This document shows, one piece after another, positions 1 through 64,000 of a stretch of 64,000 nucleotides of DNA (positions within the stretch are counted from its first letter, which is position 1; every line of letters starts with the position of its first letter). The stretch lies in IMG/VR virus record IMGVR_UViG_3300042808_000075; one strand, 5' to 3'. The DNA is from an uncultured virus (IMG/VR IMGVR_UViG_3300042808_000075). Lineage: Duplodnaviria > Heunggongvirae > Uroviricota > Caudoviricetes. The position numbers and the translations under genes are program-made. A model generated the notes under the pieces. The model ran no database searches. It was not told the DNA's origin and was given only the letters and a program-made list of their open reading frames with translations.

Positions 1-282
1 CTTTAAATTAATATTTTCTTTTGCTTTAGTAATTACCATAGGTATACTAAATTCATATTTTTTCCCTAATAAATTATATAAATAACTAAACTCATCTTGT
101 GTTAAATATCGTTCAGCAAAATAATGATTATGATGTATATCAATACTGTTATCATTTTTATCTCTATAGGTATGTAATAATATATTAATTCCTCCGTTTA
201 TAAAATGTAATTTATTTTTTTATAGAATAAATGCCGTTTTATTAATGTAAACATTATAACATAACAGCATAACAAAGTAAAC

Positions 283-470
283 AAAAACACCTAGAAAAAA
301 TTTATCCAAAAATTTTTACCGTTTTTAAATAAGGGGGTGGGGGTAAATAAAAACACCCTAGAAAAATTTACCAAAAATTTTTTAACTTTTTACAAAGGGG
401 AGGGGGGGTATTATTAATCCTTTAGCCAACTAAAAACACCCTAGAAAAAATACCATAAAATTTAAGGGGG
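283..470 (+). repeat. Three imperfect repeats AAAACACC(C)TAGAAAAA..CCA(A/T)AAA.., each followed by a G-run
   Basis: Copies start at ~283, ~349 and ~432; G-runs GGGGGTGGGGG, GGGGAGGGGGGG, GGGGG. Confidence 0.85.
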
Positions 471-480
471 AACGGTTCGC

Positions 481-504
481 AATTATCTGAATATTCTGAC
501 TATT
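481..504. promoter_or_regulatory. Tandem overlapping CodY-like boxes
   Basis: AATTATCTGAATATTCTGACTATT versus CodY consensus AATTTTCWGAAAATT, two overlapping sites. Confidence 0.4.
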
Positions 505-510
505 TTAGGC

Positions 511-565
511 AAAAACTGGGAATGCAGATTTTAGCTATACAAAACTTTCTGCATTCCCAGTTTTT
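511..565. terminator. Long inverted repeat, likely bidirectional terminator
   Basis: AAAAACTGGGAATGCAGA...TCTGCATTCCCAGTTTTT, 18-bp perfect stem. Confidence 0.75.
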
Positions 566-611
566 ATTTATTATTTTTCTTTTTATATATAATTTCTATT
601 TATTATTTAAC

Positions 612-620
612 TTAGCGCAA
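612..620 (-). CDS. Minigene TTG-CGC-TAA (or GTG-started MIPLR from 629)
   Basis: Own promoter TTGACA(677-682)-17-TGATATAAT; leader AGAAAGGATGTGATTCCA. Confidence 0.5.
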   Translation of the reverse strand: MR

Positions 621-664
621 TGGAATCACATCCTTTCTTTTAGTTTATAATTAATTATATCACT

Positions 665-997
665 TTATTTACCTTTTGTCAAGTGAAAAAGAGAAGTCAT
701 ATGAAAATTGTTATAATTATCAATAATTTCTTGAAGCAGTGTTTTTTCAGACTCTAAATCATCAAGTCTGGCTTTTGCGTAAAGATATTTTTCTTTTGCG
801 CATAATTCTTGTTCAGCTTGGTTAAGCCTTGCATAATGTTTTTGTTTTTCCAATAAAGTTTGAACGCCGACAGCATTAACAATTTTGCAGAAAACATCCT
901 TATGTAAATCAAGGATAATATAAAGGTCGGTTAATTTATCAAGTTGTTCTTGTGTAATTTTATTTCTCAGCCGTTCGTTAGCTTCTTCAAGATTCAT
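665..997 (-). CDS. Hypothetical protein
   Basis: 110 aa ORF, AAGGAGG RBS. Confidence 0.8.
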   Translation of the reverse strand: MNLEEANERLRNKITQEQLDKLTDLYIILDLHKDVFCKIVNAVGVQTLLEKQKHYARLNQAEQELCAKEKYLYAKARLDDLESEKTLLQEIIDNYNNFHMTSLFHLTKGK

Positions 998-1017
998 AAT
1001 AAATCTTCCTCCTTTTG

Positions 1018-1443
1018 TTATCTGTATATATGTTTGACTGTAAGTTTGTATTTTTTGATAACGTCATTAGCTTCATTTAGCCAACGTTCTTTTTGTGATT
1101 CAATCCAGATATTTAATTGTTCTTTGGTTTGGCAGGTATTTTTTAATTGTTCTACTTCTTGAATAGAAGTTCGCCAAAGATTTGCGCAATAGTCAAGTTT
1201 ATTTTGTTGCATCCAATACCAACCATTTTCAAGTGCGTACATAGGCATTCCGTCATCGTCGGCAAGGTGTAATGCAACAACATCTTTTAAGTCAGGGAAT
1301 TCTTTAAGGATTTCTTTATGAATGCACCCAGAAACATCGTCTTTTATATTACCTGTTACACTGAAAGAAGGTTTTTTATTTCCTTTGATATGGGTAAGTT
1401 CAATATCTACAGTTAATAATCCATTTTTGCTTTGCAAATGCAT
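1018..1443 (-). CDS. Hypothetical phage protein
   Basis: 141 aa ORF, GAGG RBS, own promoter. Confidence 0.85.
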   Translation of the reverse strand: MHLQSKNGLLTVDIELTHIKGNKKPSFSVTGNIKDDVSGCIHKEILKEFPDLKDVVALHLADDDGMPMYALENGWYWMQQNKLDYCANLWRTSIQEVEQLKNTCQTKEQLNIWIESQKERWLNEANDVIKKYKLTVKHIYR

Positions 1444-1522
1444 TTTATTTACCTCTATTTGTTTTTACTTTATGATTAATTATAGCATTTTATTTTACAA
1501 ATGTAAAGCAAAAATTAATAAC

Positions 1523-1726
1523 TTATATCTTTTTTCTTTGTTTCAAATCTTCATGAATTAAGTTTGCCATTTCTTTTAAATCTTTATTGTCATATTGTAA
1601 ATCGTGCAAAAAATATAAAATATACATAATATCTTCTGCTGATTTATTAGTTTTTTGCATTAACATTTCAATCGTTCGCCAATATTCGCCTGTTTTAGTG
1701 CCGCCAATATTGCAAGCATTTGACAT
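1523..1726 (-). CDS. Hypothetical protein (start revised to MSNAC)
   Basis: RBS-like AAGGATGGTG upstream of ATG at 1726. Confidence 0.6.
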   Translation of the reverse strand: MSNACNIGGTKTGEYWRTIEMLMQKTNKSAEDIMYILYFLHDLQYDNKDLKEMANLIHEDLKQRKKI

Positions 1727-1740
1727 AATTACACCATCCT

Positions 1741-2037
1741 TTATTCTACATAAGCAGAAATTACTTTTACTAATTTGCAATTATTGTTTTTTGACATTTC
1801 ATTTAAAACAGGAGTTTCACCATGTTTAATAAAACCATATACAATAAATGTATCTTCATAGGGTTTAAGGTTTACATAATCAATTTTATCACAAAGATTT
1901 TTAAAATATAATTCCACGTCTTTTTTGATTTTAATTGAATGAATACCTAATTCTGTTTTGATATAAAAGTTTAAATGGGAGAATGGTTCTTCAATATTAT
2001 ATCCAATGTTTTCATATCGATATTTTTTAAAATTCAT
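1741..2037 (-). CDS. Hypothetical protein
   Basis: 98 aa, AAGGAG RBS, promoter. Confidence 0.75.
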   Translation of the reverse strand: MNFKKYRYENIGYNIEEPFSHLNFYIKTELGIHSIKIKKDVELYFKNLCDKIDYVNLKPYEDTFIVYGFIKHGETPVLNEMSKNNNCKLVKVISAYVE

Positions 2038-2141
2038 TTGTACAACTCCTTTAATTTACTTTAGTTTATAATTAATTATAACATATATATTTAAATTTGT
2101 AAAGAAAAAAACCATCTTTTGTTAAGATGGTTTTAGTTATT

Positions 2142-2999
2142 TTATTCTTCTTCGGTATGTTTTTCTTCTTTGATATTAAGGATATAGTTGGATGCTTTTT
2201 TTGCTTGACTTGCGGCATATACTAGCCATTTTTCGGAATCTTTATTTTGCAATTTTCTAATCCAAGATTGGATATAGTTTGCTGAATTTTTAAGAGTATG
2301 ATTTTCAATTTCAGCATATCCACAAAGGAAAGCGGAAGTCATTTCGGCTACTAATTCTTCCTGAGAATATGCTTCACTACCGAATCGGCTGGCTTCAGTA
2401 ATACCTTTTCTATTTAACCGGGATTTGTGTCCTGCGCTATGAGCCAGTTCGTGAAACAGAGTAGAGTAATATTCTTCTTTAACTTCGTATTGGTCAATAT
2501 CAGGAACAAAAACTTCATCGGTAATGGGTTTGTAGTAAGCTTCATTACCGTTATAGATGGCAGGTTTATTTTGGTATTCTATTATGATTTCTTCACAAGC
2601 TTGAATTTTGTCATGTTGGATATTATCGAATGCTTTACGTTTGGAAGTAAGACCTTCACATTGGGTATTGATTTCAAAAACGTTATAGTATCTCAGGAGA
2701 GGGATAGTAGTTTTTTCGATTTTATTGTTGATAGGGTTGGTTTTTTCAGAAGGAATCATTTTCCAGAATACTACGATATGTGATTTTTCTCCTTTTTTAA
2801 CTTTACCGCCGTTTTTTGAGATGGTATTAAAGGTAGCATATTCACCTTGTGGAAGGATGAAAGCGTTAATGCCTGTATATGGTCTTTGGTTATCCCAAGA
2901 GACAGCGCAATTTGTTTTATTCCAAGGTTTACGCCAAGGGATAGTTCCTTTTTCTAATTGGTCGATGATTTTTTGGGTAACGATTTCATATACATTCAT
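2142..2999 (-). CDS. ardC: ArdC-like ssDNA-binding antirestriction protein with zincin-like domain
   Basis: IPWRKPW, YTGIN, LRYYNVF, HELAH and YSQEELVAEM motifs. Confidence 0.9.
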   Translation of the reverse strand: MNVYEIVTQKIIDQLEKGTIPWRKPWNKTNCAVSWDNQRPYTGINAFILPQGEYATFNTISKNGGKVKKGEKSHIVVFWKMIPSEKTNPINNKIEKTTIPLLRYYNVFEINTQCEGLTSKRKAFDNIQHDKIQACEEIIIEYQNKPAIYNGNEAYYKPITDEVFVPDIDQYEVKEEYYSTLFHELAHSAGHKSRLNRKGITEASRFGSEAYSQEELVAEMTSAFLCGYAEIENHTLKNSANYIQSWIRKLQNKDSEKWLVYAASQAKKASNYILNIKEEKHTEEE

Positions 3000-3106
3000 T
3001 ATTTATTACCGCCCTTTCATTTACCTTATGATTAATTATAGCATTTTAATTTACATTTGTAAAGAAAAAATTAATAATATATAATTAATTAAATATTCTT
3101 ATAATT

Positions 3107-3144
3107 AAAGAAAGGCATCTCTCGGAATCAGACCCCCATCCTCT
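3107..3144 (-). ncRNA. Candidate small RNA, copy 1
   Basis: AGAGGATGGGGGTCTGATTCCGAGAGATGCC plus T-tract behind TTTACA(3174)-17-TATAAT(3151). Confidence 0.55.
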
Positions 3145-3215
3145 GATTTAATTATACTATATATATTTATATTTGTAAATAAAAAACCACCTTTTTATTA
3201 GGTGGTTTTAATGAT

Positions 3216-4247
3216 TTATTTTTCGTAAATAACTGTTCTATTGGAAGTGATTTTAGTAATATCTTCGGCGTAAATTTCTTTAATTGGTTTTTGGCTATTG
3301 CGTTTACCTGTTTTAATACTCCAATTGGTTGCTTTATAGGTGGAAATATAGTTTCCATAAATTAATGCATTGATTAACATATCGATAGGATAAGATACTT
3401 CAATAATTTGTCCTTCGATACTTTCTTCATAACGTCTGTTTTTATTTTTATCTTTCCCCATGATGTAAAGTTTTACTGTTTTGACATAGCTTTTTAATGG
3501 GATAAGTGCTTCATAAAGTTCTTTCTTAATTTGTTCTTTTTCGTCTGGTTTGTGATTGTTGATTTTTTCATTTATCAGATAGTATTTTTTCAAATAACGA
3601 ATCAAACCAAAATACTGTTCTGTTGTTTTGAATTCTTTTTCAAAGTTTTCCATTTCTTTTTGGGTATCAAGAATGTAATTGAGAATTTTTTTGTTTGAAA
3701 TTTCATGGCGAATAATGGGTTTAAATTCAAAAGGTTGGTTTTTTGTATAACATTCTTTCCAGTCGGAGTTTTCAATTTCTTCCTCAGTGATAGGTTGATT
3801 AATGAACGAATCAGGAATATCATTAGCGGTCTTGTATGTTGTTTGTAATTCATCAAAAATTGTTTGCAAACAATTTTTATTAAATTGTTCTTTAATGGTT
3901 TCAAGACCTTTGCCTAGCCAGTGGTAATTGTTTTCTTTGCTATTGACTATGATTTTATATGGAACATCAAAAAGTTTATCAACTTTTTTCACATACACGC
4001 CAGAATATTTTAATTCACTTCTTGATTCTGTGATATCATTGATAAAGTCATTGTCTTTAAGCACAACAGCAGTAGAAAAAATAACAATAAAATCTCCGTG
4101 ATCAACTTTAGAATACAAATCTCCATAGAGCCGGTTTTCGCTAAATGTTGTATCAAAAAGAGCAATGTTATTTTGTGTTTTATCTTTTAAAAATGCGTAG
4201 AATTTTTCGCAATATTCCTCGTTGCTAAGTTTTTTAAAATTGTTCAT
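3216..4247 (-). CDS. Hypothetical protein, paralog of 9551..10579
   Basis: 343 aa; near-identical N- and C-termini to the paralog. Confidence 0.9.
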   Translation of the reverse strand: MNNFKKLSNEEYCEKFYAFLKDKTQNNIALFDTTFSENRLYGDLYSKVDHGDFIVIFSTAVVLKDNDFINDITESRSELKYSGVYVKKVDKLFDVPYKIIVNSKENNYHWLGKGLETIKEQFNKNCLQTIFDELQTTYKTANDIPDSFINQPITEEEIENSDWKECYTKNQPFEFKPIIRHEISNKKILNYILDTQKEMENFEKEFKTTEQYFGLIRYLKKYYLINEKINNHKPDEKEQIKKELYEALIPLKSYVKTVKLYIMGKDKNKNRRYEESIEGQIIEVSYPIDMLINALIYGNYISTYKATNWSIKTGKRNSQKPIKEIYAEDITKITSNRTVIYEK

Positions 4248-4406
4248 TTTATATATCTCCTTTGTTTTTAATTTATAATTTATTATAACATATTTCGTTT
4301 ACAATTGTCAAATATTTTTTATGTAAATAAAAAGTTATTTTTTTATTTACATAAAAGCAACAAAATGATATAATTAATAATAAAGTAATAGAAAGGATAA
4401 ATAACG

Positions 4407-4559
4407 ATGAACAGATATCTAGGTTATTTTGAAGGAAAAGAATATGAAGTATTTGCAAATACTTCACATGAAGCACGACAAGAGTTAGCAAAAAAATTAG
4501 ACATATTTAACATGAGAATATCAGAGCTTATTAGAATTGTAAAACAAAAAAGAAAATAA
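4407..4559 (+). CDS. 50-aa hypothetical protein, paralog of 11161..11334
   Basis: MNRYLGYFEGKEYEVFANTSHEARQ...; own + strand promoter and RBS; absent from ORF track. Confidence 0.75.
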   Translation: MNRYLGYFEGKEYEVFANTSHEARQELAKKLDIFNMRISELIRIVKQKRK

Positions 4560-4580
4560 TAACATTAAAAAAAGAGGTAT

Positions 4581-5090
4581 TTAACCTCTTTTTTTCTTCC
4601 TTTCGTTTTTTATTTTGTTGAGTTCAACAATTTTTTCTTCGTATTGTTTAATTTTTTCTTTTAGATAAATAATTCTTGGATGATTGCTATTGGCTAATGA
4701 TTCGATAGTTGTTGAATTGGTGAAGCTATTCACTATTTGACTAACACCGATAATTGATTCAAGGGCGAATATGTTTTGATTTAATTTTCTTATCATTTTT
4801 CGGCAATTTGATATTTGTTTATTTTCCAGATAGTTTTCTTTGTTTGTTTGTTTGCGTTTGTTTTGTTTTTCATTTTCCTTTCGTTTTTTTTCTTCTTCTT
4901 TTTCATATTGCAATTCAAGTTTTTGCTCGTAAGTTTTTCTTCTTGCATCGAAAAATGCGACTAATTCATCAAGTTCCATTTCGCCGTATAAATCACCATG
5001 TTCGCATGGATGAAATGAATCTGGATGTTGTTGGCAATGATCGCCTTTTAGTGGGCATTCGTCGCAATCATTTATTTCGTTAAATTTCAT
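4581..5090 (-). CDS. Hypothetical protein, N-terminal Cys cluster and coiled coil
   Basis: CDECPLKGDHC..PC motif. Confidence 0.8.
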   Translation of the reverse strand: MKFNEINDCDECPLKGDHCQQHPDSFHPCEHGDLYGEMELDELVAFFDARRKTYEQKLELQYEKEEEKKRKENEKQNKRKQTNKENYLENKQISNCRKMIRKLNQNIFALESIIGVSQIVNSFTNSTTIESLANSNHPRIIYLKEKIKQYEEKIVELNKIKNERKKKRG

Positions 5091-5212
5091 TTTATTTACA
5101 CCGTCTTTTCGTTTTTATTAATTTAATTATACTATATTTATTTATATTCGTAAAGAAAAAAGCCGACTTTTTTATGTCGGCTTTTAATTTTAAATGGTAT
5201 ATTGTTTGTAAA

Positions 5213-5380
5213 TTAATAAAATTCTTGGTTTAAATCATTGTATTCTTGCCATGCAAGCTGTTCTAATTCTTTTAATTTTTCCGTCATTTCTTCTGGCGTG
5301 TGATTGGTTTTTAAAAAATTATGAATATCCCAAGCCAATTGTTTCCAATGTTGCGTTGTGTCCCAAAGCTGTGTTGCCAT
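5213..5380 (-). CDS. 55-aa hypothetical protein
   Basis: MATQLWDTTQHW...; AAGGAG RBS; absent from ORF track. Confidence 0.7.
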   Translation of the reverse strand: MATQLWDTTQHWKQLAWDIHNFLKTNHTPEEMTEKLKELEQLAWQEYNDLNQEFY

Positions 5381-5439
5381 TTTTTGATATCTCCTTTTTA
5401 ATTATGATTATTTGTTTTTGTGATTTATAAGATTGTTGA

Positions 5440-5952
5440 TTAATTAGTGGTTTTATTTTCGTATACTTTAATTAATGTTCTATAGTGCAACCTTTGGATA
5501 TTGTAGCCGCCAGCGGTGATTGTATTAATGGTTACGGTTGCAATGGTTCCTTTTATAGTTCCATTGATTTCACCGTTCATAATTTGAAGATAAGCTTCTT
5601 GAATAGTGCCAGCTTTTTCCTCTATATTTTTCAAAAACAATTTGATTCTTTTTTTTGCTTCTTTTTCAGTGTTTTCTAATACTTTATTTTTTTGGTATTC
5701 ATTGTGAATACTGATAATCAAATGTTTGTCGTTATAGTTTACTTTGTGTTTTCTCCACCATTTTTCTAATTCTTTATATTGTGCCATTTGTTCTTTTGCT
5801 GAATCAATTGTTTTTGGTATTGGCATAATTTCATCAAGTCTTGCCTTTTCTGCTTTGTATGCTTTATGCATATTGTAATACCAATTAATAGTTGCGTTTT
5901 TCCAATTTTCAATAAATTGGTTTAATTGTTCAGTTAGATTATTATTTTGCAT
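5440..5952 (-). CDS. Hypothetical phage protein; C-terminus related to 63367..63957
   Basis: TITAGGYNIQRLHYRTLI motif. Confidence 0.85.
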   Translation of the reverse strand: MQNNNLTEQLNQFIENWKNATINWYYNMHKAYKAEKARLDEIMPIPKTIDSAKEQMAQYKELEKWWRKHKVNYNDKHLIISIHNEYQKNKVLENTEKEAKKRIKLFLKNIEEKAGTIQEAYLQIMNGEINGTIKGTIATVTINTITAGGYNIQRLHYRTLIKVYENKTTN

Positions 5953-6031
5953 TTAATTATCTCCTTTTTATTTTAATTATATCAAATTATTTTATATTTG
6001 TAAATAAATAAACGAGGGAATAATCCCCCGT

Positions 6032-6511
6032 TTATTTTGTTAAATCAGGAACATTTCTTTCAATGTTTTTTTGAATGGCGATATTGATTCTTTCTTGGTT
6101 TTCAGTATTAATAAAAGCAAACCAATGATTTTCAATATCCCACCAGAAATTGCATTTTGTATATGATTTTTTTAAACCATTAATTGCTTCATAAATACCG
6201 ACAACTTCTTTGGTGTTATGATATGGTTTTTTTGAGAAGATTTTTATCCACATAGAAACATCTTCCAAATCATTTTTATCTGCAAAGATAAAAATATATT
6301 TTGGTGTTTCATCTTTTGTTTTTAATTTGATTTTTTTAAATTTGTAAGTTTGATGATTTTTCAAAATATGTTTATATGATTGTGGCAATGCTCCGAATTC
6401 AAATTCAGAACTACCCATATAATCAAATCTAACTAAAGAATCCAAGCCATTGATTTCATTGTCTTGGGTGTTATTAAATTCACCTCTTTGAATTAACCAA
6501 GGTTGTTGCAT
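6032..6511 (-). CDS. Hypothetical phage protein
   Basis: FDYMGSSEFEFGALP motif; cassette promoter and RBS. Confidence 0.85.
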   Translation of the reverse strand: MQQPWLIQRGEFNNTQDNEINGLDSLVRFDYMGSSEFEFGALPQSYKHILKNHQTYKFKKIKLKTKDETPKYIFIFADKNDLEDVSMWIKIFSKKPYHNTKEVVGIYEAINGLKKSYTKCNFWWDIENHWFAFINTENQERINIAIQKNIERNVPDLTK

Positions 6512-6585
6512 GTTTTTCTCTCCTTTTTTATTTTAATTATAACATTTTATATTTGTAAAGGAAAAACAGGGAATTACCCCTGTTT

Positions 6586-6981
6586 TTATTTAATAAGTTT
6601 AATAACAGTTTCGGCAATATCCACATAAGCTTCAAATTTGTTTTTCATTTTATAAAAATCTGTTCTATAAAGTTTGTCAAAAATAGCGTTATTGATTTCT
6701 TGTTTTTTTTGTTCATTGATATCATGACAATAAATGCCAGATTCAACAAACAATTCTTGTTTAAATTCATCCCAAACTTGATTGATTTGTTTTCTGTATT
6801 CATCCATTTGATTGCGGTATTTTTCATTAACAGCAAGTTTTGCTTTTTCTTTTTCTTCGTTGATTTGGATTTGTGTTCCCACAAAATTTTCCTCAATGTT
6901 TTTAATTGTTTCTTTTAATAATTTACTTCTGTCAGGGTGTGCAATTGCATTCATTTTTTCTTCAAAATAAGACAAGTTCAT
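6586..6981 (-). CDS. Hypothetical protein (family with 26201 and 54575)
   Basis: QINQVWDEFKQELF motif. Confidence 0.85.
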   Translation of the reverse strand: MNLSYFEEKMNAIAHPDRSKLLKETIKNIEENFVGTQIQINEEKEKAKLAVNEKYRNQMDEYRKQINQVWDEFKQELFVESGIYCHDINEQKKQEINNAIFDKLYRTDFYKMKNKFEAYVDIAETVIKLIK

Positions 6982-7077
6982 TTTGTTTATCTCCTTTTTA
7001 TTTTAATTATATCATAATTTTTTATTTTTGTAAAGAAAAAACGATATATTTAAAAACATATCGTTTGATTTAGTTTT

Positions 7078-7398
7078 TTAAATTGATAAATACAATCCTG
7101 TTGTTTGTTCAAAAATGTTTTTCAATTGATCACAATATACATTTTTAAATTCAACAACATTTTTTTCTTTCATAGTTGAAGGTGAAACATGATAAATTTT
7201 CATTGTGTAGGTATCATTTTCAGATAAGCAAATTTCCACTTTGTTGAATTTACGACTACCGCAGAATTTAAACCGCACACCAGATTCCAAAGTGAGAAAC
7301 AAGCTGGCACTGATCATGGTTTTTAACTTTCCAAATCCACCCATTTGACTAATGATGGTTTTTGAAATAACTTGCCTTTCTTCCGGTGTATATTGCAT
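7078..7398 (-). CDS. Hypothetical phage protein
   Basis: 106 aa; cassette promoter and RBS. Confidence 0.85.
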   Translation of the reverse strand: MQYTPEERQVISKTIISQMGGFGKLKTMISASLFLTLESGVRFKFCGSRKFNKVEICLSENDTYTMKIYHVSPSTMKEKNVVEFKNVYCDQLKNIFEQTTGLYLSI

Positions 7399-7454
7399 TG
7401 TATTATCTCCTTTTTATTTTAATTATATCATATTTATTTATATTTGTAAATAAA

Positions 7455-7610
7455 TTATTGAATTAGTGATACATTTTTTTCAAATTCATTTCTACTCATG
7501 CAAACTAAATAGCCTTTTTCGTTATAAAAAAACACTTCTTCGCTATGCTTCTCGTCAAGCTGAACAATTTCATCATGAAGTTTATAGAATTCGCCAATAA
7601 TTAATTGCAT
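7455..7610 (-). CDS. 51-aa hypothetical protein
   Basis: MQLIIGEFYKLHDE...; own promoter and RBS; absent from ORF track. Confidence 0.7.
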   Translation of the reverse strand: MQLIIGEFYKLHDEIVQLDEKHSEEVFFYNEKGYLVCMSRNEFEKNVSLIQ

Positions 7611-7683
7611 TTGATTATCTCCTTTTATTTTAATTATATCATATTTATTTATATTTGTAAATAAAAAAGCTAACTTTTAAAAG

Positions 7684-8841
7684 TTAGCTTTCAATAACTT
7701 TAACTCTAGTTAATACTGTTTCTTTTATATTGTTAAATACATGATGTTCTTTTACTGTTCCTTTGATTTCGTATTCACCATTTAATTCTAATGTGTTTTT
7801 TGTGGTGAACCAAGTCAATATGTTTCCTTCTTTAGATTTAAACTTGTATAAATAATTTACCCCGTATGCTGTATCAATTGCCCGTTTAAATATAACAACA
7901 ACTTCGACAGTTATTTTATCATTGATATTTGCAACATGATTTGAATTGTTGTTGTTTGATTTTTCTTTTGTTTGTTGTTTTAAATAAACAGCTATTGCAG
8001 AACAAACAAGGTTTATGTTTTTGTTTTCAATATATTTTGTTTTCAGTATGGTTTGAAGATTATAGATATAGTCATTTTCGTTATTTAACGCAAGAACGGT
8101 TTCAAGAATTTTTTCTGCTACTAAAAAATCTTTCTCGGTTGGTTGATGTTGTTCAAATTCTTTTTTATCACTAGGTAATTTTGTCCAATTTGAATTCATG
8201 TAAATTCTCAATTTATCTGCTGTTGAAGGGATGTATTTATTTTTCATTTGTGATTCTTCTTTTGCTTGTGTAGAACTTTTCCAGCCATATTTTTCAACCA
8301 AATTATTAGTTCTTGCTAATATTTCAATTACATCATAGTAAATTGCACTAGATTCATTGTTAACTATTTCTTTGTTTAAATCTTCAAACATTCCCATATA
8401 CCAAAATAATTTTCTTGTATCAGTAGAACGAGTAAATAACTTCAAACATGTTTTGCCAATTTGTTTAAATTCCTTTGTAATGGTGTTTTGAATAATATAC
8501 GTGTCGTTTCTTGCCCGTTTTGTCTTGCAATGATCACAAGTACATTGCACAGTACGAAAGTATTCTGGTACAGGGTTTCCGCTAATGTTATTGATTACAT
8601 TACCAACATCAAAATGTTGTATGGTGGCAATGAATTGCCAATTAGATAGTTTTGGCAATTCACCGATAATTTCACCTGTACAATATTTGATAATGTTGTT
8701 GTTTTTGTCTTTATCAAATACTTCTTGTTTGGTAATGGTAATTGGTTGCAAATTTAATGAAATAGCTTTCCGGTTAAATTTCTCTATTTTATTTAAGAGA
8801 GTGTTGAAAAACTGTTCTGGTATTTTATATTTATTTATCAT
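7684..8841 (-). CDS. Hypothetical phage protein with CDHC motif and probable C-terminal OB-fold
   Basis: CDHC..R.RN..Y, IGKTCL, TVKEH..TVLTR; start at MINKY after AAGGAGG. Confidence 0.8.
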   Translation of the reverse strand: MINKYKIPEQFFNTLLNKIEKFNRKAISLNLQPITITKQEVFDKDKNNNIIKYCTGEIIGELPKLSNWQFIATIQHFDVGNVINNISGNPVPEYFRTVQCTCDHCKTKRARNDTYIIQNTITKEFKQIGKTCLKLFTRSTDTRKLFWYMGMFEDLNKEIVNNESSAIYYDVIEILARTNNLVEKYGWKSSTQAKEESQMKNKYIPSTADKLRIYMNSNWTKLPSDKKEFEQHQPTEKDFLVAEKILETVLALNNENDYIYNLQTILKTKYIENKNINLVCSAIAVYLKQQTKEKSNNNNSNHVANINDKITVEVVVIFKRAIDTAYGVNYLYKFKSKEGNILTWFTTKNTLELNGEYEIKGTVKEHHVFNNIKETVLTRVKVIES

Positions 8842-8930
8842 GTTATTTACCTCCTTTTTATAATTCAATTATATCAAATAAGTTTATATTTGTAAAGAAA
8901 AAACCACTATTATATAGTGGTTTTCTTTTT

Positions 8931-9455
8931 TTAGCGAAAGATTTTAAAATTTAACTGTTCACGAAACACTGATGTAGTTTTTTTGTTGAATTGGTCAATC
9001 ATATCATAAATTTTCATATATTCTTCTGCCAATTCATCCAGTTTGGAAAGATCATTTTCAAATCGTTGTTTTATTGTAATCAGAGCCTGTTTTTCTCTTT
9101 CAAATTCTTCCAATGCATTTTCTGCATTTAGCCGTTTTTCATCCAAACAAGTGGCTAGAATTTCATTGGAATAATAATTTCTTTGTCTTGACACATTGTG
9201 TAAAAAAATTTCAAAATTCAGTGTTTGTTTTTTGTATTGGTAAAAATTAATATTGCAATGATATTCCTTTGTACAGATTTCTTGAATGGCAGTGAAGAAT
9301 TTTTTATTGATAACTTTTTTGTCAAATTTCAGTGTTACTTCTTTGATTTTATCGATAATTAACATAATTGCGTTGATAGCTTTGATTTCTTGTGAAAGGT
9401 TTTCTCTAGTCATCTCTTTAAGCGTAAGTGTATATTCCATTTGGGATTTATTCAT
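8931..9455 (-). CDS. Hypothetical protein
   Basis: 174 aa; cassette promoter and RBS. Confidence 0.85.
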   Translation of the reverse strand: MNKSQMEYTLTLKEMTRENLSQEIKAINAIMLIIDKIKEVTLKFDKKVINKKFFTAIQEICTKEYHCNINFYQYKKQTLNFEIFLHNVSRQRNYYSNEILATCLDEKRLNAENALEEFEREKQALITIKQRFENDLSKLDELAEEYMKIYDMIDQFNKKTTSVFREQLNFKIFR

Positions 9456-9550
9456 TGTTCTTATCTCCTTTTTATTTTATAATTTATTATAACATATATA
9501 TTTAAAAATGTAAAGAAAAAACCACCTTTTTATTAGGTGGTTTTAATGAT

Positions 9551-10579
9551 TTATTTTTCGTAAATAACTGTTCTATTGGAAGTGATTTTAGTAATATCTT
9601 CAAGATAAATTTTTTCAATTGGTTCTTGGTTATAGCGTTCACCTGTTTTAATACTCCAATTAGTAGCCTGATAAGTTGAAATGTCGTAATTTTTGTTATT
9701 TAATGCCCGAATCAAATAAATAATAGAATAAGATGCTTCAATGATTTGTCCTTCGATACTATCTTTGTAATATGTGCGTTTATTTTCATCTCTCCCCATG
9801 ATGTGAAGTTTTACTGTTTTAACAGATTTTTCCAAAGGTATAAGTGCTTCATAAAGTTTCTTTTTAATTTGTGCTTTTTCGTCTGGTTTATAGTTATCTA
9901 GTTTGTTTTTTGCCAGATAATATTTTTTCAAATAACGAATTATACCGAAATATTGTTCTGTTGTTTTGAATTCTTTGATAAAGTCATTAATTTCTTTCTT
10001 ATTGTCCAGAATATAATTAAGAATTGTTTCGTTTTTAAATTCTTTATCAATAGTAGGAGTGAATTGTAGATTTTTGTTTTTTGTATAACAATCTTTCCAA
10101 TCCATGTAATCGATTTCTTCTTCGCTGATTGGTTTTTTAATAAGAGTATCGGGAATATCATTTGTGGTTTTATATGTTGTTTGTAATTCATCAATAATTG
10201 TTTGTAAGCAGTTATCAATGAATTGCTTTTTGATTGTACCAAGATTTTCGCCTATCCATTGATAAGTGTTTTTATAATCATATAGTTTGTATGGTACATC
10301 AAAAAACTTATCAACTTTTTCAACATATACGCCAGTATATTGCAATTCATTTCTTGAATTGGTGATATCATTGATAAATGAATTGTTTTGATATACAATA
10401 GAAGAAGAATAGATAACGGTAAACTCGCCGCAGATAACTTTGGAATATAATTTCCCGTAAAGTTTTTTATCACTAAAATCTGTATCAAAGAGAACGATTT
10501 GGCTTTGGGTTTTATCTTTCAAAAACTCATAGAATTTTTCGCAATATTCCTCGTTACTAAGTCTTTTAAAATTGTTCAT
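9551..10579 (-). CDS. Hypothetical protein, paralog of 3216..4247
   Basis: 342 aa; end-to-end similarity. Confidence 0.9.
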   Translation of the reverse strand: MNNFKRLSNEEYCEKFYEFLKDKTQSQIVLFDTDFSDKKLYGKLYSKVICGEFTVIYSSSIVYQNNSFINDITNSRNELQYTGVYVEKVDKFFDVPYKLYDYKNTYQWIGENLGTIKKQFIDNCLQTIIDELQTTYKTTNDIPDTLIKKPISEEEIDYMDWKDCYTKNKNLQFTPTIDKEFKNETILNYILDNKKEINDFIKEFKTTEQYFGIIRYLKKYYLAKNKLDNYKPDEKAQIKKKLYEALIPLEKSVKTVKLHIMGRDENKRTYYKDSIEGQIIEASYSIIYLIRALNNKNYDISTYQATNWSIKTGERYNQEPIEKIYLEDITKITSNRTVIYEK

Positions 10580-10686
10580 TTTATATATCTCCTTTATTTT
10601 AAATTTATAGTTTATTATAACATATAAATTTATATTTGTAAAGAAAAAACCACCTTTTTAATTAGGTGGTTTTAGTAGTTTATTTT

Positions 10687-11010
10687 TCAATGTTTGAATT
10701 TAATATTTCCGTAAACAATAATATCTTCATTGTCAAGTTCAACAAAATCCCAAGAATTCAAATCTTCATTATAGTAACAAAGAATTGATTCAGGATTTTT
10801 AACCATACGTTCCATTGTTGCTTTATCAACTTGCAAAGTAAACGCAGAACCATTGTTGATTAAAAAACAAAGAAGAGAAAAATCTTGATGCTCGTTATTA
10901 GTAATTAAGCACAATTCATGATTACAATCTTCACTGCGTCCACCGTATACATACTTTTTGCAAGTTTCACACCATGCAATTTCTTTATACCTCAGTTCTT
11001 TAAATTTCAT
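10687..11010 (-). CDS. Hypothetical protein
   Basis: 107 aa, CxxC; cassette promoter and RBS. Confidence 0.8.
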   Translation of the reverse strand: MKFKELRYKEIAWCETCKKYVYGGRSEDCNHELCLITNNEHQDFSLLCFLINNGSAFTLQVDKATMERMVKNPESILCYYNEDLNSWDFVELDNEDIIVYGNIKFKH

Positions 11011-11160
11011 TTTGTTTATCTCCTTTGTTTTTATTTTATGATTTATTATAGCATTTTAATTTAATCTTGTAAAGAAAAAATCACTTTTTATTTTTCTCTT
11101 TACATATAAGTAACAAAATGATATAATTAATAATAGAGTAAGAGAAAAGGAGAAATAATA

Positions 11161-11334
11161 ATGAACGGATATATTGGCTTTCACAAAGGAAAACAATATG
11201 AGATATTTGCAAATACCTCATATGAAGCACAACAGAAATTAGCCAAACAATTGAAAGTAAAAAAGGCATATGAAATTACAGTTGTATTAGCTGAAAAAGA
11301 AGGGAAAAGCGTAACACATACAGCAACATTTTAA
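11161..11334 (+). CDS. 57-aa small phage protein
   Basis: MNGYIGFHKGKQYEIFANTSYEAQQKLAKQ...; own + strand promoter, AAGGAG RBS, terminator. Confidence 0.85.
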   Translation: MNGYIGFHKGKQYEIFANTSYEAQQKLAKQLKVKKAYEITVVLAEKEGKSVTHTATF

Positions 11335-11388
11335 AAGAGGTATTTAACCTCTTTTTTTGTGTTTAATATTCAGAATATTCTTATAAAT

Positions 11389-11426
11389 AAAAAACGGCAT
11401 CCCTCCGAATCAGACCCCTATCATCT
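11389..11426 (-). ncRNA. Candidate small RNA, copy 2
   Basis: AGATGATAGGGGTCTGATTCGGAGGGATGCCG plus T-tract behind TTTACT-17-TATAAT. Confidence 0.55.
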
Positions 11427-11481
11427 ACTTTTATTATACTATATATAAAATAAAAAGTAAAGGAAAATGTGGTATTTCCCT

Positions 11482-12012
11482 TTACAGTTTAATTATATCA
11501 AACCTTCTAATATCGTTAACCATGATGTTTTTATCAGGCAATAAGATTTGTACATGTTTCTTATTGTTCCAAGGTTTCAAGGTTTCAATCAATGAAAAGT
11601 TAAACAATACACGTTTAATTATACCTGTTTCAATTTCGCCATTGTATTCAATATCGATGGTATCATTATAAACACAAGCAGTATTGATGATATAGTTATA
11701 GCGAATAAGATGTTGAACAATTTTTAAATACTCATTGTACCAGTTGTTATCGATGAATGTTTTCCCTTTTACGATGTTGAGTGCATTTAGGCAAGTTTCT
11801 TTATCAGTAAAAAACAATTCCTGTACAGCATGTTTTTCTTTATTATCTTTGGTTAAAACGATAAATCCAGTAGTGCAATCGGTAGCACCATTGATTTCAA
11901 TCACTGTCCCACTGAACATTTTTTTAAAAGATATATCTTTATTTATTTCCATATCAAGTCCATAAACAGTATCGCCAAGTTTAGCAACTAAAGGCTGATC
12001 TAAATTTTTCAT
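11482..12012 (-). CDS. Hypothetical protein
   Basis: 176 aa, GGGAG RBS. Confidence 0.8.
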   Translation of the reverse strand: MKNLDQPLVAKLGDTVYGLDMEINKDISFKKMFSGTVIEINGATDCTTGFIVLTKDNKEKHAVQELFFTDKETCLNALNIVKGKTFIDNNWYNEYLKIVQHLIRYNYIINTACVYNDTIDIEYNGEIETGIIKRVLFNFSLIETLKPWNNKKHVQILLPDKNIMVNDIRRFDIIKL

Positions 12013-12056
12013 CTTCTTATCTCCCTTTATGTTATATTATATTTACCAAAATAAGC

Positions 12057-12287
12057 CTATTTAAACGAAAGCAATCTCCAAGATTGGCAACATTTTTTAA
12101 CAATACAAATAGCCTGTTCTTTGGTGATTTTTTTGATTGGCGTATCGTATTGAAAACCCATAAAAGTAAGTTCGCCGTTATTGGAACTGATTTTAATTTC
12201 AGAAGTGGCGTGTTTTTTTGAAACAAATTTATATAGATACAAATTCTCATTTTCGATAATGGAATAAACTTTTTGTTCTGCTGTCAT
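12057..12287 (-). CDS. Hypothetical protein
   Basis: 76 aa; cassette promoter and RBS. Confidence 0.75.
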   Translation of the reverse strand: MTAEQKVYSIIENENLYLYKFVSKKHATSEIKISSNNGELTFMGFQYDTPIKKITKEQAICIVKKCCQSWRLLSFK

Positions 12288-12401
12288 ATTTATTATCTCC
12301 TTTTTGTTTTATAATTAATTATAACATATATATTGAATTTTGTAAAGAAAAAACCACCTTTTAATTAGGTGGTTTTTAATGATTTGTTAAGATTATGCGT
12401 A

Positions 12402-12776
12402 TTATTTAATATTGGTTTTTAAATAGTGCAAAAGGAAATTTTTGCCATCTGATTGTCGAAACAAATTAATATAAACTTCATTTTCATCCATCAACATTTT
12501 TTTATCAATAGCAAGCAAATATTCTGCTTGACATTTTGTTTGGTTTTTCCATGAAATCATTTCGCCATCTTTCATAATTGCGGTTACACAAAACAAAGTT
12601 GCACTATCTTCTGAAAAGAAATTTAGGTAATTAATGTTTGATTTTTTTGGAAAAAAAATGGCGTTTTTCAATTCTTCTTCTGTAAAATGATTAAAATTAA
12701 TATTGGTTTTAAAATCCTCCACAAAAACACCATTATCAAATACAACAGTATCACAATCAAAAGGTTTATTATTCAT
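12402..12776 (-). CDS. Hypothetical protein
   Basis: 124 aa; cassette promoter and RBS. Confidence 0.8.
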   Translation of the reverse strand: MNNKPFDCDTVVFDNGVFVEDFKTNINFNHFTEEELKNAIFFPKKSNINYLNFFSEDSATLFCVTAIMKDGEMISWKNQTKCQAEYLLAIDKKMLMDENEVYINLFRQSDGKNFLLHYLKTNIK

Positions 12777-12863
12777 TTTTCTTATCTCCTTTTTATTTTA
12801 TAATTTATTATAACATATATATTTAAATATGTAAAGAAAAAACCACCTAATTAGGTGGTTTTT
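12777..12863 (-). promoter_or_regulatory. Representative copy of the repeated terminator-promoter-RBS junction
   Basis: AAAACCACCTAATTAGGTGGTTTTTTC TTTACA-17-(TGT)TATAAT AAATTATAAAATAAAAAGGAGATAA..ATG. Confidence 0.9.
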
Positions 12864-12868
12864 ATTGG

Positions 12869-13519
12869 TTATTTGCAAAGTTTTGTGTAAATAGTAAAAA
12901 CTTCATTTACATTTCTTGTTTTTGCAAAAAGCATTTCAGAAAAAACACTGTTTTTATGTTTGTCGAAAAACTTTTCCATGTTTTCTTCATTTTCAAGAGG
13001 TTTTTCGGCATTCATAATTACTTCAAACTCTTGTTGTAGTTTGTCGATATATTGATTGGCTTGATCTCTGGTATCAAACAATAAATATTCAGATTCATTC
13101 AAAAAGGTTAATTTGTTTTCTTTGGTAATCGGTAAGCCGCTACTCATTGAAGAAGAAGAAAGTTTGATGTAATATTTCCAAGCGGCATTTTTCCAACCTT
13201 CTATAGTTGTTTTTCTGATTTGTTCGCCGTATTTTTCATTGATAAATTTAACGGGAGAAAGTGAAGATTGACCTAAAAAGATATTCTTTTTTTGCAAAAG
13301 TGCATCGGCAAAGCCATCACGAACAGCTTTGATAGCAATATCTTCCTGACCTGCAAATAACGAATATTTAATAATCGATGTTTCTTTTTCCATGTAAGGG
13401 TTAAAGATTTCAAAGTATTCATTCCCAAAATCATCAGAAATGATTTTTTTTGAGAAACCAAGTTTTGGGAAATATGCAATTTTTTCGCCGTTTACATTTG
13501 TTGTAATTTCAAATTTCAT
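12869..13519 (-). CDS. Hypothetical protein, paralog of 18928..19560
   Basis: Shared GQED.AIKA..DGFAD and PVKFI.EKYG motifs. Confidence 0.85.
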   Translation of the reverse strand: MKFEITTNVNGEKIAYFPKLGFSKKIISDDFGNEYFEIFNPYMEKETSIIKYSLFAGQEDIAIKAVRDGFADALLQKKNIFLGQSSLSPVKFINEKYGEQIRKTTIEGWKNAAWKYYIKLSSSSMSSGLPITKENKLTFLNESEYLLFDTRDQANQYIDKLQQEFEVIMNAEKPLENEENMEKFFDKHKNSVFSEMLFAKTRNVNEVFTIYTKLCK

Positions 13520-13534
13520 GTTTTTATCTCCTTT

Positions 13535-13726
13535 TTATTTATTGTTCATTTTAAAGCGTTCAATAAGAGTTTCAATATGATTCAATACACAAGGAAATTC
13601 TGCGCCGCTATCGTCAGAGGTATCAAATGGGCATGAGTTTTTGTTACAATCACCGACTTTGTTACACATATCAATTGTTTTTTGCCAAACCTCCTGTGCC
13701 GCCGTTAGTTTTTGTTCGTTCGTCAT
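13535..13726 (-). CDS. Small Cys-rich hypothetical protein
   Basis: 63 aa; cassette promoter and RBS. Confidence 0.75.
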   Translation of the reverse strand: MTNEQKLTAAQEVWQKTIDMCNKVGDCNKNSCPFDTSDDSGAEFPCVLNHIETLIERFKMNNK

Positions 13727-13849
13727 TATTACCGCTCCTTTGTTTTTATTTTATAATTTATTATAACATATTAATTTAAAATTGTAAAGAAAAAAACTAC
13801 CTAATTAGGTAGTTTTTTATTTGTTATATTTGCTAATTATCTCCCTGTT

Positions 13850-14158
13850 TTATTTGTTTTTCAATTTCAATCTGCCATTTTTATATTCATATTCAGGTTC
13901 TTTGTATGGTTCTTCAAAACCTTGCGATTTATAAAGTTCGTTAATTATTTTTCTGTTACTATTTGTTCTTTCTTTGATTTGATTTCTGGTAAGAGTTGAA
14001 TGGTTATGGTATTCAACGCTTTTTTCCCAATATTGACCACACTTGACACATTGTACAGTAAAAATACTTTTACCAGAAGATGATTTCGATTCGCTAACGA
14101 TTTTACCAGATGTAAAATTACAATTATGACAATACTCCATCCTTTTAGGTAAGTTCAT
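13850..14158 (-). CDS. Zn-ribbon hypothetical protein
   Basis: CHNC...CVKC. Confidence 0.8.
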   Translation of the reverse strand: MNLPKRMEYCHNCNFTSGKIVSESKSSSGKSIFTVQCVKCGQYWEKSVEYHNHSTLTRNQIKERTNSNRKIINELYKSQGFEEPYKEPEYEYKNGRLKLKNK

Positions 14159-14232
14159 TTTTATTATCTCCTTTGTTTTTATTTTATAATTTATTATAAC
14201 ATATTAATTTAAAATTGTAAAGAAAAAACTAC

Positions 14233-14532
14233 CTAATTAGATAGTTTTTCATTTGCTATATTTGCTAATTGTCCTGAATATTTCAAAATTACTTTTCTGG
14301 CTGATACTATTTGTTTTTCTGTTAGTCTATTAGATTGCATTATTTGCTCTGCTAGGCTACTAAGGAAACGTGCATCGACTCCATTAAACCCCTTACCATT
14401 TGTTACGTTTGTTTCTTTTATTTGCTGTTCTTCTGATGTTTGTTTGTTATAAATTGCCACTATACCACGTAAAACAGCTTTATCATTTGTTTTCAACATT
14501 TCTTTAATTTCTTCTTTAGTCCATTTTTTCAT
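14233..14532 (-). CDS. Hypothetical phage protein
   Basis: NGKGFNGVDA..LSSLAEQ motif; cassette. Confidence 0.85.
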   Translation of the reverse strand: MKKWTKEEIKEMLKTNDKAVLRGIVAIYNKQTSEEQQIKETNVTNGKGFNGVDARFLSSLAEQIMQSNRLTEKQIVSARKVILKYSGQLANIANEKLSN

Positions 14533-14642
14533 TCTTTATTATCTCCTTTTATGTTTTATCTTGTGACTTATTATAACATATTAATATAAAATTGTAAATA
14601 AAAATATTTATTTAATTGATAAAAAAGTGAACCAATATTGGT

Positions 14643-14918
14643 TCACTTTTTTATCAATTCTTTTAATTGTGTTTTTTTACCACATTCGCCACATTCGCCA
14701 ATATCAGATATTTTATTAATAACAAATTTTGTGCTATTAATTGTAGTTACAAGATTATTGTTTTCATAATGAATAGGAAACTCCAAATCTTCCCTATGCT
14801 CTCCTGCACAAGTTTGCAATAATAAAAGTTGATTTGATTTGTTGCAAACTAGCCCACCTAAAGAAACATATACTGTATTAATTTTTCCACAATCAGGGCA
14901 AATTAATTTGTTCGTCAT
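14643..14918 (-). CDS. Zn-ribbon hypothetical protein
   Basis: CPDCG...CGECG. Confidence 0.8.
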   Translation of the reverse strand: MTNKLICPDCGKINTVYVSLGGLVCNKSNQLLLLQTCAGEHREDLEFPIHYENNNLVTTINSTKFVINKISDIGECGECGKKTQLKELIKK

Positions 14919-14925
14919 TATAATA

Positions 14926-15624
14926 TCACCCTTCTTCCAAATTTAAACGTAAACGATTCAATTTGAATATTTTTTCGATAATTTGATCATATCTGTTATG
15001 GTATTCTTGTTCAATAAACATTTTATATTCTTTCAAAGAATTAGGTTTCCAAAGAAATTCAATACACTCAAAGCATTCAAAATCAGCATTGTAATGAGGG
15101 ATTTCTTTAATAATATTTCCTTGCTTGTCAGTAATAAATGTAATATCGGTACGTTGTTCAAGTGCTTTTTGCATTAATTTTAAATCATAATTATAATTGT
15201 TTGTTCTTGCTGTGATATAATCAAAGCAAATGAGAGTTGGAATATATTCCAAATTCTCATCATAAAATGTATGATTGCTATGTTGAACACCCAAGACCAT
15301 AACACTATCGACCCCATTCTCCTGTATAAAAGTGAATGGTTTTTTAATTTCTTTTTGTCCTTTTATTAATTTATCCATTGCTGTTGAAAAATCATTGTTT
15401 AAAATAATATCTAAACAATTTTTTTCAACAAGAGCAAAAAACAAATTTTTTGTGTTTTGTTTGCCAGTATATTTCAAATATTCCGAAACAATTTCTTTGG
15501 TTTTACCTGTTCGGTTTGTTTTTTCAGTAATAGTTTCTTTAGTAACAGTGAAAAATTTATTTAAATAAATAATTCCCTCTTTGACTACTACTGTTTTCAC
15601 TGTTGTTTTTGTTGTTATTTTCAT
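14926..15624 (-). CDS. Hypothetical protein
   Basis: 232 aa; cassette promoter and RBS. Confidence 0.85.
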   Translation of the reverse strand: MKITTKTTVKTVVVKEGIIYLNKFFTVTKETITEKTNRTGKTKEIVSEYLKYTGKQNTKNLFFALVEKNCLDIILNNDFSTAMDKLIKGQKEIKKPFTFIQENGVDSVMVLGVQHSNHTFYDENLEYIPTLICFDYITARTNNYNYDLKLMQKALEQRTDITFITDKQGNIIKEIPHYNADFECFECIEFLWKPNSLKEYKMFIEQEYHNRYDQIIEKIFKLNRLRLNLEEG

Positions 15625-15727
15625 TTTTTATCTCCTTTGCTTTTATGTTATAATTAATTATAACATATTTATTTAAAATTGTAAACAAAAAACCATCTAA
15701 ATGTTTAGATGGTTTTTGTGATTTTAT

Positions 15728-16123
15728 TTAAAATGTGTTAAAATCAATTTTCAGTTTTGAACTATCTTTAACAACTTTTTCTTTTGCAAAATCAACATTG
15801 TCAATAAAAACCCCTTCAATGAAAAAATTAGTTTCATAATTTACACATTGTTGTGCAATGTATTCTTTTGCTTGTTCAAGTGTGCCAATAAAAACAACTG
15901 TTTTATCTTCTCCGCAACATCCGAACGCTTGATAAACCATATAGGCTAAATAGGTGAATTCAACCGAATCAACATTGAAAAAATCATAAGGTACTTTATA
16001 TTCTTTTTCACAATCTTTGGTAGTTAAAACAACATAATCATCCCAAAAATCATCAATTACATATGTTTTGTTATTAACACTAACTAATTGATTTACTTCA
16101 TATTCTTTGCCGTTGATGTTCAT
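15728..16123 (-). CDS. Hypothetical protein
   Basis: 131 aa; cassette. Confidence 0.8.
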   Translation of the reverse strand: MNINGKEYEVNQLVSVNNKTYVIDDFWDDYVVLTTKDCEKEYKVPYDFFNVDSVEFTYLAYMVYQAFGCCGEDKTVVFIGTLEQAKEYIAQQCVNYETNFFIEGVFIDNVDFAKEKVVKDSSKLKIDFNTF

Positions 16124-16200
16124 TTTCTTATCTCCTTTGTTTTTTCTTATAATTTATTATAACATATTGTTTTACGTTTGTAAAGGAAAGTTTTTCTTTT

Positions 16201-16632
16201 TTAAAGTCCTAATAATTGTTTTTCCTCATCGGTGAGTTTTGATAGTGCTTGCTGTTTTTTTAATTCATCAGTTTTTGATCTCAAATTCAACTGTACGCTA
16301 TTGAACATGGTACTTGGAGAAACGTTGATTTCAATATTCTTTTCATTAAAAGCGTCTTGGATGATTTTTGCCCGTTCAAAAGAATGTGCATTTGCTAATT
16401 TTATATTAAAATCTCTGTCCAATGTGTAAACGGTAATATTCACAATGTCTTTTGTTGGACTATAAGTCAATTTAGGAAGTTCAATTTCAGTGAAGGTCAA
16501 TTTGTAATATTGGAATTTAGCTAAATGAAATGCAATATCATGAAGTTTTCCTGTGAAAGTACCTAAATTCTGATTATGTTCCCCTTCAACATCGGATTCT
16601 GTTGTTACTTGCCAAACGCTATCAATGTTCAT
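16201..16632 (-). CDS. Hypothetical phage protein
   Basis: WQVTTE.DVEG...LG motif; C-terminal ALSKLTDEEKQLLGL. Confidence 0.85.
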   Translation of the reverse strand: MNIDSVWQVTTESDVEGEHNQNLGTFTGKLHDIAFHLAKFQYYKLTFTEIELPKLTYSPTKDIVNITVYTLDRDFNIKLANAHSFERAKIIQDAFNEKNIEINVSPSTMFNSVQLNLRSKTDELKKQQALSKLTDEEKQLLGL

Positions 16633-16714
16633 TTAATTATCTCCTTTTTTGTTTTAATTATATCATATTTGCTTTAATTTGTAAATAAAAAAAGCTATTT
16701 TTAATAATAGCTTT

Positions 16715-16882
16715 TTAATTATTGTAAAATAATTTTGCTTTTAATTCAAAAATCATACGTGGTATTATTTGCAATTTTGGTGAATTTAAAAAATAATAAT
16801 AAATGTACTTGTGATGGATTTTATCAATTTTGCAAAACCTATTGTTAATTTTGTAAATACTATTGATTTTTATTTGTTCCAT
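16715..16882 (-). CDS. 55-aa hypothetical protein
   Basis: MEQIKINSIYKINN...; AAGGAAG RBS. Confidence 0.55.
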   Translation of the reverse strand: MEQIKINSIYKINNRFCKIDKIHHKYIYYYFLNSPKLQIIPRMIFELKAKLFYNN

Positions 16883-17000
16883 TTATCTACTTCCTTTTTT
16901 GTTTTATTTTTACAATTCATTAGTAAAATAAAAACGGGGAAATAACCCCCGTTTTTAGTATCATTACATCTCATAATTTTTTCATATTTTGATTGATTTG

Positions 17001-17042
17001 CTACAGGAAAGGAATTTTCCCGAAGCGCAACAGTTTGCGCAT
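17001..17042 (-). CDS. 13-aa peptide MRKLLRFGKIPFL
   Basis: AAGGAG RBS, ATG..TAG. Confidence 0.7.
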   Translation of the reverse strand: MRKLLRFGKIPFL

Positions 17043-17120
17043 ATGTTTCATTCTCCTTTTTTGCATGATTGAAAATTTATTATCTCATATATCTCTATTT
17101 TTCATATTTAAATTGATTCG

Positions 17121-17162
17121 TCAGATAAATGGAATTTTACCAAGGCGTAACCGTTTGCGCAT
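17121..17162 (-). CDS. 13-aa peptide MRKRLRLGKIPFI
   Basis: AAGGAGG RBS, ATG..TGA; synonymous changes relative to the other copies. Confidence 0.7.
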   Translation of the reverse strand: MRKRLRLGKIPFI

Positions 17163-17237
17163 GTTTTGTCCTCCTTCTTTACTTGATTAAATTTTTCATC
17201 TCATATATCTCTATTTTTTCATATTTTGATTAATTCG

Positions 17238-17279
17238 CTACAGGAAAGGAATTTTCCCGAAGCGCAACAGTTTGCGCAT
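17238..17279 (-). CDS. 13-aa peptide MRKLLRFGKIPFL
   Basis: AAGGAG RBS, ATG..TAG. Confidence 0.7.
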   Translation of the reverse strand: MRKLLRFGKIPFL

Positions 17280-17379
17280 ATGTTTTCTCCTTTTCAATGA
17301 ATTTAATATTTTTTCTTGCAATTTGTTATTAAAGCAATTTTATTTTCGCTGTAAAAATCTCCTTTAACCCTTTACCTGA

Positions 17380-17412
17380 TTATTTTATGATGTAGCACAT
17401 GGTTTTGTGCAT
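17380..17412 (-). CDS. 10-aa peptide MHKTMCYIIK
   Basis: AGAAAGGTGGTGAT RBS just after the promoter at 17440-17468. Confidence 0.5.
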   Translation of the reverse strand: MHKTMCYIIK

Positions 17413-17482
17413 TTGCAATCACCACCTTTCTATATTTTAATTATATCATTTTTATTTAATTTTGTAAAGTTTTTTTTTATTT

Positions 17483-18121
17483 TTAGGCAACTTTTGCTTT
17501 GCGACCACGTTTTTTAGGTGTGCAATCAATATCAACAAATCCAAGGTCAACGGCGATTTGTTTAACTTGCAGAGAACCGTATTTTTCAACAACTTGTTTG
17601 GTCAAATCGTAGAAGTGAATAAACAAGTCGTTAACGGTTTTTTGGTCAGCGTTTTTGCACAAGTGATTATATACTGCAACAGTATTCACTTTACCGTTTT
17701 TGCCTACTTCCAAGCCATCCAGTTCAGCAGGAATAATATCCACTTGCTTCACTTGTTTAACTTTGGTAGCTTTTCTGCCACGTTTGCCGGGAGCAGGTAC
17801 AAGACCCATTTCAATTGCGATCTTTTTAACTTCTTTCAAAGAGTTAATGGCTTTTTTAGTGTTTTCTTCTGCATCAAACCAATCTTTCAAAGCTTGACGT
17901 GCTTCTGCGGTATCACCGTTTTGGAAAACTTTTTCCAATGTTTCAGCGATAGAGTGAACACTGTTGTTCACAGGTTTGCGGCCTCGTTTTTGCGGTGTTT
18001 TGTTGATTTTAGCTTCAAGTTCTGCTACCTTTGCGCGAAGCATTTCTGCTTCATGTGTAGGACAAAGACCGATTTCGTTATCCTTTTTCAAGAATGCTCC
18101 ACATACTGTACATTTTTTCAT
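17483..18121 (-). CDS. Zn-finger, coiled-coil and RGRK basic-motif protein; putative DNA-binding; paralog of 59070..60131
   Basis: CxxC-x10-CxxH; three KRGRK motifs; IPAELDGLEVGKNGKV domain. Confidence 0.85.
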   Translation of the reverse strand: MKKCTVCGAFLKKDNEIGLCPTHEAEMLRAKVAELEAKINKTPQKRGRKPVNNSVHSIAETLEKVFQNGDTAEARQALKDWFDAEENTKKAINSLKEVKKIAIEMGLVPAPGKRGRKATKVKQVKQVDIIPAELDGLEVGKNGKVNTVAVYNHLCKNADQKTVNDLFIHFYDLTKQVVEKYGSLQVKQIAVDLGFVDIDCTPKKRGRKAKVA

Positions 18122-18215
18122 TTTTCTTTTCTCCTTTATTTTTTGTTTTTTTGTTTTTACCTTATGATTTATTATAACATTTTAATTTAAATTTGTAAAG
18201 ATTTTTTTAGTGTTT

Positions 18216-18428
18216 TTAGTTTTTATTTTGCTGTCTTTTTTCGTTTGCAAAACTTTTTGCATCAATATAGTTTTCAAATAGATAAATGTATTCATCATAA
18301 TCTTTTTCTGCTTTGTGAAAAAAAATTGGTTGGTATTCATCAGGAACGAACACATTTGCTTCAACTTTACCATCATGAAAAAATTTAACTGATACACAAT
18401 GTTGTTTTTAATTTTTTGTGGGTTTCAT
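18216..18428 (-). pseudogene. 71-codon gene with an in-frame TAA at codon 7
   Basis: Promoter, RBS and ATG, then MKPTKN*KQHCVSVKFFHDGKVEAN...YDEYIYLFENYIDAKSFA in one frame. Confidence 0.7.
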
Positions 18429-18531
18429 TTTTTTCTCCTTTGTTTTTATTTTATAATTAATTATAACATATATATTTAAATTTGTAAATAAAAAACACCC
18501 CTTTAATTAAAGGGGTGTTTTAAAAGCACTT

Positions 18532-18900
18532 TTAATAAAAATCGCCATTTTTTCTTGATGTAGCATATTCAGATTGTTTTTTAAAATATTCGCGAAACAT
18601 AACTGCTTCAGAAGAATTATCGTTTAATGGAATCCAATCAATGACTGATTCGTGATCTCCATGACCGTCCCGATAATGAGAAATGATTTCGCCGCATTCA
18701 CTTTGCCAACTATAGAAATCTGTTAAAATACCTTTTTCATCTTTAACTTTTTCCCGATATGGAGTGCAAATTTTAATAGACAATTCATTTTCAAATCTGT
18801 CACTTGCAATGATACAAATGAATTCTTTATTTGATTCATAACCTTTATTTGTTTTACTTTTGATTTTACATGTTGGAAATGGTTTTTGATTTATGAACAT
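18532..18900 (-). CDS. Hypothetical protein
   Basis: 122 aa, RBS. Confidence 0.8.
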   Translation of the reverse strand: MFINQKPFPTCKIKSKTNKGYESNKEFICIIASDRFENELSIKICTPYREKVKDEKGILTDFYSWQSECGEIISHYRDGHGDHESVIDWIPLNDNSSEAVMFREYFKKQSEYATSRKNGDFY

Positions 18901-18927
18901 GTGTCATTCTCCTTTTTTAATCTGTTT

Positions 18928-19560
18928 TTAATAAATCATGTTTGCTGTAATTGAAAATTCCCATATTTTTGTTTTTTTACCTGCAATCATGTTTAAAAAA
19001 ACATGATTATTATATTTTTGAGCAAATTTGATTATATTTTCTTCTGTAATTGTTTGTAATTCTTGTTCAAGTTCTTGTTCCAATGTGGAAATAAATTGTT
19101 CAGCATCTTGTCTAGTATCAAAACATAATTGTTTTGTTTTTGTTGGACTTAATATCAATTGCATAGTTTTAAAAGTGCTAGTATTATTTTGAGTAATTGG
19201 AATAGAATATATACCATCTTCAAGGTTGACTAATAAATTAATGCAATAATTGAATTTTACATTTTCAAAGTTTTCTAAAGTTTGTTTTCTAACTTTCTTA
19301 CCATATTTCTCATCAATAAATTTAACAGGCACTAATCCACTACAATAATTGTCGTTTCTTTCAATTAAACCATCTGCAAAACCATCAATAATAGCTTTAA
19401 TAGCTTGATCTTCTTGACCAAAAACAAACGTTGTGTCTGCATAGTGGTTTATGATTTCAAAATACTGATTACCGTTACTATCGGTTTCTATGTTTGCTTT
19501 ATGATTAAAATCAACAAATAAAACATGATCATTTTTAATTTCCAAATTATTGTTTTTCAC
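18928..19560 (-). CDS. Hypothetical protein, paralog of 12869..13519
   Basis: Shared motifs; GTG start. Confidence 0.85.
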   Translation of the reverse strand: MKNNNLEIKNDHVLFVDFNHKANIETDSNGNQYFEIINHYADTTFVFGQEDQAIKAIIDGFADGLIERNDNYCSGLVPVKFIDEKYGKKVRKQTLENFENVKFNYCINLLVNLEDGIYSIPITQNNTSTFKTMQLILSPTKTKQLCFDTRQDAEQFISTLEQELEQELQTITEENIIKFAQKYNNHVFLNMIAGKKTKIWEFSITANMIY

Positions 19561-19618
19561 TTTACTATCTCCTTTTTATTTTATAGTTTATTATAACGTA
19601 TATATTTTCAATTAATTT

Positions 19619-19882
19619 TTAAAAAACATTTACAAAGTATAGCGTAAGTGATAAAATTGCAATCACTTCATTTAATTTCCAAGTGTTTACAAACCCTAAA
19701 AAAACGCCGATAAAAGGAGAAATATCTTCTGGCTTAATATGGTATAATTGTGGGAAAGATTGGAATACAATAAAGAGAAACTTTGCTGTTAGAAAGTACC
19801 CAATAATAGCGCAGGTGATTGGAATAGGATTAAATGTAATTTTTCCATCATCATCTTTTTTAATATTAAAATTAATTTTCAT
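19619..19882 (-). CDS. Small membrane protein
   Basis: Hydrophobic segments; cassette. Confidence 0.75.
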   Translation of the reverse strand: MKINFNIKKDDDGKITFNPIPITCAIIGYFLTAKFLFIVFQSFPQLYHIKPEDISPFIGVFLGFVNTWKLNEVIAILSLTLYFVNVF

Positions 19883-19973
19883 TTTTCTTATCTCCTTTTT
19901 GTTTATAGCTTATTATAACATATATATTTAATTTTGTAAAGAAAAAACTCCTAATTAAAGGAGTTTTTATGTT

Positions 19974-20321
19974 TTAAATAATTATTTTTAATAATTGTTC
20001 TGTTTCTTCTTCGCTATATTCATTCATCAAACAACTAATAATTAAATCAAATTCTTTTATACTATTAACAAAATAACACGGTCTATTGTTGGTTGTAGTT
20101 ACCAAATGTTCCTTAGAATAACAAATAAAAATTGTATTTTGTTTGCTAATTGTGTATAATTGAAGGAAATGTTTTTCTTCACATGGTTTTAAATTATCTT
20201 CAATGAATTTCAAAAAACGATTACGAACATTGGCTGTTGATTCAATGGCACTTTCCATTTGCAAAAATTTTTTCTCAAAACTTTCCAATTCATCTTTTGA
20301 AAAAATGTTTTCAATTTGCAT
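19974..20321 (-). CDS. Hypothetical protein (start revised to MQIEN)
   Basis: AAGGAG RBS at ~20329-20334. Confidence 0.75.
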   Translation of the reverse strand: MQIENIFSKDELESFEKKFLQMESAIESTANVRNRFLKFIEDNLKPCEEKHFLQLYTISKQNTIFICYSKEHLVTTTNNRPCYFVNSIKEFDLIISCLMNEYSEEETEQLLKIII

Positions 20322-20334
20322 TGCCATTCTCCTT

Positions 20335-20547
20335 TTAAAAACAGCGAAGATTTTTTTGATCTTTTTTGGAAACACGATGACCAAATTTGTTTTCAACAGC
20401 TACCATTAATACAGTTAACGCCATTTGTTCATTGAACCCTTCCAAGTTTACACCACCAGAATTAATGAGCCGTTTACTTTCATCGATAATGTTTTCGATA
20501 TTTTTTTTAAATGTTTCCAAAGTTAATACATATGCTTCATTTTTCAT
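20335..20547 (-). CDS. Hypothetical protein
   Basis: 70 aa, RBS. Confidence 0.75.
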   Translation of the reverse strand: MKNEAYVLTLETFKKNIENIIDESKRLINSGGVNLEGFNEQMALTVLMVAVENKFGHRVSKKDQKNLRCF

Positions 20548-20570
20548 TGTTTTAATCTCCTTTGTTTTTG

Positions 20571-20831
20571 TTATATTAACCCTTCGTATCTTGCTTCATC
20601 TACGGAAAGCATCTGATCTTCATCAGAATTGTAAATGATATTAACCTTGGTTTTTGTATAGAATATTTCTCCACAATTTTGACATTTATGTTTACTGAGA
20701 AGATAATCGTTAAAGTCTTGATTAGGGAATTCTTTTTGTAACTCTTCAAATCCGATTTTAATTCTACGATACCAACTGTAAGTATCCATATTTTTGCATT
20801 CAGGACATTGGCATGTGCGTATGTTTTTCAT
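20571..20831 (-). CDS. Zn-ribbon protein
   Basis: CPEC...CQNC. Confidence 0.8.
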   Translation of the reverse strand: MKNIRTCQCPECKNMDTYSWYRRIKIGFEELQKEFPNQDFNDYLLSKHKCQNCGEIFYTKTKVNIIYNSDEDQMLSVDEARYEGLI

Positions 20832-20926
20832 GTTTTTATCTCCTTTTTGTTTATGATTTATTATAACATATATATTGAAATTTGTAAAGAAAAAACCACC
20901 TTTTTTTGTTAGGTGGTTTTTATGTT

Positions 20927-21250
20927 TTATATAATATATGCTTTATTTACTTTTAAAATAATATATTTTTCTGGATAATTGTTATATATTACCTTTTCTT
21001 CTTCACCATCATAACAAGTGCAATGTACTTCAAAGTTTTTCTTTGTTAACACAATAGCAGTGACTCTATTGACATTTTCAAGGTAAAAATCAAGCGCACA
21101 CATTGTAATTTTCTGTTCAAATTTACCTGTATATGTTTCATAAAATATTTTTTTTCCACTATCTGTGGTGTTATATTTTTCCCCATTACTATCTGTTGTA
21201 TATATAACATCATTTTGTATTAATGATTGAAATTCGTCTAAATCTTTCAT
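20927..21250 (-). CDS. Hypothetical protein
   Basis: 107 aa, RBS. Confidence 0.75.
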   Translation of the reverse strand: MKDLDEFQSLIQNDVIYTTDSNGEKYNTTDSGKKIFYETYTGKFEQKITMCALDFYLENVNRVTAIVLTKKNFEVHCTCYDGEEEKVIYNNYPEKYIILKVNKAYII

Positions 21251-21279
21251 TTTTATTGTCTCCTTTTTGTTTAATTTTA

Positions 21280-21876
21280 TTATTTAAAAAATTCATAAAC
21301 GTCATGGTTCTTTGTTGTTTTGATACATTTTTGTTTATAACCAATTTTTTGCAATACATTGAAACTTAAATCACCTCTTGAAAAGAAAGGAATAATTTCA
21401 TCTGCATTACCAAGACCGAAAAGTTCTTGATTTGATTTTTCAAAATTGTTTTCTTTTATGGTGTAGATTTCTTTTAATAATAATTCGCATTGATTTAATG
21501 CATTGGCGATAACGAAACTTTTTTTATCATAACCGCAACCTTTTGAAAAACCAGAATCATAAGTTTGTGTATACCCTTTTTTTGTTTTTAATTCTAAATG
21601 CGCTTTATAAACTGTTCCCCATAATTTATGATTTTTCTTTTCTAAATCAAGTGTAAAACTTTCAATGTTATCTTCTAATGCAAAAATGTTTTGCACTTGA
21701 AAAAATTTCTTTGTGTCTACTTTTTTAATAAGTTTAGGTAAAAAATCATTGACAGTTTTTTTACCAGTATGGATTTTTTCAATTTCCAAGTCGGTTAAAT
21801 GCTGTTCGTAATTTATAACAATATTACATATTTCTTTTCCATAGTTTTCCAATAATGCTTGAAAAATTTTATTCAT
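21280..21876 (-). CDS. Hypothetical phage protein
   Basis: GCGYDK.S..IANALN motif. Confidence 0.85.
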   Translation of the reverse strand: MNKIFQALLENYGKEICNIVINYEQHLTDLEIEKIHTGKKTVNDFLPKLIKKVDTKKFFQVQNIFALEDNIESFTLDLEKKNHKLWGTVYKAHLELKTKKGYTQTYDSGFSKGCGYDKKSFVIANALNQCELLLKEIYTIKENNFEKSNQELFGLGNADEIIPFFSRGDLSFNVLQKIGYKQKCIKTTKNHDVYEFFK

Positions 21877-21963
21877 TTTTATTATCTCCTTTTAGTTTAT
21901 GATTAATTATAACATATTGTTTTAATTTTGTAAAGAAAAACGCCTAATTAAAGGCGTTTTGTT

Positions 21964-22458
21964 TTACCAGCCGTATACTTTTGCAACATGAGGTAAAATT
22001 GATTTTGTGTAGTAATTTAAAGTTTTACGAGAAACAGGTTCACCATGATAAAGTTTATCCAAAAGCTTTTCAATATCTTTCCCTTTGCGAATTTCCCGAT
22101 ATTCATAATAATTTGTACCGTCATGATGAGTTGCACGACATTTCACATTGTATCCGTCAGAATACCATTTTGCAATTTCTGTCTCAGAAGATAAAATGTC
22201 TTTGATATTGCCACTGTGAATAATTTTGTATGCAGACCTTCTACCATTCCAAAAACCTAAATCCGCAATACACAAAATTTGATTATCTAGTTCAATATCT
22301 AAATTCATTCGTTCATCATCCAAATATTCATCATTTAATTCTGCACAAAGAACATATTGTTCATATTCATCTGTTACTTCGGGATGTTCCTCTTTAAGAA
22401 AATCTTTCCAGTCTTCAAGTCTGATTTCACTATCCCAAATCACTCTTTCTTTACGCAT
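21964..22458 (-). CDS. Hypothetical protein
   Basis: IADLGFWNGRR and HHDGTNYY motifs. Confidence 0.85.
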   Translation of the reverse strand: MRKERVIWDSEIRLEDWKDFLKEEHPEVTDEYEQYVLCAELNDEYLDDERMNLDIELDNQILCIADLGFWNGRRSAYKIIHSGNIKDILSSETEIAKWYSDGYNVKCRATHHDGTNYYEYREIRKGKDIEKLLDKLYHGEPVSRKTLNYYTKSILPHVAKVYGW

Positions 22459-22565
22459 TTTTATTATCTCCTTTGTTTTTATTTTATAATTTATTATAAC
22501 ATATATTTTTACATTTGTAAAGAAAAAATAGGGGAATCCCCTATTTTTAATTAGTTAATTTTTTA

Positions 22566-22883
22566 TTAACTTTGAACAATTTCTTGAATTTTTTTCAATT
22601 TATCATAATCTTTGCAATTACGAACCATTTCTGCAATAAAGTGTCTTTGATTAACAAATTCAATTCGTTCAATTTCTTCTCTTGTTTCAACAAATTTAAT
22701 AGGGGTAAAATCTTTAATCCGTTCTTCCATTGTTTTTTTATTAATTTTACGGTAATTTCCAACTTCCCAACTTTGTTTTGTTTCATTTGTTACAGTATAT
22801 TCATGCCAACCTTTCGGTAAATCTTTTTCTTGCATTCTATTATTGACATGAAAACCATAAATTACATCACCAATTTTAATCAT
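22566..22883 (-). CDS. Hypothetical protein
   Basis: 105 aa; TTGACA promoter. Confidence 0.8.
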   Translation of the reverse strand: MIKIGDVIYGFHVNNRMQEKDLPKGWHEYTVTNETKQSWEVGNYRKINKKTMEERIKDFTPIKFVETREEIERIEFVNQRHFIAEMVRNCKDYDKLKKIQEIVQS

Positions 22884-23053
22884 TTGTTATTACCATCCTT
22901 TTTATTTTTATTATACCATATTGCTTTACAAATGTCAACATTTTTATTTAAATTTAAAACATTGTTATAATTAAAGAAGCGCATTAATCAGATTTATATC
23001 CTTTATAATTATTATAACAAATACATATATATTTGTAAACAAAAACAACCTAA

Positions 23054-23515
23054 TTAAAGGTTGTTTTGTTGTTTGATTATTTTAATTTTTATTTTGTCTA
23101 AAAAAGTAAATTCATTTGCGGTTTTTTCTGTTGCCAACATCATTATAACTGCACCATCTGGCAAGCAAAATTCGTCAATATTTTCATAATTATCAATCAT
23201 GCTTTTGATATTGTTTTCAATGTTTTTCATTTGTTCTTTTAATAACCGGACAGTGACTTTTGTTGCACGTTCTTGTTTGGTACTGAATTGTTCTTCAAGG
23301 TTTATTAATTTATGGAAAAACAATACTTTGGCAACGCTTTCCGGTACAATGCGAGCAAAATTTTTAGCTTCTTGAATTTTTTCAAGGCTAGATAAATCAA
23401 ATTCTAAACTATTTAATTTATCTGTAATTTCTTGTTCTATTTTTTCTCCTTGATTCCTCCAAGTTTCCAATTCTTCTTTTTTCGTTTGAAAAAACTCTTC
23501 TATTTCTTTATTCAT
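23054..23515 (-). CDS. Hypothetical protein
   Basis: 153 aa; cassette. Confidence 0.8.
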   Translation of the reverse strand: MNKEIEEFFQTKKEELETWRNQGEKIEQEITDKLNSLEFDLSSLEKIQEAKNFARIVPESVAKVLFFHKLINLEEQFSTKQERATKVTVRLLKEQMKNIENNIKSMIDNYENIDEFCLPDGAVIMMLATEKTANEFTFLDKIKIKIIKQQNNL

Positions 23516-23614
23516 TGTATTTATCTCCTTTTTTATATTATGATTTATTATAACATATATATTTAAAATTGTAAAGAAAAAACCACTAATTAATTAGTGG
23601 TTTTGATAATTGTT

Positions 23615-23908
23615 TTATTTGTCCTTATTGAAAATCTGTTTATAGGATTCATATGCTTCATTAACACAACAGTGTGGTATAGCACTTGATGGTGTTGGCA
23701 AACATCCATCCCACCAACGCATAACTGGCAGATTAGAAGTCATGTTAGCTGAACGTGTTATTGTGCCATTAGGACTCCTTGACCAACCATCAATATGTTT
23801 TGCATTTATTCCACCATTTACACCTGATCTGCGTAGGTTTTGAATTTCATCTTTATGCTTTTCTGCAATCTTTTGCAATTCGATTGTTAGTTTTTCCAAT
23901 CTGGTCAT
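23615..23908 (-). CDS. Hypothetical protein
   Basis: 97 aa; cassette. Confidence 0.75.
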   Translation of the reverse strand: MTRLEKLTIELQKIAEKHKDEIQNLRRSGVNGGINAKHIDGWSRSPNGTITRSANMTSNLPVMRWWDGCLPTPSSAIPHCCVNEAYESYKQIFNKDK

Positions 23909-24014
23909 TTTTATTATCTCCTTTATTTTTATTTTATAATTAATTATAACATTTTAATTTAAATTTGTAAAGAAAAAATAACAATATAAATATTGTTAGA
24001 ATATTCTTATAATT

Positions 24015-24052
24015 AAAGAAAGGCATCTCTCGGAATCAGACCCCTATCCTCT
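24015..24052 (-). ncRNA. Candidate small RNA, copy 3
   Basis: AGAGGATAGGGGTCTGATTCCGAGAGATGCC behind TTTACA(24082)-17-TATAAT(24059). Confidence 0.55.
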
Positions 24053-24143
24053 GATTTAATTATACTATATGTATTGATGTTTGTAAAGAAAAATACACCA
24101 TGAAAGGTGTATTTTTTATAAATCTTTCAAAAATTAATAAAAT

Positions 24144-24225
24144 TGGTACAGGTGGAGGGATTCGAACCCTCAATCAATGAAGTGGATTTGTTTGTCAAAT
24201 TTTGTTCATGAAAGTCAACACCCAT
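24144..24225 (-). tRNA. Degenerate tRNA / tRNA-like element with intact T-arm, acceptor 3' strand and CCA
   Basis: GAGGGTTCGAATCCCTC CACCTGT A CCA; ATGGGTG at 24219-24225 can pair with CACCTGT. Confidence 0.5.
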
Positions 24226-24362
24226 TTCCAATAAAAACATTTTCTTTGTAGATAAAACTAACAAATAAACTCACTCCTTTACAACGAAAGATACAACTCT
24301 GTTTGTATTATCTCCTTTTTATTTTAATTATAACACATTGCTTTATAATTGTAAATAAAAAA

Positions 24363-24674
24363 TCAAGATTGTGGTTTTAAATTGCTTAACGCCGCTTCAA
24401 ATCCTCTTTCAATAATTTTGGCAACACCATTATATTCTAAAGTTTCAAACCCACGTACATTGTCAGTTTTATGAACAACTCCATTGTATTCAATTGTTAC
24501 GTTTTCATACGGTATTTTGTTTTCAAAAATCAATGTTTGTAACATTATAACCATAAAATCGCTTGCAACTGCAATTGTTTGATTTGGGTTCTTTTGATAT
24601 TCAGATAACCACCATGCTTCAATTTTACCATCAGGCAATACAATGCCGTTCATTGGGTCATATACAACATTCAT
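24363..24674 (-). CDS. Hypothetical protein
   Basis: 103 aa, RBS. Confidence 0.8.
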   Translation of the reverse strand: MNVVYDPMNGIVLPDGKIEAWWLSEYQKNPNQTIAVASDFMVIMLQTLIFENKIPYENVTIEYNGVVHKTDNVRGFETLEYNGVAKIIERGFEAALSNLKPQS

Positions 24675-24692
24675 TTTACTAACACATCCTTT

Positions 24693-24971
24693 TTAATAAT
24701 CATCTGCAAACATCATATGTGTATACAAACGTTCTTCGTCTGTAATGATATAAATTTTTGCACCATTAATGATATATGCTGACAAAATCCTGTCATCATT
24801 ATTCTTCACAGCATCATCATTTTTTTGTTTATCACTTTTATCTAAATCTCCCCAATCACTAGAGCAATGTCTAAATAAACAATTTAATAATTGAGATTCA
24901 AAGCTTGGGGTTTCTGCACATTCATTTTGAATAGCTTTGGTAATTATAACTTCACCAATTTTAAATTCCAT
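24693..24971 (-). CDS. Conserved phage/plasmid small protein (DWGD family)
   Basis: RH..SDWGDL...D...N..A...RILSAY...IYIIT. Confidence 0.85.
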   Translation of the reverse strand: MEFKIGEVIITKAIQNECAETPSFESQLLNCLFRHCSSDWGDLDKSDKQKNDDAVKNNDDRILSAYIINGAKIYIITDEERLYTHMMFADDY

Positions 24972-25061
24972 TTTTTATCTCCTTTTTATTTTAATTATAT
25001 CATATTAATTTTCATTTGTAAAGAAAAAAGCTTACTTAATAAAAAGCAAACTTTAAACAAT

Positions 25062-25889
25062 TCAAATATATCTTTCTTCTTCGATTTTTTTTATAAAAAA
25101 ACTTTCTCCACAATCGATAAACATTTGTTTGTTTACATTTAAATATTTTTGCGCATCACTTTCCTTTTTAAATGTCTTTATTAAATTAGACTGATGACTA
25201 TAAGAATATATAAATCCATATTTTGTTTTTCTAAAGAAAACATTTCCATGTGAATTGCATAAGATAAAATATTCTTTTACCAATTGTTTTTCTCTTTTTG
25301 TTTTTTTGCGAAATGGCCTTTTTTGAATTTTATTTTGTTTAAATTCAATATCTAATTCCGCATACACATTATAACATTTATTATCCAACATCAAAAAAAG
25401 CATATATTCTTGATAGTTTTTAATGAATTTTGCAAAAGCCAAACTTGTTTTTGGTACACAATAATGTTCTCTCGTAAATTCCAAATTAGCATGATCAAAA
25501 CTTATATTGATATCATTGTATTGACTATATTCTTCTACTGTTAACGCTTTTTTTATACCAGAGTTCACCCATTTAACAAATTCTCCTTCTTCAAATGGTT
25601 TGTTTTTGGCTTTAAATGTATTACCGTTTTGTTCTGCCAGATTTAATAATTCTTTCTTGGAGAAAAAAATTGATTGGTTATACCAATATCTTCCCCAAGA
25701 TTTTTCACGAACATAACGGTTATTAATATTTAACCTTCTAATATTGCTTGCACCTGTTAACATTAATGGTATATACAAAAATTCATCTTCAATTTTTTCA
25801 TCGATAATAACATTTGCTTCATGCAAAATCTTTGTTTCAATTTTTATAAATCCTTTATTGTAAAAAATAGTATATCCCATTTTTCCCAT
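25062..25889 (-). CDS. Hypothetical protein, paralog of 34284..35099
   Basis: Shared YTIFY.K.FIKIETKIL and RKTKYG. Confidence 0.85.
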   Translation of the reverse strand: MGKMGYTIFYNKGFIKIETKILHEANVIIDEKIEDEFLYIPLMLTGASNIRRLNINNRYVREKSWGRYWYNQSIFFSKKELLNLAEQNGNTFKAKNKPFEEGEFVKWVNSGIKKALTVEEYSQYNDINISFDHANLEFTREHYCVPKTSLAFAKFIKNYQEYMLFLMLDNKCYNVYAELDIEFKQNKIQKRPFRKKTKREKQLVKEYFILCNSHGNVFFRKTKYGFIYSYSHQSNLIKTFKKESDAQKYLNVNKQMFIDCGESFFIKKIEEERYI

Positions 25890-25910
25890 TCCTTTTTAAA
25901 TTAATTATCC

Positions 25911-26099
25911 TTAGAATCCAATAGATTCCAAAAATTCATCTGCTACATCATGGGAATAGAAAATTCCTTCATAAACAGGCTCATCTGTTTCTTCCACAAA
26001 TACTTCAATAATTTCAACAAATGCAAATCCACGATCTTGAAAATCACGATTGATAATAAGTGTACCTTCATAATTTTTCAATTGTTCTTCTGTCCACAT
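25911..26099 (-). CDS. Small acidic protein
   Basis: 62 aa; cassette. Confidence 0.75.
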   Translation of the reverse strand: MWTEEQLKNYEGTLIINRDFQDRGFAFVEIIEVFVEETDEPVYEGIFYSHDVADEFLESIGF

Positions 26100-26200
26100 T
26101 TTGTTTATACCGCCTTTCTTTTATTTGTTTTAATTATAACATATTTCTTTACTGTTGTAAAGAAAAAACTATCAATGTATTGATAGTTTTAAAATTTAAA

Positions 26201-26536
26201 TTATTTTGTCTGTAATTCTAAAGTGAATTTTGCTAAATGATGAAATATTTTTTCCATATCTTTGAATTTTGTTCTTGATTGAGAATGCTTTTTTAATAAT
26301 TCATTTGTTTTTGAATCAAAATTATATTGTAGAAATAGTTCTTGAAAAAATTCTTCATAAATCTGATTTATTTGTTGTTGATAATGTTCCAATTCGATTT
26401 GATATTGTTTTTCCACATCATTATCAAAAATAGGTGATAATGATTGTGCAAAAAGTTTTTGTTTAATTGTTGAATAATTCGGATATTGAATTAAATTAAA
26501 TTTTTCATTATATTTTTGACTTATTTTTTCTTCCAT
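26201..26536 (-). CDS. Hypothetical protein (family with 6586 and 54575)
   Basis: QINQIYEEFFQELF. Confidence 0.75.
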   Translation of the reverse strand: MEEKISQKYNEKFNLIQYPNYSTIKQKLFAQSLSPIFDNDVEKQYQIELEHYQQQINQIYEEFFQELFLQYNFDSKTNELLKKHSQSRTKFKDMEKIFHHLAKFTLELQTK

Positions 26537-26656
26537 TTACTCAACCTCTTTTCATCAATTTTACTTATTAAGTATAACATATATTCCCATATATGTAAAG
26601 TAAAATTTATCAAAAACTAAAAAACACCATGATTTTTATCATGGTGTTTTTATTAT

Positions 26657-26668
26657 TTAATAGCGCAA
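26657..26668 (-). CDS. Minigene TTG-CGC-TAT-TAA (or MIPLRY from 26677)
   Basis: Leader AGAAAGGATATGATTCCA, nearly identical to the 612 element. Confidence 0.5.
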   Translation of the reverse strand: MRY

Positions 26669-26699
26669 TGGAATCATATCCTTTCTTTAATTATTTATG

Positions 26700-26720
26700 T
26701 TATAATGTTACCTTCCGCAA
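26700..26720 (-). CDS. Minigene MRKVTL (TTG start)
   Basis: Leader AAAGGATTGATGCCA; promoter at ~26764-26792. Confidence 0.45.
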   Translation of the reverse strand: MRKVTL

Positions 26721-26806
26721 TGGCATCAATCCTTTACTGTTTAATGTATCTCTTTATGTTTTTATTATACTATACTTTTTTATATTTGTAAACATTTTTT
26801 ACAATA

Positions 26807-28777
26807 TCATTCGCTTTTTTCAATGACAATTAAACAGGTACTATCAGGAAGAACAACAGAATTATATTCACAATCAAAGAATTCTATTTTTTGATTCAAA
26901 TGTAGGTTATAACCATCTTGCAAATAATGTTGGTTAGTTATGATTTTAGCTGTTTGGCCTAATATAGTTTGGATAAAATTTTCATATTGAGCAGGTGTGA
27001 AATATCCAAATTGTTCCTGTACTTCATGAGTATATGATTGTTCGCCCCATGTATAGGTATAAAGAAATTCCATAGCATCATTAATATCCATTTTAACTTC
27101 ATTTAAGCCAGTGATTTCAAATTGAATATCTCTACCTTTAAAATCTTTTACATATTGTTTTAAAAAATCCAATCCTTCATCAGATTTAAATCTAATGATT
27201 CTTTTCTCTTTGCTATCGGTCATAATGCCATCACGGATAATAATTCTACCATTGTTGTTTAAAGCGTCAAATGCACTTTTTAATACATTTGCAATTGTAT
27301 CATGATTGAATTTTTTATTATCTAATTCTATATAAGAAAACAATTCATGGATAATAGAACAAAAGATAATAGTATCAACATTATCAATATATTTCTTTAA
27401 TTCAAACGCATTTCCTTGGATTACATTCCAAGTATGATTTTCTAATTCTTTTTTCTTATTGAGTTTTTCAATAACATTAGTAGAAATATCGATACCATAG
27501 ATATTTTTATTAGTTAGTGAAGATTCTAATTCATCCAATAAAACGCCACCGCCGGGGCCGATATCAACAATGGTATCACCAACAACATAATCAACAATTA
27601 CTTTTTTGTAATCTTTTGATTGATTCATGGTTTGCAAATAACTTTCTTCATTATGAAACCGATCAAATTGGTCTTTACGCAAATCAAACAAATCAAACAA
27701 AACAATGATAGCTTTATCATATTCAAGGCCAGATTTTTCAGCTTCAACACAAAACTCTATTAATTTTTCTCCTGCATTGGAAAATTCAAAATCAAATGAC
27801 AAGAATTTTCCTTCTTTAATGATTTTATGTTTAACATGAATATTATTGCTAGGGTTTTGTAAGTATTTTTCAATGATTCTTTTTTTGTAAATGTTGATTT
27901 TTTTAGTATGGTTATAATCATAATACAATTGTTTCATTAATGGTTCCAATGAAACATTTAATTCATCATTAATATCATTGGATATTAGCTTTAACACTTG
28001 AATAAATTGTGTGAAGTTAAAATCATATAATGCTGATTCTATATACCAGAAATTAACATTGTTAAATTTTTCTTCCAAAAAAGTCAAATCATTTGTTTTT
28101 GACAATTCGCTATTGAAATTTTCACCATTTTTAATAGATTTCTTTCTAAGATTTGACAGTCTTGTAATAAAGTCTTTTTTGGGTACACATTTATTTTCAA
28201 ATATGTATGCAATAATTTGCTGAAATTCGTTTTTAGAATTTTCCCATAGAACAGGAGAAACAGCAGATACAATACAATAATTTAAATAATACAATATTTT
28301 ACTTATATCACCATATTGCAATAAAACTGAATGAGTGTTAAGATTAGATTCTTCACCGCGAATGTATTGACCAATTAATCCATGAGTGGCAATTAAATCT
28401 TTACATAATTCGTCTGTTCTATGTTCAGAATAAATATTAGCCGATGCAGTATTATGGATATTTAAATTATATCCTTTTTTCTCCCATTGTTTACGTTGGT
28501 ATTGGTTGCCGCATTTTGCAACCTCAGACCAAATCAAAACTTCTTCAATAACATCAATAGTGTTTTGATCTAAAACATTAGCAATATTATTTAATACTTC
28601 TAATGTTTTTTTAACATAATTTAAAACACAATGATTATTTAATTCATTGAAAGAACTAATTCTTTCAATGTTATAATTGGTTTGTTCGGTTAAATATAAA
28701 AACTGTAACCATTTATTATTTTTCAATACAGATAAATCACCAGATTTAACCTGACTAATTAGCTTTAAAGATTGCAT
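26807..28777 (-). CDS. Large class I SAM-dependent methyltransferase with N-terminal helical/HD-like region
   Basis: IVDIGPGGG, GIDIS, SIIHELFSY and GRIIIRDG motifs. Confidence 0.85.
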   Translation of the reverse strand: MQSLKLISQVKSGDLSVLKNNKWLQFLYLTEQTNYNIERISSFNELNNHCVLNYVKKTLEVLNNIANVLDQNTIDVIEEVLIWSEVAKCGNQYQRKQWEKKGYNLNIHNTASANIYSEHRTDELCKDLIATHGLIGQYIRGEESNLNTHSVLLQYGDISKILYYLNYCIVSAVSPVLWENSKNEFQQIIAYIFENKCVPKKDFITRLSNLRKKSIKNGENFNSELSKTNDLTFLEEKFNNVNFWYIESALYDFNFTQFIQVLKLISNDINDELNVSLEPLMKQLYYDYNHTKKINIYKKRIIEKYLQNPSNNIHVKHKIIKEGKFLSFDFEFSNAGEKLIEFCVEAEKSGLEYDKAIIVLFDLFDLRKDQFDRFHNEESYLQTMNQSKDYKKVIVDYVVGDTIVDIGPGGGVLLDELESSLTNKNIYGIDISTNVIEKLNKKKELENHTWNVIQGNAFELKKYIDNVDTIIFCSIIHELFSYIELDNKKFNHDTIANVLKSAFDALNNNGRIIIRDGIMTDSKEKRIIRFKSDEGLDFLKQYVKDFKGRDIQFEITGLNEVKMDINDAMEFLYTYTWGEQSYTHEVQEQFGYFTPAQYENFIQTILGQTAKIITNQHYLQDGYNLHLNQKIEFFDCEYNSVVLPDSTCLIVIEKSE

Positions 28778-28867
28778 GTTTTAACCTCCTTGTTTATTAA
28801 TTTAATTATATCATGTATATTAAAATTTGTAAATAAAAAAGCACTCTTTTATGAGTGCTTTTAAGTA

Positions 28868-29191
28868 TCAAATAATTTTTGCATTTTGTTCTGATTCTAC
28901 AATCAAAACATATTCTTTTCCACCATAATTGATTTTATGTTCACCAATAAAATTTGTTGTTTGAATGTTTTGCAAAAGATTGTGATTGTATTTATCCATA
29001 AGAGATAATTCTACCCATGAATCATTCTTTCCTGCAAAAACTTCCAAAACAATTGTTTTCCCATTTTCAAATTCTGAAAAATTAACAAAAATGATATTGC
29101 CGCTTTCAAGATTGTCAGGATGTTTTTTAACTTTCAATGCAGTGTTAATGGATGATACAACAATTTCTTCAATAGCAATTGTGGTTTTCAT
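28868..29191 (-). CDS. Hypothetical protein, paralog of 37230..37544
   Basis: Shared SGNI.F...F..GK.I.LEV, SWVE, F.GEH. Confidence 0.8.
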   Translation of the reverse strand: MKTTIAIEEIVVSSINTALKVKKHPDNLESGNIIFVNFSEFENGKTIVLEVFAGKNDSWVELSLMDKYNHNLLQNIQTTNFIGEHKINYGGKEYVLIVESEQNAKII

Positions 29192-29205
29192 TTTTCATAT
29201 CTCCT

Positions 29206-29604
29206 TTAAATGATATTTTCTTTAATGGTATTTACAAAATCTTTAAAATCATTTTTAGAATATGGAGTATGCTTCTTTTTAAATCCGTTTTGTTTAAAAT
29301 TACCAGTTAAACTATCTTTAAACACTTTACCGAAAGGACTGATACACAAAACATTTTTACCTAATACTAAGGTAGCTAATCCAGAATCTTTAGTGATAAT
29401 CAAATCATCTTTTTGAGCAAAATTGTAAATTTTGATATCTGATTCTTGTTTTTTACTATCCACCATAATATGGTTTTTTGAATTTGCGAATTCATGACTT
29501 GTATCCGCAACAGTGTAAACGGGAACATTCAGTTTTTGGCCTAAATCTAAACAATACTGTAATACAATTTTAGGACAGGAATCTGCATCAATGATAATTC
29601 GCAT
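29206..29604 (-). CDS. YaiI/YqxD (DUF188, PIN-like) family protein
   Basis: IIIDADSCP, SDIKI, DLIITKDSGLA. Confidence 0.85.
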   Translation of the reverse strand: MRIIIDADSCPKIVLQYCLDLGQKLNVPVYTVADTSHEFANSKNHIMVDSKKQESDIKIYNFAQKDDLIITKDSGLATLVLGKNVLCISPFGKVFKDSLTGNFKQNGFKKKHTPYSKNDFKDFVNTIKENII

Positions 29605-29749
29605 TTTTGTGTACCGCCTTTCTTTTTTATATTTTAATTATAATATATTTTTTTTGTTTTGTAAAGAAAAAATGATAAATTTATAAAATACTTTTGAAAT
29701 TTATTACAAAAAAACTAGGGTAAAAAATGCCCTAGTTTTTGAAGTATAA

Positions 29750-30733
29750 TTATTTTTCAATATCATCCTGTAATAGATTTTTAATTTCATTAATATACTC
29801 GTCTAATTTTTCGTTGATCATTTTTAACTGTTCATTTGCAAATTTTTCAGCATCTTCGAAATTATTGAATGTTTGTTTGATATCAATGTTATCACCGTCA
29901 ATGAAATGATATTTATTATATACTTTTACAAACACTTCCCATTTATCGCATTTTTCTAATGCACTTTCGCATATAGCAACTGAACAAAAATAACAATTTG
30001 AAAAAAATGTGTTAATAATTTTTTTTGCATATGGGTTTTGTTTGATGAACTCATTTTTAGTCATTTCTGTTTTTTCCCAATAAGGTGCAAATACACCATT
30101 TTTAATACTGTTTAATTTACCCTTAAAGTTATGATATTCAATTTTTGTTTTTTTCACTTCTTCTTCAAGATTAGATAATTTTTCACATAATTGGCGTTCT
30201 TTAATTTCCATATTTTCAATAATACTATTTAATTTTTTCCCTTCATTTTTTAATAAGTCTTCAATTTCTTCAATATGATCATTTAGTTTTTCATTAATAA
30301 AATTTATTTGTTCATTTGCGAATTTTTTTGCTTCTTCATGATTATGAAACATTTTCTTTTTTTCAATTGAACAATCACCAAGAAAATGCCCTTTGTTGTA
30401 TGTGTCAGATGCCCATGTCCACACGCACCATTTGTGACTTTTATTTAATGGAGTTTCACCAATCATGACTGAACAATTGTAAAAATTTGAAAATAATGTG
30501 TTAGTTATTTGTTTTGCATATGGATAATGTTTGTTAGGCTTTGTTTCGGGAGTAAATGTTCTTTCTTCCCAATATGGTACAAAAATACCGCTTTTGAATT
30601 CTTGTAATAGATCACAAAAATTAAAATATTCTTCTTCTGTATGTTCCTTTTCTATTTCAAGTTTGCCAAGTTTTTCATATAATTGTTGTTCTGTTTTTTT
30701 CATATCTTCAATAGCTTTTTCTAATTTGTTCAT
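29750..30733 (-). CDS. Hypothetical protein with internal two-fold repeat
   Basis: PYWE...PYAK.I.NT.FSN...CSV.I occurs twice. Confidence 0.85.
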   Translation of the reverse strand: MNKLEKAIEDMKKTEQQLYEKLGKLEIEKEHTEEEYFNFCDLLQEFKSGIFVPYWEERTFTPETKPNKHYPYAKQITNTLFSNFYNCSVMIGETPLNKSHKWCVWTWASDTYNKGHFLGDCSIEKKKMFHNHEEAKKFANEQINFINEKLNDHIEEIEDLLKNEGKKLNSIIENMEIKERQLCEKLSNLEEEVKKTKIEYHNFKGKLNSIKNGVFAPYWEKTEMTKNEFIKQNPYAKKIINTFFSNCYFCSVAICESALEKCDKWEVFVKVYNKYHFIDGDNIDIKQTFNNFEDAEKFANEQLKMINEKLDEYINEIKNLLQDDIEK

Positions 30734-30856
30734 TTTGTTATCTCCTTTTTTATTTATATTATACCATATATATTAATGTTTTGTAAATCAGTTTTTATCA
30801 ATTCATTTTAATAAAATTTACTTGACAAATGTAAAACAATATAGTATAATAAAGAT

Positions 30857-30894
30857 AGAGGATGGGGGTCTGATTCCGAGGGATGCCTTTTTTT
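30857..30894 (+). ncRNA. Candidate small RNA, copy 4 (inverted)
   Basis: TTGACA(30822)-17-TATAAT(30845), then AGAGGATGGGGGTCTGATTCCGAGGGATGCCTTTTTTT. Confidence 0.6.
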
Positions 30895-30962
30895 ATTTAT
30901 AAGAATATTCTGCCATTTTGTTTTTACTTTACAAATGTATATTGCATGTGTTATAATCATAA

Positions 30963-31039
30963 CATGCCACACTATGGCAAAGACCACCATTATTTAACGT
31001 GGTGGGAATATTTGTCGTGTAATATCAATGTGCCTTTTT
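30963..31039 (+). ncRNA. Promoter-driven structured RNA, or leaderless 37-aa ORF
   Basis: TTTACA-18-TATAAT(30952); stems TATGGCAAA/TTTGTCGTG and CCACCA/TGGTGG. Confidence 0.4.
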
Positions 31040-31453
31040 ATAGTATGGATTTTACTATGTATTTGCAAAATATATAATTATAATGTTAAAAATAATAAAA
31101 AAATAAACAATTCTTTTTTTATTTTAAAGTAGTAAGCATTGTTCATGTAAATACAACAATAAAATTATTTAATTAATTCAAGTATATAAAAACATTTACT
31201 TAATATTATATTAAATAAATGTTTATTTAAACAATTATAATAATTAAGTTATTGTAATTGTTTTTTATTGGGATAAGAATAAATTAATAAAGTATTACTA
31301 CAAAGATAATTATATTTTTTATAGTAGTAAGTGTTTTCATTTAATGATTAATAAAAAAACAGCTAATGTGAAATACAAACACATTAGCTGTTTTAAAATT
31401 CATTTCGGTTGTTGTTTGTAATACATAGTGTATTGCGTTATGTATTACAAGTA

Positions 31454-31669
31454 TTATTGTTCAAATTTTGTTTTAATCAATGAATTATGACAGGTGACAA
31501 TAAAATTATATTGTTGTTCAGTTCCACCAGCGTTGATAATTTCATTTCGTTCAATCAGTCTGCCATGTTTACAGACAGTATCAATGAAAATTTTCTCCTG
31601 TTCATCCATCCATAAGATTTTACCATTTTGATTAGAAAAAACCAAAAATCTTTCATCGTTTTTTGTCAT
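31454..31669 (-). CDS. Hypothetical protein
   Basis: 71 aa, AAGGAG RBS. Confidence 0.75.
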   Translation of the reverse strand: MTKNDERFLVFSNQNGKILWMDEQEKIFIDTVCKHGRLIERNEIINAGGTEQQYNFIVTCHNSLIKTKFEQ

Positions 31670-31905
31670 TTTTTTACTCCTTTTAGTTTATTATTTATTT
31701 TATTTTAAATAAATTGTTTTTTATTTCTTTAGGGTAAAAACATGGTTAACGTTGATGATATTGGCAATAAATAAAATCATATTACCATCAGTGAATTGCC
31801 ATCAACAAAAGATATTGAATTCATTTTGAGTTTAATTAACAACAATATTTGTTGGTTTGTTGCCGTGTTTACTAAAATAAACTCTATTGTTTACTAAAAT
31901 AAACG

Positions 31906-32358
31906 TTAGTTAATGGTTTTAAAATCAAATGGATTTTGTTCATTAATGATTTGAATGATGGCTTCTAGCTTGGTTCTAAATCGGATATTATCTTTTGCAC
32001 TTCTTTTCCTTTTGCCTTTTAATTGTCTATCTCCCATGTTTTTAATAGTTGTATAACCCTTATCATTGTATCCACCATATTCATCACCATTGGCATTAAT
32101 ACAGAATGCCTTTTTTTGCATAACTGTATCAGCCAAAATATAATCTTGGGTAATGATAATATCATTTGGGTTTGTCATATTAATAATTTTCATATCCGTT
32201 TCTTGTGAAATGCTTCTGACAGAAATATGATTAACCGAATTAATTTTATGATTTTTGTTTGCTACTGTAAAAACCATAATATTATATTTTTCACCAAGTT
32301 CTTTGCAATATTGAAGTGCTGTGTTTGGGCAAGAGTCTGCATCAATTACTATTTTCAT
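31906..32358 (-). CDS. YaiI/YqxD (DUF188) family protein, second copy
   Basis: MKIVIDADSCP, TDMKI, DIIITQDYILA. Confidence 0.85.
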   Translation of the reverse strand: MKIVIDADSCPNTALQYCKELGEKYNIMVFTVANKNHKINSVNHISVRSISQETDMKIINMTNPNDIIITQDYILADTVMQKKAFCINANGDEYGGYNDKGYTTIKNMGDRQLKGKRKRSAKDNIRFRTKLEAIIQIINEQNPFDFKTIN

Positions 32359-32431
32359 TTCAAAAATCTCATTCCTTTCCATTGTTTCGTTTAGTATAAC
32401 ATATTTTATTTGATTTGTAAAGATTGTTTTG

Positions 32432-33649
32432 TTATTTGATAAAAGGTTTGATTAATTTTGCTCTTTGTTCTCTTACAAAATTAGCAATTTGTTCATTCTT
32501 TAGATGTTCAGGAATATCAAACTTTGTGTTTCTAATTACAGTTGCCATAGCGTTAAGATTATGAACTAGCGGTTCTACATTGTTGCCACCATCAGCCAGC
32601 ATAATCAAAGCCAATCCTTCTGTTTTCAAAGGTGATCTATCAGCTTTAATAATCATATCTACTATTTTGCTAGGTTTTTTAGTTTGTACTTTCATGTGAA
32701 GTTCACAAGCAATCATGCCAGCTTTTAACCATTTATTTTGCAAAGTAAATTCTTTGTTCCATTTTATCAGTTCTTCAATACCTAAAACATCATGCCCGAT
32801 ATGACTAGGCCAAAGTTCTTTAGGTGTTGCAGTTTTGCCAATATCATGAATAAGTGCCGCAAAACGAATAGCTATATCATTGGTTTGCTTTGCTACTTCA
32901 TCCAAAACAATCATCGAATGATTGTATACATCACCTTCGGGATGAAATTTGATATTTTGATCGATGCCAATCATTTTTTGAATCGGAGGAAAGATATCAA
33001 GCAAATCAGCTTGTTTCAAAACATCAAAAAACAAACTAGGCTTTTTAGTATTTAGTGCTTTTTCCAATTCAGTTACAATTCTTTCTTTGGATTCCAATAA
33101 CAATTCTTCTTTAGTTTGTTTCATAAGGTCAATAGTTTTTTGTGATACAGAAAAACCAAATTGGCTTGCTTGTCTTGCCACTCTTAAAGAGCGCACAGGG
33201 TCATCCTTAAAGAATTCAGAAGTTGCATTGATGATTCTGTTTTCAATATCTGTTTTGCCATTGTAGGGGTCAATCAGCTCGTTAGACAGTACGTGAATAG
33301 CCATACTATTCATTGTAGTATCTCTTCTGAATAAATCATCATGAATATTGATAGAAGTATCAAAAGTTACTTCAAATCCTTTATAACCAGTGCTGGTTTT
33401 AATTTCGCGTCTAGCAAAAGCAATTTCACATTGTTTATTGTTTACTGATAAATTGAAAACAGGAAATGATTTACCTATCAATTCAGCGTTAGGAAAAATG
33501 CTTTGAAATTGTTCTTTGGTTAAACCAGTTACACAATAATCTTTATCTTTAGGTGTTTTATTTAAAAAAATATCTCTGACAGCACCACCAACAAGAAAAA
33601 ATTCGCCGCCATTTTTATTTATAATTTCTGCCATTTGTTTTTCATCCAT
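32432..33649 (-). CDS. cca: CCA-adding tRNA nucleotidyltransferase with HD domain
   Basis: VGGAVRD..DKD, DLFRRDTTMNSMA, DDPVRSLR, HPEGDV..H, IHDIGK. Confidence 0.9.
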   Translation of the reverse strand: MDEKQMAEIINKNGGEFFLVGGAVRDIFLNKTPKDKDYCVTGLTKEQFQSIFPNAELIGKSFPVFNLSVNNKQCEIAFARREIKTSTGYKGFEVTFDTSINIHDDLFRRDTTMNSMAIHVLSNELIDPYNGKTDIENRIINATSEFFKDDPVRSLRVARQASQFGFSVSQKTIDLMKQTKEELLLESKERIVTELEKALNTKKPSLFFDVLKQADLLDIFPPIQKMIGIDQNIKFHPEGDVYNHSMIVLDEVAKQTNDIAIRFAALIHDIGKTATPKELWPSHIGHDVLGIEELIKWNKEFTLQNKWLKAGMIACELHMKVQTKKPSKIVDMIIKADRSPLKTEGLALIMLADGGNNVEPLVHNLNAMATVIRNTKFDIPEHLKNEQIANFVREQRAKLIKPFIK

Positions 33650-33745
33650 TTTTTCATATCTCCTTTACTTGATGATTTATTATAACATATTTATTGACAA
33701 CTGTCAATAAAAAACCCACCTAGTCTAATAGGTAAGTTTTAATGT

Positions 33746-34201
33746 TTAAATTGTATTTCTTTCACCTTTGAAAAATTTAATATAATCCTCTGCCTGTTTA
33801 TGAGAAAATGCTATAGCGATTATATCATTATTTTCACCAGTTGTTATTGCATAACTTGTATTTTGATGTTCCATTATTCTTAATTCTGGCAAATAATATA
33901 ATGGATGTTGATATACTGTTTTTTTGTTTATAGTTATTTTTAAAATAAAATCAGTAATAATATTATGAAAAACTTTAGTCTTGAAATTTTTTACTAAAAT
34001 AGGTGATTGTGTTTTATCATCTGTTCTGCTAACATAACCATAGGTATCAATTTCTTCCATCCAATCACGACCATTTGTAGGAAACCCATAGAATATTCTG
34101 ATTTTTATTTTCTTTATTCTAGCTTCTTCTAGTATGTCAATAATTTGTTTTTCAGTATGCAATTTATATGTTGTTCCATTACAAATTTGTACTTTTTGCA
34201 T
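33746..34201 (-). CDS. Hypothetical phage protein
   Basis: IRIFYG..NGRDWMEE.D..GYV motif. Confidence 0.85.
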   Translation of the reverse strand: MQKVQICNGTTYKLHTEKQIIDILEEARIKKIKIRIFYGFPTNGRDWMEEIDTYGYVSRTDDKTQSPILVKNFKTKVFHNIITDFILKITINKKTVYQHPLYYLPELRIMEHQNTSYAITTGENNDIIAIAFSHKQAEDYIKFFKGERNTI

Positions 34202-34283
34202 TTTCTCACCTTCTTTCTCATAGAATCATTATAACATTTTTTTATTTCATTTGTAAAGAAAAAAAGAGAATAAAATTCTCTTT

Positions 34284-35099
34284 TTATAAAAACTTTTCTT
34301 GTATAATGTGTTTGATTGTGAATTTTTTCCACACAAAATAATCCTTATATTTATTGTAAAAACTTTCTGCCTTTTTAAAGTTTTTAAATCCTTTAAGCCA
34401 ATGACTATCTAAATTAGTAATGTATTTATGACCATATTTTGTTTTTCTTACAAATCCATTACCATTTTCATCTATCAGTGCAAAAAAACTATGCACCAAC
34501 TCTTTTGCTCTTTTTTTCTTAATTCGCCAAACTTGTTTTGTTACTTTATCTTGAAGGAAACGAATATTTATATAATCATTGTTGTTTTCGTCCAATGTTT
34601 CTATAAGTAAAAAACTTTGCAATTGGTTAATGGATTGTGCTAGTTGAATACTGTTTTTAGGATAGCTATTTAATTGCGTTTGAAAATTATTGTAGTTTTT
34701 GCAACAAATAGTTATATCATTTGTTTTGTCAATATCAATCCATTCCTCAATTGTTTTCGCGGTTCTTGTACCGTTAATTATCCACTTACTGAATGTTCCA
34801 TGCGGAAAACGTTTCCCTCTTGACTTGTAATGTTCATAACCTAATGATTCTAAATCATTAGCTAGATCAATGATTTTCTGTTTTGTAAACAGTAATCCTT
34901 TAAACAAACATCCCCAATCTTTTACTGGAACTTTTCTTCCTTTATAATTTGAAGTATAAACATTATTGTCACCAAACAAAACTAATGGTATATACAAAAA
35001 TTCATCATTAATTTTTTCGTCAATAATTACATTATTTTCTTTTAAAATTTTTGTCTCGATTTTAATAAATGCCTTATCATAAAAAATTGTATAACTCAT
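34284..35099 (-). CDS. Hypothetical protein, paralog of 25062..25889
   Basis: Shared termini. Confidence 0.85.
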   Translation of the reverse strand: MSYTIFYDKAFIKIETKILKENNVIIDEKINDEFLYIPLVLFGDNNVYTSNYKGRKVPVKDWGCLFKGLLFTKQKIIDLANDLESLGYEHYKSRGKRFPHGTFSKWIINGTRTAKTIEEWIDIDKTNDITICCKNYNNFQTQLNSYPKNSIQLAQSINQLQSFLLIETLDENNNDYINIRFLQDKVTKQVWRIKKKRAKELVHSFFALIDENGNGFVRKTKYGHKYITNLDSHWLKGFKNFKKAESFYNKYKDYFVWKKFTIKHIIQEKFL

Positions 35100-35193
35100 T
35101 GTATCTAATCTCCTTTTTATTTTAATTATACCACATATCTTTACATATGTAAATAAAAAACACTATCTTGTTTTAAGATAGTGTTTTTTATTG

Positions 35194-35472
35194 TTACATT
35201 GTTATAACTTCTTTTCTACTAAAACGATATCCTGTTTTACGTTTTTTTGTGTCCATGTAATGTTGAAGATCACTTTTCAAAAACAATGTGTCACCTTTAG
35301 TAAGTTTAACAGGGATGATTTTTTGTTCACGTACTAACAAATGAATGTTTTGTCTGGTACACCCCAACATTTCAGCAGCATCCGCAGCGGACATTAAATT
35401 ATTTCTCAAATAAGTTTTCAATTCTTTTTCATTTTCTTTTAAAAAATCATCAACAATCATGACTATCATCAC
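35194..35472 (-). CDS. Helix-turn-helix (HTH_17/excisionase-like) DNA-binding protein
   Basis: LMSAADAAEMLGCTRQNIHLLV..KI.PVK...LFLKSDL. Confidence 0.8.
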   Translation of the reverse strand: MMIVMIVDDFLKENEKELKTYLRNNLMSAADAAEMLGCTRQNIHLLVREQKIIPVKLTKGDTLFLKSDLQHYMDTKKRKTGYRFSRKEVITM

Positions 35473-35476
35473 CTTT

Positions 35477-35770
35477 CTATTTTAACCTGTTATAATTTCG
35501 TTGTTCAATAATTTCTTCCAAAAGTGGTTCGCTGAAATATAAATCATTATCGTCTACTTCTCGTTCAAGAAAGATGGATAGTGATTTAAGCAATTTGTCT
35601 TTAGGAACCAAAAGAGTGTTATAGTGCATTTGATAATATGAGATTAATTCATGATTATCTGACAACCACCATTTTAAATTTTCAAACTTTTCCATAACGT
35701 TTAATTTTTCTTGTTTTTGTTCCTCAGTAATATCAGGGAACATTACAGATAAATATTTTTCATCATCCAT
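35477..35770 (-). CDS. Hypothetical protein
   Basis: 97 aa, within an operon. Confidence 0.8.
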   Translation of the reverse strand: MDDEKYLSVMFPDITEEQKQEKLNVMEKFENLKWWLSDNHELISYYQMHYNTLLVPKDKLLKSLSIFLEREVDDNDLYFSEPLLEEIIEQRNYNRLK

Positions 35771-35773
35771 AGA

Positions 35774-36352
35774 TTATTTTCCCTCCAATGTTTCAATTAA
35801 TTTGTTTTGTTCTTGATCGGTTAAAGAAAATAATTTCTCCAATTTAATTGTTTTAATTAGTCTTACACCGCAATATTCTTTATCAAAATCTACCGTTTTT
35901 GATGCATATCTTCCTCTTGCTTTGGGGTTTTTATTGAATCCTTTATAAACTTCAAGTTTGTTTTCATCGAGATTGATAATATATGCCCATTCACAGAATA
36001 AAGAATTGTGCAGGAATTCTTTATTGTCCACCATATATTTTAATTTATTTTCCATATAAGGTTGCAGATCACCCTGTGCATTTAATAACAAACAATACCA
36101 ATCATCGGTTTCGCCAGTAGAAACACCAAAGTCAGAGAATGGTTTACAATGTTCAATCTGTTCATTAGTTGGTTTTCCCTCTGGTTGAATCAATTCAATT
36201 GTTTCTGCCACACATTTTAATTTTTCCAAAGAAGAATTTTTAATAACTTCAATAATTCTTTTTCCTAACCAACTTGGATAAGAATCAGAATGATTATAAG
36301 TTGCTTTTTCTTGTCCATTAATATAAAATCCATATGCTCCATTTGTACTCAT
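35774..36352 (-). CDS. Hypothetical phage protein, related to the N-terminus of 56492..57493
   Basis: YNHSDSYPSWLG, CEWAYIINLD. Confidence 0.85.
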   Translation of the reverse strand: MSTNGAYGFYINGQEKATYNHSDSYPSWLGKRIIEVIKNSSLEKLKCVAETIELIQPEGKPTNEQIEHCKPFSDFGVSTGETDDWYCLLLNAQGDLQPYMENKLKYMVDNKEFLHNSLFCEWAYIINLDENKLEVYKGFNKNPKARGRYASKTVDFDKEYCGVRLIKTIKLEKLFSLTDQEQNKLIETLEGK

Positions 36353-36354
36353 AT

Positions 36355-36777
36355 TTATACAACTCCTTGTTTAATGTTTTTTACATAATCATCATTGATA
36401 TAATTGATTGTTTGCATTACAAAAACAAAATCATTATAAATAAGTTCAAAATCAATTTTTTTGTTTTTTTCAATAGATTTATTTACAATATATTTAATAT
36501 ATTCTTTTTCTATGCTTTTTTTGGTATATTTGTGCAAGTAGTCAATAAAGTTTAAAACGAATTGTTCTTTTGTTTTTTCAAATTCATTTAAATCTTTTTG
36601 GTATAACCCATCAGCAGTTGATTCTGCTTGCTTAAGCATCTCGGTTATTTCATAATAATTCCCAATCATGTTTTCTTTAATCGCTTTTGTAAGCTTTTCT
36701 TTGTATGATTCTTGTTTGGGTTTTTTGTCTAAAAGAGTTTTGTACTGATCATTCCACCAATTTGCATTTACTTTCAA
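36355..36777 (-). CDS. Hypothetical protein
   Basis: 140 aa, TTG start. Confidence 0.75.
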   Translation of the reverse strand: MKVNANWWNDQYKTLLDKKPKQESYKEKLTKAIKENMIGNYYEITEMLKQAESTADGLYQKDLNEFEKTKEQFVLNFIDYLHKYTKKSIEKEYIKYIVNKSIEKNKKIDFELIYNDFVFVMQTINYINDDYVKNIKQGVV

Positions 36778-36791
36778 TGTTCATTTCCCCT

Positions 36792-37151
36792 TTAATTTAA
36801 AAATATTTTTTTTGGTTCTTCTTCTTCATCTGCTTCATCAATTATTGTGTTTTTAAATTTACTTAATAAATCTATATCTCTGTATAGTTTTTTAAGTATG
36901 TCCTCAATATTGTCTGCATGAACCATTTCCATATATTCATTGAAATTATTGCTTAAAACAAATCCAATTACATCTAAAGGTTTCCCTTGTTCAGCAAGTG
37001 CTTCAGCAGTTTCTAGAAAAAAATCACTTAATGTTTTTGCACGAATAGCATAAAACATTTGTTGTGCCATTTCAAAGTGCTTTTCATTAGGAAAGTTTTC
37101 TTTTAAAGGTTTATTTTCATCTAGTGTACTTAAAATCAGTTTTATATTCAC
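36792..37151 (-). CDS. Hypothetical protein
   Basis: 119 aa, GTG start, promoter. Confidence 0.75.
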   Translation of the reverse strand: MNIKLILSTLDENKPLKENFPNEKHFEMAQQMFYAIRAKTLSDFFLETAEALAEQGKPLDVIGFVLSNNFNEYMEMVHADNIEDILKKLYRDIDLLSKFKNTIIDEADEEEEPKKIFLN

Positions 37152-37229
37152 AACTTATTTCCTTTCTTTGATTATAATTTATTATATCATGTTTCTTTCA
37201 AATTGTAAAGTAAATATTGTTTTACAAAA

Positions 37230-37544
37230 TTAATCAGCTATTACTACTTCAACAATATATTTTTTTTCACCATATTCTAATATGTGTTCACCAACAAATT
37301 TGTCTTCACGTTGAATCTTTAGATCAAGATTTTCGCGATTTACCAAGAAAATTTCAACCCATGAAGTATTGCATGAAGTCAATACTTCCAGTGTAATGAT
37401 TTTACCATCATCAAAGTTAACAAAATGTGAAAAAACAATATTTCCACTAGGGAGGTTGCTTTTTTCCCCTTTTTTACTTAAAATATCGTTAATGTTTTTT
37501 GCGGTTTCTTCTGTAACAAAAATATGCTTTTTCATTTTTCTCAA
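37230..37544 (-). CDS. Hypothetical protein, paralog of 28868..29191
   Basis: Shared motifs. Confidence 0.8.
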   Translation of the reverse strand: MRKMKKHIFVTEETAKNINDILSKKGEKSNLPSGNIVFSHFVNFDDGKIITLEVLTSCNTSWVEIFLVNRENLDLKIQREDKFVGEHILEYGEKKYIVEVVIAD

Positions 37545-37710
37545 CCTTTCAATTTTAAACTGTTTATACGATATCCTTTCTTTGATTATAACATTTTGTT
37601 TGACATTTGTAAATAAAAAACCACTTATTTAAAGTGGTTTTTAAAATTATTTTATCAAGTTAAAATTAACAAATGGCATTATAACACTTTTTTTGTATTT
37701 TGTCAATTGT

Positions 37711-38847
37711 TTATTTTACATGATAACCCATATCTTGCAAAATAGCTTTATCTAAATTGGTGATTTGCCGATTGTTGTAAAAGTTGTCAGAAGGATAAGC
37801 GGTTACGCTTAACATACCAAAGTTACCATCAATATGGCAGGAATCAAACATAGGCACAGCACCGCCATAAACCTTCATAGCGTTTTCACCAACAAAGTAA
37901 TACTTTCCATTGTTTTGTATACGATGATCTTCAAACGCAGTACCTTGACCAATACCTAATACATGTCCAATTTCATGTAAAGCAGTTAAGTAAATATCAC
38001 GGTCAGTTTGTGGTATTCTAGTTCCATTTTGTTGTTTACCGTTTTGATTAAATTCAATGTCACTGATAAAAGGTTGATAAGTGTCTTTGTTTTTTATTCT
38101 ATTTAACAATGTTGGGTCTGAACATTGCTGAATAGTACGTGAACGTGCATCATCATTGCCGATAAATGTTGTTGCAAAAATTTTAAAGTCATCAATAGTG
38201 TCATTTGTTGTTAATGTATGTGGTGTACTGTAATCATACCAAATCGCAGATGTTCCTGCTACTACAGGCGCAAAATCATCAGCAATAATACTTGCCCATT
38301 CATTTGCCGCACGTTGAAATGCATCTTTTCTTCCTTGTGTATAAAAACCAGTGCTGTCCAAACTATAATCCAATTGGATATTAAATTGATGTGGTGCAGG
38401 TTCGAAATCAGCACTCATAATACGATTGTTTTCATTGCCGGGAGCATACCAACCTTGTACAAACAATTGTTCACCAGTATTTAATTTGCAAATTAAATCA
38501 TTACCAGATTGAAGGAAAGAAAGTTCACTTGGTTTAACATTATAAAAATTGATTTTGTCTAAATTATTAGTTGAATCAGCTAAAATAACAGTGTCTTTTG
38601 TCCCATGTCCAAACCAGTATATATCAGCACCATTTCCACCTACAAGAGTATCCATTCCACAAGTACCAATAATACCGCCCCAAAGTTGATCATTTCCATT
38701 ACCACCGGAAAGTAAATTATTATTGTTATCACCAGCAATAATATCTACTCCACTTCCACCATATATCGTTGTTACCCCTTGGTATTTACTTAGGTCAATA
38801 AACTCCCCTTGTTCAACTGTATAACCGATTCCATTATTAATATTCAT
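37711..38847 (-). CDS. RTX calcium-binding repeat protein fused to a zinc metalloprotease domain
   Basis: GGSGVD, GGNGND and GGNGAD nonapeptide repeats; HEIGHVLGI; C-terminal LQDMGY. Confidence 0.85.
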   Translation of the reverse strand: MNINNGIGYTVEQGEFIDLSKYQGVTTIYGGSGVDIIAGDNNNNLLSGGNGNDQLWGGIIGTCGMDTLVGGNGADIYWFGHGTKDTVILADSTNNLDKINFYNVKPSELSFLQSGNDLICKLNTGEQLFVQGWYAPGNENNRIMSADFEPAPHQFNIQLDYSLDSTGFYTQGRKDAFQRAANEWASIIADDFAPVVAGTSAIWYDYSTPHTLTTNDTIDDFKIFATTFIGNDDARSRTIQQCSDPTLLNRIKNKDTYQPFISDIEFNQNGKQQNGTRIPQTDRDIYLTALHEIGHVLGIGQGTAFEDHRIQNNGKYYFVGENAMKVYGGAVPMFDSCHIDGNFGMLSVTAYPSDNFYNNRQITNLDKAILQDMGYHVK

Positions 38848-38939
38848 TATTTTATCCCCCTTGTTTTTAATTTTTATTATATCATATAATTTTACTTTTG
38901 TAAATAAAAAACCACTACTTAAAGTAGTGGTTTAATTTA

Positions 38940-39770
38940 TTAATCAAAAAAATAACATGCTATATTGTTCACAAAACCTCTCCATGCTTCATGGTGTTTG
39001 TCTTTTAAGTTGTGAAGCACTTGTTGTTTATATACATCATCCATAGTAAAAAACTTCATCAAATACACTTTAAAATAATTATTAACATTGTCATCGTTAA
39101 TGATGTTAAATAATTTATCAAAGTTATTATTGTCAAATAAATTTAATAGAAAATGTTTTTGTAAATCATGATTGAATTCCAAAATATTTTTCATATATTC
39201 TTTTTCTTGATTTGGTTCCCAATGAGTATTTCCAAAATTGGTTTTGTAAAATGTTTGATTTTTATATTTATTTACTACAGGTGAAGACTCAATTGTATAT
39301 TCATTATCATAATTTTCATTGTTAATTCCTTGTAATTTAGCCGCTAACATAGTAATGTGAATAATGTGTTGTTTGATTTCATTAACAGTTGTTTTTAAAA
39401 TAAAATCAGGATTAATCATGATTCGTTTTCCATCTGTGGCTATAGACATAGTAAGGTCACAAAAGAAATAGTCCATAAAAACCAATGGATAAGAGAATTT
39501 AAAATGATCGAATATTTGTTTAATAATAACATATTCAACTAAAAAATTAATTGTTTGTTCTTTAAGTTCATCCATTGTTTTAAAGGTGGATTGACCTATA
39601 TTTTCTAATACAGTAATGTCATTAATGTTAATTTTATTAGATGTTAAATTATTAATCGTCAAAAACAACGACGATTTTGTATTAATTTTATTAATGCAGT
39701 GTGTTGCTTTTGAATTTTTCCCTTTGTGGTATAAAACAATAAAACTCCCTTGATTGTTGTTCATGTTCAA
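38940..39770 (-). CDS. Hypothetical protein, tandem paralog of 39872..40726
   Basis: SIATDGK.IMINPDFILKT. Confidence 0.85.
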   Translation of the reverse strand: MNMNNNQGSFIVLYHKGKNSKATHCINKINTKSSLFLTINNLTSNKININDITVLENIGQSTFKTMDELKEQTINFLVEYVIIKQIFDHFKFSYPLVFMDYFFCDLTMSIATDGKRIMINPDFILKTTVNEIKQHIIHITMLAAKLQGINNENYDNEYTIESSPVVNKYKNQTFYKTNFGNTHWEPNQEKEYMKNILEFNHDLQKHFLLNLFDNNNFDKLFNIINDDNVNNYFKVYLMKFFTMDDVYKQQVLHNLKDKHHEAWRGFVNNIACYFFD

Positions 39771-39871
39771 CTCTCCTTCATTTTATTTAATAATTAATTA
39801 TAACATATTGCTTTATTTTTGTAAATAAAAAACCACTACTTTAAGTAGTGGTTTTAAATATTTATGTGTTA

Positions 39872-40726
39872 TCAATTTTCAGGAAAAAAATAACATGACA
39901 TTATTTCTGTAAATTCATACCAAGTATTTTTCCTTGAATTTTCTTTATCTTCACCTAATTTAAAACTATCTTTTACTTGTTGATTATATTCTGGTGTACT
40001 ATTTGTAAAATAAAATTTCATTAAACAAGTTTTAGAATATACATTTACTATATCATTATTTATGAATTTAGCTATTTTTTCAAAATCATCATCATCAAAC
40101 CAATTTAATTTAAAAAGTTCTGTGAATGCATGATTTGTTTCTGTAATGTTTTTTGTGTATTTTTTTTCTTCACATGGTTTCCAATCAATATTGTTATAGT
40201 CTACTTGTAAAAATGTCGAATTTTCATATTGTTTATTCATTGGAGAGCTTTTGTATTCATTGTCATAATCTTCAGTATTGACACCTTGTAGTTTAGTTGC
40301 CAACATAGAAATTTGAATAATATATTTTTCAATTTCATCAACAGTTGTTTTTAAAATAAAATCAGGATTAATCATAATTTGTTTGCCATCTGTTGCTATA
40401 GAAGAAGTTATGTCACAGAAAAAATAATCCATAAAAGCTAATGGATAAAACAATTTAATATCATTATTAATTAGAGATATAATAGAGGAATTCACCAAAA
40501 AATTGATAGTTTGATCTTCAAGGTCTGCCATTGTTTCAAAGGTATTATAGTTTATTTGTTTTAATACAGTAATGTCACAAATTTCAATTTTGTTTGTTGT
40601 TAATTTGTTAATTTCTTTGAATAATAAATGTTGAGAAGTGATGTTGTCAATACAATGTGTTTCGTTTGATTTTACTTTCCGATATAAAACAATATAATTT
40701 CCGTGTTTCATGTTGATACCCTCCAA
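39872..40726 (-). CDS. Hypothetical protein, tandem paralog of 38940..39770
   Basis: End-to-end similarity; start probably 40711. Confidence 0.85.
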   Translation of the reverse strand: MEGINMKHGNYIVLYRKVKSNETHCIDNITSQHLLFKEINKLTTNKIEICDITVLKQINYNTFETMADLEDQTINFLVNSSIISLINNDIKLFYPLAFMDYFFCDITSSIATDGKQIMINPDFILKTTVDEIEKYIIQISMLATKLQGVNTEDYDNEYKSSPMNKQYENSTFLQVDYNNIDWKPCEEKKYTKNITETNHAFTELFKLNWFDDDDFEKIAKFINNDIVNVYSKTCLMKFYFTNSTPEYNQQVKDSFKLGEDKENSRKNTWYEFTEIMSCYFFPEN

Positions 40727-40797
40727 TAAAATTTCATAGTTTATTATAGCATACTGCTTTGTTTTTGTAAAGAAAAAACAACTTTAAAGTGAGTATG

Positions 40798-41985
40798 TCA
40801 CGAAGGAACAGATAATCTTACTTTATGCTTATGGAATAATTGTTTTAAATCTTCACGCAGATAAGGTAAAAAATAACTAGGTTTATCTTTCATTGCCACC
40901 AATATTTTTTCTTTGATATCTTGTTCGTTAGTGAATAATCTCAACGCTAGGTCGCAAATAAATGTTCCTTGGTGTGGTAACATTAACTTCATTACTGATA
41001 AATTTTCTACAACCAATTTTCTGTCTTTTTCTTTTTTGATTAGATCATAAACAATATGACTTTGATGTAATATATATAAATAGTAATTATTGATTAATTC
41101 TTCCGATTCATTAAGTAAATTAACTATATTGGTTAATTTAAGTTCATTGGCATATGAAATAGTATCATCTTTGTTTTGGTTAACAATTAGATCATAAACA
41201 ACATTATGATTTAATTGTGTAACGATTTTGTGTCTATTTAAATACCAAAGTGTTTTTATTTTATATCTTTCGCCATTTTTCATAACAACAACAACACCTT
41301 CATGGTTTTCCCAATTGTTATGCAAATCATAAAAGAAATCATGCATGTTGGTATCAACATTGATTTCATCAATTTTTAATTGGGTAGGGAAATCTTTAAT
41401 CAAAGAAATATCTAGATATTCACCTGTTTTAATATGTCTAATTGCAATCAATTTTAAGGTAGGTATTTGATAGTTAATTACAATTCGACAATCAGTGCTT
41501 GAATATTCAAAAATAGGAGTATACCCTTTATTAATATAGTTTTTACAAAAATTAATAAAATCATTGTAAAAATGTTGTTGTTTTATCCAATCATTAAATC
41601 TGGTTACTACTGATGAAAAAGGTGAAGTTTTTGTTTTAAAATAAACAATATCATTTAACATAAAAGGGGTAATCATACTTCCATCCATTTTTTCCAAAGT
41701 TTGAAGAACATTTTCCCATTGAATACTTTCAAATTGTGTTTCTTCTCTTTCGTTAACATTAAAAAACTTATGAAAAGGTCGGCAAATACATTCACCTGTA
41801 TCCATACGAAAAGTAATCCCACGTGCTTCTTTTGCCATATCAGAATCAAAAGTAGTAGGAAATTGGACTAAATAACTAATTACTCCAATATTAATATTAT
41901 CAACAATATGTTCAATAATATTAATTTCTTCTTTATTTTTTAAAATATCTTCAAATTGTTTAATGTTTGTAATAATAGGAAACAT
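40798..41985 (-). CDS. T4 Rnl1-like RNA ligase
   Basis: EARGITF, RPFHKFFNVNE, motif I EKMDGS, IFEY, EGVVV, YKIKT. Confidence 0.9.
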   Translation of the reverse strand: MFPIITNIKQFEDILKNKEEINIIEHIVDNINIGVISYLVQFPTTFDSDMAKEARGITFRMDTGECICRPFHKFFNVNEREETQFESIQWENVLQTLEKMDGSMITPFMLNDIVYFKTKTSPFSSVVTRFNDWIKQQHFYNDFINFCKNYINKGYTPIFEYSSTDCRIVINYQIPTLKLIAIRHIKTGEYLDISLIKDFPTQLKIDEINVDTNMHDFFYDLHNNWENHEGVVVVMKNGERYKIKTLWYLNRHKIVTQLNHNVVYDLIVNQNKDDTISYANELKLTNIVNLLNESEELINNYYLYILHQSHIVYDLIKKEKDRKLVVENLSVMKLMLPHQGTFICDLALRLFTNEQDIKEKILVAMKDKPSYFLPYLREDLKQLFHKHKVRLSVPS

Positions 41986-42009
41986 TTATTTTTCTCCTTT
42001 TTATTTTAT

Positions 42010-42230
42010 CCAAATAGAATAAATAGATTTATTGCCGCAATCCGTTAATATAAATATATTTAATCTCTAACGGATGAGATATAAAAAATAATATAATTAA
42101 AATTCTCTCTTAATTATATTTAATAATTAAGTTATTGCGAATCTCATTTTTATTATTTTTCAAGATACCAATTACCACAAAGTAAAATAACAAGCTATCC
42201 TTTGGTTTCTTGTATTTCTTTGCAGAATAT
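42010..42230 (-). ncRNA. Putative omegaRNA/reRNA scaffold
   Basis: Non-coding region 3' of tnpB with stems CTGCAAAG/CTTTGTGG, ACAAG/CTTGT, ATCCGTTA/TAACGGAT, CGCAAT/ATTGCG, TGAGAT/ATCTCA. Confidence 0.5.
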
Positions 42231-42233
42231 TAT

Positions 42234-43682
42234 TTAAATTATATTTTTATTATAACAATCTTTAAATCCTTGACCCCTTCTTGTTATTACATATGATGCC
42301 CCTTGATGCACACCCAAACTTCTTTGTTTACAATATTTTTGCCTTGCTATTTTACTTGTATATGCTGGATTCACTAAAATTAATTCTATATTATTTCTTA
42401 CACATGCATTTCCTATACATTGTTTATATCTACTATAATCAAAATCATGTATCATTTTATTGCGTTTTTTACCTTTATTACTTTTTGCTTTAATTATTTG
42501 TGATTTAGTTTTAATAAAATCAAGATTTTCTATTATTAATGATTTATTTTTACTTTTACAATATTTAATTATTTTTGCAACTTGTTCTCTAATTTCTGAT
42601 TTAGCTTTATTACCTGTTCCATGATATTTTAAATCAAATTTTTTCAAATTAATTAAATTGCCAATAGAATTTGTTTCTGCTAATTGAATAAAACCCTTAT
42701 TATAATCTAAACCTACTGTGCCAAATGTTTTTGTAGTGAAAATATCATTTTTATTATTAAAAATATTTTTATCAAAAACAAACACACATTGTAAATATAT
42801 TTTTTTATCTCTAAAAACAATTCTATAAGATAATGCTACACATTTATCTTTGTTTTTATTTAACAATAAATTTTCTTTCAAATATTCTTCTAAAAATTTA
42901 TATTTAAATCTACATTGACCATATATACTTTTTGTGTTTGACAAACAATCTATAGTTCTAACTTTAATTTGATAACAATCATTAAATAAATTTTTTAATT
43001 GAAATTCTGAATTACAAGCTGTTTCGGTAGAAGAACCCCAATAATAAATATTTTTATCTCTGTTTTTTCTAAAAACATTTAACCATTTTTCGTGAGTTTT
43101 AAAATTATTTTCTTTTAAAAAATGTTGTGCCTTAAATAATTTTTTAGTTCCAAAACAAATTGAAAATTTACCTGTATCAATTTGTTTTTGTATGTTAATT
43201 GTTTTTATTTTTAAATAATTAATTTTTTGTTGTTTTTTATATAGATTGTTTTTGTTTTTTTTATAGTTTTTTAATTGAAATAACGTGGCTTTATTATTTG
43301 CTATTAATAATTTTGTTTTGTTTATTTTTTCTTTTAATATATTTATTTGTTTAATTATTTTTTTCGATTTACCTTCAATTTGCTTTATTTCATATTTTTT
43401 CAATGCTAATAATGCATTATATTTGCCTAAAATATCATTAATAATAGAACTAGCAGTACGTTTAGAAATGGAAAATTTGTTTTGAAGAAAAGTGTTATAT
43501 TTTGATTTATTTCTGATTAAAATAGATATAGTTTTTCTTTTTACATCTTGCCAAACAAAACGATAAATTTTAGCGTAATAAGGAACTAATAATTTAAAAT
43601 AATCTATAAGTTCTTTTGAATTTTGTTTATTTAACCTAGTTTCTAGGGTAAAAGTTGTATTTTTAAAACATTTATTGTTCAT
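42234..43682 (-). CDS. tnpB: IS200/IS605 accessory TnpB-related RuvC protein
   Basis: FGTKKLFKAQ, RuvC-I VGLDYN, RuvC-II IIENLDF, VNPAYTS, HQGASYVITRRG. Confidence 0.85.
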   Translation of the reverse strand: MNNKCFKNTTFTLETRLNKQNSKELIDYFKLLVPYYAKIYRFVWQDVKRKTISILIRNKSKYNTFLQNKFSISKRTASSIINDILGKYNALLALKKYEIKQIEGKSKKIIKQINILKEKINKTKLLIANNKATLFQLKNYKKNKNNLYKKQQKINYLKIKTINIQKQIDTGKFSICFGTKKLFKAQHFLKENNFKTHEKWLNVFRKNRDKNIYYWGSSTETACNSEFQLKNLFNDCYQIKVRTIDCLSNTKSIYGQCRFKYKFLEEYLKENLLLNKNKDKCVALSYRIVFRDKKIYLQCVFVFDKNIFNNKNDIFTTKTFGTVGLDYNKGFIQLAETNSIGNLINLKKFDLKYHGTGNKAKSEIREQVAKIIKYCKSKNKSLIIENLDFIKTKSQIIKAKSNKGKKRNKMIHDFDYSRYKQCIGNACVRNNIELILVNPAYTSKIARQKYCKQRSLGVHQGASYVITRRGQGFKDCYNKNII

Positions 43683-43901
43683 ATGTGAATTTCACTTTCA
43701 TTTAATATTTTAAAATATATTTAATAGTGGTATCATGATTTTTTACATATATACTTTTATTATATCACATTGCTAATAACTATTCAATATATAAATGTTA
43801 ATAACAAACAATTTTTAATATTATTTTATAATTTATTATAACATATTTATTTTAAAATGTAAACAAAAAAAGCACTTTTTAAAAGTGCTTTTTGTAATAT
43901 A

Positions 43902-44450
43902 TTATTTGTCAATATATTTTAAAAATTCTTTACCATTGTCAGCAAATTCTTTTAATAAAGTATGAATTAAAATTTCAGATGCGCCAGAATGGTTTTGTTT
44001 TTCAATGGTTTGTTTGGCTGTTTCAAAATCGTTTTCATTTAAAACAGTAATGATTTCCAAACAACAACCTAATTCCATTCCTCTATACATGCCGTTTAAC
44101 CGAGCATGAACAACTTCTCCCCACTTTTCCAATTTATCGTCTGAAATAATTCCTTTTGCCTTTTCTTTGTATTCTTTTGTTAATGCGGGTATGCTTTCAA
44201 GGTATTTTTCTTTTTCTTTTATTCTTTGCAATCGTTCTTCTTCTAAGTGTTTTTCAAAATCTTCCTTGGTATATCCCGTGATTGCTTTATATGCACCATC
44301 CAAAGTAACAGTATCAGAATATAAATCAACGCCGTTGAAATCAGTAACAAACAACAAACCTGTACCATTGGTATTTAATCTTTGCAATTCTTTTACCACT
44401 TCATCAATTGTCAAACCTAACCAATCTCTGCGCAGATATCTTTTCTCCAT
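43902..44450 (-). CDS. Hypothetical phage protein
   Basis: FNGVDLYSDTVTLD, YRGMEL, QNHSGAS. Confidence 0.85.
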   Translation of the reverse strand: MEKRYLRRDWLGLTIDEVVKELQRLNTNGTGLLFVTDFNGVDLYSDTVTLDGAYKAITGYTKEDFEKHLEEERLQRIKEKEKYLESIPALTKEYKEKAKGIISDDKLEKWGEVVHARLNGMYRGMELGCCLEIITVLNENDFETAKQTIEKQNHSGASEILIHTLLKEFADNGKEFLKYIDK

Positions 44451-44453
44451 TAT

Positions 44454-44711
44454 TTATTCTCCCCTCATTTTATTAAAACTTTGTTTAATTTTTATTGAAA
44501 CAATCATTGGAATACTGTACCAAACAGCAAACATTAAATGATTAAATTTGAATTTTTTATCCAATTGTTCAGTTCTTATGACATGCATTTTTTTTGCATA
44601 TTTATCAATACTTGAATCACTAAGCAAAAATAAAGACCTGATTAACAAATTCATAATCGACAAAATAATAATTACAAAAAACGCTAAAATAAAATCTACA
44701 AAATAATCCAT
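44454..44711 (-). CDS. Small membrane protein
   Basis: Two hydrophobic segments, RBS. Confidence 0.7.
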   Translation of the reverse strand: MDYFVDFILAFFVIIILSIMNLLIRSLFLLSDSSIDKYAKKMHVIRTEQLDKKFKFNHLMFAVWYSIPMIVSIKIKQSFNKMRGE

Positions 44712-44727
44712 ATTATAAATTCTCCTT

Positions 44728-45144
44728 TTATTTTCTTACTGCTTTATATGCATCATCCAAAGTAACCGTATCAGAATACAAATCAACGCCATTGAAATTT
44801 ACTACAACTTTTTGATTAGCTTTTTTAAATTTTAACAACTACTTTACTGTTTGTTCAATAGTTAACCCTAATGCAATATGATCTTTTCTAATGTATTCAT
44901 TACTTTGGTTACGCAAACTTCCATCTTCTTCAATTACATTCCATTCACCATCATAATTGAAACCTTTCCAGTAATTCAATTCAATCATCGTACCACATTT
45001 GTTACATTTAATTTGTGTAGTATTATCTACTGTTTGTCTAATTAAAACATCTCCTTTGTATTTTAATTGAATCGGGGGATGAACACTACCAATTTTATCA
45101 ATTATACCAGTTGCACCACAATTACATGTTAATGCCAATTTCAT
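44728..45144 (-). pseudogene. Zn-ribbon protein fused to a copy of the 43902 N-terminal domain, with in-frame TAG at 44839
   Basis: LGLTIEQTVK*LLKFK..FNGVDLYSDTVTLDDAYKA aligns across the stop with 43902. Confidence 0.75.
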
Positions 45145-45238
45145 ATTGTTTTATCTCCTTTTTGTTTATAATTTATTATAACATATTGCTTTTCATATGT
45201 AAAGAAAAAAGCACTTTTTAAAAGTGCTTTGAAATATT

Positions 45239-46180
45239 TTAAATAAACTTTAACAATTGATTGGCTAAATGACCGCCAATATTATAAACAATTTGTAAAT
45301 CTTTTTTTTCTAACAATTTAAGTTCATTTTCGTAATCAATTTCAAAATCTTTTTTTGCATCATCCATGATAAAAGAGATATATTCTTTCATTTGTGCTTT
45401 ATTATTAATAGTACCAATTTTGCTAAAAGCACTGTTAATACGGTTTTCGTTTAAATATGTTTTAAAAACACTGTTTAATTGGATTAAATTTTCATCGATT
45501 TCGATAATAACTTTTTCTTTTATTTTTTCTTCAAATTTACTATGTTTAATTTTTAAAACAATATTTTTCCCCCCGTTATTAATCAGCCAATTATCAAAAG
45601 GCTTTACCACTACACCTTCGGCAAAATTATTTCCCATAGGGTTGAAGGTAGTTATAAAAACCGGATTAAATTTAACAGCTTCATCAATACCTTTAACAAT
45701 GGCTAACAATTTTACCAACATGTTTTCAAATCCATTATCGCAGAAAAATTTTCGATATTGTTTTGGTGATTGCATAACATCATTCACTTTAAATCCAATA
45801 ATACGCATAGCTGATTGATTAGATTGATTAAAATACTTAATGCCTTTACTTAATTTACCACCAAACAATTCAAAATACGTTGTTAATTTAACATTATTAT
45901 CAATAGAATATTGTTTTAAAAAATCAAATAATTGTTTTTCTTCTGGTTGTTCAATGGTTTGCCAAAGTGAAAAAAATGGTGTATCAGGCGTTAAAACCAT
46001 TTCACGACTAAAAAATTCAATTTCACCATTTTGAACAGTTGCTTGAATATTTGCTCCATGCATTTTTTCTTCAATAGCAAATTCAATGTCAATTAATTGG
46101 GGAAATTCGTTTTTGAAAATTTGCAATTGATTTTTATTATCAATTCGTACAATTGAAGGAAATGAATCATGATTAGTCAT
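45239..46180 (-). CDS. Rnl2-family RNA ligase
   Basis: Motif I EEKMHGAN, FELFGG, AEGVVVKP, LKIK..KFEE, YLNENRI.S..SKIG. Confidence 0.88.
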   Translation of the reverse strand: MTNHDSFPSIVRIDNKNQLQIFKNEFPQLIDIEFAIEEKMHGANIQATVQNGEIEFFSREMVLTPDTPFFSLWQTIEQPEEKQLFDFLKQYSIDNNVKLTTYFELFGGKLSKGIKYFNQSNQSAMRIIGFKVNDVMQSPKQYRKFFCDNGFENMLVKLLAIVKGIDEAVKFNPVFITTFNPMGNNFAEGVVVKPFDNWLINNGGKNIVLKIKHSKFEEKIKEKVIIEIDENLIQLNSVFKTYLNENRINSAFSKIGTINNKAQMKEYISFIMDDAKKDFEIDYENELKLLEKKDLQIVYNIGGHLANQLLKFI

Positions 46181-46291
46181 TGTGTATTCTCCTTTACAAT
46201 GTTTAATATAAACATTATATTATATTAATTGAAATTTGTAAAGGATTAATTAAACAATCTTCATTAGTTTGACAAAATGTGAAAGAATCTT

Positions 46292-47035
46292 CTATTCGAA
46301 TCTTGGTTCAGGTTCAGCATTAGGGCGAATGCTATCTTCTTCACCATTAGTATTTAGATTTATTTTTACATTAGATTGTTTTAATTTCAAAATATATAAA
46401 TCCATATCGTTTAAATACTTTAATGAAGTTATATCAACTATATCTGTATTAGAAATAGACCACAATTCACTATTTTTAAATTTATGTAATCTAATATTGA
46501 AATTCATATTTTCATCTGCTTCACATAAAAAATTAACACTAACATATTCAAGACTATGCCATTTTTCTGTTTTTTCAACTGATGTTTCCAGTGAAACATC
46601 AAAATAATTATAGCTAATATCATCATCGTAATCGATTCCTAAACCACAAGTATCAACATTTTCTTGTACATATTCTTTCCATAACTCAAATATATCTGTC
46701 AAATCAACTTGTTCTTTTTCCATTGGAATCATTAATGATTGAAAGTTTTTTAATATTTTTGAATTATCTAATGTGGTTTTCTGTAAAATTTCAGTTAAAA
46801 CTGAATCCAATTTAATTATATATTCAGAATAATCATATTTTTCCAAATATGGAACTAAAATAGTTTCCAATTGATTTTTAATAGCTTTAGTTACTTCACC
46901 ATAGTTTCCAAATAAATCTTTTAATGCGTTTTGAATACATTTATCAAATTCTTGGCCTATTAATTGTTCAATTGTCCCATTACTCATTTTTTCTTCAATT
47001 ACCCCATTGATTTTTCCTTCTAATGTGTCCTTCAT
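46292..47035 (-). CDS. Hypothetical phage protein
   Basis: 247 aa, acidic, GGAGG RBS. Confidence 0.85.
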   Translation of the reverse strand: MKDTLEGKINGVIEEKMSNGTIEQLIGQEFDKCIQNALKDLFGNYGEVTKAIKNQLETILVPYLEKYDYSEYIIKLDSVLTEILQKTTLDNSKILKNFQSLMIPMEKEQVDLTDIFELWKEYVQENVDTCGLGIDYDDDISYNYFDVSLETSVEKTEKWHSLEYVSVNFLCEADENMNFNIRLHKFKNSELWSISNTDIVDITSLKYLNDMDLYILKLKQSNVKINLNTNGEEDSIRPNAEPEPRFE

Positions 47036-47169
47036 TTAATAGCCTCCATTTTTATATTTATAACTTCACATTTTTAAAAACAAAAAAAGAAAAGCACTTC
47101 TAGCTTTTCTTTTTATTTTAATATAATTTTATCACAATGTCAATATGTGTACTTTATAAATCAAGGTAG

Positions 47170-47184
47170 CTAATGCCAATGCAT
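47170..47184 (-). CDS. Minigene MHWH
   Basis: AAGGAGG, 8 nt spacer, ATG CAT TGG CAT TAG. Confidence 0.45.
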   Translation of the reverse strand: MHWH

Positions 47185-47221
47185 ATACATTTCCTCCTTT
47201 TTATTATATATGTTTTTTTAT

Positions 47222-47230
47222 CTACTGCAA
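47222..47230 (-). CDS. Minigene TTG-CAG-TAG
   Basis: Leader AGAAAGAAGGAGATTCCA; promoter TTTACA-17-TGATACAAT. Confidence 0.45.
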   Translation of the reverse strand: MQ

Positions 47231-47312
47231 TGGAATCTCCTTCTTTCTTTTGTTTATTTTCTATATCTTTATTGTATCATATGTGTTTTATTTTGTAAAT
47301 GTTTTTTTAATT

Positions 47313-47669
47313 TTAGTCATCTTCATTGAATTGACGAAATTTAAAATAATCATCTGAACAAATTTCAAACTCGTCACAAGCAACACAATCAACAAATTCA
47401 TTTATTTTTTTACAGTAAACAGGTCGCTCATGGAGATATTTATTGATATCATTTTCTTATTTTTCTTGGTTCATATGATGTTGGAAAATCTGTTCGCTTT
47501 CCTCTTTTTTTACTTCGACAGAATGTTCGCCAAAACCATAATTGCAACCATTTTCATCAGTAAAACTACCTTCTGTGAAATCATAATCTTTAACGATTAC
47601 TTTCATTTCTTCATTTCCAATCATTCGAACAATTCCACCATCTTGAATTTCAATAATTAATTTTACCAT
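47313..47669 (-). pseudogene. Gene split by an in-frame TAA at 47457
   Basis: ..NQEK*ENDINKYLHERPVYCKKINEFVDCVACDEFEIC..; 47 further open codons with no own start or RBS. Confidence 0.6.
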
Positions 47670-47712
47670 TTATTTTTTCTCCTTTTCTTTTATTAATTTA
47701 ATTATACCACCA

Positions 47713-47970
47713 TCACTTTACATTTGTCAAGTCTTCTATTTCGTGTTTCATTTTTTTAATGTGTTTTTCCATACCAACTTTGATTTCAACCAGTGTATCT
47801 AGATTCCCTTTTATTGTAGCATTATAATACAAATAATTATCACCAAACAATAGGCATTCTTTGTTTATTTCAGCTTTTGTTTTTTTCAGTTTTTCTTTTA
47901 TCCATGTTAATATTTCAGTTGCACCTTCTATTTTTATTTGTAATTTTTTTATTTCATTCATTTTTTTCAT
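47713..47970 (-). CDS. Hypothetical coiled-coil protein
   Basis: 85 aa. Confidence 0.7.
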   Translation of the reverse strand: MKKMNEIKKLQIKIEGATEILTWIKEKLKKTKAEINKECLLFGDNYLYYNATIKGNLDTLVEIKVGMEKHIKKMKHEIEDLTNVK

Positions 47971-47994
47971 TTTATTTCATTCCTTTTTTAAATA

Positions 47995-48321
47995 TTATAC
48001 CACACAGTGTTTGTTTTTTACAACTTTTTCAATATCAACTAATTGATATTTTCGTTTATAATCACCTTTTACTTCACTAAAATACCAATCAATTTTTGCT
48101 TTAAAAGTGATGCATTCACCTTTTTTGAAATTTGTTTTAAAATTTATATCAGGTGGATAAATCCATGCATGATCGGCAAGCAATGTTTTTTTGCCACTTA
48201 TTTTTAATTCAGTTAATAATACAGTAGTGTTTTTGTTTTTATCCTTACCAAATCTGCTAATAATTGCATCAACTATAATCTTTTCATTATTGTATAAGTG
48301 AAGATTGTTTATCTTGCCCAT
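47995..48321 (-). CDS. Hypothetical protein, paralog of 57826..58161 (start revised)
   Basis: FG..TVLLT...H.WI motif; AAGGAG RBS. Confidence 0.8.
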   Translation of the reverse strand: MGKINNLHLYNNEKIIVDAIISRFGKDKNKNTTVLLTELKISGKKTLLADHAWIYPPDINFKTNFKKGECITFKAKIDWYFSEVKGDYKRKYQLVDIEKVVKNKHCVV

Positions 48322-48400
48322 AATAACTCCTTTCTTTATTGTACTTGTTTTATTATATATTTGTAAACAAAAAACCACCTTATAAGGTGGTTTTAATAAT

Positions 48401-49030
48401 TTAAACTGCAATATTTTGATTATTGCCACATTCACCCAAATCAAATCCATCAGGAATATCAGTGAAGTTAAAAACAGTGCCAAGCAAAATAGTTTTACAA
48501 CCGCAAGCATAAATATTACCAAGTGGGTCAACGAATAAATCAGGACAAGCACAACCGTTTTTAGCATCTTTAATTTGTTTTGCTCGACCAATTTTTTTAA
48601 CGCTTTTTTCTACATTGCGTTTTTCTCTTAAATCATTATCTGATCTGTGATTAGATTCAAATGCTATTTTTACAGCATTGCTTACCATACTTGCATCATG
48701 GTATTTGTCAGTGCTTAATGCGCCGCAAATAACGCCTTTCCTTGCTAATCTGGCAATAATCAATGATTCTTTTTCCATACTACCATTTGTAGCTACAAAT
48801 GGTACACATTCGTCACAATCACTTTCCATGATAACTTTACCAAGAAAGTTCAAAAACAAAGGATGCAAAGTTGGCTCACCACCGCCAATAGCAATGGTAT
48901 CACCAAAATTGTTGGCAATTTCCAATGCTTTATTGAAAATTTCTTCTGTCATATCATTGCCCTTATCAGTGCAATCAAAACAACAGTGAGCGCATTTCAT
49001 GTTACAACGGTCAGTGATTTGAATATACAT
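48401..49030 (-). CDS. Radical SAM protein
   Basis: CNMKCAHC, GGGEPTLHP, ATNG, short C-terminal Cys cluster. Confidence 0.9.
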   Translation of the reverse strand: MYIQITDRCNMKCAHCCFDCTDKGNDMTEEIFNKALEIANNFGDTIAIGGGEPTLHPLFLNFLGKVIMESDCDECVPFVATNGSMEKESLIIARLARKGVICGALSTDKYHDASMVSNAVKIAFESNHRSDNDLREKRNVEKSVKKIGRAKQIKDAKNGCACPDLFVDPLGNIYACGCKTILLGTVFNFTDIPDGFDLGECGNNQNIAV

Positions 49031-49144
49031 TTTTCAAATCTCCTTTTTATTTATCTTATATTTTAATTATAGCATGTTAATTTACATTTGTAAAGTAAAA
49101 ATCATTACTACTTTGTTATCCTGTTTTTTACACTACCTTATTAT

Positions 49145-49591
49145 TTAATCTTTTGCTCCGCATTCTGACAGCATTGCATCACTTACAGCATCCATACCAG
49201 CATTGAAATCTAATTGGTTTTGAAATTCAGCATATTCCATTAAAAACATTTTGTATTTATTAGAAGATTTCCATTTTAATAAATCGTCACTAGAACATGC
49301 TTGTTCAAATATTTCTATATATTTAAGCATCATGTCATGTCCATTTATTACTTTTTCTTCCAATCCAATACATTGAATTTGATAATCAAAAGAATTCACA
49401 AAATCAATAAAATCATTATATAAAATGTCATTTAACTTTTTGCCATATTTTAAAGCATAAAGGTTATATAACAAAGCACCTTCTGTTTCATTTGAGCAGT
49501 AAGACCATATTTTTTGTTTGCCATTCACACATAATCTAATTTGCCAATGTTTAAATTTTTTATGCTATGTTACCCCTTTGTATTTGTTCAT
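49145..49591 (-). pseudogene. AP2-domain-like protein with in-frame TAG at codon 9
   Basis: MNKYKGVT*HKKFKHWQIRLCVNGKQK...EGALLYNLYALKY; RBS precedes ATG at 49591. Confidence 0.7.
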
Positions 49592-49684
49592 ACTATTAAT
49601 CACTCCTTTTTATATTTAAATGTTATTTTATAATTGCAAAGAAAAGCCAACATCTTATTGTACAATAAGATGTTGAAATGATTA

Positions 49685-49876
49685 TTATTTTACTTCTACA
49701 ATCGTCTTTAGTTCGTAAATGTCTCGCCATTCACTTCCACAATCATCACAGCTAATATCTTGCCATGCTTTAGCTTCTTCTGCATCAATTGTTCCAGCAG
49801 TAATGTATTTACTAGAGCAATAAGGGCAAATTGTGCCTTTAGCTTTAATGTAGTTTTTTATTTGCTTTTCTTCCAT
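49685..49876 (-). CDS. Small Zn-ribbon protein
   Basis: CPYC...CDDCGSEW. Confidence 0.85.
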   Translation of the reverse strand: MEEKQIKNYIKAKGTICPYCSSKYITAGTIDAEEAKAWQDISCDDCGSEWRDIYELKTIVEVK

Positions 49877-49962
49877 GTTAATTATCTCCTTTCTTTTATT
49901 AATTTAATTATAACACATTGTTTTACATTTTGTAAAGAAAAAAAGAGTAAAAACACTCTTTT

Positions 49963-50301
49963 TTATAAAGTCAATTCAATTTTTCCATCTTCTGATAAAA
50001 ATTTGTTATCATTGAAAGTGCCGGGATAAAAATAGTTATCATTTTTTAATTCGGCATATTTAGTGTGATTGTAAATAGATAAAGTAAAGTTTTGTTTTTC
50101 GTATTTACATTTCAATTGCTTAACCAATGTTCTTTTTCTGTCAAATGCAATAACCTTTCCATTTTCATCAATCACCCGATAATTCCTGTCACATTTGAAC
50201 CTTAATGAAAACATATTAGAACATTCCATTGCTATTACACAATCTTTTGTTTCCAAAATAGGCTCCCAAAAACCATGATAATCATGTTCAACTTTAAACA
50301 T
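49963..50301 (-). CDS. Hypothetical protein
   Basis: 112 aa, AAGGAGG RBS. Confidence 0.8.
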   Translation of the reverse strand: MFKVEHDYHGFWEPILETKDCVIAMECSNMFSLRFKCDRNYRVIDENGKVIAFDRKRTLVKQLKCKYEKQNFTLSIYNHTKYAELKNDNYFYPGTFNDNKFLSEDGKIELTL

Positions 50302-50402
50302 TTACATTTTCCTCCTTAAAAATATGTTGCGTATACTACAGAAGAATCAAAACTAAAATTACGTTGCAAATTTTGTTCCAAAGCATATCTTGTTTGTATT
50401 TT

Positions 50403-50678
50403 TTATGTTTGTTTTTTCAATGCGCTAATTTTTGCTAATACTGCATTACCTGTTCCAGTAGGTTGGAACTTGTTGTGAAGGTATTCAATTTGCAACATTG
50501 CTTCTTCTAATAATTCTTTAACGTCAAACATTTCTTTTTGCGCTTGTTCTACCAGTAAAAGACGTTCTTTCCTTTCTTCACATTCTTTACATTTTCTAAT
50601 AACATGGCATTCACAATTGTATGTGTCGCTGTTATATGCAGAAATCAACTCTTCTGTTTTTACTAATAACATTTTCAT
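50403..50678 (-). CDS. Hypothetical protein
   Basis: 91 aa; cassette. Confidence 0.8.
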   Translation of the reverse strand: MKMLLVKTEELISAYNSDTYNCECHVIRKCKECEERKERLLLVEQAQKEMFDVKELLEEAMLQIEYLHNKFQPTGTGNAVLAKISALKKQT

Positions 50679-50730
50679 TCTCCTTTTTTATTTTAATTAT
50701 AACATATTGATTTACATTTGTAAAGAAAAA

Positions 50731-50970
50731 TTATCGCGCTAGTTTGCAAAATTTATCAATAACACGCTCTGCTAAATTCCAAACTGGATAATTAACATCT
50801 TTATATGATTCTGCATTTGCGATTTTTTCCCAAACAGCACTTTCAATTTCACTCATTTTTTCATATGCTTTATCAATATTATTCCCTCTTACTGCATTTA
50901 GTTGTCGTTTTTTCCATCGTGCTAATTGCTTGTTTAAATCTTTTTCTTCTTCTTTTGAATAATACGTCAT
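50731..50970 (-). CDS. Hypothetical protein
   Basis: 79 aa, RBS. Confidence 0.8.
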   Translation of the reverse strand: MTYYSKEEEKDLNKQLARWKKRQLNAVRGNNIDKAYEKMSEIESAVWEKIANAESYKDVNYPVWNLAERVIDKFCKLAR

Positions 50971-50972
50971 AA

Positions 50973-51671
50973 TTATACTCCTTTAAAAATATGTTGTATT
51001 GGATTTTTAATATTGCATTTAATAAAACACAATTCTGATTTTGTAATGATGTAATAAACAATATATAAAAAATTAATTGACCAATTATTTTTAAGACTTT
51101 TATATTGTTTAATACTATCAAATATTTCTTGATTAGAAAGCGTATTGAAATATTCTATTTCATTTTTATACTTTGGTTTCATTGACATATATGACTTTAT
51201 TTTGTAAAATAAAACAAATCTTTCAAAAGCAGTTTCGCATTTATCCCATACCAATTCCGCGCCTATTTGATCTGCATAATCTTCTAAAAATTTATGTTCC
51301 TCTTCTGTTTTGTTTTTTTCTATAACATTGTCAATGTTTTTATAGTAAAAATAGTGTCCTAATTCGTGTGCCAACGTCATTAAATTATTTGATTTTTTAA
51401 TTTTTATTTTTTCTGGTCTTGAAAATTTTAATGTTTTACGATTAATAAAAAAAGTAAATTCACCAGAAAGTTCACCAATATCTTGATTGTAAAAAACAGG
51501 TATATTATTTTCTTTTGCAATCTTTAATAATTTATGTTCTAGTTTTTTTATGATTTGTTTTTTATTTTTTTCACTTAATGAAGGGAGTCGAATTTCTATT
51601 AAAGCTAACTCAATAAAAGCACATATTAAAAATATTACTAAAACACATAAAAGCCAAACAAAAAGAAACAT
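50973..51671 (-). CDS. Membrane-anchored ImmA/IrrE-like metallopeptidase
   Basis: N-terminal TM helix; TLAHELGH; E..AD..G. Confidence 0.75.
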   Translation of the reverse strand: MFLFVWLLCVLVIFLICAFIELALIEIRLPSLSEKNKKQIIKKLEHKLLKIAKENNIPVFYNQDIGELSGEFTFFINRKTLKFSRPEKIKIKKSNNLMTLAHELGHYFYYKNIDNVIEKNKTEEEHKFLEDYADQIGAELVWDKCETAFERFVLFYKIKSYMSMKPKYKNEIEYFNTLSNQEIFDSIKQYKSLKNNWSINFLYIVYYIITKSELCFIKCNIKNPIQHIFKGV

Positions 51672-51685
51672 AATTAAATACTCCT

Positions 51686-52129
51686 TTATTTTACTGGTTT
51701 AAAACTACGCATACATACACAATAACCACCACATGGATAATTATTATTTCCACCAAACATACTAATACATTCACTAATTACAAATAAAAAACCATCAAAA
51801 CTTTTGTTATTTTTAAATGCTTTTTCTAGTTTATTTAAATCAATTTCAACATTATTAAAAACAGGAACGTGAGTGAAAACACCAAAATTAATAACTTTTT
51901 CAACGGCATAATTACCAAATTGTGCAACTATGGATTTGTTGTTTTTTTCTGTTTGATATAGTGTTTCAGTTTCCCATAAGGTTAATTCATATTTTGTACC
52001 ATCATACGTAGTACAATATAAAATATGTCTTTTGCGATCAATATCATTATAAATAAAACTATTTTTACAAGCTTGGATTGTTTTCCCAATATATTTTTCT
52101 TCCTTTAATCCTACAATTTTTAAAATCAT
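51686..52129 (-). CDS. Hypothetical protein
   Basis: 147 aa; cassette. Confidence 0.8.
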   Translation of the reverse strand: MILKIVGLKEEKYIGKTIQACKNSFIYNDIDRKRHILYCTTYDGTKYELTLWETETLYQTEKNNKSIVAQFGNYAVEKVINFGVFTHVPVFNNVEIDLNKLEKAFKNNKSFDGFLFVISECISMFGGNNNYPCGGYCVCMRSFKPVK

Positions 52130-52251
52130 TTTATTATCTCCTTTTTAATTATGATTCATTATAACATATTTTTTTACGGTTGTAAAGTAAAAATTGAATT
52201 TACATATTTTACTATAAATAAAAAGCCACCTTTTACAGTGGCTTTTTTTGT

Positions 52252-54498
52252 TTAGCACAATACAGTTTCTTTTTCTGTTTTGATAATCAAAGTCTTTCCA
52301 TCTTTAGTGAATTCGTATTCATTTTTGTCATTCAATTCACCTTTGAAATTGTCACCAGTTAATACTTTTGCCATTTTTGCAGTGTTTAATTTAACACGCA
52401 ATTTAAACAATTTCCGTCTAACTTCTTGTTGTTGTGTTTGTAAAATTTCCATATCTTTTTTGGCATCTTCCACCGACAATCCCATGATATAATCATAGTT
52501 CTTTTTCAACATGCTTTCATTTTCATTCAGTTTTGCTTCTTTGCCTTTTTCTTTTGCCGCAGTGATTTTCTTTTCTACAGCATTCAAAGAAGGAATAGTA
52601 GAACGGCCTTTAATATACATACTTAACGCTCTGGTTTCATAACTATCTTTTTCTTCATCAGGAACAGCATCAGCCGTTGCTAGTGCATTGTAAGTCATTT
52701 TGTCGTTAAGGCCATGTTTAATTAAAATTTCAATTTGTTTTTCGTTATAGTTAGCAAAACCGTTTTGTTGCATAACAGAAGTGTCATTTGCTTTCAATAG
52801 CTTAATTTGATCATTAACGACTTTCTGCAAAGTTTGCAATTCCAATTCTTCTTCAATGCTTTTCAAGGCGAATTCAGAATCACAGTCCTTAATATATAGA
52901 CGATTAATAACTGGAATGTTTTCAAAATTAACTTCAAATTTTTTCATTTCTTTGCCATTTTCCATGACAAAATCTGCTACATTCTCAACAAGATTGTTTT
53001 CATCATTGGAAACACCTTGCAATTTAGCCAGAGTTTCTCCATCAGCAACAACAGTAATTTTTTCCATATTCAAATTGCCATCTTTGATAATGGTATGGTA
53101 ACGGTAAATATTTGCATTAATTTCTTTCGGCAAATCAAATTGTTTGGCTTCAACAGGGTTAATTTTTACTTTACCAGTAAACATGATTTGCAAGGAAAGA
53201 TTTAGTTTTTCTTTATTGAATGTGAAAGAGGAAATAGGATTCAAAAATTCTTTTTTATCCATTTCAAACAAATTGAATGTGTCAACTTTTTGTGCAGTGA
53301 TTCTTTTGTAGTTTTTTGTCGGCGTATAAAAAGCATCACCATCTGCCAGCATTTGCAGTACATCCATTACGCACAATGCATCGTCGGCAGGAATATAATC
53401 TGCTGAACATTTACCAGTTTTAAATCTGTTTTTAGGTTGAAATACATTGCGGCGAAGAATTGCGCTATATGTTCCCACTTCATCAACAGTAAACGCATTA
53501 ATTTGTTTATCAACCAAGAATTTATCATTGATGTTTTTACCAATAATATCCAGTGCAAATTGGCGATTGTTATTGTAATATTGCAGATATGCATAGGCAT
53601 AAAGAATATTCAATTGTGTAGCATCAGGAATGGATTTTTTGATATCTTTTGAATTGAATGTTTCGCCATTGTATTCAAATTCAAAATTTTCATTGCTAAT
53701 AATGATGAATTGATTCTTTTCTTTATTCAAACGCGAGAACACCATTTCATTTTCCCGCATCAAGCAATTATTTCTTGACAGATACATAATGTCTGTATTG
53801 TCAGCAGAAACTTTAACAGATTCCAAAACCAAATCAGAAATCCGATCAAAATTCTGCGACCAAATATCCATGTATTCATTAATGTTTTTACTGTGAATAA
53901 ATTGACCAAATTCAGTTTGTTGTGCCATGTTTCTGAGCAAGTCTTGATTGTAATACCAACCATAACCAACGGTATTCAATGCAATAACTTTATTTTTGAA
54001 CAGTTCAATGGCAGAAAAGATTCGTTTTTCTTCTTCCGCAATACTCCAATCAACTACCGGGCATCCATCAGTAAAGAAGGTTACATTGAAGTTCGGACAA
54101 ATCATTGCCAAATCAGCAATAATTTCATTTACATCATGTAAAACTTCGCTGAAACAAGTCAGACCGACAGTAGAACGAAGGGAATTGAGGACTGTTTTTA
54201 ATGATTCGTCATTTTTTGCACCTTTGATAACAGTTTTATGTTGACCTTTGCCAGAGAACCAAAGCACTGATACAAAATCATTGGCATCAATTTTTTCCAA
54301 AGTTGCTTCAACGTTATCAATCAACTGATTGATAGAATCAGACATAGAACCAGAACGATCAAGTACATGAATGTGGTGTAATTGATTTACTGCAAGATTC
54401 TCTTTTGCTGGTTGCATTTTGTGTGAAATACAAACCACTGTTTTTTTATTTTTACCGATATTAATTTCAGATTTGTACATATTGGACGTATTAGTCAT
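52252..54498 (-). CDS. Von Willebrand factor A domain protein
   Basis: MIDAS DRSGSM, FFTDG, TVGYG..YN..LL..MA. Confidence 0.88.
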   Translation of the reverse strand: MTNTSNMYKSEINIGKNKKTVVCISHKMQPAKENLAVNQLHHIHVLDRSGSMSDSINQLIDNVEATLEKIDANDFVSVLWFSGKGQHKTVIKGAKNDESLKTVLNSLRSTVGLTCFSEVLHDVNEIIADLAMICPNFNVTFFTDGCPVVDWSIAEEEKRIFSAIELFKNKVIALNTVGYGWYYNQDLLRNMAQQTEFGQFIHSKNINEYMDIWSQNFDRISDLVLESVKVSADNTDIMYLSRNNCLMRENEMVFSRLNKEKNQFIIISNENFEFEYNGETFNSKDIKKSIPDATQLNILYAYAYLQYYNNNRQFALDIIGKNINDKFLVDKQINAFTVDEVGTYSAILRRNVFQPKNRFKTGKCSADYIPADDALCVMDVLQMLADGDAFYTPTKNYKRITAQKVDTFNLFEMDKKEFLNPISSFTFNKEKLNLSLQIMFTGKVKINPVEAKQFDLPKEINANIYRYHTIIKDGNLNMEKITVVADGETLAKLQGVSNDENNLVENVADFVMENGKEMKKFEVNFENIPVINRLYIKDCDSEFALKSIEEELELQTLQKVVNDQIKLLKANDTSVMQQNGFANYNEKQIEILIKHGLNDKMTYNALATADAVPDEEKDSYETRALSMYIKGRSTIPSLNAVEKKITAAKEKGKEAKLNENESMLKKNYDYIMGLSVEDAKKDMEILQTQQQEVRRKLFKLRVKLNTAKMAKVLTGDNFKGELNDKNEYEFTKDGKTLIIKTEKETVLC

Positions 54499-54574
54499 TT
54501 TGTTTTGTCTCCTTTGTTTTTAGTTTATACTTTATTATAACATTTTTCTTTAAATTTGTAAACAAAAAATAGTG

Positions 54575-54868
54575 TTATTTAATCAATTCAACAAGTTCAG
54601 CAAAACCTTCCTCTATAGAAGGAAAACTTTTATTATTATTACGGGCAATTTCAAATGCTTTATTACGCTTACAATTATCAGATACACCATATTTTTCAAA
54701 CAAATCTTGTTTGAAAACTTCTTCAATTCCCATGATTTTCTTTCTGATATTTTCCAAATATTCACTATATGTTTCTGCTGTTTGTTTTTTAATAAAATCC
54801 TTTTCATCAATCAAAGGGAATTCTTTATCAATGTTTTCTTGCATTGTCTTATATTTATTGAAATCCAT
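54575..54868 (-). CDS. Hypothetical protein (family with 6586 and 26201)
   Basis: EEVFKQDLFEKYGV. Confidence 0.8.
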   Translation of the reverse strand: MDFNKYKTMQENIDKEFPLIDEKDFIKKQTAETYSEYLENIRKKIMGIEEVFKQDLFEKYGVSDNCKRNKAFEIARNNNKSFPSIEEGFAELVELIK

Positions 54869-54933
54869 TTTACTTATTCTCCTTTTTTATTTTAATTATA
54901 ACACTTAATTTATATTATTTGTAAATAAAATTT

Positions 54934-55236
54934 TCATTCTAATATATCAATTAATTTTAAAGACAACCTTTGCAATATTTTTTCTGTAATAATTTGTTTT
55001 CTACTATGAAAGTCATTATCATCAAAAAAACAAACATATTGTTTAAATGAAAACTTATTATCATCTATAGAGCAACAACCTAAAAAACCTATTTCATCAT
55101 TAAAAAAATCACATATTTCATATTGATTCCTTAAAAATAAACATTTTGCAATATGATCTATATTGTTACTACTGCCAATATGTAAAATATTCAACCTTCT
55201 ATTAGGTACTTTAATAAATTTAATTAACTTTTCCAT
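54934..55236 (-). CDS. Hypothetical protein, leaderless; paralog of 56023..56325
   Basis: ATG 6 nt after TATAAT, no SD. Confidence 0.75.
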   Translation of the reverse strand: MEKLIKFIKVPNRRLNILHIGSSNNIDHIAKCLFLRNQYEICDFFNDEIGFLGCCSIDDNKFSFKQYVCFFDDNDFHSRKQIITEKILQRLSLKLIDILE

Positions 55237-55305
55237 ATAATCATTATATCATAATAATCATGTTTATGTAAAGAAAAAACAAAAGGTAATTTACCTTTTG
55301 CTTTT

Positions 55306-55593
55306 TTACATAAATTGAGAACATGTGTCATATTTTGATACAATTGATGCATCTTTTTCGCATCGATAATTAAAATCATTGTAGTGCATATTGTTGCAAT
55401 TCATACAATTATTTTCACCAATTTCTTCTTTGCAATCAGGACATAAACAAAGTTTACCGTCATGCCAACCTTCATTGTTTATTTTTTTTCTAATTACATT
55501 TAAATTTAAATTATCTTTTAAACTTTGTTTTTGAAATTCCAATTCAAGATCATTCAAACAATTATCACATTGAATTGTTAGAGTACAGCGCAT
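55306..55593 (-). CDS. Cys-rich Zn-binding protein
   Basis: CDNC, CPDC, CMNC. Confidence 0.8.
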   Translation of the reverse strand: MRCTLTIQCDNCLNDLELEFQKQSLKDNLNLNVIRKKINNEGWHDGKLCLCPDCKEEIGENNCMNCNNMHYNDFNYRCEKDASIVSKYDTCSQFM

Positions 55594-55931
55594 TTTTGTT
55601 CTCCTTTATTGGTTTGTACAATATCCAAAGTACAGCCGTTTTTCAACATTTCAAAAACAATAACTTCATCAGGGTATGCTTGTATTTTTTCTCCATTTTC
55701 AAGTTCAATTTCCCACATAGGCAAAGAACATAAATCACATTCTGATTCGGTTAATTGCTTTAAAACTTTAAAAGGTATACCGTTGTATTTTTCGTAATCA
55801 CTACTTAGGCTCCAAAAAACTTTCGAAAATCCTTTTTCTTCATAAAAAACAAACCAATCTTTAACAAATTCTCGTTCCATTTCTAAACTCATGTCATCAC
55901 GATCAATAGGGTATTTTTCTTTTAAGTCCAT
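55578..55931 (-). CDS. Hypothetical protein (start revised to MDLKE)
   Basis: LPMWEIELENGEKIQAYPDEV; AAGGAG RBS. Confidence 0.8.
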   Translation of the reverse strand: MDLKEKYPIDRDDMSLEMEREFVKDWFVFYEEKGFSKVFWSLSSDYEKYNGIPFKVLKQLTESECDLCSLPMWEIELENGEKIQAYPDEVIVFEMLKNGCTLDIVQTNKGEQKCAVL

Positions 55932-56022
55932 TTTTATTCTCCTTATTCTATATCTTTCCCAAGACAATCATTTTGTTTGTGTTTTAATTATAGTATATTA
56001 ATTAATATTTGTCAAGAAAAAA

Positions 56023-56325
56023 CTATTTCAATGTATCTATTAATGTTAAAGATAATCTTTGTAATATTTTTTCTGTAATAATCTGTTTTCTACTATGAAA
56101 ATCATTATCATCAAAAAAACAAACATATTGATTAAATGGTAATTGTTCATTATCTATATAACAACAATCTAAAAATCCTATTTCATCATTAAAAAAATAA
56201 CGTATTTCATATCGATTCCTTAAAAATAAACATTTTGCAATATGGTCAATATCGTTATTACCACCAATATATAAAACATTCAACCTTCTATTAGGTACTT
56301 TGATGAATTTAATTAAATTTTCCAT
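56023..56325 (-). CDS. Hypothetical protein, leaderless; paralog of 54934..55236
   Basis: Start MENLIKF 6 nt after TATAAT. Confidence 0.75.
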   Translation of the reverse strand: MENLIKFIKVPNRRLNVLYIGGNNDIDHIAKCLFLRNRYEIRYFFNDEIGFLDCCYIDNEQLPFNQYVCFFDDNDFHSRKQIITEKILQRLSLTLIDTLK

Positions 56326-56394
56326 ATACTTATTATAACACAATAATTCTAATTATGTAAAGAAAAAACAAAAGGTAAATTACCTTTTGTTTTT

Positions 56395-56464
56395 TTGCGT
56401 AAACTGAGGACATGTATCATATTTTGATATAATGATCACATTCAATAGTTAAAGTACAATTCAT
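56395..56464 (-). pseudogene. Internally deleted remnant of the 55306..55593 gene
   Basis: MNCTLTIECD joined out of frame to SKYDTCPQF. Confidence 0.7.
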
Positions 56465-56491
56465 TTATTAATCCCTCCCAATATAGTATTT

Positions 56492-57493
56492 TTAGACAAC
56501 TTCATTAAGTTTTTTATATGCGACTTGAAAATTTTGTCGCATATATGAAATGATTTTTTCTTCTGTGATAATAGAAATAGTTTGATTAAAATCAATACTT
56601 TGTAATTCGATTTTAAACTGTGTAAACCAATTGTTTAAAATTTCTTCTGTAATCGTTTCACTACTAATAATAGTTTTAAATTTATCATAATATTTTTCAT
56701 ACAACTTAAAGCATTTATATGTTTCCAGTAATTTATTGTCATTAGCTTTTATTTGTCTAACTAAATTTTCCATTAATTTTTTTTCAGAAGTAAAAATATT
56801 GTTATTAAAACTCAAACGAATAAACGGCGTACAAATATATATACGATATTCTTTTTTGTTTGCGTAAGAATTTTTTGAAATAACAAATTCAAGTTTGCTT
56901 TTGTTGTCTTTATGATAAAGAGTTTTTTTATAGCTATCTTTCCAAACATCAATACATTTATATGAAGAAAGATACCAATTTGTTTTGTTATATTTTTCTT
57001 CTATGATTTTTTCAAAATCTTCAATCGAAATATTTGATTTGAAATACTTTGTTAATTCTTTAAAATATTTTTCAGAACATGTCAGTGATTCTTCATCAAA
57101 TTGTAAAGCAAAACTCACTTTTTGATTGTTGTTAAAAACATATTCTGCCAATTTAAAATTATCTTCTGTAATGGTAATGTTTTTTTTGCCATAGTAATAA
57201 ATTGTAACTGTATCTTTTGTGATATTGTATTCATAAGTGTAATCACAATAAAAATCGTTTTCTTGCGACAGTTTTGTTTTATTATACCAGCAAAAGTCAA
57301 AACCTTCAATATCTTTTTGATAGTTTTCATAATCATTCATTTTATCAATTAGCTTTTCAAATCCAAAATCATTTCTAGTTTGAAAAGCTTTTAATACATC
57401 CAGACCTAAATTACTAAAGTAGCTATCACTATTTGAATATGCTACCTTTACAATTTTACCGTTTTTAATAATAACCACATATCCTCTAGTCAT
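56492..57493 (-). CDS. Hypothetical protein
   Basis: 333 aa; YSNSDSYFSNLG resembles 35774. Confidence 0.85.
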   Translation of the reverse strand: MTRGYVVIIKNGKIVKVAYSNSDSYFSNLGLDVLKAFQTRNDFGFEKLIDKMNDYENYQKDIEGFDFCWYNKTKLSQENDFYCDYTYEYNITKDTVTIYYYGKKNITITEDNFKLAEYVFNNNQKVSFALQFDEESLTCSEKYFKELTKYFKSNISIEDFEKIIEEKYNKTNWYLSSYKCIDVWKDSYKKTLYHKDNKSKLEFVISKNSYANKKEYRIYICTPFIRLSFNNNIFTSEKKLMENLVRQIKANDNKLLETYKCFKLYEKYYDKFKTIISSETITEEILNNWFTQFKIELQSIDFNQTISIITEEKIISYMRQNFQVAYKKLNEVV

Positions 57494-57574
57494 TTCTTAA
57501 TCTCCTTTTTTATTTTAATTATAACACACATATATACAATTGTAAAGAAAAAATAACCAAAAATTACTTTTTGG

Positions 57575-57721
57575 TTATTTTACAGAACATGGTCTAACAG
57601 AAATTTTCTCAACTAATTCAATCTTATATGCTTTAGCAAATTGTTGTTTAGCGGTTTCACAACAGTTTGCATATGATACGCAAATTGGTTGACCATTGTA
57701 TGAAATTTCTACTTTTTTCAC
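57575..57721 (-). CDS. 48-aa protein, possibly related to the 4407/11161 family
   Basis: GGGGTG RBS, GTG start; YNGQ...YAN..ETAKQQFAK. Confidence 0.6.
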   Translation of the reverse strand: MKKVEISYNGQPICVSYANCCETAKQQFAKAYKIELVEKISVRPCSVK

Positions 57722-57825
57722 TTTACTTTCACCCCGTTTGTAATACAATTAATACATTTATTATTGACTTTTATAACAGCCAACTCTTTTATTATACTAC
57801 AAATGAAGTTTTTTGTAAAGCTTTT

Positions 57826-58161
57826 TTAAGAAATATTTATATCTTTAATGTTTTGCAAATTATATTTAACTGTCATTTTATTATTAAATCCTTCAAAAAA
57901 ATACTGACCAATTATTGCAGAAAATGTTATTGTTTTATTATATAGTTTTTTATAATCTTTACCTAATTCTTTAGCTTTTATCCAAACATGTTGTGCAGAT
58001 AATTCTTCTGGATTATCTGTATCAATAACATTAGTTAATAAAACAGTTGGTTCTATAATCCCTCTAGTAGTAAAACCAAATTTTGTTATTTTTGCAACAA
58101 AATTTTTTCTTTCTCCACAATAAGATTTAAATCGTCTTATATGTTCTTTCTGTTGTATCAT
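57826..58161 (-). CDS. Hypothetical protein, paralog of 47995..48321
   Basis: KFG...PTVLLTNV...QHVWI. Confidence 0.8.
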   Translation of the reverse strand: MIQQKEHIRRFKSYCGERKNFVAKITKFGFTTRGIIEPTVLLTNVIDTDNPEELSAQHVWIKAKELGKDYKKLYNKTITFSAIIGQYFFEGFNNKMTVKYNLQNIKDINIS

Positions 58162-58162
58162 T

Positions 58163-58211
58163 AAAAATCACACCTTTTTTATTTTATTGTAATAAAAAAG
58201 GTGTGATTTTT
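58163..58211. promoter_or_regulatory. 21-bp perfect hairpin covering the SD of 57826..58161
   Basis: AAAAATCACACCTTTTTTATT / AATAAAAAAGGTGTGATTTTT. Confidence 0.7.
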
Positions 58212-58643
58212 TTAAATTAATGGCATTTTGTATTGTACATCTTCAATTTTTTCAAAAATTTCCTTTGCCAGTTTTACACTGGCTTCATTCCTTCCATCAT
58301 AATGCTCTAAGTTTGCACAATATTTTAACCAAGAGATGCAAACATTAGTAAAGACTTGTTGCAATGTTCTATGCTCCTTGCCAATTGATTGAATAAGTGC
58401 GTCAATACTCTTGCCGCTATTAAGATAATTCATTATTTGTTTTGTTAATTCTTTTGTTTGTTGTTCATCTTTGCTTTTTCGATTAATATCAATAATATTA
58501 TGATACCTGTCAGAATTTACAGTCGTTTCCCCACAATTGCATTTATAAACAGTATTGTTTTGATCAGAAAAATCAGGCTGTAATTCTTCTTCACATTTTG
58601 CGCAAACACCTTTAAATCCATTATAAGTTTCAATTACTTTCAT
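58212..58643 (-). CDS. Hypothetical phage protein
   Basis: CxxC..CxC, then EHRTLQQ..DGRNEAS. Confidence 0.85.
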   Translation of the reverse strand: MKVIETYNGFKGVCAKCEEELQPDFSDQNNTVYKCNCGETTVNSDRYHNIIDINRKSKDEQQTKELTKQIMNYLNSGKSIDALIQSIGKEHRTLQQVFTNVCISWLKYCANLEHYDGRNEASVKLAKEIFEKIEDVQYKMPLI

Positions 58644-58730
58644 TGTGTTAATCCTCCTTTGTTTTATAATTTATTATAACATATAAATTAACAATTGTAA
58701 ATAAAAAACCACCTATTAGGTGGTTTTAAT

Positions 58731-59000
58731 TTATTGTTCTTTTACAATTACTTTGCCATTGAACATACCATATAAGGATGATTCATAAACTTGATATGTT
58801 TGTGGAGTTTCACCCTCTTTTCTTTCTCTGGTTACAATCCACAGATTGCCCTCTTTCCATGTTGCATTTACAAATGTTTGTCCTGCTGGCAATGTTTCTG
58901 TCATAACTCCACCAAAATAGCGTGTATTAAAATTGCTATTAAAATACATAGCACCACAAAATAGAATTAAAATTACTGCATATACTAATTGTTTATTCAC
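58731..59000 (-). CDS. Small membrane-anchored phage protein
   Basis: TM helix, then FGG..T..LP.G...VNATWK..LW. Confidence 0.85.
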   Translation of the reverse strand: MNKQLVYAVILILFCGAMYFNSNFNTRYFGGVMTETLPAGQTFVNATWKEGNLWIVTRERKEGETPQTYQVYESSLYGMFNGKVIVKEQ

Positions 59001-59069
59001 TTAAAAATCCCCTTTTATTTTATAATAAAAAAACAGGTGCTTTTTTTCAACACCTGTTTTTCAAAATAT

Positions 59070-60131
59070 TTATACATTAACTTCTTTAACCTTACGACTA
59101 CGCTTTTTAGCATCAAAATCGATTTGCAAATATCCAAGTTCAACAGCCGTTTTCTTCATGGCAAATGTACCAAGTTTTTTAATAACTACCGCTGTTAAAT
59201 CATGGAAGTGAATAAACAAGTTGTCAATAATTTGTTTTGTTTCTTCATTAACTACTTCTGTATTAAATGCATTTGTTTTGCAAAGGAAATTCCAAATAGT
59301 TCGGTTGCTTACTTTACCATTTTTGCCTACTTCCAAACCATCCAGTTCAGCGGGAATAACATCCACTTCAATTTGTTTTCTTGGTTTTGCTTGACGTACT
59401 TTAGGGGTAAACTCTTCCCCTAGCAAACCAAGTGTAATTGCTTGTTCTTTTAATTTGGCATTCACATAGCGTTCAAAAACATTTCTTGTTTCGGGTTCAA
59501 AATTGCTAAACAATGCTTTAATTTGTTCATCGTTCAATTCATTGCTTGAAACAAATTTTTTGATACGGTTAACAGTTACTTTCCCACGACTAGAAATCTC
59601 TAGTCCGGTTAACACCTCTGGAATGACAACAGGAGCCATAGGTTGTTTTTCTACTTTAGGTTTTCTTTGTTTCGGTTCTTTTGGTACTTTGTTTGGGTCT
59701 GCTGGTCTGCCACGTCTAGCAGGTTGTGGAATCAATCCCATTTCGATGGCAATTGGCTTTACTTTTTTCAGCATGGCAACGGCTTTAGCTGCTTTTTGCG
59801 AAGCATCAAACCAATCTTTAAGTGCTTGCCTTGCTTCTTCAGTATCCCCACCTTCAAATACTTTAGCAATAGATAGGCTAATACTTTTTACACTATCAGA
59901 AATAGTTTTTCTACCACGTTTTTTATTGGTGGGTTTTTTGTTTTTCAGGTCATTTACTTCAGTTTCCAATTCAATTACTTTTTCTTTAAGTGTAGTTACT
60001 TCTACTTCCAGTTCTCCTACTTTGGTTTCAAGGTTTTCCACTTTTACTTCTGCTTCATGTGCTTGACACAGGCCGCTTGTATTGTCTTTTTTAAGGAATG
60101 CGCTACATTTACTACATCTTTTAGTTTCCAT
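59070..60131 (-). CDS. Zn-finger, coiled-coil and AT-hook-like protein with duplicated C-terminal domain; paralog of 17483
   Basis: CxxC-x10-CxxH; KKRGRK, RRGRP; two IPxxLxGLE..GKV domains. Confidence 0.85.
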   Translation of the reverse strand: METKRCSKCSAFLKKDNTSGLCQAHEAEVKVENLETKVGELEVEVTTLKEKVIELETEVNDLKNKKPTNKKRGRKTISDSVKSISLSIAKVFEGGDTEEARQALKDWFDASQKAAKAVAMLKKVKPIAIEMGLIPQPARRGRPADPNKVPKEPKQRKPKVEKQPMAPVVIPEVLTGLEISSRGKVTVNRIKKFVSSNELNDEQIKALFSNFEPETRNVFERYVNAKLKEQAITLGLLGEEFTPKVRQAKPRKQIEVDVIPAELDGLEVGKNGKVSNRTIWNFLCKTNAFNTEVVNEETKQIIDNLFIHFHDLTAVVIKKLGTFAMKKTAVELGYLQIDFDAKKRSRKVKEVNV

Positions 60132-60254
60132 ATTTTTATCCCCTCTTTTTTTGTTTTATTTTTATTGTAACACTGCTTTTTATTTTTGTAAAGGTTTTTT
60201 TGTGAAGAAATTAAAAAAATCAGCCGTAGTTTTTGCGGCTGATTTAAAACACTA

Positions 60255-60623
60255 TTAAACTACCTTATAAAACAATTCTTTACCATTAAACCTATATAAC
60301 ATAATCATACCGTCTTCGCCAACAAATTTCATAAATGAGCCAGCTTTAATATATGGTGCTAATGCAGTAAATATTTCAAAATCATTACCAAATTTTTCAC
60401 CTGTAAAACAATCAATAGAAAAGCCATCATCTTCTTTTATTAGTTTATAACGAATTGCACCAAAACATTCTTCAATAGTTTTAGCTTGTGCTAAGTTTTT
60501 TTTATCTACCCAACGTAGACTATCAGATTGTTTAGCAAGGTTATTTAATGTTTCAATTACGTTGTTTATGTTATTTTCTTTGATTTTTACATTCACTTCA
60601 ACTAATTCAATACAGTATCCCAT
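60255..60623 (-). CDS. Hypothetical phage protein (start MGYCI)
   Basis: GEK.G.D..F.ALAPYI..GS.M...GEDG. Confidence 0.85.
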   Translation of the reverse strand: MGYCIELVEVNVKIKENNINNVIETLNNLAKQSDSLRWVDKKNLAQAKTIEECFGAIRYKLIKEDDGFSIDCFTGEKFGNDFEIFTALAPYIKAGSFMKFVGEDGMIMLYRFNGKELFYKVV

Positions 60624-60636
60624 TATTATCCCCTTT

Positions 60637-60945
60637 TTAAAGTTTGATTTTTTCACCTGTCAATACATTAACCACCGTTGTTCCTTTACCAAATGTTGCT
60701 TGCATTTCAACTATTTCTTCATGAGAAGGAGTATAGTTTTTCATTGACTCCCTTAATTGATCTAATTCTTGTTGTACCATTTTATCCCGTTTTTCCAAAT
60801 CAACGTGTTCGCCAGAGTTTTTTATTGCCATACTAATATCCAATGGAACGATATGATTATTGCTTTTCCAATATAATACTCCATCTTTGTTTACAATGTT
60901 TTCTTTATATTGTTCAAGCTGTTCTTTGGTAAAATTCATAATCAC
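60637..60945 (-). CDS. Hypothetical phage protein
   Basis: EMQATFGKGTTVVNVLTGEKI. Confidence 0.85.
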   Translation of the reverse strand: MIMNFTKEQLEQYKENIVNKDGVLYWKSNNHIVPLDISMAIKNSGEHVDLEKRDKMVQQELDQLRESMKNYTPSHEEIVEMQATFGKGTTVVNVLTGEKIKL

Positions 60946-61000
60946 ATCCCCCTTTCTATTTTTATTATACTATATTTCTTGTCAATTGTAAAGTAAAATT

Positions 61001-61612
61001 TTAAAAACTTATTTCTTCATAATTTAATGTTTCATTATTGAATTGAAATATTAGCTTAATTGTTTGTGTTCCATTAGTCTCAACAAGAATAATAACAGTA
61101 TCACTTGTTCCATTTTTTTCAATGTGTGAAAAAGGGTTATTGATTTGATATGGTAAACAAGTATCAGTATTAAACCCATTACTTTTGATGACATTCAACA
61201 CTTCACTTTTAAACAAAAAACACTTTAGTAATTCATTTTGGTGTTTACTAATGATTTGTTCTGTTGCTGGCTTATCAAAAAAAACTGTTTCTTGTTGAAA
61301 AATAAAATCCCCTTTTATGATTTGAAATATATCTTTTTTAGACTCAATAAATCCTAGATGATCACAAAACAACAAGGCTAAATCATAACTTTTGAATCTT
61401 ATCTCACCGTTTACAGTTTGAGTTTTGACGATTTTACCTTTGTATTTGTTGATAAAGTTTTCAATATCTTCTTTTTTAATGATAGAATTGATAGTTTTAT
61501 AATCAAATTCCTTAGTTTGTTTTGTGTTTAATGAAATTGAGAACGGATATTCTTTCAATTTAGACCGTTTGTTAAAGTCACAATTAACACTTAACCAATT
61601 TTCTTTTTCCAT
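61001..61612 (-). CDS. Hypothetical protein
   Basis: 203 aa. Confidence 0.8.
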   Translation of the reverse strand: MEKENWLSVNCDFNKRSKLKEYPFSISLNTKQTKEFDYKTINSIIKKEDIENFINKYKGKIVKTQTVNGEIRFKSYDLALLFCDHLGFIESKKDIFQIIKGDFIFQQETVFFDKPATEQIISKHQNELLKCFLFKSEVLNVIKSNGFNTDTCLPYQINNPFSHIEKNGTSDTVIILVETNGTQTIKLIFQFNNETLNYEEISF

Positions 61613-61642
61613 TTTTAAAATCCCCTTTTTATTATATTTTTA

Positions 61643-61888
61643 TCATTTATACTCTTCAAAATCAGAACATAGGAAATAATCACCACAAAGGTACATGTTT
61701 GTTTCATCATTTGATAACAAAAATCTATCACTTTTGCCGACTTCATCTGCATGTTGGTGAGCAACATATAAAAATTCTTGTTTACTTGCTTTCATTTCAA
61801 TGTATGCATTTGAAAAATTAAGCGAACAGCCAACAGATTTTTTGTGCGGTATAACTTTCATTCCAATAATAACATCTTCTCGTTTCAT
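61643..61888 (-). CDS. Hypothetical protein
   Basis: 81 aa, GGAGG RBS. Confidence 0.8.
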   Translation of the reverse strand: MKREDVIIGMKVIPHKKSVGCSLNFSNAYIEMKASKQEFLYVAHQHADEVGKSDRFLLSNDETNMYLCGDYFLCSDFEEYK

Positions 61889-61944
61889 ATGATTCCCTCC
61901 ATAATTTTATTATACTATATTTATTACCAATTGTAAATAATCTT

Positions 61945-62529
61945 TCAATGAAATTTAAAATAAACTCCTTTATAAACAGAATGTTTAATATTCCAACATT
62001 TTTGACAATTATCACAGTGACCGGGACAAACAAATAGTTTTTCTCCTTCCGGTTTAAAACCTGCGTAGCTAAATTTCCCCTTAGAAGGAATAGTTTCTTT
62101 TTTTGTGTCAGGAAAAATAGAATAAACAATAACAAGATTTTTGGGTACTTTAGAAAAATCAAGATGAAAACTTTTAGTGAACGCAAGGAATTTAATATCA
62201 GGAAAATTTTTACAAATTGCAATCCATTTATTCAAATACTTTTGATTATAAAAATCTCCTGATTCATGCAGACGAACGATTTTTTGTTTATTAATTCTTT
62301 TATGATTATTAATATAGTCAATCATTTTTTCAACAAAAGTTTCTGATTGACTATCGATTAAATTTTCTTTTCTGCTGTTTCTAGTTTTTGGGTACATCCT
62401 TTCAGCTTTTTTTGCGTAACATTTTTTCTGGCACATACATGTTGCACCGGGACAAGTTACAGTAGAAGGTAAAGAGAAAGTCGCAAATGACATTTTAGAA
62501 TTTCCATTGCTTAAATACATTAACATCAT
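61945..62529 (-). CDS. GP88-like phage protein
   Basis: GNSK, TCPGAT..C..KCYA, VRLHESGDFY, C-terminal CPG.C..C..C. Confidence 0.8.
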   Translation of the reverse strand: MMLMYLSNGNSKMSFATFSLPSTVTCPGATCMCQKKCYAKKAERMYPKTRNSRKENLIDSQSETFVEKMIDYINNHKRINKQKIVRLHESGDFYNQKYLNKWIAICKNFPDIKFLAFTKSFHLDFSKVPKNLVIVYSIFPDTKKETIPSKGKFSYAGFKPEGEKLFVCPGHCDNCQKCWNIKHSVYKGVYFKFH

Positions 62530-62610
62530 CCTTTCTATAAATATATTATAACATTTTTATTTACATTTGTAAAGAAAAAACAGGCATTTAAAAATACCTG
62601 TTAAAATTGT

Positions 62611-63297
62611 TTAAATTCTATGAATATTATTAAAAACAGCAAAATATTTATCACTATATGATTTATCAACATGATAATGACCAAAGTACCATTGTTTAAA
62701 TTTAGTTTTACGGCAAATATGATCTAAATACAATCCTAGTGAATTTGTTATTGGCATTAATTTATGTTCATGAGCCATCATTTGCAATAATTGATCATGA
62801 CAAGCGTGTGTTATAATATAATCTACTTGCCAATGATTCTTTTCAAGGTTTTTCATTCCTTCTTCAAATTCACTGTGGTTTGGCATCTCTTCAGGCCACC
62901 AACTAATATGTTCTATTCTATATTCTTTATCAACTGATTCGCCACCGCCAAAAGTGAATATCTTTTTATTATCAATGTTAAAAACTTGTCCTCGCATTAA
63001 ATGATAAACTGAATCATTAATTTTATGAACCTTCCCACCATGCCATTCTTCCACTGGATAATTGTTAATTGTTGGGAAGCATTCGTGGTTTCCGTCAACG
63101 AAGAGTGTAGTGTAGTTTTTATACTCTAATTGTTTTAATGTTTCTTTTTCTTTGCTATTGTTTGAAAAAATATATCCAAAATCTCCTGCAATAATAACAT
63201 AATCTTTTTTAGTTAACATGGTTTGTTCTGGGAATTTATCTACTTCTAATTTATCACTATCAATTGTACCATGAGTATCGCCAGTTATATATATCAT
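62611..63297 (-). CDS. Calcineurin-like metallophosphoesterase
   Basis: GDTHG, GDFG, DGNHE, ITH, WYFGHYH. Confidence 0.9.
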   Translation of the reverse strand: MIYITGDTHGTIDSDKLEVDKFPEQTMLTKKDYVIIAGDFGYIFSNNSKEKETLKQLEYKNYTTLFVDGNHECFPTINNYPVEEWHGGKVHKINDSVYHLMRGQVFNIDNKKIFTFGGGESVDKEYRIEHISWWPEEMPNHSEFEEGMKNLEKNHWQVDYIITHACHDQLLQMMAHEHKLMPITNSLGLYLDHICRKTKFKQWYFGHYHVDKSYSDKYFAVFNNIHRI

Positions 63298-63366
63298 TTT
63301 ATTTCACCCTTTTAATGTTGTTATTTTATTATACAAGATAAATAAAATTATTTTAAACTATAAATA

Positions 63367-63957
63367 TTAATTAATTATTAACCTGTAATATAAACTTTTG
63401 TTTTTGTATCCCAAACTAATTGTTTGCAAATCAGCTACACCATTTTTGCCAATAATAAATCCTGTTATATTTTTTTCGATTCCAAAATATAATCGTTTTG
63501 TATCAAGTATTTCACCTATTCTATTTTTTAATTGAAAAATTATATATAGCTTTCTTATTTTCTTTTCTAATTCAATATCATGGTTGTTATTGTTCATTAT
63601 GTTTTTCCAATTATCTAAAAATATATCAAATATATCATGTGACAATAAAGAGTATTCATTTTCGATAATTTCACGATAATATATATTTGTTAATGTTATT
63701 AAATGCATTCTAGCTTTTGTAAATTCATGTTCACATTTTTGAAACTTATTTAAATATAAAAACATATTTTTGTATGCTTCATTTTGTTCTTTTGAGACAA
63801 TATTCTTTATTTTATCCCATTCTTCATAACAAACATCTATATTTAATAATTTAATTCTTTCTATAGCTGTTTCAAGTTTTCTACAGATTCTTATTATTTC
63901 TGTTTCTGCTATTATTATATTTTTCATTGCTCTATCTAAATCTTCATTGATAAACAT
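63367..63957 (-). CDS. Hypothetical protein; C-terminus related to 5440..5952
   Basis: AAGGAGG RBS before MFINE; G.IIG.NG.A...TI..GY. Confidence 0.75.
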   Translation of the reverse strand: MFINEDLDRAMKNIIIAETEIIRICRKLETAIERIKLLNIDVCYEEWDKIKNIVSKEQNEAYKNMFLYLNKFQKCEHEFTKARMHLITLTNIYYREIIENEYSLLSHDIFDIFLDNWKNIMNNNNHDIELEKKIRKLYIIFQLKNRIGEILDTKRLYFGIEKNITGFIIGKNGVADLQTISLGYKNKSLYYRLIIN

Positions 63958-64000
63958 TGCATTGCCTCCTTTTATGTCTATTTTTTCATTGTAACACAAA

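Follow-up and report, generated by a model that had tools for sequence, protein, structure and literature searches.

We identified, on the minus strand of an uncultured Caudoviricetes genome (IMG/VR record IMGVR_UViG_3300042808_000075; the whole 64,000-nucleotide stretch analysed is hereafter the window), a promoter-driven module in which a very strong Shine-Dalgarno sequence (SD) is followed by a TTG start, an almost immediate stop and a hairpin. In our judgement there is an even chance that this module, at position 620, is a STAB-SD-type ribosome-parking barrier to which a minigene has been added. Its role is probably that of an RNA-stabilising 'cap' and not of a toxin that drains tRNA. Its small size puts it below the reach of gene callers, and Rfam has no model for it, but it reappears in host leaders and in unrelated phages.

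Three cassettes in a phage early region

The window has a G+C content of 27% and almost all of its genes on the minus strand, most of them served by a TTTACA-17-TATAAT promoter and an AAAGGAG site of their own; its sequence looks like an early region from a large Firmicute-infecting phage. Counted towards this assignment was gene 1523-1726, which by BLAST shares 72-75% nucleotide identity with hypothetical genes of Bacillus phages. Scanning 43 window proteins with Pfam gave, among other matches, ArdC, two RNA ligases, a CCA/poly(A)-type enzyme and GP88. The genetic code is standard, an alternative code being ruled out because genes end at TAA, TAG and TGA alike. Searches with gene 665-997 as query, together with further searches, recovered no close relative of the phage, the best match showing 44% identity.

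The cassette at 620 runs from promoter to hairpin as follows:

654..682, minus strand: sigma-A/70 consensus promoter, TTGACA at 682-677, 17-nt spacer, TATAAT at 659-654 (12/12)
621..638, minus strand: super-SD with NCCA spacer, AGAAAGGATGTGATTCCA, optimally spaced from the TTG
612..620, minus strand: minigene TTG-CGC-TAA (fMet-Arg), as read from the sequence
566..611, minus strand: A-rich stretch, unstructured in fold analysis, with no Rfam match and no recognisable cargo
511..565, minus strand: hairpin, a perfect 18-bp inverted repeat (511-528/548-565) with a U run at its end (fold z = -5.85)

An earlier note on this DNA had placed a promoter, SD, two-codon minigene and hairpin here, and re-reading of the sequence confirmed all four. 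The promoter has an extended -10 TG (662-661) and is one of the five that reach 12/12 among the 62 minus-strand window promoters scoring at least 11/12. It overlaps the last codons of the upstream gene 665-997 and no terminator-like hairpin lies between, which suggests that the hairpin at 511-565 is likely to be the terminator of the upstream genes as well as of the cassette. The note's statement that no other gene precedes this hairpin also stands: we found no further SD-led ORF between the minigene and 511-565, and a 7-codon ATG ORF within the hairpin is without a spaced SD. Rfam gave no match at gathering score anywhere in the window, and over the cassettes none by e-value either.

Related elements had been proposed at 26657, 26700 and 47222. 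These are real, and all are SD-led TTG mini-ORFs belonging to two further cassettes:

26764..26792, minus strand: promoter of the second cassette, TTTACA-17-TATAAT, from the sequence
26700..26736, minus strand: SD-TGCCA-TTG mini-ORF of six codons (MRKVTL), the TTG ORF spanning 26720-26700
26657..26686, minus strand: SD-TTCCA-TTG mini-ORF of three codons (MRY), TTG-CGC-TAT-TAA at 26668-26657
26620..26651, minus strand: terminator-like hairpin, immediately 3' of the second cassette's last stop codon
47271..47299, minus strand: promoter of the third cassette, TTTACA-17-TACAAT, with TG, read directly
47222..47248, minus strand: SD-TTCCA-TTG mini-ORF of two codons (MQ), TTG-CAG-TAG at 47230-47222
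47170..47204, minus strand: second SD and an ATG mini-ORF of four codons (MHWH; ORF 47184-47170), the fifth mini-ORF of the window
47083..47114, minus strand: terminator-like hairpin of the third cassette, from fold analysis

The three cassettes hold four SD-NCCR-TTG mini-ORFs (620, 26720, 26668 and 47230), all of six codons or fewer, whose second codons are CGC (twice), CGG and CAG. Two of the cassettes are tandem, with mini-ORF starts 52 and 46 nt apart. Each cassette ends in a terminator-like hairpin, and none separates it from its upstream gene. The copy at 26668 is nearest to the unit at 620: an indel of 2 nt separates them at the stop, and the likeness continues beyond it, which indicates that the short unit itself was duplicated. 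No cargo is identifiable in the window cassettes, where, ahead of the terminator, the 620 copy leaves 46 A-rich bases and the 26657 copy about 5. The motif matches the window three times against 0.25 expected. Moreover, SD-NCCR-TTG ORFs of six codons or fewer, a pattern set post hoc, occur four times against a mean of 0.005 and a maximum of 1 in 200 dinucleotide shuffles.

The earlier note had also described the leader as complementary to the 16S rRNA 3' end well beyond a normal SD. The pairing is indeed strong: 8 bp, one mismatch, 5 bp, a bulge and 3 more bp give -17.2 kcal/mol with the anti-SD sequence that we assume for the host, and the site ranks second in strength among 55 promoter-proximal RBSs in the window. 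It extends as far as the bases immediately 3' of helix 45, which stays closed in a co-fold with an assumed rRNA sequence, and invasion of that helix is ruled out on this ground. The base before CC in the spacer varies, as expected of a bulge in the 16S-tail duplex. A conserved GGA/UCC or GNRA hairpin was likewise rejected, since the partner base varies. The same SD site starts ordinary genes in 6 of 13 host matches and at locus L057. The B. subtilis hbs SD forms 10 Watson-Crick and 2 G-U pairs according to PMC5737220. The SD at 620 is strong and comparable to that of hbs, and lies within the range of known SDs; with ordinary genes sharing the site and helix 45 shut, 'well beyond' overstates the case.

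Several other features of the window were recorded. At 16900-17470 (minus strand) lie a promoter, the window's strongest SD, a 10-codon ORF (MHKTMCYIIK), three repeats of ~118 nt, in each of which there are an RBS and a cationic ORF of 13 residues (MRKLLRFGKIPFL twice, MRKRLRLGKIPFI), and then a terminator-like hairpin. A second promoter-proximal family (3070-3145, 11350-11425, 23980-24053 and 22950-23010 on the minus strand, 30855-30930 on the plus strand) begins at the predicted transcription start and conserves ~50 nt, with a GGGGTCTGATTC core in four of the five units; it has partial similarity to the minigene motif, and its one IMG/VR match looks like chance. Three gene pairs of 78-88% identity (3216-4247/9551-10579, 54934-55236/56023-56343 and 38940-39770/39872-40726) are recent duplicates, which shows active module duplication in the early region. 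An RTX-repeat-like protein (37711-38847, a weak match below cut-off), two RNA ligases (40798-41985 and 45239-46180), a CCA/poly(A)-type enzyme with an HD domain (32432-33649) and a 656-aa protein with a methyltransferase domain (26807-28777) possibly form a counter-defence set for RNA repair. Three iteron-like repeats at 277-463 (AAAACACCCTAGAAAAA core), spaced 66 and 83 nt from one another and accompanied by G-rich runs, lie close to the contig end and are a possible origin or genome terminus. Lastly, a tRNA-like element at 24144-24223 (minus strand) has a T-arm, an acceptor-like stem and a CCA end; it is not called by ARAGORN and gives a weak tmRNA-model match (E 0.001, below gathering score).

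Recurrence in mobile elements, viruses and bacterial leaders

In IMG/VR the exact motif occurs at 12 loci on 8 contigs, every one of them in the leader of a CRISPR mini-array and all reading TTG-CAG-TAA or TTG-CGG-TAA. From the form of repeat and leader we take these mini-arrays to be type I-C. Metagenomes yielded 99 motif matches, comprising 66 of the mini-array-leader kind, two that are the window's own sequence (L210 and L248), one four-codon variant and 30 coding or chance matches. One record, G001, is a gut mobile element of 346 kb in which 12 CRISPR mini-arrays with leaders are dispersed, along with several lone repeats (L004, L006, L007, L012, L054-L060, L283-L289); most of its leaders contain an SD-minigene and then a short inverted repeat with compensating changes. 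Nine of ten near matches in this record are leaders ~110 nt before a type I-C-like mini-array, and the tenth has ATG and starts a long gene. Across the array leaders the spacer bases vary and the SD, spacing, TTG and TAA are fixed, with a synonymous CAG/CAA change in the minigene. At seven further repeat sites, two leaders keep the SD and read CTA-TAG-TAA, a loss of the start that is expected if the SD is what matters; one site has a different SD-like sequence without a start, one has a short leader and three are lone repeats. Terminase_6N had no match in G001-G005, and we therefore term these mobile elements rather than proven phages.

Two degenerate patterns, both of which include CCR-TTG by construction, were searched among viral loci. 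The AAAGGATRTGRTTCCR-TTG pattern opens ORFs of four codons or fewer at 27 of 32 loci (5/8 lineages), and the short-ORF lineages include a tandem pair 5' of tRNA genes. In one prophage lineage with this pattern the module lies upstream of what is, by our own reading of the protein, a probable capsid scaffold gene. The version with GGGGG opens ORFs of five codons or fewer at 17 of 29 loci (5/15 lineages), 12 of the 17 being start-stop; of the other lineages, five carry real genes and five look like chance. At L325:1-760, a long, apparently non-coding stretch places two tandem SD-minigenes 5' of a phage tRNA cluster, and Rfam matched only the tRNAs there. A control pattern with ATG gave 17 loci in 7 groups: three are in-frame coding chance matches, and four others, all intergenic, open ORFs of 5, 8, 17 and 68 codons, which shows that mini-ORFs are not restricted to TTG. 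A short-query BLAST against phages and plasmids returned nothing significant, and the 80 loci examined among the matches listed by a loose promoter-SD-TTG-stop scan were all chance. Outside the window, codon 2 is Gly in 10 of 19 hand-picked representatives.

Across 185,579 species genomes the exact motif matched nine times, eight of these being coding or chance and the ninth (L039) an intergenic TTG-CAG-TAA in a prophage-like region. Searching 401 genomes for the motif added a single new match, which lies immediately 5' of a glmS ribozyme. We assembled a set of glmS leaders of Bacillota genomes (L349-L398) from all 20 loci of 61 relatives of genome G364 and the 30 best of 80 phylum-wide matches, with 30 of 34 SAM riboswitch loci as control. 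A super-SD, defined as -12 kcal/mol or better within 80 nt upstream of the ribozyme and counted with or without a start, is present in 34/50 glmS leaders versus 0/30 SAM loci, 0/80 antisense and 54/870 intergenic windows. Divided by source, the counts are 14/20 for the G364 relatives, 20/30 phylum-wide and 0/30 for SAM (Fisher p = 1e-10), although such p-values overstate independence because the glmS loci are orthologues and not separate events. All of these super-SDs lie upstream of the ribozyme cleavage site and are sometimes doubled. The fuller combination of strong SD, TTG and at most five codons was found in 9/20 leaders of the G364 relatives, 1/30 phylum-wide and 0/30 SAM. CCA stands before the start in 8 of 10 TTG-bearing glmS leaders, and CCR in 1 of 147 ordinary long genes.

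In five genomes picked for carrying the motif, it is present at glmS a single time each and at one chance site besides; none of the five has the ATG form. Phylum-wide the motif is hardly in excess, at 13 of 301 genomes versus 11 with a reversed-pattern control. These 13 matches comprise six starts of long ORFs, two chance sites and five mini-ORFs of 2-11 codons, three of which precede a gene's own RBS by ~70 nt. By our own reading, three of the six long ORFs are presumably metK, HPr and mnmA. Host CRISPR leaders contain the module in only 1/25 cases (30 of 44 cas2 loci examined), which rules it out as a general host CRISPR-leader feature. In the literature searched, which left most subscription papers outside it, we found no account of an orphan SD or a minigene that precedes glmS ribozymes, is carried on mobile CRISPR mini-arrays or forms stand-alone RNAs in phages. 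The orphan super-SD at glmS leaders is the most testable of these results and suggests an unnoticed part of the switch, in that cleavage may remove a ribosome barrier besides making a 5'-OH end.

A proposed ribosome barrier and its rivals

If the module is a STAB-SD-type barrier, its near-maximal SD would load a ribosome, which the TTG and almost immediate stop would hold at or near the spot, adding stability to the initiation complex with no protein made; the peptide and the identity of the codon would be incidental. The parked ribosome would form a 5' barrier to the 5'-3' exonuclease RNase J1, if the phage's host has that enzyme; in Firmicutes a bound ribosome is known to act in this way at cry3A and hbs. 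In B. subtilis a ribosome bound at a strong SD, whether or not a start codon is present, blocks RNase J1 and so stabilises the downstream RNA, as PMC5737220, PMC4113751 and PMC3997798 describe. Without its AUG, hbs gave slightly less of the protected species, which the authors ascribe to the missing initiator tRNA (PMC5737220). Moreover, RBS mutations shortened the half-life of phage SP82 mRNA, and glmS self-cleavage exposes the mRNA to RNase J1, as stated in PMC7509114 and PMC3997798, respectively.

The module was observed 5' of glmS ribozymes, mini-arrays, a tRNA cluster and downstream genes. That outside the window it mostly lies 5' of another RNA points to a cis stabiliser, which would protect worthwhile RNA: at the glmS cut site, the CRISPR mini-arrays, the tRNA cluster or a downstream gene's RBS. 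In the phage, the three cassettes, each with its own promoter, stand just before the terminator that would close an early transcription unit. Their products would be stable RNAs of ~120-180 nt, with one or two ribosomes as cap and a hairpin at the 3' end, arising both from the cassette's own promoter and as a remnant of the 5'-3' decay of upstream mRNA. The variation of codon 2 and the occasional loss of the start with the SD kept fit a STAB-SD-type barrier and speak against sequestration of Arg-tRNA. Because the window copies have no recognisable cargo, they may instead be vestigial gene slots or act as a ribosome sink.

The earlier note had read the element as one of a minigene or ribosome-decoy family that sequesters 30S subunits or specific tRNAs, here Arg. 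Its family holds, as SD-led minigenes are repeated, recur in unrelated phages and have ribosome binding as their likely point; sequestration of Arg-tRNA, however, is not supported, given a variable second codon, no rare-codon or proline pair, a TTG start and a phage that uses such codons itself (CGT, CGC and CGA make up 138 of its 375 Arg codons). A wider form of the idea, in which an abundant, end-protected RNA acts in trans as a translation sink or as an RNA toxin like lambda bar or CreT and ties up ribosomes, initiation factors or tRNA at host take-over, is in our estimate a minority possibility. Its SD, start, mini-ORF and hairpin are laid out as in CreT, the promoter is among the window's strongest and the RBS is second strongest, and tandem units 46-52 nt apart stand cargo-free in the early region. 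The codon evidence above bears against this form too, however, and the phage itself needs ribosomes and CGN-reading tRNA. The module is also found in host glmS leaders, where toxicity is hard to tolerate, and CreT toxicity is weakest with a TTG start in PMC10097628 and PMC8501985. Stand-alone phage copies offer a clean system for asking whether ribosome-parking RNAs act in trans.

We think it unlikely that the cassettes are vestigial gene slots, that is, promoter-RBS-TTG modules whose gene was deleted and which were then copied neutrally as early-region cassettes were shuffled. Real genes do start from the same RBS and nearly every window gene has its own promoter module; all four window copies, however, are of six codons or fewer with no reading-frame remnant ahead of the terminators, the unit that was duplicated (620 and 26668, alike past the stop) is the short one, and the short form has become fixed across many lineages that are unrelated. 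That the tiny peptides (MR, MRY, MRKVTL, MQ and MHWH) are themselves the products, in the manner of the ORFs of 10 and 13 residues at 17000-17420, seems very improbable: the repeated 13-aa ORFs beginning MRK and the synonymous change in G001 favour it, but neither length nor sequence is conserved (from start-stop up to six codons), a frameshift is tolerated between the two closest copies, and two G001 leaders have lost the start. The least probable of these alternatives is that the motif binds a protein, either as a CsrA-like GGA motif or as a site on DNA, or else acts as an antisense RNA by invading helix 45 of 16S rRNA. Conservation does reach the CCR beside the start, as the counts for glmS leaders and long genes show; against this, helix 45 is closed in the co-fold, no GGA/UCC hairpin is conserved, and the base before CC varies like a bulge in the 16S-tail duplex.

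Returning to the ribosome barrier, a joint reading may be offered tentatively, as a possibility that we would not favour: a portable Firmicute super-SD-TTG cap would be carried on glmS mRNA and CRISPR mini-arrays, and the phage version would be a cargo-free RNA that holds host ribosomes or decay machinery at take-over. Self-cleavage of glmS would then shed the parked ribosome and leave the mRNA open to RNase J1.

Comparison with known systems

The early regions of T4-like phages contain PeSL-type promoter cassettes, dozens of repeated promoter-RBS modules with one for each small gene. The module differs in holding no gene, and its form of RBS is used by no long gene of the window. The bar minigene of phage lambda reads AUG-AUA-UAA. 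It shares with the module a phage-encoded two-codon ORF and an efficient RBS, whereas the start of the module is TTG and not ATG. Lambda bar acts through a build-up of peptidyl-tRNA and depletion of one tRNA, as described in PMC2490762; its sense codon is fixed and the tRNA sequestered, whereas in the module the codon varies and is one that the phage uses.

CreT (Haloarcula, Halobacterium, Acinetobacter and P. aeruginosa) and the module have in common a promoter, SD, start, mini-ORF and downstream hairpin, the CreT layout being taken from PMC8501985, PMC10097628 and bioRxiv 10.64898/2026.06.02.729485. CreT has consecutive rare or proline codons; the module, in contrast, has a single CGC at 620, a second codon that is not conserved and a weak TTG start. 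A CreA guide, CRISPR or cas gene was sought in the window, with no CRISPR-like family among the 20 largest repeat families shown, no Rfam match and, in a scan of 43 proteins, no Cas domain.

STAB-SDs (B. thuringiensis cry3A, the B. subtilis hbs SD and the phage SP82 RBS) resemble the module in being very strong SDs that head no real protein gene, found in Firmicutes and their phages either close to a 5' end or upstream of the true RBS by 70-150 nt. Moreover, some copies of the module can do without a start codon. A STAB-SD directs no initiation, according to PMC4113751, whereas in the module a TTG and an ORF of 1-6 codons usually follow, after an NCCR spacer. Measured against the strict cry3A type, with no initiation at the SD, the window has a TTG at optimal spacing and some relatives have no start at all. 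The window copies also stand alone before a terminator and cargo-free, unlike STAB-SD. The module is a variant of STAB-SD rather than a strict member.

What the first reader, a model, noticed from the sequence alone, without database searches (positions are those of the whole stretch)
3090..30915. Multicopy promoter-driven ~35-nt G-rich small RNA candidate
Seen: AGA(G/T)GAT(G/A)GGGGTCTGATTC(C/G)GAG(A/G)GATGCC, followed by a T-rich tract and TATAAGAATATT, occurs at 3114-3144 (-), 11396-11426 (-), 24022-24052 (-) and 30857-30887 (+). A decayed copy lies at ~22965-23005. Each intact copy begins ~7 nt after its own -35/17/TATAGTATAAT promoter and lacks a properly spaced SD-ORF; possible ORFs (MGV, MPFF..) vary in start or length. 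It is GC-rich against an AT-rich background and matches no RNA family I recognise. Inference: an abundant early sRNA acting as a protein decoy (antitoxin or CRISPR-repeat mimic) or as an antisense regulator.
Basis: partly seen in the sequence, partly recalled or inferred. Interest (0 to 1): 0.78.

Follow-up and report, generated by a model that had tools for sequence, protein, structure and literature searches.

The report
Multicopy promoter-coupled phage RNA element
A novel AT-rich phage carries four near-identical copies of a 55-base G-rich block, each starting exactly at the predicted transcription start of its own strong promoter; it is most likely a small early RNA whose function is still unknown.

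Summary
The 31-nt motif occurs exactly four times at the stated coordinates, against 0 expected by chance. A fifth, degenerate copy lies at 22957-23004.

Each copy starts at the predicted +1 of a near-consensus sigma-70-type promoter. The conserved block is longer than reported, running from +1 to +55. It is 88-92% identical between copies, while both flanks fall to background at 37%.

The window is the early region of a novel large phage, with about 70 terminator-promoter cassettes. The motif sits where a cassette normally holds a gene.

It matches no Rfam family. No CRISPR array carries it as a repeat, it is not tandem, and no phage mRNA stands out as an antisense target.

My best reading, at about 0.4, is a stand-alone non-coding early RNA. 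It would have a 5'-terminal G-rich hairpin, a conserved AU-rich tail and a variable terminator. The rivals are a cis-acting leader, a tiny ORF (MPFF(N/I)YKNI) and a DNA site. There are no expression data and no covariation, so the function remains inferred.

The parts
3151..3179 (-). P1 promoter of copy 1 (TTTACA-17-TATAAT, ATATAGTATAAT type)
3090..3144 (-). Copy 1 conserved block +1..+55 (31-nt motif 3114-3144 plus tail)
3066..3089 (-). Copy 1 AU-only hairpin and U-run just before P2
   Evidence: (fold)
3035..3063 (-). P2 promoter serving the ArdC-like anti-restriction gene 2142-2999
11433..11461 (-). P1 promoter of copy 2 (TTTACT -35)
11372..11426 (-). Copy 2 conserved block +1..+55 (most divergent copy, subtype B)
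11333..11357 (.). Hairpin terminator shared with the convergent + strand gene 11161-11334. It closes the copy 2 unit at about +95, with no minus-strand ORF in between
   Evidence: whole 94-nt RNA z -2.7
24059..24087 (-). P1 promoter of copy 3
23998..24052 (-). Copy 3 conserved block +1..+55
23973..23997 (-). Copy 3 AU hairpin (8 bp) and U-run before P2 (23943-23971), which serves gene 23615-23908
30822..30850 (+). P1 promoter of copy 4 (TTGACA-17-TATAAT, 12/12). It is divergent from the minus-strand promoter 30758-30787
30857..30912 (+). Copy 4 conserved block, the only + strand copy. It is followed by U-rich sequence without a hairpin, then a + strand promoter at 30928-30957 and about 420 nt of non-coding sequence
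22957..23004 (-). Degenerate fifth copy. The G-rich hairpin is lost. The ATG and tail are kept (ATG CGC TTC TTT AAT TAT AAC AAT GTT). It lies between promoters 23011-23039 and 22910-22938
   Evidence: E 0.017

Best explanation
Each copy is a self-contained micro-gene in the early region of a large, novel, AT-rich phage.

What the sequence shows:
- A near-consensus host-type promoter (P1) is followed after 7 nt by a sharply bounded 55-nt conserved block.
- The block occupies the slot that a protein gene occupies in the other roughly 60 terminator-promoter cassettes of the window.

What I infer:
- Host RNA polymerase starts at the A of AGAGGAT.
- The RNA folds into a 5'-terminal, G.U-rich, imperfect hairpin (+2..+38, with a 9-nt loop GAUUC(C/G)GAG).
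- An unpaired AU-rich tail follows (+39..+55).
- The RNA ends either at the hairpin's own U-run (about +40) or at the next hairpin or U-run (+70..+95).
- Four strong promoters give a high early dose, which suits titration of an RNA-binding protein or of ribosomes. The two purine boxes GAGGAUG and GAG(A/G)GAUG are the candidate binding sites.
- The 5'-terminal hairpin would also protect the RNA from 5'-end-dependent decay.

The partner and the biological effect are unknown.
For: There are four exact copies where 0 are expected.

The conserved block has sharp boundaries. Identity is 0.92 for +1..+31 and 0.88 for +32..+55. The -35/spacer region (0.66) is no more alike than 57 unrelated promoters are to each other (0.74). 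Sequence beyond +55 (0.37) is near background (0.31). This points to constraint or gene conversion on the transcribed block, not to recent whole-cassette duplication.

The discriminator bases -6..-1 differ between copies, so conservation begins at the predicted +1.

Orientation and distance to P1 are kept in the one inverted copy.

What lies downstream is inconsistent: an ArdC-like gene, a 97-aa ORF, a terminator with a convergent gene, and 420 nt of non-coding sequence.

Copies 1-3 fold as a 5' hairpin, about 16 unpaired nt, then a 3' hairpin with a U-run. The consensus hairpin has 12 pairs. Five cells change on one side and keep the pair.

The phage has other orphan promoter-to-terminator units without ORFs, so short non-coding transcripts are part of its repertoire.
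Against: The hairpin is no more stable than shuffled sequence (z -0.7, -0.07, -0.8 and +0.9 for the four copies).

No pair shows a compensatory double change, and 2 cells, both in copy 2, break the pair.

All copies come from one contig, so there is no independent phylogenetic support.

Copy 4 lacks a 3' hairpin.

The simple terminator scan does not call the motif hairpin.

No target or partner was identified. The titration mechanism is inference only.
Confidence: 0.4

Rival explanations
1. It is a cis-acting 5' leader rather than a free RNA. The block would be the first 55 nt of longer P1 transcripts. It would act as a 5' stabiliser (terminal hairpin and SD-like purine tract), or as a promoter-proximal attenuator or antitermination loading site that decides whether RNA polymerase reads through the many downstream terminators.
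For: The hairpin starts at +2 and is followed by a U-rich run (U6-U7 in copies 2 and 4). Three of the five units (copies 1 and 3 and the degenerate copy) sit in tandem with a second promoter and a gene. Nearly every gene here ends in a terminator, so a read-through device would have a use. The AU-only hairpins after copies 1 and 3 are weak.
Against: Copy 2 is followed by a terminator and a convergent gene, and copy 4 by non-coding sequence. The downstream genes are unrelated. No N-, Q- or LoaP-like protein was seen among the 104 proteins scanned against Pfam. The motif hairpin is not called as a terminator.
Confidence: 0.22
2. It contains a tiny translated ORF. The ATG at +27 would open MPFF(N/I)YKNI, and the G-rich hairpin would be its translational control element.
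For: The ATG and the next eight codons are kept in all four copies. The conserved block ends at codon 9-10, and copy 1 stops there with TAA. Of three differences inside the nine codons, two are synonymous (CCT/CCG, TTC/TTT) and one is not (AAT/ATT). This comes from reading the alignment. The degenerate copy has lost the hairpin but keeps ATG CGC TTC TTT AAT TAT AAC AAT GTT in frame. The phage has other very small SD-led ORFs.
Against: There is no properly spaced Shine-Dalgarno. The purine tract abuts the ATG, and the 5' AGAGGA lies 20 nt away. ORF length varies by direct reading of the frames: 9 codons in copy 1, 18 in copy 2, 28 in copy 3 and 64 in copy 4, where one search lists ORF 30883-31077. 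The extensions run through promoter sequence. Two synonymous changes out of three is not significant. The ATG lies inside the predicted stem.
Confidence: 0.12
3. It is a DNA-level site. A phage or host protein would bind the duplex just downstream of P1, as an operator, a sigma-dependent pause or loading site, or a recombination site.
For: There is a direct repeat GAGGATG ... GAG(A/G)GATG about 21-22 bp apart, and a 10-bp palindrome AGAATATTCT in the tail of copies 2-4 (alignment). Conservation also includes the -10 region ATATAGTATAAT.
Against: The conserved block starts at +1 and always keeps the same polarity relative to P1. The G-over-C strand asymmetry and the G.U pairs make sense only in RNA. 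The only predicted DNA-binding protein in the window is one HTH_17 protein at 35194-35460, which has no link to the sites.
Confidence: 0.1
4. It is a neutral passenger. The block would be a remnant of a deleted gene or a selfish mini-cassette spread by recombination between the repeated terminator-promoter cassettes, with no function of its own.
For: The surrounding architecture resembles PeSL cassettes, which mediate shuffling in T4-like phages (PMC2839356, passages read; PMC4122927, abstract read). One copy has decayed.
Against: The flanks have diverged to background while the block stays 87-97% identical. No parent gene or other similar sequence exists in the window.
Confidence: 0.08
5. It is an RNA anti-CRISPR (a Racr, or solitary repeat unit): a promoter-driven mimic of the host's CRISPR repeat that soaks up Cas proteins.
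For: The motif is 31 nt long, can form a hairpin and lies immediately downstream of a promoter, as described for solitary repeat units (PMC10651486, passages read). Copy 1 sits directly upstream of an ArdC-like anti-restriction gene.
Against: No CRISPR array or multi-hit locus has this repeat. One genome per GTDB species gave 6 single chance hits. The first 120 metagenome loci gave none. The window has no array. The motif lacks the usual repeat termini. These searches needed exact matches to 16-19 specified bases, so a diverged host repeat would be missed.
Confidence: 0.05

Closest known systems
Viral solitary repeat units / RNA anti-CRISPRs (Racr; PMC10651486)
   Same: Both are a short (about 30 nt) structured element immediately downstream of its own strong promoter, non-coding, and in a phage near an anti-defence gene.
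   Different: The defining similarity to a CRISPR repeat was not found. There are four dispersed copies plus a conserved 24-nt tail that a repeat mimic does not need.
PeSL cassettes of T4-like phages (PMC2839356, PMC4122927)
   Same: The genome context matches: dozens of stem-loop terminators joined to strong sigma-70-type early promoters, flanking small orphan genes.
   Different: The motif is the cargo between two such cassettes, not the cassette itself. This phage is not T4-like by the proteins tested.
5' mRNA stabilisers of Gram-positive bacteria and their phages (SD-like polypurine 'STAB-SD' elements and 5'-terminal stem-loops; recalled, no paper read here)
   Same: Both have a purine-rich SD-like tract at the very 5' end with no start codon at working distance, and a hairpin that begins within 2 nt of the 5' end.
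   Different: Two of the four units have no gene to stabilise. Copy 2 has lost the GGA of the 5' tract. The effect on decay is untested.
Promoter-proximal short transcripts and antitermination sites of lambdoid phages (PR' 6S RNA with Q, nut, HK022 put; recalled)
   Same: Both have a dedicated promoter followed at once by a structured RNA and a U-rich stop, in a genome full of terminators.
   Different: No Q, N or other antiterminator homologue was detected. A boxA-like core is seen only in copies 1 and 3, and by eye only. There is no sequence similarity.

Membership tests
Racr / solitary CRISPR repeat unit | Sequence and structure similarity to a CRISPR repeat of the host or of related arrays | tested here: not met
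   The exact-pattern scan of one genome per GTDB species gave 6 single, unrelated hits and no arrays. The searches are exact-match only, so this is a weak negative.
Racr / solitary CRISPR repeat unit | Promoter within a short distance upstream; not associated with cas genes | tested here: met
   P1 ends 7 nt upstream in 4 of 4 copies. No Cas domain appeared among the 104 proteins scanned against Pfam.
Type III toxin-antitoxin antitoxin RNA (ToxI-like) | Tandem array of about 36-nt repeats next to a ToxN/AbiQ-type endoribonuclease gene | tested here: not met
   The copies are 7-12 kb apart. There is no tandem family containing the motif and no ToxN-like Pfam hit.
Any Rfam family (riboswitch, ribozyme, known sRNA, tRNA/tmRNA) | Covariance-model match | tested here: not met
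   There were 0 matches at gathering score in 64 kb. No match at E<=10 overlaps copies 3 or 4. ARAGORN finds nothing. Similarity to the nearby tRNA-like element and to a real tmRNA is at chance level.
Intrinsic terminator / attenuator | G+C-rich uninterrupted stem directly followed by a U-run | tested here: inconclusive
   The stem has 12 pairs with three bulges and 4-5 G.U pairs. The U-run is U7 in copy 4 and U6 in copy 2, but UUUCUUU in copies 1 and 3. The consensus scan does not call it.
PeSL-type regulatory cassette | Stem-loop terminator plus sigma-70-like early promoter plus SD, repeated between small orphan genes | tested here: met
   This is met for the context: 79 promoter matches against 7.2 expected, and a hairpin with a T-run upstream of most promoters. 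It is not met for the motif, which lies between two such cassettes.
5' stabiliser (terminal stem-loop / STAB-SD) | Increases the half-life of the downstream RNA by blocking 5'-end-dependent decay | not testable with these tools
   Only the sequence prerequisites are seen: the hairpin starts at +2 and there is an SD-like AGAGGA at +1..+6.
nut/put-type processive antitermination site | RNA element that modifies the transcribing polymerase; a partner N/Q/Nus recognition box | not tested
   No model is available and no N/Q homologue was seen. The resemblance to boxA is by eye only and is absent from copies 2 and 4.

The most novel reading that the evidence does not exclude
The block is a dosage-amplified early decoy RNA. 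It would belong to a wider set of promoter-coupled micro-units in this phage, together with the GAAAGGAT(A/G)TGATTCCATTGCG element, which unrelated huge phages carry in the leaders of their own CRISPR arrays. Four strong promoters would flood the cell with an RNA that titrates a host RNA-binding defence or translation factor. That would be a new class of RNA-based host takeover or anti-defence.
Probability: 0.15. Interest if true: 0.75.

Novelty: new variant of a known kind. Interest (0 to 1): 0.45.

Why it matters
Phage small RNAs are few and mostly known from model phages. RNA decoys against host immunity were recognised only recently (PMC10651486).

Here a promoter-coupled, sharply bounded block is kept in four copies while its flanks have diverged to background. 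That makes it a clean candidate for a dose-dependent early RNA in an otherwise unknown large phage. The same phage also carries an RNA-repair gene set: a CCA-adding enzyme, two RNA ligases and two YaiI-family (DUF188) proteins.

If the RNA is real and acts in trans, it would add a new family to phage RNA-based takeover or counter-defence. If it acts in cis, it would show how a phage with a terminator after every gene tunes read-through.

In either case the cassette is small enough (about 120 bp) to test directly.

Tried and rejected
tRNA or tmRNA fragment. A tRNA-like element lies 90 nt upstream of copy 3, and by eye the motif resembled its 5' half. Local alignment scores 12, and 477 of 1208 background windows score as high. 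Alignment to a real tmRNA (L165) gives only chance-level scores of 15-18. Rejected.

Relation to the three tandem 13-aa ORF units at 16.9-17.3 kb. No alignment above noise. Rejected.

Relation to the second repeated element (GAAAGGAT(A/G)TGATTCCATTGCG, 'f2'). The degenerate copy looks intermediate by eye, but the f2 profile retrieves neither the motif nor the degenerate copy at E<=20. Unproven, kept only as a lead.

Alternative genetic code (TGA read through in ATG GGG GTC TGA). TGA ends 19 of 116 heuristic ORFs, and the ATG is ATA in 2 of 4 copies. Rejected.

ORF on the opposite strand. The frame is open across the motif in all four copies, but it has no start codon or SD and the changes are mostly non-synonymous (read). 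Rejected.

Antisense promoter in the tail. The opposite-strand TATAAT has no -35 and is TATAAA in copies 2 and 4. Rejected.

Searches for relatives:
- Three protein-based scans of IMG/VR found nothing close. The best was 46% identity, for ArdC only.
- tblastn against GenBank phages gave at most 42% identity.
- blastn of the cassette found no match.
- Five motif-pattern scans of IMG/VR gave 0, 0, 4, and 7 chance hits.
- The rest of the contig and sequencing runs could not be reached.
- Earlier findings of this scan held nothing.

Full report
**1. The observation**

None of 100 dinucleotide-preserving shuffles gave a match.

Aligning the four loci and the proposed decayed copy shows the same layout in each: a promoter, 7 nt, the G-rich motif, a T-rich run, then (T/A)TTATAAGAATATT.

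A profile built from the four copies recovers them at E 7e-19 to 7e-21. It finds one further place, 22957-22985(-), at E 0.017, matching only profile positions 28-56 (the tail). Nothing else in 64 kb scores below E 0.3. So there are four intact copies and one degenerate copy.

The window is 20-31% GC in 2-kb steps. The 25-nt windows over the copies at 3114, 24022 and 30857 reach 56-64% GC, the highest among the 17 long intergenic gaps examined.

**2. The context**

The window is the reverse strand of part of an 85-kb metagenome contig; loci L079 and L115 are 100% identical to it. The remaining 21 kb could not be read.

The pattern TT(G/T)ACA-N17-TATAAT, with one mismatch allowed, occurs 79 times against 7.2 expected. 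Nearly all sites are on the minus strand. Most are preceded by a hairpin with a T-run and followed by a strong SD and a small ORF.

Few proteins have known families.
- PHROGs matched 4 of 30 proteins.
- Pfam domains include ArdC-N plus zincin (2142-2999), a CCA-adding enzyme (32432-33649), T4-type RNA ligases 1 and 2 (40798-41985, 45239-46180), a methyltransferase, a radical-SAM protein, two DUF188/YaiI proteins and one HTH protein.

The nearest cultured phages are remote: 42% identity to Bacillus phages PBS1/AR9 for one 748-aa protein, and 30-35% for two others. TGA serves as a stop codon in 19 of 116 heuristic ORFs.

This is the early or accessory region of a novel large phage of a host with sigma-70-type promoters and strong SDs. 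The repeated terminator-promoter cassettes recall the PeSL elements of T4-like phages (PMC2839356, passages read; PMC4122927, abstract read).

**3. Anatomy of the unit**

All four P1 promoters share ATATAGTATAAT and lack the TG extension of most promoters here.

I took +1 as the seventh base after TATAAT and measured pairwise identity between the four copies by region.

| Region | Identity between the four copies | Same region in 57 other promoters |
|---|---|---|
| -60..-36 | 0.37 | not compared here |
| -35..-14 | 0.66 | 0.74 |
| -13..-1 | 0.79 | not compared here |
| +1..+31 | 0.92 | 0.42 |
| +32..+55 | 0.88 | 0.31 |
| +56..+85 | 0.37 | 0.31 |

The conserved block therefore runs from the predicted +1 to +55, with sharp edges. 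The flanks have diverged to the background level of unrelated cassettes. This argues for constraint, or for conversion confined to the block, rather than for recent duplication. It also places the 5' edge of conservation at the predicted RNA 5' end.

There are two subtypes. Copies 1 and 3 have GAGAGATGCCTTTCTTTAATT. Copies 2 and 4 have GAGGGATGCC(T/G)TTTTTTATTT...ATTCTG.

What follows the block differs between copies.
- Copies 1 and 3: an AU-only hairpin with U5-6, then a second promoter and a gene (ArdC-like in copy 1, a 97-aa ORF in copy 3).
- Copy 2: a hairpin terminator shared with a convergent + strand 57-aa gene, and no minus-strand ORF.
- Copy 4, the only + strand copy, at a divergent promoter region: U-rich sequence, a second + strand promoter and about 420 nt of AT-rich non-coding sequence ending in a terminator.

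**4. Structure**

Each copy folds into a hairpin from +2 to +38. For copies 1 and 3 this is GAGGA.GGG.GUCU [9-nt loop] AGAU.CCU.UCUUU, at -13 kcal/mol. The z-scores against shuffles are only -0.7, -0.07, -0.8 and +0.9.

The consensus fold has 12 pairs. No pair shows a two-sided compensatory change. Five cells change on one side and keep the pair (G-C to G-U twice, U-A to U-G twice, G-U to A-U once). Two cells, both in copy 2, are broken.

Four copies from one genome cannot prove a structure.

Folding the putative full-length RNAs gives a 5' hairpin, about 16 unpaired nt and a 3' hairpin with a U-run for copies 1-3. Whole-RNA z-scores are -1.05, -2.7 and -1.9. Copy 4 does not fold this way.

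**5. Tests of named ideas**

- Rfam: no match at gathering score, and none at E<=10 over copies 3 and 4.
- CRISPR-repeat mimic: a 19-specified-base pattern scanned over one genome per GTDB species gave 6 single hits in unrelated sequence contexts (5 of the 6 loci at 57-68% GC), with 23-28 mismatches in the 53 nt compared. All were single hits and only two extended, and both of those are the window itself. The window has no array.
- IMG/VR: zero hits for two long patterns, and 4 plus 7 chance hits for two looser ones.
- Type III antitoxin: the copies are not tandem, and no ToxN-like protein was found.
- Antisense to phage genes: the best duplex with 104 initiation regions is -23.4 kcal/mol, and 7 of 30 shuffled queries do as well. 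No long complementary site exists in the window.
- Several similarities that I noticed by eye (to the neighbouring tRNA-like element, to tmRNA, and to the tandem mini-ORF units) are at chance level.

**6. Interpretation**

I favour a stand-alone small non-coding RNA gene (confidence 0.4). The main reasons are these:
- the conserved block begins at +1;
- it keeps its polarity and distance to P1 even when inverted;
- it has no common downstream gene;
- it sits where a gene sits in the cassette architecture;
- it is followed by hairpin and U-run structures in three of four copies.

Four strong promoters argue for a dose-dependent action. The two purine boxes (GAGGAUG, GAG(A/G)GAUG), the 9-nt loop and the conserved unpaired tail are the candidate contact surfaces. 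The partner and the effect are inference only.

A cis-acting leader, as stabiliser, attenuator or antitermination site, is the main rival (0.22). It fits the hairpin at +2, the U-run and the tandem promoters. It does not fit copies 2 and 4.

A tiny ORF from the ATG at +27 (MPFF(N/I)YKNI) deserves attention (0.12). The degenerate copy has lost the hairpin but keeps this frame, and two of the three differences within it are synonymous. Against it, there is no usable SD and the ORF length varies from 9 to 64 codons.

The remaining readings are less likely: a DNA site (0.10), a neutral cassette remnant (0.08) and a Racr (0.05).

**7. Novelty and verdict**

The feature is real and sharply defined. 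It has no homologue in any collection I could search. It belongs to the broad known kind of phage promoter-proximal small RNAs or leaders, but to no known family.

Without expression data or relatives its function cannot be settled. I score interest at 0.45.

**8. Side finding**

This finding may prove more informative than the motif itself. A second short element, GAAAGGAT(A/G)TGATTCCATTGCG, occurs four times in the window, with a weak fifth copy at E 0.71. Each copy lies inside an orphan promoter-to-terminator unit.

The same 20-22 nt occur in four IMG/VR records of 47-48% GC. In one 346-kb record, 6 of the 7 matches with up to 3 mismatches lie inside a conserved leader of about 190 nt. The element sits about 95 nt upstream of a CRISPR array with 34-nt repeats, 2-6 repeats per array. 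Two window proteins have no homologue in that record.

In all these copies an SD-like tract is followed after 6-10 nt by UUG, one to six codons and a stop.

I could not show that this element is related to the G-rich motif.

Noticed in passing
window 610-634(-), 26660-26682(-), 26710-26733(-), 47225-47240(-), weak 17414-17435(-); loci L169, L173-L176, L178: A second repeated element, GAAAGGAT(A/G)TGATTCCATTGCG, lies in orphan promoter-to-terminator units. It carries an SD-like tract followed by a UUG-codon-stop mini-ORF. The same element sits in the conserved leader, about 95 nt upstream, of six CRISPR arrays in an unrelated 346-kb IMG/VR phage record and in three related records.
   Followed up: partly
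window 24144-24232(-): A tRNA-like element has a 7-bp acceptor stem with G3:U70, a perfect T-arm (GAGGG-TTCGAAT-CCCTC) and ACCA, but no D arm and no 7-nt anticodon loop. It gives a sub-threshold tmRNA hit (19 bits, E 1.6e-4), and ARAGORN finds nothing. It overlaps a 45-aa SD-led ORF (24127-24264), so a coding reading is also possible.
   Followed up: partly
window 16925-17470(-): One promoter drives a 10-aa SD-led ORF and then three tandem units of about 117 nt. Each unit has a well-spaced SD and a 13-aa ORF, MRK(L/R)LR(F/L)GKIPF(L/I). The unit is closed by a terminator.
   Followed up: partly
window 279-500: Three tandem repeats of 66-83 nt contain TTTTTCTAGGGTGTTTTT and C-rich tracts (CCCCCCCTCCCC, CCCCCACCCCC on the minus strand). 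They lie close to the contig end and could be a terminal, packaging or origin region.
   Followed up: no
window 30928-31453(+): A + strand promoter is followed by about 420 nt with no ORF. The stretch has two short GC hairpins, a very AT-rich core and a bidirectional terminator, and sits between two DUF188/YaiI genes. It could be an origin or a longer non-coding RNA.
   Followed up: no
window 29206-46180: An RNA-repair and RNA-processing gene set is present: a CCA-adding enzyme, T4-type RNA ligases 1 and 2, and two DUF188/YaiI proteins. This suggests the host attacks tRNAs or other RNAs.
   Followed up: no
window 4346-4559(+) and 11099-11334(+): Two paralogous small + strand genes (50 and 57 aa) have near-identical promoters of their own. 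They are the only clear + strand genes among about 100 minus-strand genes. One of them converges on motif copy 2.
   Followed up: no
locus L169 1646-1680: In the 346-kb IMG/VR phage record, one CRISPR spacer reads like the 3' end of a tRNA (T-arm, acceptor strand, CCA).
   Followed up: no

Follow-up and report, generated by a model that had tools for sequence, protein, structure and literature searches.

A tandem array of three 13-codon open reading frames in an early promoter-to-terminator cassette of an uncultured phage-like genome: a candidate multi-copy micropeptide gene

The DNA analysed here, referred to as the window, is a 64-kb stretch of an uncultured, AT-rich, phage-like genome with a GC content of 20-31%. 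On its minus strand, a 10-codon ORF (ORF0) and three tandem units of 117-120 nt lie between a promoter and a terminator (Table 1). In each unit a 7-nt match to the Shine-Dalgarno core precedes the ATG of a 13-codon ORF with its own stop, and the spacing of the ATGs by 117 and 120 nt means that all three micro-ORFs share one frame. A previous sequence-only reading of this DNA had described a promoter, a terminator, a 10-aa ORF and three units each equipped with its own Shine-Dalgarno sequence and ATG; all of these elements were recovered on the minus strand at the places where it had put them. A degenerate pattern built on the peptide matches exactly these three sites and gave no match in 100 shuffles.

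Table 1. Features of the array, its flanking signals and the downstream ORF.
Feature	Position	Strand	Details
Early-type promoter	17440..17468	-	TTTACA-17-TATAAT with TG extension; 11/12 consensus matches
Shine-Dalgarno stretch of ORF0	17419..17430	-	GAAAGGTGGTGA; within a few nt of the probable start of transcription, as inferred from the -10 hexamer
ORF0	17380..17412	-	MHKTMCYIIK, 10 codons + TAA
Start-codon hairpin, ORF0	17395..17410	-	5 pairs, -5.9 kcal/mol; register as in ORF1 and ORF3
Orphan 7-nt Shine-Dalgarno match	17359..17365	-	no ATG 4-11 nt downstream
Tandem array	16976..17313	-	Tandem Repeats Finder: period 117, 2.6-2.9 copies, 75-79% matches; repeat alignment
Shine-Dalgarno 7-mer, unit 1	17287..17293	-	AAAGGAG, 7 nt 5' of ATG
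Micro-ORF 1	17238..17279	-	MRKLLRFGKIPFL + TAG; ATG at 17279
Start-codon hairpin, ORF1	17262..17277	-	6 pairs, -8.1 kcal/mol
A-rich block 3' of unit 1 stop	17202..17237	-	~90% alike to counterparts after units 2 and 3 (alignment)
Shine-Dalgarno 7-mer, unit 2	17170..17176	-	AAGGAGG, 7 nt 5' of ATG
Micro-ORF 2	17121..17162	-	MRKRLRLGKIPFI + TGA; ATG at 17162; hairpins lost
Shine-Dalgarno 7-mer, unit 3	17053..17059	-	AAAGGAG, 10 nt 5' of ATG
Micro-ORF 3	17001..17042	-	MRKLLRFGKIPFL + TAG; ATG at 17042; identical to ORF1 at 42/42 nt
Start-codon hairpin, ORF3	17025..17040	-	6 pairs, -8.1 kcal/mol
Intrinsic terminator closing the transcription unit	16929..16957	-	12 pairs, 5 of them G-C, then a T run; -16.3 kcal/mol
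55-aa ORF downstream of the terminator	16715..16882	-	good Shine-Dalgarno, 59th percentile of real genes

In this genome the Shine-Dalgarno signal shows high specificity. Matches to the 7-nt core number 86 on the gene strand of the window compared with 7 on the other strand. The gene-strand matches precede 67 distinct ATGs at a distance of 4-11 nt. For 61 of these 67 the ORF that follows has 49 aa or more; the other six belong to the three micro-ORFs, to two genes interrupted by an early in-frame stop and to a 4-codon ORF. A 7-nt match is also the commonest longest Shine-Dalgarno match in the 81 long ORFs (41/81). Over 17-20 nt, the initiation region of unit 3 shares 95-100% identity with two others, that of the ORF beginning at 18900 and that of an ORF near 50672-50678. 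Among the stop codons of 101 ORFs, 81 are TAA, 14 TGA and 6 TAG. Both TAG and TGA are ordinary stops in this phage; recoding was considered and rejected since reading either of them as sense adds almost no coding sequence. The early in-frame stops in two other genes of the window may nevertheless reflect some read-through or suppression of stops in the phage.

The promoter of the array is one of 52 near-identical early promoters on the minus strand of the window, 34 of which lie directly 3' of a terminator hairpin of -7 kcal/mol or stronger. The micro-ORFs thus sit in a slot that is otherwise occupied by genes for proteins.

The two outer copies agree at every site, synonymous ones included, while their flanks differ. 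The middle copy departs from them at 11 of 42 nt, but only three residues are affected (L4R, F7L and L13I), and its stop codon has been switched in place from TAG to TGA. These changes had been described as mostly synonymous or conservative with a different stop at the same position, which is correct, except that F7L was left out next to the L/I and L-to-R exchanges. Six of the nine coding changes fall on codon position 3 (binomial p 0.042). In 200,000 trials of random substitution the ORF stayed intact with at most three residue changes in 0.06% of cases; given nine changes in codons 2-13, three or fewer residue changes were seen in 2.1% of the trials and a BLOSUM score as high as the observed one in 0.4%. 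The comparison of dN and dS that had been proposed as a check gave a ratio of 0.11 for the middle versus the outer copies (NG86; pN 0.12, pS 0.59). The micro-ORF frame is the best conserved of the six, with 3 of 14 positions altered in copy 2 compared with 7-9 of 14-15 in the other five frames. The middle copy has thus diverged in the manner of a coding sequence, as judged at one locus and from what amounts to one informative comparison of paralogues, 13 codons in length. Within this locus, the three units look like genuinely translated mini-cistrons under selection for the peptide, judging from the coding-like substitutions, the stop switched in place and the specific Shine-Dalgarno signals; selection on the peptide is also what the sequence-only reading had suggested. 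The A-rich block that follows the stop codon is conserved to ~90% in copy 2 compared with 74% for the ORF, and AT-biased mutation could explain part of this high conservation.

A second feature concerns the RNA. In three of the four mini-ORFs (ORF0, ORF1 and ORF3) a GC-rich hairpin begins at the G of the AUG. These hairpins are more stable than those at the start of any of the 101 ordinary genes (minimum -4.5), and the first 24 nt of copies 1 and 3 are richer in GC than in all 101. With the three sequences aligned in the hairpin register, 93% of the cells are paired, compared with 13-53% when the partners are slid. Units 1 and 3 contain two hairpins each (-14.6 kcal/mol, z about -1.2 to -1.35). 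In unit 2, however, the substitutions destroy both hairpins and the remaining fold (-6.2 kcal/mol, z +1.29) is worse than that of its own shuffles. The claim that each unit can fold therefore stands for the outer units and fails for the middle one, and a conserved fold in every unit is not supported. Since copy 2 has neither hairpin, RNA structure cannot explain why its start, frame, stop and most residues have been kept.

ORF0 presents the reverse situation. Its hairpin is kept, with one compensatory change from a G-C to an A-U pair, while the peptide differs, which points to a constraint at the RNA level and bears on the dual-function RNA that the sequence-only reading had offered as an alternative. 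Of the 18 nt that follow the ATG, 11 match between ORF0 and ORF1; the best of the 101 ordinary genes reaches 7. A gapped local alignment of the wider region was not significant. From the match behind the start codon, ORF0 is probably a diverged copy of the 13-codon ORF, and the orphan Shine-Dalgarno match that follows it is possibly a relic.

Our preferred interpretation, to which we give an even chance, is that of a multi-copy early micropeptide gene which is translated in three copies, with the peptide under selection and the hairpin throttling initiation. The cassette would be a self-contained early unit giving rise to an RNA of ~510 nt that runs from the consensus promoter to the intrinsic terminator and carries four mini-cistrons, the diverged 10-codon one followed by the three 13-codon copies. 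The latter would all be translated, the basic peptide being the presumed selected element, and three cistrons per transcript would multiply its yield. Such dosage amplification fits the presence of three copies behind one strong early promoter. On the other hand, a start-codon hairpin should lower initiation, which fits poorly with simple dosage amplification; its presence in three of the four cistrons probably serves to throttle or time initiation.

The 13-residue peptide, M-R-K-x-L-R-x-G-K-I-P-F-[L/I], is basic, with net charges of +4 and +5. For copies 1 and 3 the helical hydrophobic moment amounts to 0.54 (a value reached by 18% of shuffles), for copy 2 to 0.25 (reached by 75%). An amphipathic helix was dropped on these grounds, the moment being not above that of the shuffles, which leaves the membrane-active role previously proposed without support. 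We also discarded a mimic of the SSB C-terminal tip, in which acidic residues are followed by I/L-P-F as the last residues, whereas the peptide is basic and extends one residue beyond the Phe. No support was obtained for a signalling peptide of the RRNPP type (arbitrium, Phr, SHP): no TPR or receptor family was found in a scan of 30 proteins (27 minus-strand ORFs of at least 200 aa lying entirely within the window and three neighbours). A receptor-like neighbour that might go with the signal or the protein-docking mimic of the sequence-only reading was likewise not seen. The basic start and hydrophobic end do recall the shortest SHP-type precursors; these have at least ~17 residues, and a Sec signal would not fit into 13. 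No PHROG function could be assigned to the neighbouring proteins, and no copies of the peptide motif were found within other ORFs of the window.

The peptide contains Gly and Pro and shows no amphipathic helix; for this reason we propose that it acts as a short extended ligand in the infected cell, where it might fill a binding groove of an abundant host protein. In a more specific version, which we put forward tentatively and regard as rather doubtful, a free 13-residue linear-motif peptide jams the docking groove of an abundant host machine and the start-codon hairpins form a translational operator that times a burst of synthesis; a chaperone, a cell-division protein or a translation factor would be candidate targets. 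If this were true, no smaller multi-copy phage effector gene would be known, and the gene might have originated within a promoter-terminator cassette subject to shuffling. The organization, with tandem genes for very short peptides that have their own ribosome-binding sites on one transcript, is reminiscent of the staphylococcal PSM-alpha operon, whose genes were long missed by annotation. However, PSMs are exported, membrane-lysing amphipathic helices of ~20-26 residues, while the peptide of the array has 13 residues including Gly and Pro, is phage-borne and bears no sequence relation to them.

The hairpins suggest a different reading in which the RNA itself is the functional product, i.e. 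an early stable transcript with four modules made of a Shine-Dalgarno sequence and an AUG hairpin, offering an RNA-binding protein or 30S subunits a decoy or operator array. The ORFs would then be incidental, or only serve to keep ribosomes on the RNA. Besides the exceptional stability and common register of the three start hairpins and their one compensatory pair, this would account for the GC-rich cores in a genome of such low GC content, the identity of ORF1 and ORF3 at every nucleotide and the conserved A-rich block behind the stops. In addition, a second promoter-to-terminator cassette at ~47080-47310 contains only 2- and 4-codon ORFs, which may mean that RNA-only cassettes exist in this genome. 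Yet copy 2 has lost both hairpins while keeping the Shine-Dalgarno sequence, ATG, frame, stop and 10 of 13 residues. Moreover, the covariation amounts to a single pair and is equalled in 174 of 500 shuffles, and the folds are not significant, neither in the outer units nor over the whole operon (z -1.23). RNAalifold found no compensatory pairs among the three units, and no Rfam family matched at the gathering threshold anywhere in the window; over the terminator there are only sub-threshold hits. The idea of tRNA-like units was tested and dropped. We consider an RNA product somewhat unlikely.

Searches for relatives were unsuccessful in every collection covered. Neither blastn with the unit nor megablast with 10 kb found a match in phage records. 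The peptide-based pattern was absent from viral contigs and from species genomes, and in metagenome contigs it hit only the window itself. At 14 viral loci its N-terminal half is found with a Shine-Dalgarno sequence; the ORFs there have 40-159 aa in 12 cases and 27-28 aa in two, and none of the loci has the G-K-I-P-F end or is tandem. The C-terminal half with a stop occurs at two loci, neither with a start codon. A tandem 'MRKxLR' pattern gave one viral locus with unrelated 27-aa ORFs and at least 121 loci in genomes; among the matches listed for the latter, both ORFs stop after three codons in 91 cases and none has a G-K-I-P-F-like end. The combination of hairpin and Shine-Dalgarno sequence is present at no fewer than 117 viral loci, all of them single among the matches listed, and the one inspected lies inside an ORF of the opposite strand. 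A search with the antisense 65-aa ORF, intended to catch relatives that had been miscalled, found nothing, and a full-text literature search with the five-residue C-terminal motif gave, judging by titles, no work on phage or bacterial peptides. No complementarity or similarity between the unit and the rest of the window was detected beyond promoter and initiation regions. The neighbouring proteins are without relatives in viral contigs. Apart from itself, the one of 212 aa has a single match among 5.8 billion proteins, a paralogue with 41% identity encoded on the same contig; the slot 3' of this paralogue holds an unrelated small gene. The 143-aa neighbour has weak hits in Bacillus phages, and the one region inspected showed no synteny.

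Such isolation would also suit an array without function, that is a young tandem duplication of a gene start (Shine-Dalgarno sequence and first codons) drifting in a recombination-prone cassette region. The units are orphans, the upstream neighbour has no homologue apart from its same-contig paralogue, the region is made of shuffled terminator-promoter modules, other cassettes contain broken or empty reading frames, and the initiation region of unit 3 is nearly identical to the starts of two real genes. However, neutral drift rarely reproduces what is observed, namely an ATG, frame, stop and 10 of 13 residues maintained through 11 substitutions, as the random-substitution trials illustrate. 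All three Shine-Dalgarno cores are intact despite indels in the flanks, and the cassette has an intact consensus promoter and a strong terminator. A functionless duplication is, in our opinion, unlikely.

Beyond the terminator lies the 55-aa ORF, which has a weak match to phrog_2283 (E 1e-3). It is without a consensus promoter, as a TTTACT is present while the -10 hexamer is absent, and read-through of the terminator may be needed for it to be expressed. The micro-ORFs could thus be imagined as a translated leader that sets the level of transcription past the terminator into this promoter-less gene. The order of short ORFs, terminator and gene is that of an attenuator and, as in trpL-type leaders, a very short ORF with its own Shine-Dalgarno sequence precedes an intrinsic terminator and a gene; the ORF downstream has a good Shine-Dalgarno sequence of its own, and a terminator followed by a bare TTTACT stands out in a window in which most early promoters directly follow one. 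Unlike such leaders, the array has no competing antiterminator (the best fold with the terminator blocked has -20.0 kcal/mol compared with -34.2 kcal/mol when it is formed), no regulatory codon run and three copies where one would do, and the last stop codon is ~44 nt 5' of the terminator stem. This makes a role as leader improbable.

Two further possibilities deserve little credence. The first is that the ORFs are minigenes, whose translation sequesters rare tRNAs as peptidyl-tRNA as in the case of lambda bar, the peptide not being the key product. Copies 1 and 3 use CGC (8.5% of Arg codons), CTG (5.6% of Leu) and GGG (7.9% of Gly), all rare in the window, which also counts against the micropeptide gene. 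Codons that make up 5.6-8.5% of their synonymous families lie close to the start behind a strong Shine-Dalgarno sequence, with CGC at positions 2 and 6 and CTG or CGG at position 4. However, CGC shares its tRNA with CGT, which makes up 20.6% of the Arg codons in the phage's own genes, and copy 2 exchanges several rare codons for common ones with the residues conserved. The array is phage-borne like the bar minigenes, and shares with these and with synthetic minigenes a Shine-Dalgarno sequence, a very short ORF and rare codons near the start. A study of minigenes describes a minigene-like behaviour for hungry codons that lie near the start, and an effect that fades with ORF length across 3-8 codons (PMC2490762). 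The array ORFs have 13 codons, compared with 2-8 in minigenes of these kinds, and are conserved at the level of residues, which leaves a minigene function very improbable.

The second, equally remote to our mind, sees in the array a locus akin to type III toxin-antitoxin systems, or a pseudo-antitoxin of the phage, whose tandem RNA repeats neutralize an endoribonuclease toxin. Phage-borne antitoxin mimics exist, and toxIN-type loci show the succession found here, with a promoter, tandem direct repeats, a terminator and an ORF lacking a promoter. Type III antitoxin repeats are, however, roughly 35-45 nt long, non-coding and processed to monomers, while the units here measure 117-120 nt and carry a Shine-Dalgarno sequence, an ATG, a stop and coding-type divergence. 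The 55-aa ORF and its neighbours match no ToxN/AbiQ-type or other defence model, and neither the 55-aa nor the 143-aa ORF gave a ToxN/AbiQ, CptN or TenpN match in Pfam, PHROGs or PADLOC.

Returning to the micropeptide gene, 13-codon genes are invisible to annotation and we know of almost none in phages. If real, the array would indicate that effectors much smaller than the usual size cut-off lie hidden in early phage regions, and that copy number per transcript is one route to dosing them. The evidence comes from one orphan locus of an uncultured genome, from which we do not generalize. The array also provides a compact test case for separating selection at the peptide and RNA levels, copy 2 having the peptide without the hairpin and ORF0 the hairpin without the peptide.

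The surroundings of the array recall the PeSL cassettes of T4-type phages, on which Comeau et al. in 2014 reportedly also worked. In these cassettes, as described by Arbiol et al. in 2010 (PMC2839356), strong sigma-70-like early promoters and stem-loop terminators, joined to each other, flank small orphan genes of variable regions. Strong early promoters fused to stem-loop terminators are likewise repeated among small orphan genes in the present window, the resemblance residing in the cassette context and not in the micro-ORFs themselves. The window differs from PeSL in its promoter motif, TTTACA-17-TGnTATAAT, and in its ribosome-binding sites, which are of the Firmicute type.

The promoter-to-terminator region on the minus strand is a single compact, self-contained transcription unit of early type. 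The sequence-only reading had proposed three tandem 13-codon genes between a promoter and a terminator, and every element of this arrangement could be located. The array has a period of 117 with 2.6-2.9 copies and 75-79% matches (Tandem Repeats Finder). ORF1 and ORF3, the 13-codon micro-ORFs of the outer units, are identical over 42/42 nt, encode MRKLLRFGKIPFL and end with TAG; ORF2, the middle copy, encodes MRKRLRLGKIPFI and ends with TGA. A degenerate pattern for the peptide occurs at precisely three sites in the window, the three micro-ORFs, and at none in 100 shuffles.

Features of the micro-ORF transcription unit and examples of related promoters
Feature	Position	Strand	Remarks
Promoter	17468-17440	-	TTTACA-17-TATAAT with TG extension
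Long Shine-Dalgarno stretch	few nt past the promoter, ahead of the 10-codon ORF	-	
ORF0	17412-17380	-	10 codons, MHKTMCYIIK
Spacer	between ORF0 and the tandem units	-	~100 nt
ATGs of the three tandem units	17279, 17162, 17042	-	
Intrinsic terminator	16957-16929	-	strong; 12 pairs, -16.3 kcal/mol
Example promoters of the same type	18488-18460, 16685-16657, 15685-15657	-	

Three lines of evidence, all from this one locus, suggest that the micro-ORFs are probably translated. Shine-Dalgarno start signals are specific in the window: 7-nt matches to the core number 86 on the gene strand versus 7 on the opposite strand, and the former sit 4-11 nt before 67 distinct ATGs. Of these 67, 61 lead into ORFs of 49 aa or longer; the three micro-ORFs, a 4-codon ORF and two genes that an early in-frame stop interrupts make up the other six. 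In unit 3, the initiation region matches those of two other ORFs (one starting at 18900, one near 50672-50678) with 95-100% identity over 17-20 nt. The genetic code is standard, with 81 TAA, 14 TGA and 6 TAG among 101 ORF stops and no gain from recoding.

The middle copy differs from the outer copies at 11/42 nt, and six of its nine coding changes fall on codon position 3. As had been noted from the sequence, these changes are mostly synonymous or conservative and the stop is swapped in place; the residue changes are, however, three rather than two (L4R, F7L and L13I). Random-substitution trials left the ORF intact with at most three residue changes in 0.06% of cases; given nine changes in codons 2-13, at most three residue changes arose in 2.1% and the observed BLOSUM score was reached in 0.4%. 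The dN/dS ratio between middle and outer copies is ~0.11 (NG86), a noisy value at 13 codons, and in a six-frame comparison the micro-ORF frame differs at 3/14 positions against 7-9 of 14-15 in the other five. The middle copy has thus diverged in the manner of coding sequence. The earlier claim of a fold in every unit applies to the outer copies only: both small hairpins are lost in the middle copy through its substitutions, so that conservation of its start, frame and stop cannot be ascribed to RNA structure.

The other copies have an unusual hairpin at the start codon. Starting at the G of AUG, it reaches -8.1 kcal/mol in both outer copies, ORF1 and ORF3, and -5.9 kcal/mol in the 10-codon ORF0, while none of 101 ordinary genes reaches even -5 kcal/mol. 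The outer copies use codons rare in this window, and over the first 24 nt their GC content exceeds that of every one of the 101 ordinary genes. Of the 18 nt that follow its ATG, ORF0 has 11 in common with ORF1, against 7 for the best ordinary gene; despite its different peptide, it keeps the hairpin in register, one G-C pair being exchanged for A-U.

A function residing in the RNA only is the main rival of the peptide reading. ORF0, which keeps the hairpin with a different peptide, speaks for it; the middle copy, which keeps the peptide and has lost the hairpin, speaks against it. The covariation in ORF0 is a thin signal, a single compensatory pair equalled by 174/500 shuffles; gapped local alignment found no significant similarity between the wider ORF0 region and the units, and neither the whole operon nor any single unit folds significantly better than shuffles. 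We consider an RNA-only function unlikely. From the peptide-only and hairpin-only copies, we read the unit as a peptide gene carrying an extra hairpin for initiation control. Conservation among the units is also high in the A-rich block that follows each stop, though AT-biased mutation may exaggerate it relative to GC-rich synonymous sites.

The unit is thus real: it holds a 13-codon gene in three copies, with an unusual hairpin at the start codon. This gene is, most likely, translated and selected for its peptide, and we put the odds of the peptide being the product under selection at about even. The 13-residue product would act as an abundant intracellular linear peptide ligand, its synthesis gated by the start-codon hairpin. 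The I-P-F end of the peptide may resemble known docking tails, but the peptide does not fit the definition of an SSB tip, being basic with an extra residue at the end. No receptor-like protein was found near the array by a Pfam scan of 30 proteins and PHROGs on the neighbours.

Junk, leader, antitoxin-like and minigene readings share the remaining weight. The layout fits a type III toxin-antitoxin locus, but toxin and defence models give no match to the downstream ORFs, and the units have three times the length of type III antitoxin repeats. Rare early codons fit a minigene, but the 13-codon length does not (PMC2490762). The unit is not a classical attenuator: blocking the terminator leaves a best alternative fold that is weaker by 14 kcal/mol. 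The membrane-active option raised earlier is not supported, as the peptides show no amphipathic helix. No Rfam family matches, and the units contain no tRNA.

GC content across the window is 20-31%, and the genes are almost all on the minus strand. Near-identical strong promoters of the array's type (TT[TG]ACA-N14-TGnTATAAT) occur 52 times on the minus strand and twice on the opposite strand of the 64-kb window, and in 34/52 cases a terminator hairpin lies directly upstream, fused to the promoter. This promoter-behind-terminator layout is similar to the promoter-early stem-loop cassettes of T4-type phages (PMC2839356), but this genome has Firmicute-type ribosome-binding sites. The micro-ORF unit is one such cassette, lying where a protein gene is found in other slots. 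Downstream, the next ORF (55 aa, 16882-16715, minus strand) combines a good ribosome-binding site with a weak PHROG match; in the usual post-terminator promoter place ahead of it stands only TTTACT, the -10 hexamer missing. Another cassette (~47080-47310, minus strand) runs from promoter to terminator without a real ORF and holds two Shine-Dalgarno sequences, each with a tiny ORF, one of 2 codons and one of 4 (MHWH); it could represent a small RNA gene or a cassette that has been emptied.

Searches for relatives of the unit by DNA, and by the peptide pattern and its two halves, returned nothing, the window itself or chance matches; the tandem and hairpin patterns gave only chance matches among the matches listed, and a miscalled antisense ORF used as bait found nothing. 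The tandem pattern ('ATG-CGN-AAR...') hit >120 loci in genomes, mostly Bacteroidota among the matches listed, where units lie ~100-120 nt apart and end after three codons; they resemble arrays of a repeat element or of a repeated RNA gene and are unrelated to the micro-ORFs. The flanking 212-aa protein (17483-18121, minus strand) has a sole relative among 5.8 billion proteins, a 353-aa paralogue on its own contig (59070-60131, minus strand; 41% identity), and the reverse also holds; the slot after this paralogue has no array. Both share an N-terminal Cys-x2-Cys...Cys-x2-His motif and repeated K-R-G-R-K stretches, and the C-terminal module of the 353-aa protein is duplicated internally.

Two genes on the minus strand carry early stops. 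That at 18428-18216, which follows a promoter of its own and a 7-nt match to the Shine-Dalgarno core, reads MKPTKN, an in-frame TAA and 63 open codons without a Pfam match; the TAA could reflect a nonsense mutation, read-through or an error of assembly. That at 49591-49145 reads MNKYKGVT, an in-frame TAG at codon 9 and 139 open codons, and has no significant Pfam match. With two such stops in ~100 genes, one may ask whether suppression occurs in this phage; the window has no tRNA gene. The Pfam scan also identified an ArdC-like protein, a radical SAM protein, a methyltransferase, and a CCA-adding enzyme and RNA ligases of both T4 types; the last three lie within 14 kb (32432-33649, 40798-41985 and 45239-46180, minus strand) and are a tRNA-repair gene set despite the lack of tRNA genes. 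Finally, the minus-strand ORFs 12869-13519 (216 aa) and 18928-19560 (210 aa) seem from their translations to be paralogues, with the stretches ...YFEI.N.Y... and ...QED.AIKA..DGFAD.L... in common.
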